This document shows positions 1-64,000 of a stretch of DNA of 64,000 nucleotides, piece by piece. The stretch comes from Spironucleus salmonicida (Eukaryota). The stretch is taken from contig NC_090602.1 in assembly GCF_000497125.1 (NCBI RefSeq), positions 744,001 to 808,000 of the forward strand, written 5' to 3'. Below the pieces are notes generated by a model that saw nothing but the letters and a program-made list of their open reading frames with translations, had not been told where the DNA came from and ran no database searches. A program made the translations under genes and the position numbers. How positions within the stretch are numbered: the first letter of the stretch is position 1; each line of letters begins with the position of its first letter.

Positions 1-314
1 CAGATAAAATCTAAGTGAAACATTACTTTTAATCTTATTTAATAGGTAAACAAATAGTTATTAGCACTTTTACGATGAATAAATTTTAAAAATTATTATC
101 TGTAATCATAAATATGATTTTATTCAACCTAATAATTTATTAAATATGGTTATCTAGTTATAATAAATATTAAAATGAAATAGAGTTATTTCTACAATTT
201 ACAAGATTCAATACTAACATTGTTTGTATTCTCATATAAAGAACCTAGAGATGCCTGAATATAATATTAGATATTGCTAAAAATGCCATATCTAATTGAA
301 AAACTAAAGTTTAG

Positions 315-647
315 TCACACATATTCTTCCTCTTCCTCAATCCCTAGTAAATTCTATAGCCTCATTGTGCTCATTTTAATATAGTTGGCATTAAGTTTTT
401 CCTCAACAAAGCCATCCTAGAAATTATTCTCAAGAATATCTGTTAGTGAATTGTTGATACTCAAACCCCTAACCAAATCTGATTGATTGATCAATTTTGA
501 AGATTGTACCTCTTCAAGCATTGCAATAGAACCTTGCTTTCTCATTATCAATGATTTTGTGTTATTTCTTATAATTACCCTCTCCGCTGGTTGACTGATG
601 TTGACCACTCTCTAAGAGAGTATTTACGTTTGAGTACCGAGTCCCAT
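315..647 (-). CDS. Small orphan protein, 110 aa (MGLGTQTQ...EEEEEYV), possible N-myristoylation
   Basis: AAAATG start and TGA stop in code 6; extends track ORF 417..608 through TAA/TAG; divergent from the gene at 892. Confidence 0.6.
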
Positions 648-891
648 TTTTAAATTATAATTTACACAATATACTAAATAAGAATACCTGAATATCAAGT
701 CCCTCACCTAATATTCATAAACTAATAAGCGATATCACAGTCCTAACCCCCAATTTGTACCAATACAAAAACTAATAAAAAACATCAATACTTGTGGGAG
801 TATCATAATAACTAAAGTTAAAAATTCCAACTTCCCACTTACTTTTGATCCTATTTATATATAATATTATCAATAATCTTTCTACTAAATC

Positions 892-1143
892 ATGAGCCTT
901 TTTTCCTGCTGTAAAAAGAAAACCCGGCCGATGTCGATGGTGTTCTGCCCGTCAGCACCTGAGTTCGCAGGCCGCATATCCGTAGTATCCGACGACGGAA
1001 AGGACGTTCTCATGCGACACTTCGAGTATGAGGAGAATACAGACGATTTTGACACTTTCAAAGTTCCGTGCGAGGCCGATAAGCTTTTATAAAAGGTACC
1101 AGAAAAAGTAGAAAGCCGGAGCTCGGTATTGGACGATAAATGA
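892..1143 (+). CDS. Microprotein, 'EFAGRIS' family member 1 (83 aa, MSLFSCCKKK...)
   Basis: Track ORF continues through TAA to TGA at 1141-1143; shares motifs with ORFs at 31507 and 54976. Confidence 0.8.
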
Positions 1144-1697
1144 CCTACGGCAGCAACGAAATCCTAGATTTAATTTGGAAGTGAGCGGTGAGCTTTATGA
1201 TTTTCTTATCACAGCACCCATTACATCAGATATGCTCTACACAAGGGCGCTGTAGACGGTGGAAAGCCACATTTTGGCATTCAAAATCACATAGCTCGGC
1301 GTTCTAAATGTATAATAATCAATAAAATTAGTAAAGGAATTATATTCATTCTACGCGGTTGCGGGCAATTTTGCGACGTGCGAAACCGCGCGGAGCGGTC
1401 CCGGCAAGCCTTGCGATCTGCTGCGTGTTTTTAATTTTCCAAATTCGGGCTGTAGCGCAAAGTTTGTATTACCGGAAAATGCAGATATTGCGAGAAACCG
1501 AAAAACTTAAAAATCGCAATTAGTCCCTTAAATCAAATATAACTTATATTATGTTAAAAGCGGTTTTACTTGTTGGGTCCTTTAGACGTGCAATGTGGCC
1601 AATTGTATACTCCAGGAAGTTACATTTAAAAACATTAAAAAAGGAATCTGTGATAATACTCTAATTAGCGTATTTTACGATCCTGAAAAAATCAGAA

Positions 1698-1982
1698 ATG
1701 GGCGTCCTGACTACGGTGCTGACCACGGAGGATCCGGTCTAAAGCACGCTCCAGACTCTTCCCAGCTCCGCGAAGCTGCGCAAAATAGATGTATAGGCCC
1801 CCGGGGCCATGCAGCGCAATTAGACGTTTCTGATCAAGTCCGCATCGCCCATCAGCCCCACTGGGAGCAGTCTTATTCAGCTGTTAGATCGCTTCGAGCA
1901 TGTTGATAGCGTCTACAGCAACACGTCAACGGCGTTCAAAATTCTGGACTTGGAGGGAGTTTTTGAAGTGAAAATGGTGTGA
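1698..1982 (+). CDS. Microprotein, MG[VA][LV] family (94 aa, MGVLTTVLTTED...ILDLEGVFEVKMV)
   Basis: Open in code 6; N-terminus matches those at 29416, 30792, 33306 and 54426. Confidence 0.7.
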
Positions 1983-2273
1983 TATAATGGTGGAAAAGCG
2001 CAGAATAAATGGTGTATATGGTGTCAGATTCGTGATGTGCATCGGTGCAGTAGGATGCTCTCGTACAGGATTCGTATCTCGCAATTTCAGATTTGATCTT
2101 TTTCTATTTTAATTATAGTTAATATAATACAATAATATGAATTAAGTTATTTACCATTCCTTTTACTACAATATTTCATATATTCAATATTAATATATTT
2201 AAAATGCCATTTGATATTTTCTTTCCCTTGGATAAAACCATACAAAATTCATACTAAAATACTAAAATCTCTT

Positions 2274-3368
2274 TCACTTGACCTGTGCCTTCAGTTTCTC
2301 GTACGCCGAAAATAGCAAATTATATACCTCGATGAACCCCTGCGCCCAGTTTTCCTGCAGTCCATGCGGAATTTTGCCGTTAGCCTTCTTGTAGAACTGC
2401 ACCGCGGAGAGCGACTTATCGTAGAGTTCCTTGTAGCTAAATAGACACTTCTAAACCTCGCGCTTGAAGAGCTTGATCCCGCTCTGGTCACGCGGCACGA
2501 CCTTCTGTAGCTGGTTCGTCGCCTGCTGCTTGATCTGAATGAGCTGCATCAGCAGCGGCCTCACGATTGGGTCGTCCACTGAGAGCTGCTTGCTGTCGAT
2601 CTCGTCCGCGACGTACTACTTCAGAGCCTTGTACTCCATGTAGAGCGGCCTCAGCTGCTCCTTGTCCTCTTTGTTGGGCTCTCTGCCGAATTTCTTCTCG
2701 AATTGCAGGTTGAAGTCCCTGAGAACGTTTTTCAGGATTCCGCGGTAGTCTGAGAGCATTTGTACCTCCTTTTCCTTGCTGATACCTTTTTAGACGCTTT
2801 GTTACTTTCCCATGACGCTCACGTTCTTCTGCTTAACTTTACCATTTTGGGCGTCGATTGTAGGTATATTTCCCCATTTTCGCTCTAACCTGACCATTCT
2901 GTTGCATCTTTTCAGATGTTTTTCAGTTAGTGGGAGTGAATCATCGTCCCAGACTAATATCAGCGATTTGACAAAGGCATGCCTGCCTCTTAAGCTTGCA
3001 AGCACAACTGTGGATGCCCAAGCCTCTAACTGCGCACGTGATGCTGTTTATCGATCTTGGAGGATAAATGGCGTTTTTCTGATTTATTCGATTGGAATTA
3101 GAGATGCTGGTGTGCTGATGACTGGTGTTGATGTTGGGATAGGGCGTGGAGCTTGTGGAAGTTGAATCGGCGATGAGAGTAATTTGACAATAAGATCAGA
3201 TAAAAGTGGAGTCGTACTAGTTTGTATTAGTTAAGGCTAAGATAAAGGACGCTGTGACTAGGGAGTATAATTTTTAACAGCAGTATCAAAAATAGTCGAT
3301 ATACATTCACTAGTCAAGGTCAAAATTGAGTCAAACTAAGGTGATGTTAAAATTTCAAACGGAATCAT
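2274..3368 (-). CDS. Protein with FAM13-like C-terminal domain (364 aa)
   Basis: Continuous code-6 frame; LKNVLRDFNLQFEKKFGREPNKEDKEQLRPLYMEYKALK resembles the FAM13 C-terminal repeat; Pro/Thr/Ser-rich N-terminus. Confidence 0.7.
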
Positions 3369-3444
3369 TAAATATTGGAGTGGTTTATAGTAGGTTCTTG
3401 AATATAATATAATTAGTTTTAATATAAAACCGCTTCAAAATAGA

Positions 3445-3603
3445 ATGAAACCTATCACCCGGCCAACATCTTCTCTGCAAAAATTAAAAGATATTAACGT
3501 TTTAAATAACATTAATACTTCTCCTACCTTTATAACATAGTATGAAGATCTAGAAAAAGATGACCTAGGTAATATTTCTGGCTACGTCAAATCATTTAAA
3601 TGA
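3445..3603 (+). CDS. Putative 52-aa microprotein (MKPITRPTSSLQK...)
   Basis: ATG to TGA frame, divergent from 3368; no recognised homology. Confidence 0.4.
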
Positions 3604-3755
3604 TATATTCAACATTAGTTCGTTAATTTAGCAAATATATGACAATTGATTTGTATTAGTTAATTATTGTGCTTACGTGATTTAAAACTGTAGAAGTGAG
3701 TTAGCATCAATATTATATATTATATAACCATATTTTGTTCCTTAAAATTTCATAA

Positions 3756-4196
3756 ATGTTACCCTCACCAGATGTATTTCTAAACTCTTTTAATTCTTCT
3801 ATATTGGGAACTCCAGAAGCAGCATACTAATGCTAGTCACCAACTGCATATAATTTTGGGTTATGCCAATAAACACCTATGGCCTTTTAATCACCTAAGC
3901 CATTAGAAACTCCAGCCCCAATAGGCAAAGATTAAATATAATAACTTTAAAACTAAGTGATACAGTTATAGAATGTTCTTAAGTAAACCCAATAAATTAA
4001 ATCTTAAAAGAAAAAATCTGTAGTATCGTAAACTGCTTTGGAATAGCTTGTCATATCCACAGTTGATGTAGAGTTCACGGAAATGAAGGAAAGAATAATC
4101 AAATAGATGGATTAAGAGCATAGGTTAAGAAGAATGGAGAGTATGATGTCTGAATTGAAAATTAGTTTTGACAGCATTAGTGAATTCAGCAAATGA
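3756..4196 (+). CDS. Hypothetical protein (146 aa), SP/TP-rich N-terminus and coiled-coil C-terminus
   Basis: Open code-6 frame MLPSPDVF...SEFSK. Confidence 0.6.
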
Positions 4197-4251
4197 TTTT
4201 TTTAAACGTTCAATAGTGCTATACTCGAAAAGTACCCACTCCAAATCAATA

Positions 4252-4908
4252 ATGGCTGACTTTGAATAACCTAGTTACTAGCCTTAACCTGAAGTTTAAC
4301 CGGATACCGAGAAACAAGCACCACCACCTCCACCTGATTATTTATTAAATACAATTAATGAAACTGTTGCATAGACACTTTGGCGCGATTTGAAGTTAAT
4401 TCTTATTCGTACTTGGTAAGTTGTTTGGGTTTTTAACAGATCTAGCAATTTAGAAGTTTATGAATAATATGATCTCTTTGGCCCATTTTTCTATGGCCTT
4501 ATATTTTCTATCTCACTTGAGTTAGCTGCAACTATTTCTAATATGACTGTAGTATGTATGAGTGTAATATTCATAGGCTCTCTTATAGTAGCACTAAATA
4601 TCGCTGTTTTAGGTGGTAAGGTTTCAATTTTAGGTACTATTTGTCTTATAGGCTACTGTATAGCACCACTATCATTTGCTGCTTTAATAGTATTCATTTT
4701 AACACTGTTTTAAGGATTAAAGGCGTAATGGTATATGGGATTAATTGTAGCATGCCTTGCAGCATTTACAGCTGTATGGGGACTCTTTGCTGCATGGGGA
4801 TTCTTTAGAAATGTTATTATCCCTGGTAAATAATTTTAAAGTGTTTATCCAGTATTGTTTTTATTCGCCGTATTAGCTATGTTCCTTGTGTTTGGTATGA
4901 TTGCATGA
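4252..4908 (+). CDS. Yip1-family (YIPF6-like) membrane trafficking protein
   Basis: TINETVAQTLWRDLK, YDLFGP, LGGKVSILGTICLIGYCIAPL and VYPVLF motifs; about 5 TM helices; absent from the ORF track. Confidence 0.9.
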
Positions 4909-5055
4909 TTTACTTTTCTTAATTTTATAATTTTGATTTTAGTTAGACTAAGCACTGCTTTTTTTAAATAAATATTTTTAATTTAAAAATAAAACTTAAT
5001 AACCATTACTTATTGATACTTTAATTTTCTATTCCTACTAACTCTATATTTTAGA

Positions 5056-5289
5056 ATGTCTGAAACACTGTTACATAAAATTAATCAACTCGTTACTATC
5101 ATTAGTAATGAAATTGTTGACGTTACAGCTCCGTTGGTAATAAAATCTAGTCAACATGGTTAAAAAGAATATTTACCAAGAAAATAGGAGCATTGTTATA
5201 ATTATCGTACTGTACACTTAAGATATTACTAGTAAAACTTTTCAGGGATTAGAAATAGCTGTTAAAGGAGATCATTATTAAATGAATGA
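5056..5289 (+). CDS. Putative small protein (77 aa)
   Basis: Open code-6 frame only. Confidence 0.3.
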
Positions 5290-5560
5290 GATAATTTTTA
5301 CAATATTGTAATTTTAAAAATAATTATATAATTGTATTCTTAGTTTAGTTTTTGTAATAAAATTAAAGGGCATCTATATATTGACTAGGCTACTATTTAG
5401 AATACTTATATTTATATTTTTATATATAAACATATTACTGTCAATTTTGAAAATTATTATAAATTTTATTTACTATTTATTATTAAGTGTTGGTTGTCAA
5501 TTAAATAATCGAACTGTATTAAATATTACTCACAATATAAACTGCATCAATCATAATTCA

Positions 5561-5758
5561 TCACTTGGCGCGCTGGCTGGCCTCGAAGACGGTCCCGCCG
5601 CTGCCGCTGCCGCCGAGCCCGCCCAGGGGCATGGTGGCCACGCGCGTGACCTGGGCGGTGTAGGGCACCAGGCCGTTCTGGTTCTGGAGCTGGGCGAGGT
5701 CGCGCGCGAGGGAGTAGGTGGGCAGCTTGAGCAGCTCCTGCTGGCCTCGGGCAGACAT
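5561..5758 (-). CDS. GC-rich microprotein (65 aa, MSARGQQELLKLP...)
   Basis: Strong GC3 bias; C-rich CCTCCAAATG start context; AAGTGA stop. Confidence 0.6.
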   Translation of the reverse strand: MSARGQQELLKLPTYSLARDLAQLQNQNGLVPYTAQVTRVATMPLGGLGGSGSGGTVFEASQRAK

Positions 5759-5928
5759 TTGGAGGATAGCCCGCCTCTGGGTATAATAGTTATGCTTTTG
5801 TAGTGTGGCCAAAATATAACTGCGCCCTGAGTACCCCATTACCAAGTAGCTGAACCACAAATGTAGAATTCCTTCTCGTATCCATTCAGCATGCGGCGCC
5901 GGTCTTGGCCAAGAGCGGCCGTCGCGAA

Positions 5929-7116
5929 ATGCACCACGTGATGCGCGCTATCTGCCTCCTGCTGGCCGACACCGCGGGCGTGTGCGCCGTCGGGTGCCTG
6001 CTCCCGCTCTGCTACTACCTCGTGCTGGGGCTCAGCGCGCGGAACCTGCTGCTGTACGCGCCGACCATCGCGACGGAGGTCTCGGTGCAGTTCGTGTACT
6101 TCGTCAACCTCTGCGCCCACCCCCCTCTCGCCGCCTTCCTCCGGCGCCGCTCCCGGACGGCCGTGTTCCTGCTGCTGCTCGCCGCGTTCCAGGCGCTCGG
6201 CTTCGCCTCCACCGGGCTGCAGCTGCTCGCGCTCCGCTACGTGTACGCCGGCTCCGGGGCGGACGTGTGCGCGATGGTCGGCTTCGGGCAGCTGGTGGTG
6301 TTCCTGGCGATGCCCCTGCACGACTTCCTGCTCGGGGGCCGCCTCACCCGGGGCATGGACGGGTTCTCGGCGAGCGTGTTCAGCATCCTGGCGACCAAGC
6401 TCGTGTGGGCCGTCTTCCTGGACCGCACCACGCGCCCCGACTCGCACCTGGTCCGGGTCGCGGGCTTCCTGCAGTTCTGGCCCATGGTCATCCTGATGCA
6501 CGACGGCGTCTTCCGCAGCTACCCCGCCGGCGACCCGCTGCAGCACTTCGGCCTGCACTTCGCGGGCGTGAACTTCATGAGCGCCGTGCTCTTCGCGCTC
6601 ACCTTCGCCGTGGACGCGGTGGTGAACCGCAGCCACTACGCGGGCGGCTTCCAGCCCAGCGTGCACGGGCTCTTCAGCTGGCAGTGCGCGACCGTGCTGT
6701 GGCTCGCGAGCCAGATCCTCGGCGCCCGGCTATACCCGCTCCTCCCCGTCCCGTCCCGGCGCGGCACCGCGTTCTGGGCACTCTGGGCCGCCGGCAGCGC
6801 GGTGGTGCTGGTGCTGTTCGACGTGCTGCTCGTGCTCTTCTTCAACCTCGTCGTGTTCGACCTGGTCATCATCGGGGTCCTGGGCGCCGTGGACGCTGAC
6901 GGGGTGGCCTACAGGACCGGGATGGACCAGTGGGGAACCAGGCCCATGTTCTTCTTCGGCTTCGGCACTGGCATCATCTACTGCCTCTACCTCACCGCAG
7001 CCGGCCTCAGCAAGTCAGGCGCGGCTGGAGCGGACTGCGGGCCGAGCGACGTGGAGGCGGCAGAGGATCTGGAACTGGAGGAAACCGGTGGCATGGAGGC
7101 CGGCGTTGCGCACTGA
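5929..7116 (+). CDS. Polytopic membrane protein, MFS-like transporter candidate (395 aa)
   Basis: About 11-12 hydrophobic segments, FFFGFGTGI, acidic tail; very GC-rich with no TAA/TAG codons. Confidence 0.7.
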   Translation: MHHVMRAICLLLADTAGVCAVGCLLPLCYYLVLGLSARNLLLYAPTIATEVSVQFVYFVNLCAHPPLAAFLRRRSRTAVFLLLLAAFQALGFASTGLQLLALRYVYAGSGADVCAMVGFGQLVVFLAMPLHDFLLGGRLTRGMDGFSASVFSILATKLVWAVFLDRTTRPDSHLVRVAGFLQFWPMVILMHDGVFRSYPAGDPLQHFGLHFAGVNFMSAVLFALTFAVDAVVNRSHYAGGFQPSVHGLFSWQCATVLWLASQILGARLYPLLPVPSRRGTAFWALWAAGSAVVLVLFDVLLVLFFNLVVFDLVIIGVLGAVDADGVAYRTGMDQWGTRPMFFFGFGTGIIYCLYLTAAGLSKSGAAGADCGPSDVEAAEDLELEETGGMEAGVAH

Positions 7117-8100
7117 GTGGCGCGGGTGACAGTTTGTTGAGAAATCCTAATGATATTATTTCTTTATTTATAGCTTCATTTTCATATAAACCTAATACAC
7201 ATCAAAAATGTAATGCCAAAACTACTATTTATTAAAAATCCTATTAAATTATTATAAATATAATATTACAGTCATCATGTATAAAAAATAAATGAAGTAT
7301 GTGGTATTGCAAAAAAATAGAAATTTTATTATAATAAATAAATAATTTTTATTGTATACAATAATTTAATGTATTTAGTTGGTATTGTTAGACTTAATCT
7401 ACAGAAAATTTTGAATATATAACCATTATAATACAAGGTATAAAACTAAGTTCAAAATGATTGATGCTATTTAACCAACTCTTTATTCTAATGATAGTAT
7501 TGAAAAATAAACATATTTTGGATATAATTCACTAAATTATAGTAATAAAATTTATTTTTATAAAGTAAATTGCATACTTAATCTTAAAAAGTTATAACAA
7601 CAATACCACAATTAATCCAGATAGAAGTAATGGTAACTAAACTAGCAACTCCTCCAGTTTTAGTATCAAAGAGAAACATACTTATTTATACTGGATATAG
7701 TAATGAATCTTTTGATTTGTAAAAATAGATTTTGAATGATCATGTGAATTCCTATGTTTACTTTAATTATCTTATTTCAGTTGTGTCTACGCTTAAAATC
7801 CTGGAATTGAGGTTTTTATCAATAAAAATACAAAGTTTAGTGACTGGTAATTGGCCTTTTTTATGAGTATAATCAAGATTTATTCAAGCTTAAAATTTGA
7901 ATCTATAATTACTAGTAGGAAAGCAAAGAGTATCATTATGTATTAAGCTTCTTCGATAAATAGTTAAAAACTTGTTAAGTTATAAAATTAAAAACTATTG
8001 AAATGTATATACAATTTGAAGTGACTAATAATATATACTATCAATACAAAAAATAAATGCTATTATAATCCTGTTATAATTATATGTTGATTTTTCTTGG

Positions 8101-8120
8101 TATATATATATATATATATA
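8101..8120. repeat. (TA)10 microsatellite
   Basis: Seen directly. Confidence 0.9.
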
Positions 8121-8528
8121 AGACTTTGCCAATGTATAATATCTTCTTAACTAATATATAACAAGAGGTACATAAATTAAGAGTATGCATTAAAGCATAA
8201 TTCGAAAATTATTCTTAAAAGTTATATAACACAGTTATATGTAAAACGCAAAAATCATTATTACTAAACTTCTGAATTTTCTAATAACGAAAATTTCTGA
8301 GCAATTATATTCTTAAAGTTAGAATTCGTTCGAATAGCTGATATAAAACTAAAAATTCTTCAAAAAAACATCAAAATATTATTTTTCGCCTTCTAAATAA
8401 ATAATTTGGTGCCTATTTCTTAGAATTTAGATCAAATTACAATATCATGTTATTCAGTTATTTAAAAAACTATTGTAAGCATATAATAGTATACTATTTA
8501 AACACAGCCAATTTTACGAACCTAGATA

Positions 8529-9365
8529 ATGGTGTAATTACCAGTGTCACCAATTCACTTTGCACCGATAATCTATTTGACCCCTATTATCTTCTTAATC
8601 CGGCTTAGCATTGTTAATATGACAAAATCACTGCTCCTAAATCGTTATTCATTAAAAAGATCATAAAAAGCCGCTGAATCTTTTTACTACCTTATCCAAT
8701 ATACTGTTCTATTTCTTTTTTCGAAACATTTAATCAATAAAACTGGAATAGCTCCATTTTCATTAGAAAATTTCTTTTAGTTTTATCCATAACGTTTACA
8801 CTTTGATTCTTTATACTCACTTTTCTTTTCTACTGAAATATCTGTGTATTTAGTTTCCTTACTTTTCCTTAAGCTGGAGACTAGAACTGAGAATACAGAC
8901 TTTAAAGAAATGATATTACACCATTTTATAACATTTTCTCTTATTTTTACAGGATACTCTCGAAGGCATTTTGAGTATTCCCTTTTGGTTGCGAATCTTC
9001 ATGACGTAACAGACCTCTTCTTAGAATCTAGCAAAGTGTTGAATTACTTACTAGGCGAACCGGTTAGTGTTATCAGTTTCGTTATGTTCGCGGTAGCATT
9101 TTTTATTACTCGTATAATAATATTTCCATGCTATCTAATTCTCCCAATTGTCAACGGAGTTGGTAGCACATACATGCATAATGACGAAATATAATTTAGT
9201 TTCATGGAGAGATTGTGGTTTGTGGTAATTCTCAGTAGCTTATGGGCAATTGACTGCTACTGGATGTCATAAATTGTTCGGATGATACGTGGTATGGTAA
9301 GGTTAGAAATACACGGAGATATTAGAGATAGAGAAGAATGCAGCGGTGCCTTGAAGGATGACTGA
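8529..9365 (+). CDS. LAG1: Ceramide synthase (Lag1/LASS, TLC domain)
   Basis: Lag1p motif DFKEMILHHFITFSLI...LHDVTDLFLESSK; KAAESFYY; C-terminal GDIRDREE. Confidence 0.92.
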
Positions 9366-9476
9366 GAGCAGTATATTTAAATTTAAGGGATCAAAGTGGG
9401 TGTTATTTCGACATTTCCTGTAGAAACATGAAACGTTAATAATATCGTATTATTTTTAATATATTTCTGTTTTTAA

Positions 9477-9695
9477 ATGGATAAAATAAAACGTAACTTG
9501 TCGCAAATACGTAATATGTCCCAGGAGAACTTTCAAGCTGAAATAATAGAAACTAATGCCCTTACAGCCCATTATATCTAGAAAACTGCGACGAACACGA
9601 AATGCAAGCGAGACAGAGTGTACACATCCAATGAAAATATCGTCATGGCCCCAACCCCTAAAAATGCAAAAATGATGAATTTTGTAATTGAATGA
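9477..9695 (+). CDS. 72-aa microprotein, 'NALTAH' family
   Basis: Gap-free alignment with the 72-aa ORF at 43208/63564. Confidence 0.8.
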
Positions 9696-9760
9696 GGCTT
9701 AATATTTTCAGCTTAAATTGCAGCCACAGCTTTTTTTGAGGCGTTTTACGAACCACTAGA

Positions 9761-10039
9761 ATGGAATTAGAGGAATATGTAATGTGCCAAAAAGCTAATT
9801 TTCAGCTATAATTGCAGAAAAGAGTACTAGCAGTATGCATATTTTTTATCCTTTTAGTTACATCCTTGCAAACTATTTTTTACTCAGAAAGCTCGCTGCT
9901 CTGGTTGTGCGCGGCTATGTTTATCCCAAATATTGCTTTTTTGGGCATAGCAATTACAGCTATTATAAGGATTGTGTCTAGTAAATCGGTAATAAGGAGA
10001 CTTAATGAGTCGTAGGAACCGTTCCTTCAGGCAGACTGA
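9761..10039 (+). CDS. Small two-TM protein (92 aa)
   Basis: Two hydrophobic helices and a basic tail; code-6 extension of track ORF 9812. Confidence 0.6.
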
Positions 10040-10248
10040 GGTTTATATGAAACAAATATATAATAATATTTTTAAAAATAACGTAAACCAAAAACTTCAG
10101 ATTTGATAGAAAAGATAAATCGTATACTTTTATTTTACCAACTAAACAATAAAACAAGTAAAATTTTATTTATTTTATTTATTTTGTGTTTACGAAATAT
10201 TACTTAAATATATTAATTTAATTATATAATAATATTATTAATTTAAAA

Positions 10249-10515
10249 ATGGACAAAATAACTAAAATCGCTTTGGGATTGTTCTTAGTGACCACAAGTA
10301 TTGCTGCATCTGTATCGATTTGGTATTATACTCAAAATAATTTTCTAGTTTTACTTGCTATTGCAGTCATTTTCGCGAGTGCAGACTTGCTGATTTGTTG
10401 CTCAATTTTAGCTAGGTCATTAAAAGGTAGAAAAATGGCGATACGGAATACTGTTATCACTGATTTAATGATCGAAAGACGGAGTTTGCTAAATAACTAA
10501 GTTATTATATAATGA
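10249..10515 (+). CDS. Small two-TM protein (88 aa)
   Basis: Same helical-hairpin layout as the upstream neighbour. Confidence 0.6.
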
Positions 10516-10995
10516 TTTATGGGCTTTGTAGTTTACAATATTATCTGTGAACATAGCCAATTTTTGTATATGAGAAATATGCTCCGCAGAATATGATGAA
10601 TTTATCTTAAATTTTATTACGTAATGAGTATGTTAAACCATAATGATTTGAGCATATCGTAATTATAATTAAAGCCTATATTTTGTCATTAAAAATTAAA
10701 TTTTAACTTTTTAAAAGTATGTTAGTGTTTTATTAATAAAATTGTTATCAGATTACTTATTCATAGTAAAATTATTACATTTATCTAAGGAATATATTTC
10801 CAGAAACAAATCATAATCGTAGTTATATGAAAATCTAACGATTTAAATCTGTAAAAAAGATAACACTAAATATTCTAAAAAATAAATTAGTTATTCTATA
10901 TTAATTGAATACTGTTTTTACTTAATTTATTCTATGTACTTTGATAAAATTTAAACTACTAATTAACTAAAATATTGTTATTATTTCCGTCAAAA

Positions 10996-11271
10996 ATGGG
11001 CATAACCTCAAGCTCCGTCAATGAGCTTCCAAATCTCTATGATAAATGTGAAACATCATCAACCAATTAAAAAATAGTTTTATAATAAATTAATCCAAGT
11101 AATACCCGTAGTTTACCAAAGCTAGGGCCATAACATAGTAAAATATCATTAACATTAAATTCACAAAGTTTTCTAATGGGATAACCTCCTAAAAGAGAAC
11201 TCTCAGTTGTTATGAGATTATGTCAGTTTCAGACGTTGGTTGATTGTTGTGATAGTGATGAGTTTGTATGA
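10996..11271 (+). CDS. Small protein with MGxxxS myristoylation-type N-terminus (91 aa, MGITSSSV...DCCDSDEFV)
   Basis: AAAATG start; open code-6 frame. Confidence 0.6.
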
Positions 11272-11905
11272 TAATCGGAATGCTAAGTATAAAATTTATC
11301 ATTATCACAGCTAAGTGTTAATATAGATATGAATATTTTAACCTTTACAAGTTGATAAGATACAACATATATATTTAAGATTTGATTATAAAAGTAAGTC
11401 CGAAATATAATATTAAGTGAAATGTAACTTATTTTCCTGTTACCTACCAATTTATACATTTATATTTTATTTTTGTCTAGAGCTTAAAATGTCAATCGAT
11501 TTATAATAATTCTATTCATTATGATGTAATTACTATTATTGAATAAAATTATAAATTATAAAACCAGGAAACTACATTAAGTAATTGTGAACGATAAAAC
11601 GGATGTTTGACATCAATAAAATCGAATTTGTATCTACAAAGGTGATAATAATATAAAAATATAATATAGAGTCTTGAAATCACTTAATTGTGAACCGTAT
11701 TTGGTAGTAAAGATCATTATTGTTTGATATTACTTAATATTTGTAAAAACAATTCTAACTCTATTCTTAAGTTAATTAAATAAATCGTAATATTTTGAGA
11801 AACTTTGAGTAGTATAATATAGATAATGAATTACTTAATCCAAAATTTAATGCATTGATGGCTTTATATATTAATATTATTTATTTACGTTCCACAGATT
11901 TAGTA

Positions 11906-13387
11906 ATGTTGCTTTTGTTGATTGCAGATACACCAGCAATGTGTTACAATGACTAAGTCTTAGGAACGTGGAATATCAGTATTTCTAAATATGATTATTA
12001 TCCTAAGAATGATAAAGTAGTATGTTCCCCTAATTTTTAGGTTGACGAGTATAAAGAAATAACCTTAATTGCACCAAATGTTGCCATAGATAAAAAAGGT
12101 ATTACAGGTACCTGGACTATGATTTATACTCAAGCTGTTGAGATTAATATTGGGAACAATAAATATTATTTCTAACTTGACTATAAGAGAGCGTCGTCTG
12201 AAAGTGACCCGGTTCAATGGATTGATTCTTACTGTAATTAGTCTGACCCTAACGCCGCCTGGGCAGTTGAATAAGGTGTAACAAGAGGTGTTTATGCTTG
12301 TTTCACCGCGGTTAACATTAATCCTACCACACACCCCGTTCACAACCACCACATAGAAGGTGAATTAGGCCCAGTGAACTCCCACCCCCTGAGAACCCAC
12401 AAGCTCAACGGAAAATTCCCAATAGGCAAGACCTACCACAAGCTTAAAAATCTTAAGGCCCTCTAAAAGTAAAAGTTGGCCTCACCATACAAAGGGACCA
12501 CCCTCCCAGAGCAGTTCGACTGGAGGAATGTGAACGGTTCATCTTACGTTCCGGAACCTTTTGACCAAAGATCCTGTGGGTCTTGCTACGCATGCGCCTC
12601 AATCTATATGTACATGTCAAGAATTCGCGTGTCTAGCAAGAATTAGTAGAAACCGAATCTTTCAATCCAGCACGCTGTGGATTGCAATTTTTACTCGCAG
12701 GGCTGTGCCGGCGGATTCGACCAGCAGGTCTCGAAGTTTGCTGAGGAGTTCGGTATCAAGCACGAAAGCGACTACAAACCATATTCTGCAGAAGACGAGA
12801 AGTGCGAAGCCGGCGAATTTTTGTCCGGGAATCGTGAGTTTTTCCAGGCCTACCAGCCGCTTGGTGGCTATTACGGCGCAGTTTATGACCCCACGGAAAT
12901 GCAGTGGGAGCTGCACCGCAATGGCCCCTTTGTGGTTTCCGTTATGGTGGAGGGGAACTTCCCCGACGACCCCTACGGCGACTAAGAACCAAGCAAATAC
13001 GCTGAGGAGGAAGACGGTGAACGCCATTACTACATTAGCGAAGCAAACCACGCTGTTTTGTTGATTGGCTGGACCACGCTGCATGACGGCAATCCTGCGT
13101 GGATTATTCAGAACTCCTGGGGGAAAAGCTGGAACGGCGATGGAACTTTCTTGCTAGCGAGAGGGTCTAACGCATATGGTGTTGAAAGCTACCCTGGCAT
13201 CGCATTCTGGAGGCCCGATGGTGCTGTCCATTACCCTGAGGTTGTTACTGAGACTGCGCTTACCTTTGTAACTGTTGTTTTGGGAGCACTTCTTTCTGTG
13301 GTCACTGCTGTTATGCTCGTTTTGGCAATTATGCTCTGCAAAAAGAACAACGCCAGCGGGTATAAGAAGATTGAGGACGCTGAATGA
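11906..13387 (+). CDS. Membrane-anchored cathepsin C (dipeptidyl peptidase I)-like cysteine protease
   Basis: Short signal peptide; DTPAMC..VLGTW exclusion-domain start; LPEQFDWRNV; QRSCGSCYA, NHAV, QNSWG; C-terminal TM followed by YKKI. Confidence 0.93.
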
Positions 13388-13754
13388 TTCTTAAATTTGT
13401 TCATTAAACGTGTATCAGACTTGAAATATATTGTGATTTATAAAATAATCTATAATATCGTTTCTTGTGCTAAATTATTCAAACCTTGTTTTAGAAATAA
13501 TTCTACCTTAGAAATACATTTATATAATTAAGAAGTAATCCGGCTCTACTCGATTTCAATCCTTCTCGAATTCAATAAAAATGAAGCTAAATGCGAGTTA
13601 GTGACATTCTCCTGGTTTCCCGAAATATCGTAGATCGTAATTGTGTCAGGCGCGGCGTATCAATATACAGTACAAATAGGAGTAATTACAGGGGCTTGCT
13701 GATGATCCTAATTTTAAATTTGCTAACTACAAAAATACAAAACGTTTAAAAAGC

Positions 13755-14975
13755 TCACTTGCCGCATCTGACTAATGCTTTCTTACCCAATTAGAAGCCA
13801 GCTTCTTTGCATTTGTTTAAAACGTCAACATCAACGTTGTATTTCCAAGTAACGGCGGGAATAGAATTGACGGCTCCTACTTTTTCAACATCAGCCTTCA
13901 TGTCTTTAGTAGCCTTTTCTGCCCATCCATATGCCCCAAAGAGGAAAGTTTCTCTGGTATTTAGCAGCTTGAGCCCGCCGCAATAGTTAATAACAGCGGC
14001 CTACGCAGGCATATAAGTGCTATTTAGAGTTGGGCTGCCTAAAGCAACGCACGGAGAGTCGTAAAAGTTGAGAGCTGCTTTTGTTATATCAGCAGCAGAT
14101 AACGGCAACATGTGAGGCACGGCCCCCGCGCTCTTAACGCCCTCTGCGATCGCTAGCGCGGCCCTAGCTGTAGTGCCGTACATGGTATCATAAACTATAG
14201 AGACTTTAGGCTTAAAATGCGTTTAAGCGCCAAAATCGAAATACTTCTTAACGGCCCATCCGACCGCATCGCCGCGGTAAGAGGCACCGTGCGCGACCAA
14301 AATGTTCTTAATCGAAAGCGTAGAGGCCGCCTCGACGGCCTTCTTAATTAAGTGCGGAACGTGCCCCAAAATGTTGGCCGTGTACTCGTCCATGAGCCGC
14401 TCGATTTGGCCCTAAGGAAGCTCGTCGGACCAGCGCTCAGCGGACGCCAAATGCTGCCCAAAGCCGTCGTTCGAGAACAAAGTTTAGTCGAATTCGGAGT
14501 AGGTGAACATGGAATCGGGCCAGTGCAGGAGCGGAACTGGGACGAATTTGAGGGTCCTTTTGCCGATATTTAGCGTCGATTTCGCGTCCACAATCTGCCA
14601 TCTGTCGAAATTCTTGAGGGAGGGGTAAAGGATTTGCAGGTGGTTCATGCAGATCTTGTTGGTCACAATCGTAGCGTTAACGCACTGATTTATGAACAGG
14701 GGAAGCGACGACGTGTGGTCGCCTTCTGCGTGGTTCATGATGATGAATTTGATCTTGTCCAGCGCGCAAACGGCTTAAATGCGCTCTAAATGCTCCTAAA
14801 CAAAGGGGTATTTGACTGAATCGATCAGGGTGGGCTGCTCGTCCATTATCAAGTACGAGTTGTAGGACGAGCCCTCGTCGGTGTGATAGCCGTGGAAGAT
14901 TCTGACCGCCCAGTCGACGATACCGACCCAGTGGATGTCGTCAAGCATAGGCTGAGGATTGGGTAGAAACGCCAT
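13755..14975 (-). CDS. Flavodiiron (A-type flavo)protein, O2/NO reductase
   Basis: [26 protein letters not shown], flavodoxin motifs TMYGTT, GSPTLN, FGAYGW. Confidence 0.95.
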
Positions 14976-15299
14976 TTTATTTAATGGAGTGGTGCGGAAT
15001 CGGAAACGATGAAAATGCACTTATTTACACCTAATATTAAACTAAATTTAACTTTTTTGTATACTATCTTTATTCTTATATAATATTAACTTTATACTTT
15101 CCTAAATCTGTATACTATTAGATAGTTTTTTTTTCACATTTGACAAGTATATTTAATTATTATTATATTGTAATATTGGCATTTTTTTCTAAAAACTACT
15201 AATCAATTGTATGCCCAAAATTCGTTCATTCGCCCATATTCGTCAAAAACGCTATTCACGCTAACACATATACAACGAATCAAAACCGCCCAAATCCAC

Positions 15300-18200
15300 T
15301 CACTTCTTCGGCACCTCCGGCTCCGGCAGCACCGGAAGCTCCTTCTGGGCCGCCATTTGCATCAGCGCCACGTGCGCGATTTTGCTGTCCAGATGCCCCA
15401 ATTCGGCCCCCAGCGCCTCCACGAACTCGCCGACGCCCAGCGGCTTCACGCCGAGCTGCGAGACGCGCACGCCGCTCAGCACCTGCGCCAGAACGCGCTG
15501 CATTTGGCCCGCTGAGTAGCCGTTGCAGAGCCGCGCGAGGCTCGAAAGGTCGAAAACGGTGTCGTTCGCACGGCTCGAAACGTAGCCGCTCTCGAGCCCT
15601 ATGAGCCCCAGCGCGCTGCATTTCGTCTCGATTTCGACCTCTACTTTGTCCGAATTCGTGTAGCGGACCTGCGTGGCGAGCCCCGAAATGCCGAATTCGG
15701 GCAGCCCGAAGCGCTTGAAAAAGTGGCTCAGGAGCTTCATTCGCATGTTGTAGTCCGGAAGCTGCAGGTAAATTACGTACGGCGCGAAGAGGTCTACGAG
15801 CGGTTTTTCGCGCTGGAACGTTCGCGTGGCCGTAGCGATGAAAATCGCGCCGTCTGCGTTGTTTATGCCCTTTATGAGGCTCAGAACCTCTTTTTTCATT
15901 CTAGAGGGGTTAAACGCCTGATCTGCGCTCTTCGGATAGCCCTCGCAGAGCATGCTCGCGCCTGGCGTCATTCCGTCGTCTTCCTTCATTTTCTTTCCTT
16001 TTTTGGCCTTCGATTTCGCGGCGCCGCTCAGAACTAGCTCGATTTCGTCGCAATAAATGACGACTTGGGGGTTATTGGCGATAATGACTTTTATCAATTT
16101 GAATAAATATTGGATTTCCACTCCCGCGAATTTGCCGATCAAGTTTGCGGGCGAAATGTCGATGAAAATTGCGCTCAATTCCGTCGCAATCGCGCGGGCC
16201 AAAAGCGTTTTCCCGGAGCCTGGAGGCCCCAAAAGCAAAATTTTGGTCGGCCGCGAAACGTAAAATCTGGAAAGGGGCGATTGGAGCGGAAGCAGTATAT
16301 CTAATATAATCTGGTCCTTAATAGCCGCATAGGAAGGGAATTCCGGGTCTTTTGCGGGCAAATTTTCGATTTCTAGCAGTTGGTTGCTGATTCCGAGCTG
16401 TTTCAGGGCCTCTACGGACTGATTTTGGAGGAATTGGGACTGCTGCGATCCGGATGAGAAAAACGTGTCAGAAGCGATGAATTGGTCGAGTTTCGCCGGT
16501 TTTATGTGTTTTATGACGTTTTCGGCTATCAATTCGGCGTACGCGGCCTCTGCCTCTGGAGGGCCTACGGGGCCCAGTTACGCGATTTCTGGGAAAACGA
16601 GAATTTTGCGTTTTGTCGGTTTTGGGGCTTTAAAAGGCTTTTTCTTCTTCTTTGAGTCCATATCTGAGGTATAATGGTACGCCTCAGCGATGTCCCTGAG
16701 GAATTTCTCGATTTCGTCGTAAATGTCGTCAAAAACCTTTCTGAAAACGCCTGGGCGGATGAGCTCTTTCACAAATTCGGACTCGTAGACGTTCTCTTCG
16801 GTGTCTAGACGCTGCCAGCGGTTGAAATAGTCAATCGACGAATCGACCAAATCGTTCACGTACGCTGACAAATGCTGAACGGCGGCAAGGTCAGGGTCAA
16901 CTACCTCGTCTTTGCCTTTTTTGGCAGGCTCGATTTTGCCTTTCTTGCCCTTTTTGCCTTTTTTCTTTTTCAGTGCAGCGAATCGCTCGGCTTCGTCTTT
17001 GATAACTTGGTCATAAAGCGCTTATTCGTCCGCTGTCTAAATGACTGGTGGCTTGACTGGATATAAGCCAGATTCGTTTTCTGGATCATCTCTAAATTGC
17101 TCTAAAGCCAGCTCATAGCGTCTTCGCAGCTCAGTTTTAAGCGCAAATGCCTCTTCTTTCAGCACATCCTACTCGACATATCCTTTCTCTGACTCAAATT
17201 AGGCCTCTACAGAAAGTGCAAGAGCTAGTGTGTTTCTGTCGTTCATGATGTGCTTATATTCGTCGGATTGCATAAACAAAGCTGCTTGTTTGATGATTTT
17301 TTGACGAATTGCTTCTGGTGCAACGCAAAGTCCCGAGTCGCACACGTTATCGTATGAGCTAAAAACTTCAGGCTGTATTTTTGCGTTATTCTTGTCAATT
17401 ATTCTAGATAAGTTCCAATTTGTTTCTAACGGATCATTTGTGGCCGGATCTGTGTGATTCGATAGCGGGCATAGCGAAACCTGCATTTATAACGGCAAAG
17501 CAGCAGTGATCTCAATTTGCTCTTATTTTCCGATCTAGAAAAGCGTTTTTTCCAATTTTTGTTGGATTTGCACCCGCTCGTGCTCTTTAGCCTGCAGGTA
17601 CTGTCTCTCGCTTTTTACAGTGTCGATGCTGACGAGATCCTGAACCATGCTTATTATGCTGCTAGTATCGTCCCGGCTGATGCCTAAAAACACCAGTTCC
17701 GCGCGCTTTTTCTCCTCGGCACGTCTCTTTCTCAGGTAGCCACGCCAGAAACGCTAGATGCACTCAGCGGCCTGCGAGCGGTTCACGATCACGTCCTTCT
17801 TAACTGTGTTGTTGACGCTCGTTTTTACGATGTCGCGGACGAGTTTCGCGCGCAGACGGGCCGTTCGGCCACGCTCGCCGCGCTGGAGGATTAAAATCGC
17901 ATTTTCGACAGACATCTACTGCTTCTCCTCGTTCTCTTCCAGAATTCCGATAGCTCCGACGCCGGGGACATAGTTTTGGAGGAAGTGCTGCGCATCGAAG
18001 GCCGATCCATTAAATTTTGGCTGGTAGCGCTCGTACAAGATCCTGAAAAGTTGGTTGCGCTTGATGGGAATCGAGTCGTACTGCCTCTGGAGCTCTAAAT
18101 GCACGTCCTACGAATTGGTAATTTGGAAAAAATCGACCGTGTATGTCCTGTTAAAGAGGGAGACCACTTGTTTGGTCTCCAGGAGGCGTGATACTACCGC

Positions 18201-18416
18201 ATCTAACGCTTTTTTTATTGATATGCGCTTTTATGGATGTGTCTGGATTTGTAGCGCTCTATTGAGGATTTTGTATATTTCCACATACTGTTAGTAATAT
18301 TACACGTTCAGGGCAGCTAGCTGGTCAGATTTTAGTTTTTATGTGGGGGTGAACTGTTCCTTTTGAATTTAAGCTGTAATAAGTGTCATGGCATGCTACC
18401 AGAGCCTGTCCGCCAT
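15300..18416 (-). CDS. IQCA1: IQ and AAA domain protein (dynein regulatory complex DRC11-like), 1038 aa
   Basis: HPQKR..LDAVVSRLLE N-terminus; IQ motifs (IQRFWRGYL); KKGKK patches; GPPGSGKT AAA domain; track fragments join in one frame. Confidence 0.9.
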
Positions 18417-21019
18417 ATTTTGAAGAGTGTGGAGTGAAATTTAATTATTTATTATATATTAAAATGTGATATATGCAGATCAATACATAATATATAGCAT
18501 ATAATACTTAAGTTTATGGGTTTGACTCAGATAATGATAAATGATCATAATTTTAAAAATATGGTATTGAAGATGGATAAATATAATATAGATAAAGTTT
18601 TAAATATAATTTTGAAAAGACTCTCTATATATGATCTAACTTAGTAGTAATTAGTAAATATGCAAACTATTTTATTATCAATACTTAATTCACGTGATAA
18701 CTTATATTAAAAAAATGATTAAAATATAGACTATGTTTAAATTATATTATAAAAAGAATAACTGGTAAATCTTAGTACAAACTTTTTATTTACAAGAAGA
18801 TAAGTTAAATGATATTCGAATATCATTAATTATAGGCTTAAATGACTAATTTCACTGGTTGTATGGTACATGTACGTTTTATTTAACATTTTATAGACTA
18901 AAAAATAACTAACGTTGAATTAATGTGTCTAGTAAATTATTTCTTTATCAACCATACTCATATAATTTACTAATTATTAAATTACATCTTCTATTATGGA
19001 ATCTCATTAGCATATGCAAATTTGAATATTTTTATTGTTGAATGAGTAATTTAATATTAAATATATGTGGTATCGTAAAATTTCTAAAATGACCTATATC
19101 TAAACAATGATTCAAAAAAATGTATGATGTGTAAAAATAAAATTATCATAAAATTATCGATTATAGTAATATTATACTGTCACAACTTGTGCTTAATAAT
19201 ATATTCGTAAAAATTATCATATTACTTCAAATATTAATGTCTAGTAAATATCAAATAAATATCAAAATTAGATCGTAATAAAATATTTTTACTGTTAACA
19301 GTCTGTTAAAAAGATTATTGATTTTCAATAATCTATTAATTTAACATCGATATTTTAAGTCAGCAAATTGGATGAAACTTTGCAAATATGATACATGAAT
19401 TCATTTAGATGATATATATTAATATTCTACAACTCTTGTAAAAGGTTGCATTGTTATTATCACATTAGATTATATGTAAGTTGAAATGGGAGGTCATGTA
19501 GTACATGTTCAAATAGGTATAGATAATGATGAGAAAATCTATTACCATGAAAGATTAGTAAAACCATAAAGAGTATTGCTTTCAATATCAAAGTATTATG
19601 TTACTGTGACCAGGGTAGATAGCACTCTATTAAGAAAATAGGTTATATTCCAATACGTACCATTCAAAAACAGTACTATAAGTGGTTAAAGCCTTTCGTG
19701 ATGCAGTTATAACACATAAAGTTACTGGTTATGATAGGCACAAATTCACGGAGTTAATAATTATCTGATTTATCAGTCTACTTAAATAGTATATAACATT
19801 AAACCTAATGATTCTAAGTCATATGATATTAAATTTTTAACCCTAGTGTTCGAAAGCGTAGAAAAATCATGTATGGTAACTGGAATCAAAATTTACACTT
19901 ATGATAATATTAATAACTGGGAATTCAAGCCCATATTACCGGTAAATATTATTTTGTTGATAGACTTCAATTTTGTGGATGTCTCCAGGTGAAGTCAAAG
20001 TAAAAAGCATAAATATTCTACGCTAAGACCAAACTTAGACAAGTTTCTATGTAGAAAAAGTAGAACTGTTGAAAAATGGTCATATTGATTCTCAGTGCAT
20101 CATTACAACTGGTTGCTTCGATAACAAGCCATATGCAGAAGAAGTATTTGCGGTAGGTTGTAAAATTGTAGGATTTTCCGGAAAATTTATTAAAAACCCA
20201 ACGATCTTGATTACAGGTAACAGGAGATATGCAAAATATAATTTTTACCTTAAAGGTAAGTTTTCATATTGCACTTTTACTGATTGAAGTATATGGAGTC
20301 CCCATTTAATATATGTTATAGTCCAACGTTAAACATAGTTTTAGGATACTTCGGTTCCAAAAGGAAGTAATGTATTATAATGCAGTATTTATTATTACTT
20401 GTAATATTTGTTCAAAAATATTTTGTGGTGAGAAGTACAATTAAAATAAAAATTATATACTGACTATAATTATTTACAACAGTTATTCTATTTTAATATT
20501 CATTACAAAATATATTTTATAGAAATTAACCGGAATTAACAGAAGAATTCAATGCTTAGCATTTTTTAGTTGCATTTTTCTTTTAATTTTCGTATATTAT
20601 TATACATAATAATTATATTTAAAAGTTTTGACAATTACTAGAATGCTAATGTTCGTGTGCACTTGCCAATATTAGAGAATTTAAGTAAAAGATTGAATTT
20701 TAAACATTAAATAATAAAATTATGTGTACGGATGCAAAAACTTTCACGGTAGTAGTGCCTTAGTTTTTTATGTTATACACTTACTGGAGTGATATAGGTT
20801 TTGAATGAAATAAGTATTAGTGGGATTTATTACTAAGAAAAGAATCGTTATTTTAGCAACCTCTAAAATATTGTCCTAACAGAAAAACTATAATGAAAAC
20901 AAAGACAATACAATTCATAAGTATATTTATTAATGATTAAACTTCACTTTCATTGCCAAAAATTAAAATAAATACATCCATAAAAGTTTAAATAATTTCA
21001 TCAACTACAAATGGACGAA

Positions 21020-23719
21020 TCATTCTTAAATAGTCTAAGTTGATGCAAGTGTCAACATGGTGATTTAAGTTCCAACAAACAAAGCAGATTTATCCTGATA
21101 AAATTAAATGACATCTCTCCAGATTCCTTTAGGTTTGGATAAATGAGTTGCATTACCAATAATAATAAACATATTTCGAGCTCTAGTAAATGCCACGTTT
21201 ACACGATTTTTCTAGTGTAAGAACCCAATTAAGTCTTTGTCATTGGAACGAACAGCAGAGAAAATGATAACATCTTTTTCTCGACCTTAAAACCCATCTA
21301 CAGAATTTACTTCTATCTATGGATAATTAACTAACTGATTTTTAAGCAGCGATTGTTATGCTGCATATGGTGTAATAATACCAATATTCTGTTAATTTAT
21401 CTTATATTCGATTAATAACTACTATATCATAGAAAGAACAGAATCTGCCTCAACGTTATTATAATATGACATTGATGAATCTTAACTTTCTTCTGATTAA
21501 AGACTCCAGAATAAAGATGGGAAATTAGGTGGGAATTTTTTAGTAATAATTGGCTAACAAGAATTTGTCTTAAAAGTTCTTTAATTTATATCAACCACAG
21601 ACTTAATCTAACCATAGTAGAACTACTCATTGGGGAATTCAAGTAGTCCGGGATGCATACGATATTGTTACAAAAGACGAATTGGCTTAATCCCTAAATT
21701 AATAAAACGCTAATACAACGATCTGCCAAATTAGGATGCTTTAGCATTTGTGCCCTCTACTACAGGTCCTAATTAGTTTTAGTCTCCTACCAAAATAAAA
21801 TGTTTTGGAACTATGGAAATAGGCATTATTGATTCAACTTCTAGAACTTGCGAAGACTCATCTAATATTAACGCTGCAAATTTAACTAAACGTATCTTAT
21901 CGCTATTAACAGCACCACAAGTAGAAATAATGACATCTGCTTTACTAATTTCATATTCTTCTAGGTCCTTGTATGCATCATATACATATTTTCCAGTATT
22001 CTCTTCAGACATAAAAATATTTAGAATAAAATATTAATTTATACTATCGTTTAAATCTTAAGATATCACATTATTATTAACATATGAATTAGACCTGACA
22101 TTAGATCGAATAATGTTATGCAATGAAATGCTTTTTAACTCCGGTGACACGCTTTAATCATTAAATTCTTCCCTAGATTTGGCATAGATACGAAGAACAT
22201 TCGCTTTAACTTTGTGGCAAAATAAAGCTATATTATCTGCTGCAATATTAGAACCAGTACAACAAAGTATTTATTGATCATTATATTATTTTAACAAGCA
22301 CAAAACCAATATAGCCGATGTATAAGTTTTACCTCCTCCTGGGCAACCTTAAATTAGGCTTATACTATTTGTTAATGCTGTTTTGATAGCTAATGTCTAA
22401 TATTCATTTGGATACTAGCAATGAACCTAATCAAGATCGGCTTTTACAGAAGTAATAATATTTTAAACATTATCTAACTAGGGAATATAACACTTTGCTT
22501 CTTTGAGGAGACTCTAAATGTCTCCTTCACCCTTTAATATTTTTAAGTTTATTTCACTTGAAAAATTAATATACTTTATTGTCGAAATCATTAAATGCAT
22601 CATAAAATTTGTTTATGAATATTTAAGAGAATATATTACATCATCGTCCGCACGAAATACATCATGGTCATTAAATAAGATGTTATGTATAGATGTAGCA
22701 TTTTCTGACAACTTAATACTATTTAGTTCTATCTTATTAGCTTCATGTATGACAACCTGTAAACACACTTTTGGAGGAGCAGAATACAATTTAACTATTA
22801 TTGTATCATCAACCGACCTGATTAGGCCTGTCAGTATATGAACTTATCCTTATGCCATTTATACTTCCAAACAAATTTCGTCACCAGGTCTAATAATTTA
22901 ATTGCATAATCTTTAATACCTAGGCCAAGAGAAAAATGCTTCAAATAATTAGCCGTCTTTAGTTCTGAATTAAACTGCAGTTGTTGAAAGTAATTACTTA
23001 CCTTACTCAATTTAAATATCTTTAGTTAAAAATTCTACTTTCAGTGCTTTTATCATAAAATCCGAATAAGTAAATATTTTAGTAGCCAACGAATTAATCT
23101 TTTATTATAGTGTTGGATTGTTTACAGCTACTAGAAGTTCATCTTCTATAATGATTGCTCCATCCTAAATTTCTTACTAAAACTAAAATTACAAATAAGG
23201 CATATTTGATACCATTTTAACATCTTATCCACATTAAGGGAATCTTTACGGAATAATGAATAATTAACTATTAAGCAAATCTAACTCTCTCTATCTGTCC
23301 GAAACATCGCAAACTAATTACTATTCAATTTTTTTAATATGTGCCTTGGCAACTGCCGTTTCGTTTAGATTTTCGAGATTTTTATACTCCTCTATAAGCT
23401 CTTTACTTGGGGTGCCGAGCAAAAATAGAACTTTGTTCTTAGAAATAACTGAGAAACTATCTTCAGTTTTATGATTCCTACATAAATAACTTTCGTCAAT
23501 ATCCTTATATAGTGACACAATATTCTCTCTACCACAATCTTTACAGCAAGGAATGCCTTTATATGGGAATTCAAATGAGGTATGACTTGTTTCTTTGATA
23601 TGACGTAAAATATGAGAAATTGATTTCTCATTTAGTTAGCTGTTACAAAAATGAAGATTACATTTAGTGCATCTTGCCAGCAAAAACTTAGACGTTAAAT
23701 CACAATATTCGCATTTCAT
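21020..23719 (-). CDS. UPF1: Upf1-like nonsense-mediated decay SF1 helicase (899 aa)
   Basis: Cys/His N-terminal domain (CEYC..CTKC..FCN..SHILRH..CKDCG); LIQGCPGGGKT, DESSQ, GDQNQLGP, QYRMHP, VDGFQGREKD, RVNVAFTRAR. Confidence 0.9.
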
Positions 23720-23829
23720 TTGTACGAGGAGTGAAAATTAAAAATATAAATCTCCTTGTATATTGTATAATAATATATATGTATTCCAAATTGAAGGTAT
23801 TAAATATTATACGCTCCGCTGCCCCCATA

Positions 23830-24225
23830 ATGGAGAACTAAATATTTGCGTCATGGACCAAATCCCTTACAAAGGATATGCCCGCGAGCCAGTACAATGC
23901 GAAAAACGTCCAGAATCGACTGTATTCCAATAAATATGTGCTGTTTGAGGACCTATACGCGACAAACCCGCAGGCCGTCCAGTTGCCGTCCATCCAGCAA
24001 AAGTTTCAGCGGAAGGCGACGAATTCGAAGCCACAGAACGCCAAGGCGCTCACACGCCGTTTAGATGCGTCGCCGCCTCTCGCCAGGGCGTTATCAGAAG
24101 TCCAATCGCTACAGGACCGTTTTCAGCAGTTACGGAAAGCGGCAAGGTCAGGGCCCCTGGACCGCTCGAACCTGCGCTTTAGCACGCTGCTGCTCAGCTC
24201 GTAGACGTTTCAGAACATCAAGTGA
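23830..24225 (+). CDS. Hypothetical protein (131 aa)
   Basis: Divergent from UPF1; C-rich start context; AAGTGA stop. Confidence 0.65.
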
Positions 24226-25101
24226 AGCGTTTTGTGTGTTTGCAGGCTTCGAATTTGGGTATAATGCATTATTATATGTTAATATCGACTAAATTATTCT
24301 ACGGGTGTTTACGTATAGTATCTCGAAGAGCTGGGATGTAAACTGAGATTTTGATAGGGTGGAGCTAGGCAGTACAGAGATGGAGGTTTGTGGATCGGAA
24401 TCTTCGATATTACGCTTTGTAAATTACACTAACTTAATCTAATTCCAGTTTATATATGAATATAATATAATAATATATAAAATATTTTGTTTCTGGATAT
24501 TTCGAGCATCTTGTTTTCAAAGTTATGGTAGAAATATTGTGGCTAGTATTTTCAAAAATTGGTCTGTACAACTGATTGATAGTGGTAGGTGGAAAATAGT
24601 AGCTGTGCTAAAGCTTTATAGCAAAGGTGTGCTAACGAAATACGATTAAAGCGTACTAGCATAGAAATCACATTCAAGATAAAGTTACCGTACACTGAGG
24701 TTAGTTGGGTGATACAATAGAGCCGACTGAAACGAACTTAGGGTCGTAACAAAAAGAAATAGCACTTGATTGGATAAATAATTCTTAGGTTTTAACAGTT
24801 CATCATAGCTCCAGTTTACGGGAGAGAGACCTGTAGCTTACTGTATAAAAATCTGAGTGAGACCAATTAAATATACTGTAAATGCCTATAATAAATATCT
24901 ATTTATTATGAATTTTAAGCCAATAGCTGTATGGTTAAAATAGTTTTCTTAGATATAATTTTAAGTGTTTTGACACAAGTAGCAGTTGCAATTTTATATG
25001 TTGATTTGCCAAAAAATAGATCTTGTGGAGATTTTAAGGATACAAAATTGTGCTGCCTGAGGATTATTAGTTTCGATGCTCAGAACCAAAAATAGTTATG
25101 C

Positions 25102-26073
25102 TCACTCCTATTTATATTGAACACTCCAAATACAAACCCTTCCATCTTTACCAAAGCTGCAAACATCGCCACTATTCATGACAAAAATTCCCATAATTTC
25201 ATTTCCATGTGCTTAAAATGTACCTATGCTTCGCTTAACTCCAGGATTCCAACCTGTGATAAAACCGGTTTCGCTAGCCTAAAACAATACACGTTTTTCA
25301 GGTACCCATACAACACTCCTAATTTTCTTATTATCATACTTCAATTCACCCAGAGCCTTAGAAATTTTTTCCTAACCTGAAGTACCGGCATGCCAAACGA
25401 GTATTTTCCCACTATGATCACAGGAAAAAATATATCTAGAACGATAATCCATAAAAACTGCACGAACTGGATCAATATGGGATAGATTAACTGTATCGGG
25501 ATCACCTAAAACAAAAACTAAAGTAGGAATATCGACTCTAGGATCTTTACAATCATAAACTGGAATACCTTTTCCATGCGTTCCCAGGTATAATTTACCA
25601 CCAACATCATCATATGTAATAGTACGAATTGGTTTATCAGATAACTAGTACGAGTTAATCAGTTTTTGAGCTATGGTATCATAAACAAAAAGTTTTCCAT
25701 CAAAACCAGCACAAAATATCAGATCCGATTCAAATTTAAAAATAATGGAAGACAGCTCTCTTTTAGACCATGTAAATGAAGTTAACAAAGCCAACTATCC
25801 ATTTTAAATAGCTAAGATTTCGACTTTTCCACCAGCACAAGCTGCATAAACATGATGATTCTTCGTATCAAATGCCAGGCAATGAGGAATTTTTTCTAAC
25901 TTATATGCCGATACTTTATTATATGCGCCGGAGGAACGTTAGAAGTAAGTCAGAAATTGATCATCTGAACCAGTAATAATATCGCTATTAGGTAACTCGA
26001 TAACAGAATTTATTGCTTTCGATGACGCAATTAACTATATTGATAGAACCGCTGCAATGTCTGTACAAGTCAT
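25102..26073 (-). CDS. WD40-repeat protein (323 aa), WDFY1/2-like propeller with no FYVE domain
   Basis: Repeats ITGSDDQ, AGFDGKLFVYD, DHSGKILVW, GKDGRVCIWS; QRSSGAY resembles WDFY KRDSGQY. Confidence 0.8.
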
Positions 26074-26239
26074 TGATTTGAAAAGAAAATGAAATTGATT
26101 TTCAATTATTATATACTAATTAATATTTATAAAATTGATTTATACCGAATATATACTAAAAATATAATATCTTAGTATCATATTTGTAGAAAAGCACTAT
26201 TATACAATATACAATACTACCTTCGCATTACCGTCGGAA

Positions 26240-26479
26240 ATGCAGGAAAGGCCGAAACTGATCTATTTACCCCGTGAGGTACAGCAGTATGTCATCGACC
26301 TGGAAAACAAGCTGGAGAACTTACAGACCTTCTGTGCACGCCGCCCAGACTACAAAAACACCTTCCAACTTGACCCTACCAGGATCAAGTTTGTAGAGGA
26401 TTTCACAGAAATGTCGGTCGCAGAGAAGGCCATTTTCAACCTGGAGTATCACAACGAGGACGAGGAGGTCAGTTTTTGA
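26240..26479 (+). CDS. Small coiled-coil protein (79 aa)
   Basis: Track ORF ends in TGA; divergent from the WD40 gene. Confidence 0.65.
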   Translation: MQERPKLIYLPREVQQYVIDLENKLENLQTFCARRPDYKNTFQLDPTRIKFVEDFTEMSVAEKAIFNLEYHNEDEEVSF

Positions 26480-26504
26480 GCGAATTCTAGTGAGCAAATC
26501 CCCC

Positions 26505-26663
26505 TCACCTCAGCAGCCGCCCCGCAAGGGCTCCAGCCCCCGCTAGCGCTGCCACGAGGACGCTGATTTCAACTGCACGCAACTGTCCAACTCCGGAAAC
26601 AACCGCAAGGTATACAAGCCAAGCGGGCTCCGCGAACGCGAATGCATTCGGTTCGAACTCCAT
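26505..26663 (-). CDS. Putative hydrophobic microprotein (52 aa)
   Basis: AAAATG start; hydrophobic; TGA stop. Confidence 0.4.
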   Translation of the reverse strand: MEFEPNAFAFAEPAWLVYLAVVSGVGQLRAVEISVLVAALAGAGALAGRLLR

Positions 26664-26711
26664 TTTCTGCGTTCGCAGAATCGGAAATAAAGTCACTCCG
26701 AGGCGGCGGTC

Positions 26712-28232
26712 TCAATCGAAGTCCTCTATGTCATCAAACTCAGCGGCATAGCGTACGCTTAGCTTGGGGTGCTCCGTATTATTGTCGATGACGCTAGTTT
26801 AGATCCCGCTCATTTAGATCACGGGCCCAGTATCGAACAGGGTCAGCGAGCCAGAATCTTTGAGACCCAGGGATTCGACTTATTTACAATCATTTACTTC
26901 GTTTCCTTCTATTGAGTTGTCGCACTTTACGTTTGTCCCTTCGTGCGATTATGTGTTTTTGGTGGTGTTTCCTTCCAGTGAACTAGTGCTTTTTATATCT
27001 TTTACATCGTTTCCCTCCAGTTCCTCTCTCCCACTGCCACTGCCGCTCCCCAATAAATCCTCAAACTTGCGCGCGATCGATGCTTTTGGCTAAATTGGCG
27101 CAATTTCGGGTTCTGCGCCTTCTACCGCATCCTAAAGGCCCATCGGCATATCGTCAGGCTGCATTTTACCTTAAATTTCTCCCACATCACTATCAGGGTT
27201 TTTTAAACAGCCCATATCCTCTTAAAGGTCCAGCGACATATCGTCCAGGGGGTCAACCTCCGTTTTGCCTTTTACTAACGCGCTGTCGATCTCGATGTTG
27301 TCCCCAGAACACGTCAAAGCGTCAACATGTCCATTTTAAACAGCTTTTCTCCCCATTTGGACGCGCTTTTCAACCCGAAATTCGTCACCGCCGATGACGC
27401 GCTGCTTTTCCTGCTCAACAGCACCACACGGCGCCGCCTCGGGCTCGCTGGAGTCCAGCAGCAGCTTTTCGAGCTCGGAATCAGAGGAAATCGGCTTTGC
27501 GCGCCTCCGGACAGGCTTCTTGCGGCCCTCCTTGAGCTCCTGCTGCAGGTGGTTCTTGAGCGGGAGCTCCAGGCTGGCCACGGAGCGGCTACCCTTCGCC
27601 CGCACCTTCTTCGCGCTCCCAGGGCGCGGTTTCGCCTCCGCTTCGGCCTGAATCATTATATCAGGTTCGATTAGCATATCTACACTCTGCGCCATTTTCG
27701 CCTCTATTTTCACCTCGGTAATGAAAACTTGATCCGTTATATCATCTGTTTAAACTGCAAATTCAATTCCATTTTCAATTTCCACTCCACCTGCCCGAAC
27801 GATTTTCAGCTTTTTTTCAAATTCGACGTGAAAAATTCCTTCCTGAATTTTGATTTTCCGCTTCAAATTCGTCATTTCCGCTTCTTTTTGCGCCAAAACT
27901 TCGGCCTGGCCGTCCAAATCGGCGTGCAATTGCGCGTTTTTGACGCTCAAAACGCGCGCGGCGGCGGCCAGTTTCTCGTTCTGAACCTGCAGCGTTTCGG
28001 CGTCTTTCTGCCGCTGGAAGGCCTGGTCCTTGTAGGTCTCCGCCAGGGCCGCCAGCTGGCCCGCGCGCTGCTGGAACTGCGAGAGCAGCTGCTGCGTCTC
28101 CTCCAGCGTGATTTCTAAGACTTTTTTGCTCAGCGTCAGATCTTCGGATTCGGTCGCTATCTGCGTCAGAATGGCCTTCACTTGGTCCGGGAGGTGCTGC
28201 GAGAGCTGAATCAGGTTTTAATGCAGAGTCAT
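26712..28232 (-). CDS. Coiled-coil protein with acidic low-complexity C-terminus (506 aa)
   Basis: Track ORFs 27750 and 27336 are one frame under code 6 and continue to TGA at 26712. Confidence 0.75.
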
Positions 28233-29415
28233 AATTTGTGGAATGTTAAGGTATATAAATGTATAATAATCATATTAAAATAAATAGTGGAGGGGAGAAA
28301 ATATGATAGTTAAATTATATAATAATAATAGAATTTTGAGAGAAATGAAAAAAACAGATTAGAGTGATTAATGTTATGAATTAAAAATGTTATTGTCGTT
28401 GCAGGCTAGGAGCGTGAGAAGTAAGTAATTAGTACAAATAGTGATATTTAAAAATATATAATGGCATAAATATAGTGTAAAGTTGATTGTGAAAATTGGA
28501 TGGCACAAGTCGAGCCCAGCATGGAATTCGGTTAATTGAAACTAGAAACTAGTAATTTCAACTAATTCTGAAAATATCAGCTATAACGTAATTTTATCTG
28601 CTGGAGATGGAAATTTTTACAATAAATACAAGCTAATTGATACATAATGTATATAAATTGTTAGTAGAGCTATTTTCATCTATAATTTTTTTATTAAAAT
28701 GCTGATCTGAAACAAATTCAGTTTTTGAAAGCTTGAACTAAAAGTTTATGACTAAATAGCTATGCTTTGATGTAATAAATGGGGAAGTTTGCTGATTCTG
28801 AATAGTTTTTTCTATTTAAACTGAAATTAAATTTATATTGGTTTTAATAATCACAGAGTTGAAGGTATTGTTACTACTGTTACACGTTAAGGTTTACTAC
28901 CATAAAAATGTATTCTATTAAAATAACGTAAACATGAGCAGATTCAATTATTCTTAACTACTTATACTTAATTATCTATTATCAATGTAATTTATGCATT
29001 TGAAAATAAATATTATATTTCATATAAATTTAAATAAGCTATTTTGTTGCTTGTTTCCTTATTTATCACATTCCATAATTTTTACTTAATCAAAAAAACT
29101 AGAAATTAGTTTTCTTTTACTATAACATTTATTTTAATAAAAAGTTGACACTATTTTTATAACTCAATAAATATAATTTTTAATGAAGTAAAATATTATT
29201 AAAACTTAACATGTTAGAAAAATAACTTAATAATATTAATAAAATAAATACTGTTAGAATAAATCCCTGATTAACTATCACTAAAATTATACATATATAA
29301 TCTTAATTTAATTTTGGATGATAGATTCTTTAATCGATAACATTACGCATCGAAACTAAATTTAGTTACTTATTCTTTATATAATAACTGAATAAACTAC
29401 TGATAAATTTGTAAA

Positions 29416-29733
29416 ATGGGAGTTGTAAAATCTATCTTAAGTGATGACACTAAAGATCTAGTTGATCACTTTTAACACCCTATGAAGAAGAACTAGTCTG
29501 AAATATTAACTATTATGACATAGAAGACGGACTTTTCTACAGCATCTTTAAAGGAGCTACGCTCATTATTTTCTCCTTTAGAAACCCCAGAAAAAATAGT
29601 AGAAACAGACGAAATAGAAGATTTAATTGACAGAATTAGTTTTATAAAATTAGATGCACATAACAATGATAGTGGAGTTATTTCCTAAAGAATTATCTCA
29701 ATGGATTTTGGTAATTGCAGTGTTGATGTTTGA
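29416..29733 (+). CDS. Microprotein, MG[VA][LV] family (105 aa, MGVVKSILSDD...)
   Basis: Shared N-terminus; LIDRISFI...RIISMD resembles LLDRFEHV...KILDLE of the 1698 ORF. Confidence 0.7.
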
Positions 29734-30791
29734 GTAGATACTAGAAATATATATAAATAGTTAGTTTTATTTTAATCACTCTAGCATTATCTAGGCGATA
29801 TTCTCAGCTATGTACTAGTGACGAACTTACTTACATAATTTATTTACATTACTTATATTCTATCCAATATTTTAAGAAAATTTTATTATATAATTATTGT
29901 TCTTACCTTAATACTAAAAATAATTGTTTTCAACGTATATCATAAAGTATTTAGTAAATCTATAAATAATATAATATGGGTTTCATATTATTATATTAAA
30001 AATTATTAATATATGGAAATATAGATGATTAATCTAACAGAAAAAGTATTTTATAAATATTATTATTTGTTTGATTGGTATTAATCGATTGCGGACACTA
30101 ATGAGACTACATAAATAAAATGTAGATAATAATTTTATTATTAAGTTTATTATTTCTTTAGTTTAATTGATAGATGCTATATATTATCCTAATTAAAGAT
30201 TAATAAGGAGTAGCTTGAAACATTACTACTAATCAAGTAAATTTATTGCAAATTGTCGAAATATCATCCCTAATTTTAAATTTAATAGTAGATAAAATTA
30301 TATTATTATTTTTGATCAATCTCAAATTTAATAATAGTATATACATTTTCTTGTATTGATTTATTTATCAGATTAAACTAATTGAAATAAGTTTAGAAAA
30401 TAGCTAAGCAAATGATAAAAATAATATACAAAATATTTCAGTTTAAGAAAATACTGTAAATTAAAAATTATCTAATTATATTAGAGAATTAATTAATTTT
30501 TAAGTTTATGATAAACGTAGTAATAAGTTGTTATGTCCTGTTACTGTAGATAGTCGTGCATTATTAATTGACTAAATAATTATATTTACAGCGAAATCTT
30601 CCAAAAACAAAAAAGTATTATTAATTATATTTAATAAGGAAATCTATTTATCTATATATAATTTTTAATGTTTTCCCCATAATCTATGTATTTTTGATCA
30701 TTATATATATTTACACAATACATTTTGACATAAACATTTATTGTTATATCTTAATAGAATATATAATAATATTTTATCATTTCTATCAGAA

Positions 30792-31124
30792 ATGGGAGCT
30801 TTGACAACAGTTTTAAAAGATGATGAGTATCATCAGTAGAATGTTAAAGAAGTAGCAGGATCGCTATATCATTCTATAAAAACCTAAGAAGGATCAAAAT
30901 CTAAATTTTAGCCGCTTATTGTTTAATCAGAGTAATTATTCTCTGAAGTAAAGAGTAGTCTAGAAATGATTCAGGAAATAAAATTTATAAATGATTAGGT
31001 AAAAGTTTCAACAACTAAACTAGTGTAATCCAAGCCTAATAACATATAAGAACACATTAAATCAGGAATCTTTTAAATGGACTTAAATGAGGAAAGCTCT
31101 GAAGCTATAGCTCGAAAATAATGA
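30792..31124 (+). CDS. Microprotein, MG[VA][LV] family (110 aa, MGALTTVLKDD...)
   Basis: Shared N-terminus; same ATCAGAAATGGG start context as 1698. Confidence 0.7.
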
Positions 31125-31506
31125 TAAGCTAAAATTGTAACACATGTGTATTTAGTATTAGATTAGTGCTTACCTTACCATTTTTAATAAATTGTTATTA
31201 ACCTTTAATGTGTGACTAGTATATAAATAAAATTCCGCACTTTATTATATATTATTACCTTTTCAACAATAATAAAGCCTAACTATTTAATTCTATAAAT
31301 AAGTGTAGAAACTAAATATATTTATATTATATAGTATTAAACGTATAGTAGAATATAGGAGTGAATACTTTGATTAATGTTTAATTATAATACAAATTTT
31401 ATGCATAAATAAATAAGATGGAAACACTTATTACCTTAATATTAAAGATAAAACTGATGTATATAAAAATTTACAATGTGATTTATGAACCACAATGAAA
31501 ATAAAA

Positions 31507-31755
31507 ATGATGCCCGCAACTTACCAGTCAGAGTTTTCCTTTAAGCAGTTAATGAAGGATTTATTCACTAAGAAAAATAAGCAGACTAAGCCCTTATCAA
31601 TGACTTTTTCCTCCTCTGCATAAGAATTTGCTGGACGTATTTCTACAAATGATGATGAATTACGAGCTCAACGGTATTATGACTATGATGAATCCACTGA
31701 CAATTTTGAATAGTATGAAGCACCAATTCAAGAAGATTTGCTAATAAGAAAGTGA
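31507..31755 (+). CDS. Microprotein, 'EFAGRIS' family member 2 (82 aa)
   Basis: KPLSMTFSSSAQEFAGRIS...YDESTDNF; AAGTGA stop. Confidence 0.8.
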
Positions 31756-31804
31756 ATTGTATTTTTACTATGCATTTTAACTCATGTTAAATATTTCAAC
31801 TTTT

Positions 31805-32864
31805 AAATTATCCGAATACCTACCCTCTCACTCAGGTACGATGAGGAAGCACACGTCCTCCACGTTGCACTCGTTCACGCCGCGGATCATCTTGAAGTAG
31901 CCGCCCTCGCCCCAGGTGCTGCCCCAGCTGTTCTTGAGGAGCCAGTACGGGGTGTCGTTCTCCACGCCCCATCCCACGAGCATGACGGCGTGCGAGCCCT
32001 CCACCCCGCCGCTGACGTGCTCGTAGACGCCCGAGTGGTAGTAGTCGAAGTCGCCGTACACGGTGAAGGCGGTCTGCACGGTGCCGCGGAGCAGCGCCTC
32101 CATGATGCTGCGCTCGCTCTGGCATACGTACTCGAACGCCGCGCCCCGGTGGAAGTGCAGGGGGGAGCGGTCCTCGCAGCGCCTCGGGCACTTCCCGGTG
32201 GCCCCGGAGCGCCCGGAGGTGTAGGGAGCGCAGGCGTCCGCGACAGTGCCCGTGCGGACCAGGAACTGCTGGGCCAGGAGCAGCCAGCCGCCGTTGCAGC
32301 CCTCCTGCCCCTGGGTGTTGCAGGACACCACGTACTGCTCCGAGAGCGCCGTGCGGGCCGCGCCGGCGATGCAGCGGTTGTCCGCGAGCTGGTCCACCGC
32401 GGAGAAGGCCCAGCAGGAGCCGCAGCTGCCCTGGTCCCTGACGGTGTCCGGCCCGGAGCACTCGGGGCGCAGCGCGGGCCAGAGGTGCTCAAGCGGGAGG
32501 GCGCCGTCCGAGGGCACGAAGGCGGCGTAGCGTTCCGGGGCGGGGCCCGCGTGCGGTCTGGGCAGGAGGGGCCGCCTGGCAGTGGGGGCGCCCGGGACCC
32601 AGCGGAGGCCGGAGTGGGCCTGGAGCTCGCGCAGCATGGCGTCGGCGAGGGTGAGCAGCATTTGCGGAAGGTGCCGAGATTATACAATTGGGAAGGGGGA
32701 CCAACACGAGGGCCCTTCTTACCCAATGGGAGTGCCAGCCTAAATGCCGCTCTACGCCATCTCTAGTTTTCCACGGCGGCGCCCTGCTCCTTGTCAGGGA
32801 TCTGGGCGGCGCGCTCGTTCGTGGGCGAGGTCCAAGGAGCGTACCAGCAACAAGAACCTAGATA
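31805..32864. repeat. Inverted duplication arm A (about 1060 bp; partner 37485..38544)
   Basis: Near-identical reverse complement including about 200 bp of upstream sequence. Confidence 0.95.
31828..32661 (-). CDS. Cathepsin B-like cysteine protease, copy 1
   Basis: [26 protein letters not shown]; no His-His occluding loop (Giardia type). Confidence 0.95.
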   Translation of the reverse strand: MLLTLADAMLRELQAHSGLRWVPGAPTARRPLLPRPHAGPAPERYAAFVPSDGALPLEHLWPALRPECSGPDTVRDQGSCGSCWAFSAVDQLADNRCIAGAARTALSEQYVVSCNTQGQEGCNGGWLLLAQQFLVRTGTVADACAPYTSGRSGATGKCPRRCEDRSPLHFHRGAAFEYVCQSERSIMEALLRGTVQTAFTVYGDFDYYHSGVYEHVSGGVEGSHAVMLVGWGVENDTPYWLLKNSWGSTWGEGGYFKMIRGVNECNVEDVCFLIVPE

Positions 32865-33045
32865 GGATGTGATCATGGGGAGAACAGAAGATCAGAGGAT
32901 GGATATTAGAAGGAGAAGATGATATGATTATGTGATAGATTGTTTTGGAATATTCGATTTATATTAGTATATATAGATTTACAGACGAAATAAATTGGTT
33001 TATATAATTAGATGCTAGAAATATTTGATTAAATGATAATATTAA

Positions 33046-33306
33046 TCACATATCATCATTCTTCAACTTAACTAATTACTCTAACGGTATTACATATGGT
33101 GTTGTATCTTGTTGTGGTACAAAAAATAAAGTGCTTTCATGCCGTATGATACCTATAGTAGGTATTTTTGGTAGCAAATTCACTGAATTTCTGGCACTTA
33201 CTTACTAAGATACTATGAGTGGTTATTCATATTCACTAGGTTATTACGTGTGTTCTACTTCCATCTATTTTTCGTCACTGCTAATAATAGAAGCGAGTAC
33301 ACCCAT
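33046..33306 (-). CDS. Microprotein, MG[VA][LV] family (86 aa, MGVLASIISSDE...)
   Basis: Shared N-terminus; open code-6 frame. Confidence 0.7.
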
Positions 33307-34098
33307 TTTTTAACAAATATAAAACTTATAATATATAACTTTATTTATTATATTATAATTTCTTCTACGAAATAAATAATTAGAATTTTATTTAATCTTT
33401 ATATATTTTTATATTGTAATATTACACTACAAATCATATCTAATAACCAATCGTAAATATTTATTATTTATTAGAAAGGAGTGTAAATTATAGCATATTT
33501 CTAAAAGAAACAGAAAGTGTTTCTGATTTTTTCATTGAATTAGTATTATTCATAAGTTGATAAAGTTTATAGAACAAATTTTTATAAAGAAAATAAAGTT
33601 TATTTTATTATTAATAGACTCATTCACTATTTATAGAAAGTATAGAAAGAGAAATATATAAGTAACTTAGTATAATAATTTAAGCAAAAATTAAAAATAT
33701 TTGGTATTTATTAGCGCTTCTGAATTTTTAAATTATCATTTCAAACATAAACTTTTATATTCATTTATTCGATTTTCGTCAACTGCATGAATAATTACTT
33801 GACATAAATTTTTAGTAATACTTTTATTGTATTTTTTACTTTATGAATTTAAAAATAATTTCGTATATAGGATTTATACTTTGGTAAATATAAGGTTTTG
33901 TTTATATAAAAATAATTTACATTGAATACAATAAATTAACTTACATATAATTATTTATAATAACTATAGTATAATCTCAAATTCACAAATACAGTATATT
34001 ATTAATTTATTATTATTTCATAACTAATATATATAAATAGGCTATATTATTTATAATAGAAATTAATAGAAGATCGTTATAATTTCCGCTTCACACTA

Positions 34099-35829
34099 AT
34101 GAAAAAATCGCCGTTCAAGGCAAAAAAATAGTCTCCCATGCAAATAAATAAAGTCTAGTTACTTGGTACTATTCTGACACTTTCAAATACCATGATGGGG
34201 GCTGCATTGCTTTCTCTTCCCTATACATTTTCTAGAGTTGGATGGCCTCTAGCAATAGCAATTGCTGTTTTTGCATTTGTATTTTCGATTTTTGGATTCA
34301 TGGCTATCATTGACGCAGCTCATTATACGCAGTCCCCAACAATGCGTGGAATGATCAAGAGTATTTTTGGCAACATTGTAGCAACCATTATCGATAGTTG
34401 CATTGCCTTCATGTATTGCGGATATCTAGTTAGCTACATTTCAATCTGCTCTGACTACCTAGTTGTCTTTATTCAGGCAGTGTCTAGCTACCATTTTAAT
34501 CCAATTTACATGAAAATTTGTCTTTTCGCACCACTAGCGCCACTGACGATGCTAAGCAGCCCCAGTGCGCTCAGTAATGTGAGCGCCTTTGCAATCATCT
34601 TCATTGTCGTCACGGTTTTCGCCACTTTTAGCTACTTTATCAAGGGCCTTCAGGACACGACAACCGATATCGTCATCAATCAAGTGGTCAGCAATATCAA
34701 GCTTCCGAACCCACTTAATCTTGTAGCACCGGCTCATAAAAACCCGGGATATGCCTTCCTAGAGTTCATTCAGCGGATTCCGCTTTTCATGCCGCTTTTC
34801 GGCTGCCACGCCTCTATCCCGGTGCTCCTACACGACCTAGCAGGGCAGCCCAACTACCGCCGCTAGCTAATGAAGAAATCCTGCGTATTTGCGTGCATTC
34901 TAGTCTGTGTCCTCTATCTGCTGAATGCATTCAGCGCCTATTTCCTCTTCGGGCGCTAAATCGCCGGAAACGTGTTGCTCAGCTTCTCGCCCAAAAACTA
35001 CGTCATGACGACCGTTCGCCTCCTCTACGCCTTCGTCATCATGCTCTCCTACGTCGTTATAGTGTACCCGATCCGTGCTATTTTCATGGAATGGTTCAGG
35101 CTCGACCGCACGTCCAAAAAAGGCACTTTCGTCTTCTTTTCGATCGGCATTTTGCTGACGATTTTCGCGATCGGCGTCAGCATTCTGGTCCCTTCCATTG
35201 TGACCGTTTTTAACTCCGTGGCGGCGCTCTTCGGGATCGCCGTTTACTGGGTGATTCCGCTTATTGCGCGCTGGAAAAACCCCGAATTGTAGCGGAAATC
35301 GGGCGTCCCGAAAACTGACGACGCCGAGCAGCAGCAGCGCGCGAGCATTGCGATCCGCAGGCTGTCTTTAATCGGAGTTTTTGTGGCCCAGAACCGCAAA
35401 ATCGACTCCGCGTACCTCGCCGTAGATCGGGTGCGCTCCCGGAGCGAAATTCAGCACGAGATTGTCGAAAACGAGAGCCGCGAGCGCAGTAACACTGCAG
35501 GCGTCTTCGGGCCGTTTCAGGTCGGAAATGTCATCGCGTGCACCGTGAAATCTCGCTCGCGCTCGATCGCAGAGGCGCTGCCTACGTGCATTAACGACCA
35601 GATGGTCGATTTGCAGCACGAGGGGGAAACGACGATTTCGCAGGCAATGGCAGCGATTCACGAGGTCGAAATTGAGGTCTAGGCGGTCGAAATTGAAATT
35701 AGGGCGATTATGACCAAATCGCGGCTTATGGGGCTCTGCTGCGCGTGTTCGGTCATCGTGTGCATCAATTTGACGGCTTTTGTGCTCAGTACGTTTTTTG
35801 ACATGTCGAGTAGTAGATTCCCGACTTGA
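34099..35829 (+). CDS. Amino-acid transporter (AAAP/SLC38-like), 576 aa
   Basis: NTMMGAALLSLPYTF..GW, FGCHASIP, AYFLFG..IAGNVLLSF, SYVVIVYPIR. Confidence 0.92.
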
Positions 35830-36032
35830 TTAAAAAAACATATACAATTTTACGGTTTCAACATGTAGTGTGAAGGAGTGGAAATATATACTATAACTAT
35901 ATAATAATTATTTGAGTATACGAAAAATTGTATACTTAACTTTTACGGTTATAGTACGAAAGTATAAAATAGATTTCCTGCAGTGAAAAATTATAATAAA
36001 GTATTGTAGTCGATATTTTTGTTTTTATTAAA

Positions 36033-37310
36033 ATGATGATTTTACTCGGGGTGTGTTTCTATGACACGTTCGACGAGACCAATATGTCAAAAGTTATACC
36101 TGCTGGCTATGCATTTATAACTGAGTCCGGCCTGGAGAATTACATGTCAAAAAATTAGCTGGGCGTCTTGTCAAGTTTAGCTGGCGAAGTCTTGATTGAT
36201 TCACTTGAAATACCTATATTAGCCTTCAAGATCAATCTTGATAATTTGATAATTAAGGATATTAACCCTCCCTCTGTTAAAATAGTCCTTAACCCAATGA
36301 AGCAACAAGGATCTTTGTAATTCTCAAATTTATCATTTTATCTTTCTCTTGAGTTTTCAATAAACCAACAAACATGGCCATTTTTGACTGATGCGGGTAT
36401 TGGTCAAATTAGTCTCATTAATGTTGAGCTTTCTACAACTTTAAAGTTTGTGGCTTCTGAGTGCAAAGATATGTATAATTTTCTGAGAGTTGGTCAATAA
36501 TTTAAAATTAAAGAACTTACAATGACACTATCTGGGTCTCTAAGTTACATTTATAATTCTATCTTATCTTTGCTTTAAGATGTACTTATTAACTAACTTA
36601 ATGGTCCACTTGGAAATTCAATAGTTGATATTCTTATTACATCTCTTAACTCTCAAATGGATGTTTGGTATAATAGAGCCGGTGTTAGTGGATCTATGAC
36701 TATTAGTGATGGAAGATGGCTTCATGCACCATATATTGTTGATCGTGGAATTTATTTGGATATATCATTCTAAAGATGTTAATTGGTATCGAATACAACT
36801 ACTGGAGATCGCTGCATCGGGAATTATTCAGAATAAATGTTAGAAAAACCTAATTTTTTGACAAATTCTGAACTTTAAACCTATGCATCTAGAACTGCTT
36901 TTAACGCAGGATTTAGTCTATTCAAAGAATAGTAGAAAATTTTAACTATTTAGTCAGATATTTATTAAATTAATATTATTAATTTAACCTAATTTACTAA
37001 TATAGGAGCAAAAATATTAATTGAGCTCTAAAAGGGTGAAAATATTTTTACTGCGATATTTTTTAGTAACATTACTGCTAAAGAAGTAAATAAAAAAGAT
37101 TATATGTTTTAATTACATTTTGATCGGTATATCATGACATCAGAAAACTTCTCTCCATTAATTTAGTCTTCAGTAACTGAAATTTTAACTAAATAGTTTT
37201 ATAACTATCAACTTACCTATACAAATATGGAGAACTATGATTGGAAAACTTTCTTCATTATATATATTAACCATGACTGGATATCGTCTAATGTAGATTT
37301 ATTAAAATGA
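36033..37310 (+). CDS. BPI/LBP (TULIP)-like lipid-binding protein (425 aa)
   Basis: Signal peptide; PAGYAFITESGLENY, WPFLTDAG, LSGSLSYIYNSIL; absent from the ORF track. Confidence 0.8.
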
Positions 37311-37484
37311 GTTATTTATTTTTACTTTAACCTTAATTACCACAATGTAATTATATTAGCTAACTGATGAAATCCACATTATAACATATTGATATTCTTA
37401 TTCAGCAATAGATACAAGCATTAAGAGTAATATTTACCTCAATGAAATTCATACTATATCATGTACAATCTTATCAAAAGTTAG

Positions 37485-38544
37485 TATCTAGGTTCTTGTT
37501 GCTGGTACGCTCCTTGGACCTCGCCCACGAACGAGCGCGCCGCCCAGATCCCTGACAAGGAGCAGGGCGCCGCCGTGGAAAACTAGAGATGGCGTAGAGC
37601 GGCATTTAGGCTGGCACTCCCATTGGGTAAGAAGGGCCCTCGTGTTGGTCCCCCTTCCCAATTGTATAATCTCGGCACCTTCCGCAAATGCTGCTCACCC
37701 TCGCCGACGCCATGCTGCGCGAGCTCCAGGCCCACTCCGGCCTCCGCTGGGTCCCGGGCGCCCCCACCGTCAGGCGTCCCCTCCTGCCCAGACCGCACGC
37801 GGGCCCCGCCCCGGAACGCTACGCCGCCTTCGTGCCCTCGGACGGCGCCCTCCCGCTTGAGCACCTCTGGCCCGCGCTGCGCCCCGAGTGCTCCGGGCCG
37901 GACACCGTCAGGGACCAGGGCAGCTGCGGCTCCTGCTGGGCCTTCTCCGCGGTGGACCAGCTCGCGGACAACCGCTGCATCGCCGGCGCGGCCCGCACGG
38001 CGCTCTCGGAGCAGTACGTGGTGTCCTGCAACACCCAGGGGCAGGAGGGCTGCAACGGCGGCTGGCTGCTCCTGGCCCAGCAGTTCCTGGTCCGCACGGG
38101 CACTGTCGCGGACGCCTGCGCTCCCTACACCTCCGGGCGCTCCGGGGCCACCGGGAAGTGCCCGAGGCGCTGCGAGGACCGCTCCCCCCTGCGCTTCCAC
38201 CGGGGCGCGGCGTTCGAGTACGTATGCCAGAGCGAGCGCAGCATCATGGAGGCGCTGCTCCGCGGCACCGTGCAGACCGCCTTCACCGTGTACGGCGACT
38301 TCGACTACTACCACTCGGGCGTCTACTAGCACGTCAGCGGCGGGGTGGAGGGCTCGCACGCCGTCATGCTCGTGGGATGGGGCGTGGAGAACGACACCCC
38401 GTACTGGCTCCTCAAGAACAGCTGGGGCAGCACCTGGGGCGAGGGCGGCTACTTCAAGATGATCCGCGGCGTGAACGAGTGCAACGTGGAGGACGTGTGC
38501 TTCCTCATCGTACCTGAGTGAGAGGGTAGGTATTCGGATAATTT
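37485..38544. repeat. Inverted duplication arm B (partner 31805..32864)
   Basis: Reverse-complement match. Confidence 0.95.
37688..38521 (+). CDS. Cathepsin B-like cysteine protease, copy 2 (intact)
   Basis: TAG at 38327 replaces GAG (Glu to Gln in code 6); frame continues to TGA. Confidence 0.93.
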
Positions 38545-39542
38545 TATTGTTTCTTTTATGTTAAATCTATTTATAAAATGATGTTAGAATAATTTTATTA
38601 GACATATTGTTTTAAAGGAAACTTATGAAAAATTTCGGATTACTATTTACTCTTAATATTATTCCTTTATATAGAAAAAGTAATTTTTGAATAATTATTT
38701 AGAGTAACTTTTGACATTTCACTTATTTTTTATTGCTATATTAGGTTTATATTTAATTTATACTGTTATAATCATATAAATTTAAGTAAGAAATGAATGT
38801 TTGAGTAATTAGGAATTAGTATACTATTAAATCTTATAATTATTATATTACTATTAGTCAATTCATATTTCCACAGTTTCTAAATACATTCAAAAGAGAT
38901 GTCATCCTATATTAATTCCAAAAAATAATAAGTTTTCTAATCTCATAGATATCTTATGAAAATTATTAATCCATCTAATTATAACTGGTTTTATCTTCCA
39001 GTGATATCTTCTTTAATTAATTTTCATTTTGGATTTAGATAAATTATTTTTACTCATTTAATGAAAATATGGGTATAAAGGCATACAAAATTATCTTTTT
39101 TATGATATATAATAAGTTAATGTAACAATACGACCTTATAAACTATCATTAGTGGTATAATACCAAACAAATTAAGATTTGACTCAAGTTATAACGTTTC
39201 AAATAGATTTTTCGCTCATTAAGTCATTATAATGATTTATACACTTATTTTAATCAGATTTCTTATATATTCATTAAGAGTGCAATCAAAACTTGCTAAA
39301 GATCACAATTTTTATTAAATATCAAAGTATAATGATTTAAAAATATTAACAGTAATCATATTGTTAATAAATAATGTTAATCTATTTGTATAATAGTATT
39401 GCATCTAATATAATGATAGCAGAGAATTAAAAAATATTAATATACTAGGAAAATAATACTATAATAATATATATGGTAGGAAAGAAATATAATTTAGTAT
39501 ATTATTATTTTATCTATATATTATAGTCTTTTTAAACATTAA

Positions 39543-39932
39543 ATGTTGCTACTATTGTCAGAGTTATCAATTCGTGGCTATAAAAACACCTCCTATGAAG
39601 TTGATTCAGATCATATTTCTATGATAAATTCATTCCAAAAATCTCGTATTTTAATTTTTCATGGGCCATGGTGCTCAGACTGTTAGAAACGTCTCCCAGA
39701 ACTGATTAGTTTCGTTGATTCCATGACAGACTAACACCATGTCCAATCTGTAAGACTAGATCATAGTAAAAAAGATAAAAATGGCCTCTCGGACAAATAC
39801 AAAATCTCAAAAATTCCAACAGTTTTGGTAATTGGTAACGGGAAGCGTTGCAGAATAACAGAACAATATAACCTATCTTGGGAAGCTGACATTAACAAAT
39901 GCTTAAAGTCAGTATGGACAGATGAACTTTGA
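39543..39932 (+). CDS. Thioredoxin-fold protein (WCSDC) with signal peptide and C-terminal TDEL
   Basis: MLLLLSE...FHGPWCSDCQKRLP...YKISKIPTV...RITE..SWEADI...WTDEL*. Confidence 0.85.
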
Positions 39933-40055
39933 GTATTTATTCATTTTTATAATTTTATATTATTATTACTATTAGCCTATTATTATCCGAATAATTTATT
40001 TTCAACCCCTCCCAAATCTGTATATTATTAAATATCATATTGTTTCCCTTCTAAA

Positions 40056-42953
40056 ATGGATTTTGATTTAGACGATCTCGATAACGAATACGAGGAAATG
40101 TACGAGATTTACAAGGAAGAAGAAGACTGCAGAACCGACATAGATCTATTGTAGGAAAGCTACGAGATTTCTTTGGCTGCATTTGAGGAATTTGATAACG
40201 ACCCAATCAGCAAGTTTGCAGAGCAGTACTACTCGGATTTCTTTCTTTTCAGGATCGTGGCACTTCGAAGAGTGCCTGGCATCATCGCCGCCTCCGATCT
40301 GTCAATTTTCCGAAACAAAATCTACTCAATTCTGATACAGACAGCGACTACTTTTACGGACGAATTCGAGTTCTCGGACCGCATTCCGAGCTTCCAGGAG
40401 CTGATTTCGCGGGAAAGCGCGCCTGCGCAGCTCGCCAGCGACCCGGTGGATGCCCAGTTCCTGAATGCGCCGCTACACATCGAGAATCAGCTGCACATCG
40501 AAAAGTGCCTAATCCTGGAGCTGATACCGCAATTTTTTCACTCCATTTTCTACAAATCCCAGGAATTCCAGATTCAGCTCAAAAACGTCCTAGAATTCGT
40601 TTTTCCACTCCTTCTCGCTCTCGTCAAGTCAACCGCCTCCATAAAGTTCATCAGTCGCTGTTACGACATTCTCTTCGATGTGATGGTCGAAATTCGGTCA
40701 AAAACTGAAGGGAACCGCTCCCGATTCGACAAATTCCAGCAAAATCGCTCCCTGCTGCCCAGGAACGTCCAGGAGCTCCTGGGCGAGTTCTACGAGATTT
40801 CGATGCAATATTTCGTTCTTTTTCCGTTCCTTTTCAGCCAAATTGTCAATTTTCGCGTCCAGGGAAGCGCCTGCGCGGCGATAATCAGCGCCCGCGCGCT
40901 CGTGGGGCTGCACGTTTTCGGTGCGGACAGCTACCGCTACCTGCGGGAATCCACGTTCCCTCACGAGGAAAACGCGGACGAGTTTCTGGCCGCTGAGCCC
41001 GAAATCAGTACTGAAAAATACAATATAATACTGCAGATAATCCGAAAATTTCCGCTCCAATTTAACGATTTTTACCTGAAAATTATCGTCAAATTCGCGA
41101 AGTTTCTGCCCTCGAAAACGACGATTCCACTCCTCACGGTGCTCGTGAAGCAGCTCTCGGGGCGGCCCGTGTACACCGAGTTCCTGGTACAAGTCACGCG
41201 CCCGCTCTACACGTTCCAGGGCTCGTTTACGCAGCACTACTACACGCTCATCCAGCACAACAACGAGCAGAGCTGCGAGTTCTCGCTACAGGCGCCGCAT
41301 GTGAACTACAGCAACCAGCAGCTGAACTTGACTGCGCTCTCAGCGATTCTGGAGCGTCAGAATCTCGACTGCAAGTTCCGCAGCATCCAGGACGAGATTG
41401 TGAGCGTTCTCATGAAAAACGACGGCGATTTGAAGCTAAAAATTCCGTTTTTCCTGGCCTCTCTGCTGCGGAACGCGAGCTTCAGCACGAAAATGAACGT
41501 GGGCGAATTCTACTACAAAAAGGTATTTTCGGCTGACAAAAAGCTCGTGCAGCAGTACATCAAGAATCTGGGCATCTTCCTGCAGGTTTTTTCAAATCTG
41601 AACACAGATGATATAATAATCGACAATTTTTAGATCCAGCTCCAGACAGTGTATAAGTTGGTGCAGCTATTTCTCGACCTCTCGGGGCGCGTTTTCGCGT
41701 TCTCCGAGCTCAAAATCCACATAAACGACCACGAGAAGTTCTACGACTTCTTCATCGGGCACAACATCCAGAACCTGCCAAAAATTTGCGGCATTTTCCT
41801 GCAGCTGAAGGCGCTCGAGTTCCGCGTCCTGGGCGCGAGCCAGCTGCTGGGCGCGCAGCAGCTCAGGGAGTACCAGGACGCGCTGGGGAGCTTCCTGCTG
41901 AAGCGCTTCCAGCCCACGTGCCCGCTCAGCCTGCGCTACGCGCTCGCCAAGGAGCTGCTGCGGAGCCCCCAGAACTTCCGAGACGTCCTGGGCGAGGCCA
42001 AGCTCGGAACCCTCTTCGTTAGCGTCCTTTTAGAGCTTGTAAACATAGATTAAATGCCGGCCCTTTTGGCTTAGGAGTAGGAGGCGTCGCTTTGGTCAGC
42101 GATCCAGCCCCGATTTCGCGAGTTCGCCCAGGTTCTACTCCGGACTCAACCGAATTTGACCCGACGCGAATTCGGCTCCGTAGCGATTTCGTGCGGGCAG
42201 TACCGCTCGCGCGTGCTCTACGCGGACGCGTTCCCGCAGCTGCTGTTCAAGTTTGCGGGTTTCGGGGCGTTTCCGGCCGTTTTCGCGTCCGTGGAGCAGA
42301 TCGTTTTGGACCTCCTGCGGGACCCCGTCCGGAAGGTGCGCACCGCCGTCAGCCGCCAGCTGGGGGTCCTCCTGGGCGAAATCGTGGCCCGCGCGTTCGA
42401 TTCCGCGTGCCTCCTGCAGTTCCTGGACCGCCTGCTGAGCGCCTCGCGCTGCACGATCGAAACGCGCTGCCTGGTCGTAAATGTGCTCTATAACGCCGTC
42501 CGCGTCGCTGGCTGCTGCGATTTCGCGTTTCCGCTGCTCTAGCGCCTCTGCAGGTCGCATTTCATCGTCAAAGCGACCGTGGTCAAGTCGCTAGCGTACC
42601 TGGCCCGAAACCGCGTTTTTTGCGTGTTTTCGGGCGAAATTCAGGGGCTGAGGGGGGATTTGGTGGGGAAGAATGTGGAGGATGTGGAGGGGAGGGGGGA
42701 TGTGGAGGTTGGGAAGAATGATGGGAAGAGTGATGGGAACGATGGGAACGATTTGTTGGGGAAAAATGATGGGAAGAGTGATGGGAACGATGGGAAGAAT
42801 GATGGCGTGGGGGAGACCGACCAGGCAATCCTCATGTTCGACGGGTACTATATGCAGGAGCTGGAGCGGTGGTTGGCGGAGGGGGGAGAATAAGGGGAGG
42901 AATAAGAATAAGGAGAATAAGGAGAAGGAGAAGGAGATTTGGTGGTGGAGTGA
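40056..42953 (+). CDS. HEAT-repeat protein (PP4R1/PP2A-A-like phosphatase scaffold candidate), 965 aa
   Basis: Track ORFs 40173, 41649, 42156 and 42579 share one frame; LLRDPVRKVRTAVSRQL; low-complexity GKND and EQ tail. Confidence 0.8.
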
Positions 42954-43644
42954 GGGGAGTGAGTGGGGATGAATGGATGGATGGAGGCAGGTAGGTAGGA
43001 GTTGCGGTTTCTTGGGTTAATTCGGCGTGGATTGTAGTAAATGTGTGTTAGAACGTTTTTAGAAGCATGAGAAACGTGGGATTTGGTATTTTTGAAGCGC
43101 GCGGAGGTAGGTCTGCAGCGGAGGTGAATAAACGCAGAAATCGAAAAACTGAATTTATGAAGTATGCTAATAATACGGTAATAAATGCATTGCCTGGATA
43201 CTCGTAAATGAACACAATCCAGCGCAGCCTATCGCAAATAGCGAATAAGTCTTAGGAAGACTTTCAGACCGAATTGCTGGAGAACAACGCCCTGACTGCG
43301 CACGACATCAACGCCGCAGTAGATCCGGTTAAATGTAAGCACGACGGGGTCTACGTTTCGCACGATAGCCTGGTCATGAACACCACGCACAGGAACACGC
43401 TGATGATGAGCTTCGCGCTGGAGTGAGGTTCGGTATCTCCGCTTGGCACAGCCACATACTGCCCTAAACTCGCAGTGAGCTAAAGTCCCGGCGCAGGAGA
43501 CTGGTGCTAGGCCATGCTCGGCTGCCGCTTTAGGAGTCTTAGTAAGTAGAATGATCGCGAATGGGAAACCTGGGTCTGCTAAATGGTGCAGTGGGCGCAG
43601 CCAAATGGCGGGTAGAGCGCAAGTGAGCATATCGGTATTAAATG
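42560..43644. repeat. Segment directly repeated at 62955..64000 (copy runs off the window end)
   Basis: HEAT 3' end, purine-rich 3' region and 72-aa ORF recur. Confidence 0.95.
43208..43426 (+). CDS. 72-aa microprotein, 'NALTAH' family
   Basis: MNTIQRSLSQIANKSQEDFQTELLENNALTAH...MMSFALE; homologous to 9477. Confidence 0.8.
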
Positions 43645-43950
43645 GAATGGGCGAGTTAACTCGAGTCCGGCGCGGCCTTCGCCAGCTCATGTTCGGCAGC
43701 CCGTGCCAGTGTTGCCTCTCCCGCTGTGTCTAGGGGGCTGGCTGTGCACACCTAGCGGTCGGAGGCGCCGCGAGTCCAGGCAGCCTGTCTTCCGGCTCAC
43801 TGGTGTGCCTGCCGTAGCGGTGCTATCGGCCGTGAATTTATCAGCTCTCCCTAGTTCTCTGCAGTAAGCCGCAACGGCCCGCCCGCCTGCCTGGGCGACT
43901 CGGGCCTTCCATTCCGCGCGATGTTACCCAAATATTATACAATTCTAGTC

Positions 43951-44358
43951 TCACTCCGAAAGGCCCATCTCGACGGCCCGCAGCCGCACCGCCAGCTCCG
44001 TGGTAGCCAGGGCCGCGGCGATCTCGCTGTCCGCCAGCCCATCTGCGCGCAGCAGCCTGAGCTTGTGGTCCTCCTCCGCGGAGAAGGCGTCGTCTCCGAG
44101 GCGGAAGCTCAGCACGCGGCGCCAGTGCTGGGACACCTGGGAGCCGGCGCGCAGGGGGCACCGCGCCTGCGTGGAGACAGCGGCGGCGATGTCGGCCCAG
44201 GGCGTGCAGGGCCTGGCCCGCATGACGCTCGAGAGGGTGGCGTCCTCAGCGGCGGTCCAGGTGGAGGCGCGCATGGGCTTGCTGGCCCTGGGGGCGACCG
44301 CGGTCTTCGCGCAGTAGATAATCCCCGAGATCTGCTCGAGTACCTCGCTAAAATCCAT
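43951..44358 (-). CDS. Myb-like protein with two repeats (135 aa), copy A
   Basis: WTAAED..L...W.DIA....R.GSQVSQHW..VL and FSAEEDHKL. Confidence 0.85.
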   Translation of the reverse strand: MDFSEVLEQISGIIYCAKTAVAPRASKPMRASTWTAAEDATLSSVMRARPCTPWADIAAAVSTQARCPLRAGSQVSQHWRRVLSFRLGDDAFSAEEDHKLRLLRADGLADSEIAAALATTELAVRLRAVEMGLSE

Positions 44359-44813
44359 TTGGTGGAGGGGTGTTTCTAAGTATCTCGGGGCGGGACCCAA
44401 AGAGGAGGTGGGCCCACACTACCGGAGCGGGGTGTTATTCTCTGGGTATTACTGCGAGAAAGGAACAATGCGACGCGGTTTGATTTTAAAAATACTACAA
44501 ATCGTATTGTGGGGGATTCTGGGTAAAAACCGATCGGCCAGTTTCGTAGAAAAAGTGCGGATCTTTAACGTCGTACCCCCTTGTACGCACCATACCGCGG
44601 GTTGCAGCCAGATTGAGTACTAAGGTAATTCTAAATTTAGAATCGCGCAAGTTTACCAGATTCTGCCTACAAGCTCCGCTGAGTAGAAGCGGAGCGTTGG
44701 ATAAAAAACTGCGGCCACACTTATATATCCCGAGGCAAATACTTTCGGAAATGGGAAGAGGCGGCCCAGCGCATGTGAAGCGTACGCATTAAGTCACTCA
44801 CCGCTGACGGGCC

Positions 44814-45119
44814 TCACTGCAGGAGGTCCAGCTGCTGGAAATTGTAGCCGCCCAGCACCGCCTGGTCGAAGGCGATGAGGCGCATCTGCTTGGCGCTGGG
44901 CTCCTGGGGATGCTGCAGCAGGTAGTAGTACTTGTTCTTCACCTGGTTCTGGGTCAGGTGTGGGAAGTGGGTGGACACGTACTACCACCGCTTGTGGTGC
45001 GTTTCAGCTAGCATCAGCAGGCTGGATATCTCGGCATCGCTCCAGGTGTGGCGATCGAACGCGCGACGCTGTCTGGGCTGGCCCTTCTGGGTAGTAGCGG
45101 CTGAGTAATTTCCCAGCAT
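44814..45119 (-). CDS. Single-repeat Myb-like protein (101 aa), copy A
   Basis: RHTWSDAEISSLL...KRWQYVSTHFPHLTQNQVKNKYY. Confidence 0.85.
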
Positions 45120-46573
45120 TTTGAGTAAGGCAGGAAACTTAAAATCTATTTAATTTTTAATATAACTACTATGTAAAAAGTTTAGAAATCTACGAATGCT
45201 TATATTCTTTTTACAATATAGTATTACCTCCAAAGCAAAGACGAATAACTATACACTAAATTTGTAATATGATATCATATTATTACTAAGAATATATTAA
45301 AAATTAAATTTCGTTAAGATGAATAAATGTTCTAATTGTTAATAATTACTAAGATTCATATTCACTACATTACTTTTTATTTACAGATTTTAAGAAAATG
45401 ATATTATATTAATAATTATAACACTTAAGAGATTATATAATACATTATAGTATCCATTTTTACAATACCTATATCTAAGATCACCTTTTTGATTATTTAT
45501 TCTTATTTTAATTAACTGAGTTATATTAATTAAAATTGAAAACTAACTACCATAATAAATATATAGTATTTATTTCATTTATTAACAATAACTGTAAAAT
45601 GTTAAGAACTGATAAGTTTTTATATTTTATAGTATTGTATATATTATATAAATATTGTACTCATGATAAAAAATACCATTACTAGAATACGTTGGACAAG
45701 AATAAATTAATGCTCTTTAGATTAAAAACCATCGCTGATCCTTTACTATATATTATATAAGATCGTTGATGATTTACTTCTAGAGGTCGAAACGTATTTA
45801 ATGAGTACAATTTATAATATGTAGCAAATTTAAATAAATATTTAATTTATTCTTGATTTCTTTCTAATTCTATAAATAAAAAAATATATGATAGGAATAT
45901 AATCATCGTTTTAAAGAACTGCTTAAGTAGTATCTGAACGAGAAGTAAATAAAAATAATAATAAAAAGTTTATCAATATATAAATTCTTGAGATGAAAGT
46001 TTTTACTGATTAGGTAATATTAGAATCATTACTTAAACGTGTATAAATAATTCATAATTGGATTAAAGAAATCATAATTTAAATTTCTAATAATATAGCA
46101 AAGTGTCTTGCTAAAATATAACAATTAGAATGATTTTTAGCTTAAGTTTTTGATATTATAATGTTTTAATCTTTATAGGCTATATAAGATATCTTCAAAA
46201 CGTATTTGACTTTGTTATTAGGTTTAAGTTATCAAAAAACTAACTATAAAATAATCTAGAGATAATAAATAGCTAGTAATTATATGATAATTTTTCGAAT
46301 ATCCTAAAAATTTAATAGCAATTATAATACTGAGCTGAAAATTTAAATTATATCTTGTGCTAACATTATACTAAATAATTCTAGCCATATATATTATCCA
46401 TAATATTTCCTCGAAATCATCGAAAATTAATAAATAAAAATGTATCAATGAATTTTCAAATTTTGATAAACTATAAAGATTCTAGAAATTAAGCCGTTAT
46501 CAAAAAATGTAAATTTGTAATACGAGAATCTAAAAAGATAGTAAAAACTCACAAAATAAAATTTTAAATTTTA

Positions 46574-47869
46574 TCATCCACTGGTAGTGTTGAAAAGTGT
46601 TTCATCGGAGGATTTTTTCTACACTGGATTAAAGCTAAGAAATTAACTATAACTGAATGCCTCATCTTATTTAGCAAATAGATAGCAGCTTTTAAAAATA
46701 TAATCAATATCTACTGCACAAAAATTATAAGAGTTAACAGTGTCTATACCATTAAATAATAAACTTTTATCTTAGAAATACACCTACTATTATTACTTAA
46801 TGCCATATTTTTCTCTAAGAAACTCAATTAAATTTTATGTATAAACTAAATGTGTTATTTCTTTATTGCTAAGTGTAGCAGTAACTCTTCCTCCATGCAA
46901 TATTATACTATGAATTAAAAGATCTGGTCGATCGTTATAACTAGCAGATAATATATACTCACCATTGTATTGTATAAAATATTTATCTTTATTAATGGGA
47001 ACATAAAACGTGCAGTTTTTAAAAATAGATTATCTATACTATTTAAAAAATAATTCTGTGGAATGTAGCTACTAAATATTTTATCTAATAAAAGTAATAA
47101 TATTAACTAAACTAAACAGTTGGTCTTAAAAAATCTATTCCTAAAAAGATGAAAGTTATATGCAAGAAAATTCAATATGAGATTATAAAGGTATAAAACA
47201 CTATGAATTAAATGATCTATACGGTATAGACTTAAGAAAAGCCGCAGAAAATAGTTTGTTGCACCAAGGAAGTGATTAATCATCAAATATTATACTTCTT
47301 TTACGTAATATTTTACTGCCTCTAGCACCGTTCTCTACCATTTTTTTCATACCATGATGTTCTCTTGCAATTATATCAATAATAATCTCTCTATTAGGGT
47401 CAATTATGTCAGCAATTTAAACTGCATAGTTATAAACTGAAAGAGTAGAAATAATAATCTTAACTTATTACTTTACCATATATAAAAATTTAAATAGACC
47501 TGGTCGTATTGCTATATTTAATTCTTAACCATCTATTTAAAGATAAAACTCTTTTTAGGCTGATAAACTTTTATAGTAATCGTTAATAGAGTTTGAGGTT
47601 TTGAATAACTATTTTGCATTTTCGTATGTAAATTAACTAGAATCAGGTTATTTTGCAACTAATATAGTATTATCTAGATCTAAGAATAATAAAATTAGAT
47701 TTTTATTGATAAATTATTATTCTAATAATTATGTTTTTATTTAGTAGTTAGTGTATTTGATATAGATATTTTATGTTAATCTATAAGCGTATTTCAAGGA
47801 ATTATTATCTATAACTGAATTGCAATGCTAGCATATACTTTATCTTGACACCCGAAGGTGTTCGCACAT
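46574..47869 (-). CDS. FCP1: FCP1-like CTD phosphatase (NIF/HAD domain plus BRCT), 431 aa
   Basis: N-terminal CEH..CQHC; FLDLDNT catalytic motif; IRPGLFKFL; YAVQIADIIDP; IFDDQSLPW; BRCT HGGRV..ITHLV..VDIDYIFKSC; absent from the ORF track. Confidence 0.88.
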
Positions 47870-48038
47870 TTAATTAAAAAGGAAAAATGATTTAATAAAA
47901 ATATATTATTTTATAATATGTGAGTAATAAAAATAAAATTTTATATATATATGATTTAATAGACGAAAAGTTGAAATTATTCTATTAACTAGAATAACAT
48001 TCATTTCTCTTTATAATTATGAATAAACCAAACTATAT

Positions 48039-48260
48039 ATTGCCCTCACGCAAGCGGAGCTGGACCTGAAGCTGGAGTGCGTCAGGAACCACAGATCCCA
48101 GATGGGTCAGGCCCTTTACCTGGGTGATGACTTCCGCGCGTTCGACGTCAGAGCAAAGGAGCGGAACGAGGCAACTGCCAGCGCCCTTAGACTGCTCGGC
48201 GTCTTGGAAGACGGGCAGGTCGGCGCTGAATGCTATGTGGGATGCATTGAAATGCCCTGA
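48039..48260 (+). pseudogene. Duplicated 3' fragment of the NagB/PIG-L gene
   Basis: IALTQAELDLK...HRSQMG...EMP*; nearest upstream ATG (48019) is out of frame. Confidence 0.85.
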
Positions 48261-50024
48261 GTGAAGGAATTTTTGCATGCCGACGGTCTGCCATTGCGAG
48301 CCCAGGTCTAGACAAATGGAACATATCACTCAGAAGAAGAAGTCCTCATACTGACTACCCCCTGGGAGGAACTCACATAGGAGTGAGTTCTCAGGAACGT
48401 ACTGCACAGGGATTGGGAGCATTGGCTCTAACATGCGGAGTAAGCGCTTGGCCTGTGGATAGTTGGGAGATATGTGCGGAACCTATCTAAGAAGAGGAAC
48501 GGCAAACACGCGAAGGACAAACTGCTCGTACATAATAGATGAGTTAAAATACACGTCAGCTTTGGTCTGATTGGGGAGAATCCAGATGTCCTCGCCTTCG
48601 CGAACTGCGGGCCAGGAGTCCAGCGTGCTATCGGCAGAGCGCCCGCGGAAGAGGAAATCGCGGCACATTCTACGAAGGAGGCGCGAATCCTGGTGCTCGA
48701 TGGTGCGAAGTTCGTCCCAGGCGAGGGTGCCAATAGGCTAAATAAAAACCCTGAGGCGCATGCTCTGGGGGACCACCTTGGTAATCTCGTCATTGAGAGC
48801 GTGGATACCCTCAACTACCAAAACCCCAGTTGGGGACAACTTCAGCTTCTTTCCATCTCCCGGTTATCCCCTTTTGAAATCGTAGGAGGCCATGATGATC
48901 TCCTCGCCATTAATCAAACCAGCCAAAGTCCTCTAAATACGTGCGATATCCAGGGCATGAAGGTGTTCGAAATCTGGTTTGTCGGTTCCCTTTAGTCTAG
49001 GGGCATTCTCTGGTAGACCGTAAAAATCATCCAGCGATACTCTTACTGGCTCGAAAGAACGACCCCTGAGCATGCATGTCAGCCTATTGGCAAACGTGGT
49101 TTTGCTAGAAGATGACGGTCCAGCAACGAAAATAACTCGCGTTTAAGGCGTAGCTCTCATAGCAACTTCAGAAATCTATCTCTCGTGGTTAAATTCAGCG
49201 AATGCAATAATTTCCTACAAAACCTTAGGCGATGCCGAAAGCTGATTCAGCGATGCCGCTGAGTTGAACCCTATAGTATTTGCTTAGTGAAGATGCAAGT
49301 CCATTATCGCCGCAATTTCTTCCTAAAGTTTAGAGGAATCCCGCAGAGGACATACTTCGGGTTCTTCAAATTACCCATAGTACACTAAGAAACCTTGATG
49401 GAAAGGGACTAGCTTGTAAGTTCCAGCGATTGCATCTGTGTTCGCTAAGAAAGGCTAAAGCCACATTGCAATATAATCATGGTCTCCATATTTAACAGAA
49501 GCGACATCAATGACAGACTTGTTCAAAGTTTATAGTAATTCAACTGTTTAGTTTTGGCTAAACTTTTTAAATTGGATAATGGCATCTTTAAACGAAACAA
49601 CTTCACGGTGAATAGGAATTTTAGCGTCTACAATATCATTCATAAGTTTCTAAATATTTTTAATGTCCTATTTAGAACATGCCATTTCATTATATTAGAA
49701 GTAAAGCGCTTTTCCAATATTATAACGATGTTTCAGCGTTAAACCTGGGTACGCAAGCGTAGATGCCATATGAGTTATGAGACAGATTGTATCCTATAGC
49801 ATAGGCAAAGCGTGTAAATCATCACAATACATAGGTTTTATCGATGAAGAGATATCTAGTTTCTCATTCAGTGATAAAATTTCGTTGTTACTATAGAATG
49901 CAACAATTCTAGGATCTCTAGGTAACACATTATAAGCATGAGTGTTTTAATCTACTTATATGGTTTTTTGCTCGTCTATCAAGTATAGGTCGATTTTTTC
50001 CTTATCATAGATGTCAAAAATTGA
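48039..50024. repeat. Inverted duplication arm A (about 1986 bp; partner 50374..52359; 349 bp spacer)
   Basis: Mirror-image ORFs in the track (coordinate sum 100398); no differences seen. Confidence 0.95.
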
Positions 50025-50243
50025 GTTAAATTATGAATTTTATGAATTTTAGCTAGTAGTAGTACGTCCTATAGTTGTTGCACTCAATATATTTTTCTAT
50101 GAGTATTCATTTATTAACACTTTATTTTAAGTATTTTAATGATCAATCCAAAATGGTTGAATCTCATATTATTTATACATAGCATTAAGTTAACATTTAA
50201 TATCTTGGATTTCATTAAATATTCGTTATTGTGGATTATTCAT
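48330..50243 (-). CDS. Chimeric uridine kinase: 73 unrelated N-terminal codons fused in frame to the duplicated kinase
   Basis: MNNPQQRIFNEIQDIK...SQNSQFN|SIFDIYDKEK; no TGA between ATG 50243 and stop 48330. Confidence 0.7.
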
Positions 50244-50364
50244 TTTTATTTAATACTATTTTGATATAAATATTAAATATTAAATAAACAATATTCATCA
50301 AAATAAATTATTATATAATATTATATATGTATCAGTTTTATAAAACTAAATCTCGGATTTAAAA
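50244..50364. promoter_or_regulatory. AT-rich bidirectional promoter region
   Basis: 121 bp with TATA-like tracts between two divergent AAAAATG starts. Confidence 0.55.
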
Positions 50365-52068
50365 ATGTACTCTTCAATTTTTGACATCTATGATAAGGAA
50401 AAAATCGACCTATACTTGATAGACGAGCAAAAAACCATATAAGTAGATTAAAACACTCATGCTTATAATGTGTTACCTAGAGATCCTAGAATTGTTGCAT
50501 TCTATAGTAACAACGAAATTTTATCACTGAATGAGAAACTAGATATCTCTTCATCGATAAAACCTATGTATTGTGATGATTTACACGCTTTGCCTATGCT
50601 ATAGGATACAATCTGTCTCATAACTCATATGGCATCTACGCTTGCGTACCCAGGTTTAACGCTGAAACATCGTTATAATATTGGAAAAGCGCTTTACTTC
50701 TAATATAATGAAATGGCATGTTCTAAATAGGACATTAAAAATATTTAGAAACTTATGAATGATATTGTAGACGCTAAAATTCCTATTCACCGTGAAGTTG
50801 TTTCGTTTAAAGATGCCATTATCCAATTTAAAAAGTTTAGCCAAAACTAAACAGTTGAATTACTATAAACTTTGAACAAGTCTGTCATTGATGTCGCTTC
50901 TGTTAAATATGGAGACCATGATTATATTGCAATGTGGCTTTAGCCTTTCTTAGCGAACACAGATGCAATCGCTGGAACTTACAAGCTAGTCCCTTTCCAT
51001 CAAGGTTTCTTAGTGTACTATGGGTAATTTGAAGAACCCGAAGTATGTCCTCTGCGGGATTCCTCTAAACTTTAGGAAGAAATTGCGGCGATAATGGACT
51101 TGCATCTTCACTAAGCAAATACTATAGGGTTCAACTCAGCGGCATCGCTGAATCAGCTTTCGGCATCGCCTAAGGTTTTGTAGGAAATTATTGCATTCGC
51201 TGAATTTAACCACGAGAGATAGATTTCTGAAGTTGCTATGAGAGCTACGCCTTAAACGCGAGTTATTTTCGTTGCTGGACCGTCATCTTCTAGCAAAACC
51301 ACGTTTGCCAATAGGCTGACATGCATGCTCAGGGGTCGTTCTTTCGAGCCAGTAAGAGTATCGCTGGATGATTTTTACGGTCTACCAGAGAATGCCCCTA
51401 GACTAAAGGGAACCGACAAACCAGATTTCGAACACCTTCATGCCCTGGATATCGCACGTATTTAGAGGACTTTGGCTGGTTTGATTAATGGCGAGGAGAT
51501 CATCATGGCCTCCTACGATTTCAAAAGGGGATAACCGGGAGATGGAAAGAAGCTGAAGTTGTCCCCAACTGGGGTTTTGGTAGTTGAGGGTATCCACGCT
51601 CTCAATGACGAGATTACCAAGGTGGTCCCCCAGAGCATGCGCCTCAGGGTTTTTATTTAGCCTATTGGCACCCTCGCCTGGGACGAACTTCGCACCATCG
51701 AGCACCAGGATTCGCGCCTCCTTCGTAGAATGTGCCGCGATTTCCTCTTCCGCGGGCGCTCTGCCGATAGCACGCTGGACTCCTGGCCCGCAGTTCGCGA
51801 AGGCGAGGACATCTGGATTCTCCCCAATCAGACCAAAGCTGACGTGTATTTTAACTCATCTATTATGTACGAGCAGTTTGTCCTTCGCGTGTTTGCCGTT
51901 CCTCTTCTTAGATAGGTTCCGCACATATCTCCCAACTATCCACAGGCCAAGCGCTTACTCCGCATGTTAGAGCCAATGCTCCCAATCCCTGTGCAGTACG
52001 TTCCTGAGAACTCACTCCTATGTGAGTTCCTCCCAGGGGGTAGTCAGTATGAGGACTTCTTCTTCTGA
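50365..52068 (+). CDS. Bacterial-type uridine/nucleoside kinase with N-terminal ThrRS-like domains (567 aa)
   Basis: AGPSSSSKTTFANRL, SLDDFY, VEGIHALN, RLLRRMCRD..RG, ADVYFNS, NSLLCEF. Confidence 0.9.
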
Positions 52069-52359
52069 GTGATATGTTCCATTTGTCTAGACCTGGGCTC
52101 GCAATGGCAGACCGTCGGCATGCAAAAATTCCTTCACTCAGGGCATTTCAATGCATCCCACATAGCATTCAGCGCCGACCTGCCCGTCTTCCAAGACGCC
52201 GAGCAGTCTAAGGGCGCTGGCAGTTGCCTCGTTCCGCTCCTTTGCTCTGACGTCGAACGCGCGGAAGTCATCACCCAGGTAAAGGGCCTGACCCATCTGG
52301 GATCTGTGGTTCCTGACGCACTCCAGCTTCAGGTCCAGCTCCGCTTGCGTGAGGGCAAT
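50374..52359. repeat. Inverted duplication arm B (partner 48039..50024)
   Basis: Reverse-complement match. Confidence 0.95.
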
Positions 52360-53880
52360 GTAGAACGTTGCATCTTCAATATTAAACTCAGCCCAAGCCC
52401 CTCTATATAAATACTTAACTATACCACCATTATTTTAAAATGACTTAATTGTCGCATTATCTTTAACTTTAGGATTGTAAACTGAATAATAACTATCAAG
52501 ATCCTTAATCTCAATCTAGCCTTCATAACTAATGAGAGCAAGTTTAATTACGTCATAACAATGACCATGAGTACCATGTGGGTCAGAAAGATCTCCTGCA
52601 AGAAATATAACATCAGGCTTAATAGACTAAATTAAATTTAGGCAAACCTGAATATCTTTTTCGCCTGGCACTGTACGCTTGCCGAAACCAGTACCATAAA
52701 ATGGAAGCCTCATGAAATGGGTCTTGTTAAGAGGATTTTTGAAAAAACCTGCTTTTTCGACACCTGACATAGCCTCAATTTCTCTGCAAATTGCTTTGGT
52801 TTCTGGGTTGACACCGCTGCTAAACAGCTTCTGAGCTTCGTCTTTAGTTAATTTTTCGTGTGAAAGATAATCTTTCCCATTGAAACTGCTCTAAAGATCC
52901 TCATATTTGACTTTTTCATTATTGATTTTCACGCTAAATTGGTCAATTTTGTCCTACACAAACAGATCTGGGCACGCTACTGACCCAGTAACACAGTACG
53001 CGACGTGGAACTCTTTTGCATGGTTGCAGAGGTTCAGAACGACACCCCCGGCCGAAATAACATCGTCGTCAGGATGTGGTGAGAAAAACAAAACCTTCTT
53101 TCCTTCAAACAGCTGCTGCTGAGGTGTGTAAACACGTGATTTCAAATCCGTCAATACGTCTCCCTATGCGATCCGTTCACCGCTCTACTGCGCGTTTTGG
53201 ACGCAGTTGCGCTTCAGCGTGCGCCGGGACTCGTCGTCAGGGTGCATGATCTACGTCAAATTTTGAATCGACAAAATGTCACAAAATGCCTCCCCCTTGA
53301 CGCGCAGAATCTCGCCTACGACGCCGACTTTCGCCTCGATGCAGGCGGCAGCGGAGTCTTTTGAGAGGTCACCCTTGAAAACAGCGATAATTCGCGTGCT
53401 AGTGGAAACCAGCTCCTCCTGCGTGACGATCTCGAATAGGTCCCCCTGGACAGTTTCAGACTGGTACTACGTGGTTTCCTGCTGCTCGGAACCCATGATT
53501 CCGAGGTCCTCCATAATCTACTGCTGCGACTATTTGACCTGGCGTGCGCTGGGCGAGATGAGACCAGCGTCCAGCGTCGCGGGGCGAGCCGTTAGCACCG
53601 CCAGATCGATTTTCGGAGGTTTCGAAACAAGTTGGAAGGGAGAAGGAAGGGCGAGATAGGCGTTCAAGTTTATGGAGCGGACCTGGCCCAGCGTGTAGAT
53701 TTTGAGGGGCGTGGTGGAGGTGGCGGCGAGCTGCTTCAGGATCTGGCGGCCGACGTTTCCGGGCCAGATGGCGATAGTGGAGTTCGCCGGCAGTGCTGCT
53801 ATTTCGGCGGCAGTCTGTGCAACTAAGGCGATTTCGTTATCGAAAATGGTTACTGGCGTTGAATCTACGATGATTTGCAT
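52138..53880 (-). CDS. Long NagB-like protein: degenerate N-terminal domain plus PIG-L/LmbE deacetylase domain (580 aa)
   Basis: FSPHPDDDVISAGG, HFMRLPFY, AGDLSDPHGTH, LYRGAWAE, HRSQ..LGDDFRAF..RAKERN. Confidence 0.88.
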
Positions 53881-54425
53881 TATGAGGAAGGGAAATCAAA
53901 ATATATAATAATATATATTAAATATACGTAAATAAACATAAAATTCTACGGTAAACAATAATATAATATATGGTTTATATATGATTTTAGTTGGAATTGT
54001 AGAGGTATGAGTTGGTTGCAGATTTTGAAGTGACATGGTAAATTTATATTTCTAGAGTAGTGTAAAAGATATATTTGGTAGTTCATTGGGTATATTTTTG
54101 TTAAGAAAACAGGCAAATTAACCTTTAAATAATGTTAGATTGAAAACTTGTGGTACAAAACCAGAAACAACCTTACAGCGTTCTTACTAGTCCGTTTATA
54201 TTAGAAATGATAAAGCTAATCCCGTCAATAAACTTTATTTAAGTCATTTTGCCAATTAAGAAAATTAAATATTCAATTTTATTAAATAGCTTAGTGCTAG
54301 GTTTTTAAAAATTCTATTGAGTGCAGGTTCAACTCTTATAAGCAAAATTTTAGTAAGCAAAATTATACTTTTAACAATCATAAAGTAAGTTAATAAGTAT
54401 AGTAAAGCATATGTTATTTTTTAAA

Positions 54426-54968
54426 ATGGGAGCCCTAGCAGAAGTGATGTCGGCTCAAAAAACCTCAGAACCCGCATCCAGGGAGCCCGTACACGTATCA
54501 TCCCATAAAAAGTAGTAGAATGAGGTATTACAGAGCCTGTCTTCTCTACCATCTACAGAAGTTCAGCAACAGTTGTTGGTGCTTTAGACATAAAATGAAC
54601 CCAAATTCAAGCCTACAGAGCTGATTGGTACCAAAAATAAAGCTAATGCTGAAACTACCAAAAATTCTATTATCGTGAAGCCTGTAATCTAAGAAATATC
54701 ACTGACAGACCATTACAACTCGGTTTCTAAGCAGAAGAAGGATACACCGCTGCTGAACTTGGATCAACTCATTCAGTAGCAGCGTGAATTCCGGAGTAGA
54801 TAACCCGTCCATCGGTTACTTTCGTTGACGAATTCGAGCAAGCTTCGGGGCGTCTATATAGACTAGGATATTTCAGACTAGAGTTCCCTGCCGGAGGGGC
54901 TGGTAGAAAAGGATATGTCACCGTATACGATGGAATACAAACAGTAAGCGCAATAATTCTTTAAATGA
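54426..54968 (+). CDS. MG[VA][LV]-type protein (180 aa, MGALAEVMSA...)
   Basis: Open code-6 frame; stop codon 7 nt from the convergent gene's stop. Confidence 0.7.
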
Positions 54969-54975
54969 CGAAAAC

Positions 54976-55236
54976 TCATTCTACATCGTGTATTGTCTAT
55001 CGGGTGGTAGATTCTTCAACCTGGTCAGTGATGGTGCTTATATATTCTTTTATTGACTATGTCTTGTTGATAACCTCGAATTCGTCTGTGTTTTCCTCGT
55101 CTGCAAAATATTTATTATTATCCTGAACAGTGTTGACTTCATCCGAAATGACAGATATCCGCCCTGCAAATTCGATGGAGGATGGGGAGAACTGCAACGA
55201 TAGCACTCTTTTGGGTTTGCAGCATTTTGCAAACAT
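54976..55236 (-). CDS. Microprotein, 'EFAGRIS' family member 3 (86 aa, MFAKCCKPKR...)
   Basis: LSLQFSPSSIEFAGRISVISD...DEENTDEF. Confidence 0.8.
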
Positions 55237-55778
55237 CTATTTTTTAGAAGTGGTAAAAACTACTATTTTCTAATAGTAAATATTACAATTGCAAATTAAT
55301 ATTAAACTATTATAATAGTAATTTTATATAATTTATAATTAGACTTTCGGTAGAAAACATAAATAGGTTTATTTTCAACCATAGTTAAATTTATATAATA
55401 ATGTGTATGCGAAGGACTGCTTATTAGAAATGAAATCTTAATCACTCAAAAGCTTCTAATACGTAATGCAAAGAATACTCTAGAAAAAATAAGGCAAGCC
55501 ATTGTCCATGTAATTTACCCCTTCTTCTATAGAGTTTTCTGGTAGAATTTATATTATCAACAATGCCGAAAACGATATTCATATTTATGATTATGACGAA
55601 AAAATATACTATTTTTAGTAAATTTCTGTCCCCTAGCGACGTTTTAGTTGACTTAAAATTTGAACGCTATTCATAAATAATAAACTTTCAAATCTCTACT
55701 TTTTAAAATAAAATAAAGCTATAAATTGAATATTTGTAACTAAATAACAGTAAATATAAATTCTTTATCGGTTGTATA

Positions 55779-56714
55779 TCACTTAAATTAACGTCTATTA
55801 ACTTATGGTTAATCATTAGATTATGGTGCTTAGTTAGCATAGTCAGCTGGTTATTGCTATTATTAATCTTATTCATATCTTCTTTCTTGCTATGGTCTCT
55901 ATACATTATCAAATTCACGTCTTTAATAAGGTTGTTAAGTATTATAATCTCTAGGCTATCTTGGTCTATAATCATTTTACTATGGAGGAAATTGCGAGTT
56001 ACTTTAATAATTTGGATTATATGGTCTTTAATTTTATTAATATCTAGGCTGATAAGGTTGTTATATTTCTCTTGATGCGTTGTAATCTCTATTTTATGGT
56101 TGATATGGTCTTTATTATTAATTATAATCTCTAGAATATTAGTTATCATAGTTTCTTTACGGTTGGACAAAATCTTTAGGAGGATAGGCACCTTCTCTTG
56201 GTTATTAAAAATCACGTGATTATCCATAATTAGATTAATATTATTATCTAGGTTAATAAGATCCTCTTTGTTAGTAGTCATCTCTTTGGTTATTACCATA
56301 TTGCTGTTATTAATATTATTACATTTTTCTTTCTCTATTTTTACTACTAATATCCTCCCATAGCTTAGTTTCTTCTTCTGGGGTAAGATTGGAAACAGTA
56401 GCAGTCTGACCTCCTAAAATAATAGGTTCATCAACAGAACCTTTGACTGCATTCTAAACTGCTTCTGGATTTGATTCAGAATTAAAGCGGATAATAGCAG
56501 AATCAGTTCCTACTCTATAATCTATATACTTTACTTCTCCAAACTTAGAAAATATCTCTTTTAAATAATCTCTTGTAACTCTATTTTCCGCTGGATTCTA
56601 AGATTCTGGAATATACTCTTTATCAACTCTACCGTCAGTAACTCCTACCAACCCTATGTTTGCTACTCTAATCATAACATTTGTTGGATATTTTTATTCA
56701 GGGAGAGGATCCAT
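55779..56714 (-). CDS. xRRM (La/LARP7 C-terminal RRM-like) protein with Q/N/Y/R prion-like tail (311 aa)
   Basis: VTRDYLKEIFSKFGEVKYIDYRVGTDSAIIRF...LTPEEETKLWEDI followed by RDY/QPYQPR repeats. Confidence 0.8.
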
Positions 56715-56897
56715 AATACTAAAGTGAAAAATAGAGTGAAAAACTTATTTATTATCATTATTATATACTTTATTAATTTAATACTAGTATATAATTAATT
56801 CATAACATAAGTATTATATTATTATTAACATTTATTATTTTTTAATATGTGTGAGCCGACTGAGACCTAAAAACTCCGTTACTACTCTCTTTAACAA

Positions 56898-58004
56898 ATG
56901 TCATCATAACGCTACGAAACATAGATACAGAACTTGGGCAATGTAGTTTTATCAAACACGCATAAAGATCCCTCAATCTAGCTCGACGAAATGCAACTTA
57001 CAGCGAAGGGCTCGTAAGGTTATCGAACCGTACTCGGGACCCATGGAGTCACGACAGGCACCTATATGTACCAATTTCGGTTCAACTTCCAAACACAGAC
57101 TTCTGCGTTTCGTTGCGGCTTCTAGCCGATTTCTGCAGAATTGGGCGCCCCAGTCGGCTTTGACACGTCCTCCTATGGCATCAGATCCATCGATTTGTCG
57201 ACTGTGAATGGTAGAAAGCGCGAAAATCCACATCCAGACGTTCAGCTTGCGCCAAACGACGTCATAACCTGCCTGATCCATCTACCACTGATCCAGCCCC
57301 CCTTCGACCTACCAGAGGAGACCGAAATGTGTTTCACGAAGGGAAGCTACGCGAGCACTGTAGGACGCAAGGCGGTCGAAAACGACGACTCAGAGGAGCA
57401 AAACTTCCTGGAGTCGGATTCCACGCCGCTAGTCATCCACGAGGGCGCATTCGTGCGCTTTTACGTCAACGAGCGCCAGGTACAGTAGCTGGACACCGTG
57501 TACTACAACCGCTACTACCCAGCGGTTTCGCTCTACCAGTTCTGCGCTGTAACGTGCAATTTCGGCGTCCAGAACGTGCGGCTCCCGAACTATCCTCCAG
57601 AGTGGTACCAGCTACCGTTCTGCCTCGCGAACAGCTCGCAGACGTACGCGCTACTGGGCCAGAACGCGCTCGCGGTGGGCCCCGAGGAGGTCCCAATGGC
57701 GAGCAAGGAGAAGCCCTGCATCGCCTTCGCGGAGTTCCTGAAGAGCCAGCAAAACAGCGAGAAAACGTGCGGCTCCGTTGACATCGAAATCGATCCGGAC
57801 AGCTTCGCGTTCCTGGAGGCGATCCAGGCGGGCGCGCCGGGGCCGGTGCAGGGCTTCAGCGCGCTGTACCTTGCGAGGGCGCGGCGTGACCAGCAGGTGC
57901 TCGCGCAGGAGGTCGCAGCGGGGCAGTACACGGTGGATCTGCACTACGAGATCGCGCGCTTCTACGGAGACGGGAGGTTGCGGATGAAGAAGATGAAGAA
58001 GTGA
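56898..58004 (+). CDS. ASH2: Ash2/Bre2-like SPRY protein (Set1/COMPASS subunit), 368 aa
   Basis: GYRTVLGTHGV..G, LGAPVGFDTSSYGIRS, NDVITCLIHLP, YYPAVSLYQFCAVTCNFG. Confidence 0.88.
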
Positions 58005-58018
58005 GCGGTTGGGTCGGG

Positions 58019-58327
58019 TCACTCGTCGATTGCGAAGATGATCATCTGGTCCTTCAGGTTCGCTATCTTGGGCATGGGCCGCGGCGGCTGGAAGATGCTG
58101 CCGGCCTGGGTGACGATGCAGTCCGACAGGCCCGTGTTCTCCCGCAGCAGCAGGCGGTACGACGAGTTTGAGGCCTCGGGAGGCTTGGCCAGCGGGTGGG
58201 GCGGCGGTACTGGTTTGGCCGGCCGGACCGCCCGCGGTGGGCAGGTGTCGCGGTCGTGCCGGGGCTGGTGGGACAGACACTTCGCGATCTCGTCCTCGTA
58301 GGACTTCCTGGAGCGTTCCATGCCCAT
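58019..58327 (-). CDS. Small Pro-rich hypothetical protein (102 aa)
   Basis: GC3 bias; TATA-like tract upstream; GAGTGA stop. Confidence 0.6.
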   Translation of the reverse strand: MGMERSRKSYEDEIAKCLSHQPRHDRDTCPPRAVRPAKPVPPPHPLAKPPEASNSSYRLLLRENTGLSDCIVTQAGSIFQPPRPMPKIANLKDQMIIFAIDE

Positions 58328-58634
58328 CGGATGGCGGGGGACCTGCTGTATTTTATATATAAGCCATATGTTTGGGGAGTGGGTCTGGTTCGCGCGGCAG
58401 CGGTGCGGCTCCCAGGCGGCTAGCACGCTGCGCTGCTCCTACACCGGGGAGTGGGCTGCGCGGTCCGCCTTTGCGGCAGGCCTGGCACGAGACCGGCTGG
58501 GCGAAACGTCGAAACTGCAGGTCGCGCCGTTGCTCGGTATATGCGCTAATATGCGGCGGGCGTCAGTTGCTGAGTCCCCTCCTAATTGGTCAAAGGGCAG
58601 TAACCCGATAATATACCAGACCCGCTTCCCACGA

Positions 58635-58856
58635 ATGAGCCAATTCACTGGGCCACTGGCCGCCATCGGGCAGACGAACCCCGAGAATGACATTAAGCAG
58701 CAGGTGTACGGGAACCGCCAGCTGAACGTTGGATGCCAGCAGGAGGCCCCCAAGCTCAGGCGAATGCCGTCCGGCATCGCCACCTCGAACGAGAGCATCG
58801 TCATCACCGACCAGGGCAAGGGTCAGGCGCTGCTGGACAACTTGCAGTGGAAGTGA
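58635..58856 (+). CDS. GC-rich microprotein (73 aa, MSQFTGPLAAIG...LQWK)
   Basis: TATA-like and C-rich tract before ATG; AAGTGA stop. Confidence 0.6.
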   Translation: MSQFTGPLAAIGQTNPENDIKQQVYGNRQLNVGCQQEAPKLRRMPSGIATSNESIVITDQGKGQALLDNLQWK

Positions 58857-60804
58857 GGTAGGGTTTTCGTTTTGCAGGCTCGGTGCTGGCGGTTTCTGCG
58901 GCACGCCTTCCCTGGGAGAAGCCACAGCACCATGTGAGGTGTTTTTACTCGCAATATATGTCAGCCAGGTAGCTGCAGCGCGTGGAACGAAGGTCCGGGC
59001 CAGGTGCGTCAGAGGGGTTCTGGCCCGCTCATACGTGTCATTATGGAACGGCGCCAGCTGCCCAGTACCATATTATACCCAGAGATTCGACTCGCTGAAT
59101 CCCGACCCATTCCGGCGCGAACCCCTTCTCGGTGCAGGCCTGGGCACCAGTTCCCAGATGGAGTTTCGTGACGATGCAAGCAGCGCCTAAGATCGACCAC
59201 TTGGAGGAGCGCAGCAGCATGGGTGGTTACTCTCTGAGCGGGCCATGAAGCGCAGGCAGGGGAGCAATGGGCCACTGCATCGCGGGACCCTGAACGGCGG
59301 TAATAGGACCATGCACTCTGGGAGGTTAGGGCGCTTAGGTGGGACTGGTCTTAGCACAGAAGGGGCGGTGTGCGTCGCCCGAGTGAGCAGTCTAGTGGGG
59401 AGCAATAACACCCCGAATACGGGGCGGGAGGCATGGAGCAGTGGTAGTCATTGTCATCCGAGAGAAAGGTGGGCCGCCGTATCCACTCCCCTATTAGGGG
59501 TCGAGCTACAGGGCAAGTAGTAGGTCCACACTCATCTACCGGATACTCTGCAGAGTGGTCATCAACGCGCCTCGTGGTCAATATCTAGTTGCGCCCCTCA
59601 TGTTGGGATGCCTTACTGGCGGCGCCAAATACTCAAGTTGCACTCTGTTGATCAGATGCTGTCGTCGATACCTGCTGACGCTGTCCCTTACTGCGTTCCT
59701 AGCGACAAAATATCCTAACCGCTCTCATGCTTTTACGCCAAACTGCCTAGGGTCCAGGATTCGAGGCGCAAATCCAATTAGCCTGGGCGAGGCCCTCAGT
59801 GATTTGGCAATGCAATCTTGACATTCTCCTCTGCGCCGGTATGGAACGACGCATTTGAGGTAGATGTCGCTTGTTATAAATTTTCATATACCAGGTGTTG
59901 TCGTTCCCTCTGCGACACCGGCGGAGGCTGTTGACTATGGAAGCAGAAAGTCCACTGCGGATGTAGGTATTGTTCTGGGATATCTATTTCACTCTAGACA
60001 CATTGCGAGCCGAAAGGAACTGACAGGGCCCTCCAGCCTTCCAGGAAATGGTGACCCTATTTATGAAATGCGCTGGCTTAAGGAAGACGATTCCACCGAG
60101 CCGCTAGACTGGACTCAGCACAGACTCAGGCGAGCGCGCATATCCCCAGGGGTATGATCCACAAGGTACCAAACTCTGCCAACCTGACCTATTCAGAGCC
60201 GCTAAATCCCGGATGATAGGTCTGGCAGCCGGATGCCGAAGCTCTGACCCGCACAGCAGCACGAGATCTAGCCGTAACGACTTCTACACCAAATCGGGAA
60301 ATGCATGCGGGATATTCCAGGAGCACATTCTCATAGTTTGGTGCGAGCCGAACACTGGGCAGGTACCACGCACAAGTTCCGACCGCGTATCAGAGGGCTA
60401 ATGGGCATAACTACATATATACTGTGTGCATGAGCAGCCCATTTATGACCCAATACCGATGGTAGGACGCCGGGTATCGGCTTATAGGGCAGGAGTCCTG
60501 AGACTGTAGAATCTTTTAGAAGAATCTGACCTTTCTTAAGTTTCTTGAATTGTATACCCCATTTAATTTAGACATACTAGTAAAGTTGCTGAAGTGAAAC
60601 TGAAAAAAAACACTTCATACCGTGTAATCTTCATATATAGTAGAGGGTCCTATTCTTAGAAGAGCGTGTAGAAAGTTTCCTTCATCGAAATAGTAAATAT
60701 GATATAATACCTAGGTATTACCAGCTTTCGTAGATTTCTTGAAGTTTTACGCACCCTATATAACGTATATAATATCACTCTTTAGGTTCCTGCCTTACTC
60801 AAAA

Positions 60805-61110
60805 ATGCTGGGAAATTACTCAGCCGCTACTACCCAGAAGGGCCAGCCCAGACAGCGTCGCGCGTACCATCGCCACAATTGGAGCGAGGCCGAGATATCC
60901 AGCCTGCTGATGCTAGCTGAAACGCACCACAAGCGGTGGTAGTACGTGTCCACCCACTTCCCACGCCTGACCCAGAACCAGGTGAAGAACAAGTACTACT
61001 ACCTGCTGCAGCATCCCCAGGAGCCCAGCGCCAAGCAGATGCGCCTCATCGCCTTCGACCAGGCGGTGCTGGGCGGCTACAATTTCCAGCAGCTGGACCT
61101 CCTGCAGTGA
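60805..61110 (+). CDS. Single-repeat Myb-like protein, copy B
   Basis: RHNWSEAEISSLL...KRWQYVSTHFPRLTQNQVKNKYY. Confidence 0.85.
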
Positions 61111-61565
61111 GGCCCGTCAGCGGTGAGTGACTTAATGCGTACGCTTCACATGCGCTGGGCCGCCTCTTCCCATTTCCGAAAGTATTTGCCTCGGGATATA
61201 TAAGTGTGGCCGCAGTTTTTTATCCAACGCTCCGCTTCTACTCAGCGGAGCTTGTAGGCAGAATCTGGTAAACTTGCGCGATTCTAAATTTAGAATTACC
61301 TTAGTACTCAATCTGGCTGCAACCCGCGGTATGGTGCGTACAAGGGGGTACGACGTTAAAGATCCGCACTTTTTCTACGAAACTGGCCGATCGGTTTTTA
61401 CCCAGAATCCCCCACAATACGATTTGTAGTATTTTTAAAATCAAACCGCGTCGCATTGTTCCTTTCTCGCAGTAATACCCAGAGAATAACACCCCGCTCC
61501 GGTAGTGTGGGCCCACCTCCTCTTTGGGTCCCGCCCCGAGATACTTAGAAACACCCCTCCACCAA

Positions 61566-61973
61566 ATGGATTTTAGCGAGGTACTCGAGCAGATCTCGGG
61601 GATTATCTACTGCGCGAAGACCGCGGTCGCCCCCAGGGCCAGCAAGCCCATGCGCGCCTCCACCTGGACCGCCGCTGAGGACGCCGCCCTCTCGAGCGTC
61701 ATGCGGGCCAGGCCCTGCACGCCCTGGGCCGACATCGCCGCCGCTGTCTCCACGCAGGCGCGGTGCCCCCTGCGCGCCGGCTCCCAGGTGTCCCAGCACT
61801 GGCGCCGCGTGCTGAGCTTCCGCCTCGGAGACGACGCCTTCTCCGCGGAGGAGGACCACAAGCTCAGGCTGCTGCGCGCAGATGGGCTGGCGGACAGCGA
61901 GATCGCCGCGGCCCTGGCTACCACGGAGCTGGCGGTGCGGCTGCGGGCCGTCGAGATGGGCCTTTCGGAGTGA
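61566..61973 (+). CDS. Two-repeat Myb-like protein, copy B
   Basis: As copy A with one T/A difference. Confidence 0.85.
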   Translation: MDFSEVLEQISGIIYCAKTAVAPRASKPMRASTWTAAEDAALSSVMRARPCTPWADIAAAVSTQARCPLRAGSQVSQHWRRVLSFRLGDDAFSAEEDHKLRLLRADGLADSEIAAALATTELAVRLRAVEMGLSE

Positions 61974-62954
61974 GACTAGAATTGTATAATATTTGGGTAA
62001 CATCGCGCGGAATGGAAGGCCCGAGTCGCCCAGGCAGGCGGGCGGGCCGTTGCGGCTTACTGCAGAGAACTAGGGAGAGCTGATAAATTCACGGCCGATA
62101 GCACCGCTACGGCAGGCACACCAGTGAGCCGGAAGACAGGCTGCCTGGACTCGCGGCGCCTCCGACCGCTAGGTGTGCACAGCCAGCCCCCTAGACACAG
62201 CGGGAGAGGCAACACTGGCACGGGCTGCCGAACATGAGCTGGCGAAGGCCGCGCCGGACTCGAGTTAACTCGCCCATTCCATTTAATACCGATATGCTCA
62301 CTTGCGCTCTACCCGCCATTTGGCTGCGCCCACTGCACCATTTCGCAGAGCAAGGTTTCCCATTCCATATAATTCTACTTACTAAGACTCCTAAAGCGGC
62401 AGCCGAGCATGGCCTAGCACCAGTCTCCTGCGCCGGGACTTTAGCTCACTGCGAGTTTAGGGCAGTATGTGGCTGTGCCAAGCGGAGATACCGAACCTCA
62501 CTCCAGCGCGAAGCGCATTGTGTATAAGTTTTAATATTTTTATAACAATGCTATATTTTGTAATTATAAATGAAAAATTTGATAAGTTTAATTAGCTAAG
62601 GACAGTTAGTTCAAGATAATTCTGAATATTGTTATAAACGTAATCATTTAATCTATGGTTTTAATAGGATAAATGATTATTGTTTAAATAATAATCCATA
62701 TAGTAAGATTACTAGAATTTTAAGTAACTTATGGAATCAATTTTAATATATATATATTCTGGCTAAATCTGATGTCCTACAGAAATAAAATCAATACAAT
62801 ATAAAAATTTAGTCAAGTTAAATTAACAGTAATATATTAGCTTAATAATTCTATAAATTGACGAATATAATAATATACCATTTATAATTCAATTAAATAT
62901 CATTTTACTAATTATAAACATCGCACTAACGTCTTGATCCGTTATATGCTATAT

Positions 62955-63309
62955 TTTCATCGTCAAAGCGACCGTGATCAAGTCGTTAGTGTACCTGGCC
63001 CGAAACCGCGTTTTTTGCGTGTTTTCGGGCGAAATTCAGGGGCTGAGGGGGGATTTGTTGGGAAAAAATGTGGAGGATGTGGAGGGGAACGATGGGAACG
63101 ATTTGGAGGTTGGGAAGAGTGATGTGGATGTGGATGGGGTGGGGGAGACCGACCAGGCGATCCTCATGTTCGACGGGTACTATATGCAGGAGCTGGAGCT
63201 GTGGTTGGCGGAGGGGGAATAAGGGGAGGAATAAGAATAAGGAGAATAAGAATAATAAGAATAAGAATAAGAATAATAAGAAGGAGAAGGAGATTTGGTG
63301 GTGGAGTGA
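62955..63309 (+). pseudogene. 5'-truncated fragment of the HEAT-repeat gene
   Basis: Matches 42560..42953; in-frame TGA at 62935 and no ATG before the homology starts. Confidence 0.8.
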
Positions 63310-63563
63310 GGGGAGTGAGTGGGGATGAATGGATGGATGGAGGCAGGTAGGTAGGAGTTGCGGTTTCTTGGGTTAATTCGGCGTGGATTGTAGTAAATGT
63401 GTGTTAGAACGTTTTTAGAAGCATGAGAAACGTGGGATTTGGTATTTTTGAAGCGCGCGGAGGTAGGTCTGCAGCGGAGGTGAATAAACGCAGAAATCGA
63501 AAAACTGAATTTATGAAGTATGCTAATAATACGGTAATAAATGCATTGCCTGGATACTCGTAA

Positions 63564-63782
63564 ATGAACACAATCCAGCGCAGCCTATCGCAAATAGCGA
63601 ATAAGTCTTAGGAAGACTTTCAGACCGAATTGCTGGAGAACAACGCCCTGACTGCGCACGACATCAACGCCGCAGTAGATCCGGTTAAATGTAAGCACGA
63701 CGGGGTCTACGTTTCGCACGATAGCCTGGTCATGAACACCACGCACAGGAACACGCTGATGATGAGCTTCGCGCTGGAGTGA
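63564..63782 (+). CDS. 72-aa 'NALTAH' microprotein, duplicate of 43208
   Basis: Apparently identical sequence. Confidence 0.8.
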
Positions 63783-64000
63783 GGTTCGGTATCTCCGCTT
63801 GGCACAGCCACATACTGCCCTAAACTCGCAGTGAGCTAAAGTCCCGGCGCAGGAGACTGGTGCTAGGCCATGCTCGGCTGCCGCTTTAGGAGTCTTAGTA
63901 AGTAGAATTATATGGAATGGGAAACCTTGCTCTGCGAAATGGTGCAGTGGGCGCAGCCAAATGGCGGGTAGAGCGCAAGTGAGCATATCGGTATTAAATG

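What the first reader, a model, noticed from the sequence alone, without database searches (positions are those of the whole stretch)
892..55236. 'EFAGRIS' microprotein family with a PAM2-like motif and a dicysteine N-terminus
Seen: three dispersed, diverged 82-86 aa ORFs (892+, 31507+, 55236-) share [ML]S[ML]xF[CS][PS]S[AS]xEFAGRIS followed by an acidic [DE]E[NS]TDxF block. Two start with CC plus basic residues (MSLFSCCKKK, MFAKCCKPKR); the third has only a basic patch. Known: the PAM2 consensus is LxxxAxEFxP and binds the MLLE domain of poly(A)-binding protein; Paip2 is a small acidic PAM2 protein; N-terminal CC-K motifs are typical S-palmitoylation sites. Inference: these could be membrane-tethered, Paip2-like PABP adaptors with an RxS phospho-site. 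The match is imperfect (F for L, AG for xP).
Basis: partly seen in the sequence, partly recalled or inferred. Interest (0 to 1): 0.8.

Follow-up and report, generated by a model that had tools for sequence, protein, structure and literature searches.

The report
Four-copy orphan disordered microprotein family
A protist that reads TAA and TAG as glutamine carries four old, diverged copies of a tiny gene whose 61-86-residue, probably unfolded proteins keep one 19-residue peptide almost unchanged; the family is real and has no known relatives, but its proposed link to poly(A)-binding protein is unproven.

Summary
The window has four copies, not three. The new one, c4 (55466-55651 +), lies 230 bp from c3 on the other strand.

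- **More than chance:** each copy is recovered by a profile built from the other three, at E 3e-13 to 2e-22 among 1300 six-frame segments.
- **Protein-coding constraint:** synonymous sites are saturated (pS 0.79-0.97) while pN is 0.37-0.44. Identity at codon positions 1/2/3 is 0.55/0.65/0.31, and the flanks are unrelated.
- **Fold:** the proteins are predicted to be disordered.
- **Relatives:** only the window's own three annotated proteins were found among 1.84 billion representatives. Pfam, PDB and metagenome contigs gave nothing.

The PAM2 reading is weak. E9-F10 and a hydrophobic position 3 fit in all four copies. Asn4 is absent, and the Pro of the defining FxP core is an invariant Gly. 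Pfam's PAM2 model does not match. I could not check whether the host has an MLLE domain.

My best reading is a set of lineage-restricted short-linear-motif adaptors. Two of them probably carry an S-acylated N-terminus. The partner is unknown.

The parts
892..1143 (+). c1: 83-aa ORF (stop included). Cys-Cys at residues 6-7, one in-frame TAA (Gln67).
   Evidence: Annotated in public sources as an unnamed protein (P0001).
925..981 (+). c1 core motif RPMSMVFCPSAPEFAGRIS (residues 12-30).
1030..1050 (+). c1 acidic block EENTDDF.
31552..31755 (+). c2: 67-aa form from the ATG homologous to the other copies. Public annotations start at 31495 (86 aa) or 31507 (82 aa). No Cys.
   Evidence: The choice of start is an inference from the alignment and from the upstream pyrimidine-rich element.
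31588..31644 (+). c2 core motif KPLSMTFSSSAQEFAGRIS. Its Gln is encoded by TAA.
31687..31707 (+). c2 acidic block DESTDNF.
54976..55236 (-). c3: 86-aa ORF, Cys-Cys at residues 5-6, two in-frame TAG.
   Evidence: P0002. Covered by contigs of 4 of 4 laid runs with 0 differences.
55153..55209 (-). c3 core motif RVLSLQFSPSSIEFAGRIS (residues 10-28).
55078..55098 (-). c3 acidic block DEENTDEF region.
55466..55651 (+). c4: new fourth copy, 61 aa from the homologous ATG. An in-frame ATG at 55430 would give 73 aa. No Cys, six in-frame TAA/TAG. Not among the public proteins found.
   Evidence: Leave-one-out E 3.1e-13. Covered by contigs of 4 of 4 laid runs.
55496..55552 (+). c4 core motif KPLSMQFTPSSIEFSGRIY (Ser to Tyr at the last position).
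55595..55615 (+). c4 degenerate second block DEKIYYF (the N/S-T-D part is lost).
55237..55465 (.). 229-bp AT-rich spacer between the divergent c3 and c4 start codons. Possibly a shared promoter region.
   Evidence: coordinates. The promoter role is an inference.

Best explanation
The window holds four old paralogues of a lineage-restricted, protein-coding micro-gene. Each encodes a 61-86-residue protein that is probably unfolded and has three modules.

1. A basic N-terminus with net +4 charge over the first 14 residues. In c1 and c3 it carries a Cys-Cys pair at residues 5-7.
2. A nearly invariant 19-residue peptide: [KR]-[PV]-[LM]-S-[ML]-x-F-x-[PS]-S-[AS]-x-E-F-[AS]-G-R-I-[SY].
3. An acidic tail with an aromatic-x-[DE]-E-[NS]-T-D-x-F block.

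The most likely mechanism is that of short-linear-motif adaptors or regulators. The conserved peptide would dock in extended form onto a groove of a conserved host protein. The basic N-terminus, S-acylated in two copies, would hold the complex at a membrane. The conserved serines sit in basophilic contexts ([KR]xxS in 4 of 4 copies, RxS in 3 of 4), so binding could be switched by phosphorylation.

Shown here: the ORFs, the paralogy, the protein-level constraint and the predicted disorder. Inferred: docking, membrane anchoring and phospho-control. The partner is unknown.
For: **Paralogy.** Profile E-values are 8e-45 to 1e-27 against 0.13 for the next segment, and all four leave-one-out runs recover the omitted copy.

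**Coding constraint.** Over the whole alignment pS is 0.79-0.97 and pN 0.37-0.44. In the motif core pN is 0.25-0.34. Identity at codon positions 1/2/3 is 0.55/0.65/0.31 overall and 0.62/0.78/0.32 in the core. None of the 12 comparisons of 150-nt flanks is similar (z from -2.1 to +1.9).

**Invariant columns.** M1, K9, S15, F18, S21, E24, F25, G27, R28, I29, E48 and F53.

**Disorder.** AlphaFold2 on the four-row alignment gives pLDDT 58.4 and pTM 0.13 with no secondary structure. The Atlas models have pLDDT 0.26 and 0.50.

**Charge layout and Cys positions.**

**Age.** None of the window's recent 99%-identical segmental duplications contains a copy, so these paralogues have been kept for a long time.
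Against: - No relative was found outside this genome, so conservation across species cannot be judged.
- There is no protein-level evidence, and no run on record as RNA.
- The disorder prediction rests on an alignment of only four sequences.
- c4 has lost the N/S-T-D part of the second block and the last Ser of the motif. It may be drifting.
- Start codons of c2 and c4 are ambiguous.
- A motif-level mechanism without a named partner is hard to falsify.
Confidence: 0.55

Rival explanations
1. The FxPSxxEFxG peptide is a divergent PAM2 that binds the MLLE domain of the host poly(A)-binding protein, making these proteins membrane-tethered, Paip2-like PABP adaptors.
For: - E9-F10 are invariant and position 3 is hydrophobic (Phe) in 4 of 4 copies. 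Position 7 is Ala or Ser.
- Phe10 is the main determinant of binding. The MLLE pockets tolerate different hydrophobic side chains, and position 7 must be small (PMC7356810, passages).
- The motif lies in predicted disorder.
- Membrane-tethered PAM2 and PAM2-like adaptors exist in fungi, for example Upa1 (bioRxiv 10.1101/2021.10.25.465676, passages).
Against: - Asn4, which stabilises the beta-turn, is present in 0 of 4 copies.
- The Pro of the canonical FxP core is an invariant Gly in 4 of 4.
- Pfam's PAM2 model gave no hit in 0 of 4 copies at E<=10.
- The invariant G-R-I and the upstream [KR]P[LM]S[ML] are left unexplained.
- In the related Giardia, Pan2/Pan3 and eRF3, which I recall as carrying PAM2 in other eukaryotes, are reported absent. 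PABP itself is present (PMC2723961, passage).
- Presence of an MLLE domain in the host was not checked.
Confidence: 0.12
2. Regulators or pseudosubstrates of a basophilic Ser/Thr kinase, or of its opposing phosphatase. The R-I-S-[VT] and [KR]-x-x-S-[ML] sites would be the functional core, and the flanking F/E-F residues would act as docking residues.
For: S15 is invariant with K/R at -3 in 4 of 4 copies. R28 is invariant and is followed by I-S in 3 of 4. R-x-S-hydrophobic is a minimal consensus for several basophilic kinases (my recall, not tested here). Small disordered kinase and phosphatase inhibitors are a known kind (recall).
Against: c4 has Tyr in place of the second Ser. There is no sequence relation to any known inhibitor family in Pfam or PDB. 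The consensus is too short to be specific.
Confidence: 0.12
3. Vesicle-coat or trafficking accessory peptides. The acidic aromatic block (acidic-F-x-x-hydrophobic) would bind an adaptor appendage domain while the lipidated N-terminus sits on the membrane.
For: The second block keeps E48 and F53 invariant and has F-x-x-[FYI] in 4 of 4 copies. The N-terminus is basic, with Cys-Cys in two copies. The motif class is recalled, not tested.
Against: This does not explain why the first motif is the best-conserved part. c4 has lost most of the acidity of the block. No adaptor sequence was available to test against.
Confidence: 0.08
4. Not functional proteins: either chance ORFs in a genome with only one stop codon, or a conserved non-coding DNA element.
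For: With TGA as the only stop, spurious ORFs are very common in this window. Expression is not shown.
Against: Third codon positions are randomised (identity 0.31) while second positions stay at 0.65-0.78. Similarity stops at the ORF borders. The same frame is open in all four copies.
Confidence: 0.03

Closest known systems
PAM2 peptides of PABP partners such as Paip2 (consensus LNxxAxEFxP)
   Same: A short peptide in a disordered, small, largely acidic protein, with an invariant E-F, a hydrophobic residue seven positions before the F, and a small residue at position 7.
   Different: No Asn4. Gly instead of the Pro of the FxP core. Extra invariant G-R-I and an upstream [KR]P[LM]S[ML]. No Pfam PAM2 hit. 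Host MLLE domain not verified, and no homology to Paip2.
Upa1 of Ustilago maydis: an endosome-anchored adaptor with PAM2 and PAM2-like motifs
   Same: In concept it is a membrane-attached protein that presents MLLE-binding peptides. The PAM2-like variants show that the core spacing can vary.
   Different: Upa1 is a large multidomain FYVE protein. The PAM2-like core is FxxP preceded by an acidic stretch, whereas here it is FxG preceded by Ser/Pro. No homology.
Small disordered proteins anchored by an N-terminal Cys-Cys next to basic residues (GAP-43-type S-acylation; recalled, not from a call)
   Same: Cys-Cys within the first 7 residues followed by a Lys/Arg cluster in c1 and c3. The rest of the protein is disordered and carries regulatory motifs.
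   Different: Two of the four copies lack the cysteines. No sequence relation, and acylation was not tested.

Membership tests
PAM2 (PABP-interacting motif 2) | Hydrophobic residue (Leu) at position 3 that fills an MLLE pocket | tested here: met
   Phe in 4 of 4 copies. The pockets accept different hydrophobic side chains (PMC7356810, passage).
PAM2 (PABP-interacting motif 2) | Asn at position 4 that stabilises the beta-turn | tested here: not met
   Cys, Ser, Ser, Thr; Asn in 0 of 4. Role of Asn4.
PAM2 (PABP-interacting motif 2) | Small residue (Ala) at position 7 | tested here: inconclusive
   Ala in c1 and c2, Ser in c3 and c4.
PAM2 (PABP-interacting motif 2) | Glu9-Phe10, with Phe10 the main determinant | tested here: met
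   E-F invariant in 4 of 4.
PAM2 (PABP-interacting motif 2) | Pro at position 12 (the canonical FxP core) | tested here: not met
   Gly invariant in 4 of 4. The FxP core is described in bioRxiv 10.1101/2021.10.25.465676.
PAM2 (PABP-interacting motif 2) | Match to the curated Pfam PAM2 model | tested here: not met
   No PAM2 hit for any of the 4 proteins at E<=10. Short-motif models are insensitive, so this is weak negative evidence.
PAM2 (PABP-interacting motif 2) | Host encodes an MLLE/PABC domain for the motif to bind | not testable with these tools
   No genome is held for this window. None of the 32 window ORFs scanned has the domain. The papers searched do not state the domain make-up of diplomonad PABP.
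PAM2 (PABP-interacting motif 2) | Physical binding to an MLLE domain | not tested
Paip2-like PABP inhibitors | Sequence homology to Paip2 | tested here: not met
   No Pfam family and no relative outside the window among 1.84 billion representatives.
N-terminally S-acylated peripheral membrane proteins | Cys or Cys-Cys within the first ~10 residues, next to basic or hydrophobic residues | tested here: inconclusive
   Met in c1 (C6, C7) and c3 (C5, C6). Absent in c2 and c4.
N-terminally S-acylated peripheral membrane proteins | Thioester-linked fatty acid on those cysteines | not testable with these tools
   Needs acyl-biotin exchange or metabolic labelling.

The most novel reading that the evidence does not exclude
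A lineage-specific family of lipid-anchored, PAM2-like peptides that recruit poly(A)-binding protein, and so mRNA, to membranes. It would act in a eukaryote whose relative Giardia is reported to lack eIF4G and Pan2/Pan3. That would be a minimal, independently evolved way to control or localise poly(A) mRNPs.
Probability: 0.08. Interest if true: 0.75.

Novelty: new variant of a known kind. Interest (0 to 1): 0.4.

Why it matters
Diplomonad-type protists have reduced translation and mRNA-decay machinery and many unnamed genes. A microprotein family that has kept a 19-residue peptide through synonymous saturation marks a binding interface under strong selection. It is therefore a cheap handle for finding an unknown, probably lineage-specific regulatory complex, using a peptide pull-down or proximity labelling.

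The case also shows that genes of about 60 aa are missed in code-6 genomes: c4 is not among the public proteins found. If the partner turned out to be PABP, the family would be a new, simple form of PABP control. If not, it defines a new short linear motif.

Tried and rejected
**Whole genome and earlier findings.** Neither was available.

**Relatives elsewhere.**
- The word-indexed protein search returned only the window's own 3 proteins among 107 candidates.
- The exhaustive profile search returned 5 hits at E<=0.001. Three are the window's own. P0004 is a bacterial repeat protein matched 9 times on a short SFSSS..FGRI string. P0005 is a tandem-repeat retroelement-like artefact matched 6 times. 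I rejected both as repeat-inflated chance.
- In metagenome contigs, 245 pattern matches were found and 0 were confirmed by tblastn.
- PDB gave 1 hit at E 8.6, which is irrelevant.
- Rfam gave 0 matches.
- The ESM Atlas gave no hit of 0.9 or more for c1 and no usable named hit for c3.

**Expression: no RNA holder listed.**
- The four holders come from one study and their kind is only guessed to be RNA.
- When laid, their contigs cover c3 (54434/54448 to 55222/55229) and c4 (from 55435/55478 onward) with no differences.
- The stretches 53873-54434 and about 55230-55435 have little or no cover.
- Contigs are gene-sized, with depths from 5 to 314 and adapter letters at their ends. This looks transcript-like to me.

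**A fifth copy.** 19399-19698 + weakly resembles the c4 tail (E 0.006-0.16), but no motif lies upstream of it in any frame. I treat it as chance.

**A promoter word.** CTTCTAA lies just upstream of the c3 and c4 start codons and of the gene at 40056. It is not enriched in the window: 15 matches against 12.25 expected.

**Literature.**
- Searches for an MLLE domain in diplomonad PABP found no statement on it. I read passages of PMC5862402, PMC3359775, PMC7139794, PMC2723961 and PMC8575317.
- Supplementary figures of PMC5862402, which show PABP domain cartoons, could not be seen and may bear on this.
- A full-text search for the motif strings found no relevant paper.
- A search for diplomonad microproteins listed none (listing only).

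**Ideas considered but not pursued.**
- Inhibitors of the neighbouring cathepsin B (c2 ends 73 bp from it). Rejected because there is no signal peptide, so the topology is wrong, and the other copies have no protease neighbour.
- Resemblances, recalled from memory, to kinase-inhibitor or kinase-activator peptides, SUMO-interaction motifs and Atg8-interaction motifs. These are too degenerate and were not tested.

**Complex prediction.** No job was sent, because no candidate partner sequence from the host was available.


Full report
**What is there**

A fourth copy was missed. It lies inside ORF 55148-55651 +, whose last 61 residues, from the ATG at 55466, read MQRILQKKQGKPLSMQFTPSSIEFSGRIY.... 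This copy, c4, is divergent from c3, and their start codons are 230 bp apart. A scan of the six-frame translation for EF[AS]GR finds these four places and no other.

**The host**

The host reads code 6. The UPF1-like ORF has 62 in-frame TAA/TAG codons, yet it matches the helicase families over their full length. All four micro-ORFs carry in-frame TAA/TAG as well, and in c2 one of them lies inside the motif.

The gene content includes cathepsins B and C, a flavodiiron-type protein, a PIG-L protein and a TLC-domain protein. Together with TGA as the only stop, this fits a hexamitid diplomonad (PMC1805757, passages). I did not establish the species.

**Is it more than chance?**

Yes.
- A profile of the four scores them at E 8e-45 to 1e-27 among 1300 stop-to-stop segments. 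The next segment scores E 0.13.
- With each copy left out in turn, the omitted copy is still found at E 1.7e-22, 3.2e-19, 3e-17 and 3.1e-13. The best non-member lies between 0.006 and 1.7.
- Pairwise identity is 36.5-51.6%.

**Is it coding?**

- Nei-Gojobori counts under code 6 give pS of 0.79-0.97, which is saturated. pN is 0.37-0.44 overall and 0.25-0.34 in the motif core.
- Pooled over the six pairs, identity at codon positions 1/2/3 is 0.55/0.65/0.31. In the core it is 0.62/0.78/0.32.
- The 150-nt flanks are unrelated in all 12 comparisons, with z from -2.1 to +1.9.
- E-F-A/S-G-R-I is spelled with different codons in every copy.

This is the signature of long-standing selection on a protein, not on DNA. 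By contrast, the window's recent duplications are 99% identical and contain none of the copies.

**Anatomy**

The alignment has these invariant columns: M1, K9, S15, F18, S21, E24, F25, G27, R28, I29, E48 and F53. There are three modules.
- **A basic head.** It has net +4 charge over the first 14 residues in all four copies. Cys-Cys sits at residues 6-7 in c1 and 5-6 in c3, and is absent from c2 and c4.
- **The 19-residue core.** [KR]-[PV]-[LM]-S-[ML]-x-F-x-[PS]-S-[AS]-x-E-F-[AS]-G-R-I-[SY].
- **An acidic tail.** Its net charge is -7, -7 and -11 in c1-c3 and -2 in c4. It contains the [DE]-E-[NS]-T-D-x-F block, which is degenerate in c4.

AlphaFold2 on the four-row alignment gives pLDDT 58.4 and pTM 0.13 with no secondary structure. 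The Atlas's own models have pLDDT 0.26 for c1 and 0.50 for c3. The proteins are therefore best treated as disordered carriers of linear motifs, although a four-sequence alignment is shallow.

**Start codons**

c1 and c3 have only one possible ATG. For c2 and c4 the ATG homologous to c1 and c3 (31552 and 55466) is preceded by the same kind of pyrimidine-rich stretch that precedes the ATG of several ordinary genes in the window: the PIG-L gene, the gene at 40056 and the amino-acid transporter. This favours the short forms.

That evidence is anecdotal, because the word CTTCTAA is not enriched in the window. Public annotations of c2 use upstream ATGs, and c4 has an in-frame ATG at 55430.

**Relatives**

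None were found.
- The word-indexed search returned only the window's own three annotated proteins. They sit in single- or two-member clusters without names, in NCBI, UniRef and EukProt.
- The exhaustive HMMER search of 1.84 billion representatives added only two repeat-inflated chance hits.
- Pfam, PDB, Rfam and the metagenome contigs gave nothing.
- c4 is not among the proteins found, so small unannotated copies may also exist elsewhere in this genome and in related genomes. I could not search those.

**Expression**

No holder on record as RNA was listed. Contigs of four runs from one study, of guessed kind, cover c3 and c4 without differences. They are described under Tried and rejected and Noticed in passing.

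**The PAM2 reading**

I compared the motif with LNxxAxEFxP (PMC7356810, passages).
- In favour: E9-F10 is invariant, position 3 is Phe (the pockets tolerate other hydrophobic residues), and position 7 is Ala or Ser.
- Against: Asn4 is never present, although it stabilises the turn. The Pro of the canonical FxP core (bioRxiv 10.1101/2021.10.25.465676, passages) is an invariant Gly.
- Pfam's PAM2 model does not match any copy at E<=10.
- The strongest conservation after the F (G-R-I) and before the motif ([KR]P[LM]S[ML]) has no counterpart in PAM2.

In Giardia, PABP is reported present, but Pan2/Pan3 and eRF3 are absent (PMC2723961, passage), and eIF4G was not detected (PMC5862402, passage). I recall Pan3 and eRF3 as PAM2 carriers in other eukaryotes. 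No text I could read says whether diplomonad PABP keeps the MLLE domain.

The reading is therefore possible but rests on three to four residues. I give it about 0.12.

**What it most likely does**

These are small, disordered, bipartite (basic then acidic) proteins with one near-invariant peptide. I expect them to act as short-linear-motif adaptors or regulators. The peptide would dock onto a conserved host protein, and the basic head would place it at a membrane. In two copies the head is probably S-acylated on Cys-Cys. Conserved serines in [KR]xxS and RxS contexts make phospho-control plausible.

Rival readings are kinase or phosphatase regulators, coat-adaptor ligands and PAM2. They differ only in the partner, and the sequence alone cannot separate them.

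**Novelty and score**

The family is real and is one copy larger than both the finding and the public annotation show. It has no detectable relatives or known motif membership. In kind it resembles other lipid-anchored disordered motif carriers. Its function is open, so interest is moderate at 0.4. It would be high only if the PABP link, or another defined partner, were shown.

Noticed in passing
window 48014-50024 / 50374-52384; 43406-45122 / 60802-62518; 31798-32864 / 37485-38551; 42885-43184 / 63241-63540: Several recent segmental duplications, mostly inverted, at 96-99% identity. They include a pair of PRK/uridine-kinase-type genes and a pair of cathepsin B genes. None carries a microprotein copy.
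   Followed up: partly
window 43514-44878 + and 61046-62410 -: A duplicated GC-rich (0.60) 454-aa ORF with no Pfam family and no Rfam match. Overlapping ORFs lie on both strands, so its nature is unclear.
   Followed up: no
window 21020-23854 - versus 31828-32760 -: Extreme spread of gene composition within one window. The UPF1-like gene has GC 0.30 and 62 in-frame TAA/TAG, while cathepsin B has GC 0.70 and 4.
   Followed up: no
window 52132-53870, 55435-56710, 56855-57852: Contigs of the four laid runs (kind guessed, one study) end 4-13 nt inside the ORFs of ordinary genes. The PIG-L ATG at 53880 compares with 53870, the La-like ATG at 56714 with 56710, and the ATG at 56847 with 56855/56860. 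They also end 6 nt past the PIG-L stop. c3 follows the same pattern (ATG 55236, contig end 55229 at most). If these runs are RNA, this would fit the very short UTRs reported for diplomonads (PMC1805757 passages). It is not counted as evidence.
   Followed up: partly
window 55779-56714 -: Convergent neighbour of c4: a La-type RRM_3 protein (E 1.2e-14) with a long Gln-rich tail made largely of TAA/TAG codons (47 in frame).
   Followed up: no
window 54426-54968 +: An unannotated-looking 180-aa ORF, convergent with c3 and ending 8 bp from its stop. The same contigs that cover c3 also cover it. It was not scanned against Pfam.
   Followed up: no
window 19399-19698 +: A weak resemblance to the C-terminal part of c4 (D-x-D-E-K-I-Y-Y ... 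P-Q-R; E 0.006-0.16) without the core motif in any frame. Probably chance, or possibly a very old relic.
   Followed up: yes
upstream of ATGs at 53880 (-), 40056 (+), 34099 (+), 892 (+), 31552 (+), 55236 (-), 55466 (+): A pyrimidine-rich stretch of the type TTTCC(C)TTCT lies 5-20 nt before the start codon. An AT-rich tract lies 25-45 nt upstream in some of them (for example PIG-L, the gene at 40056, c1). This could be the local initiator element. It was not tested statistically beyond one word.
   Followed up: partly
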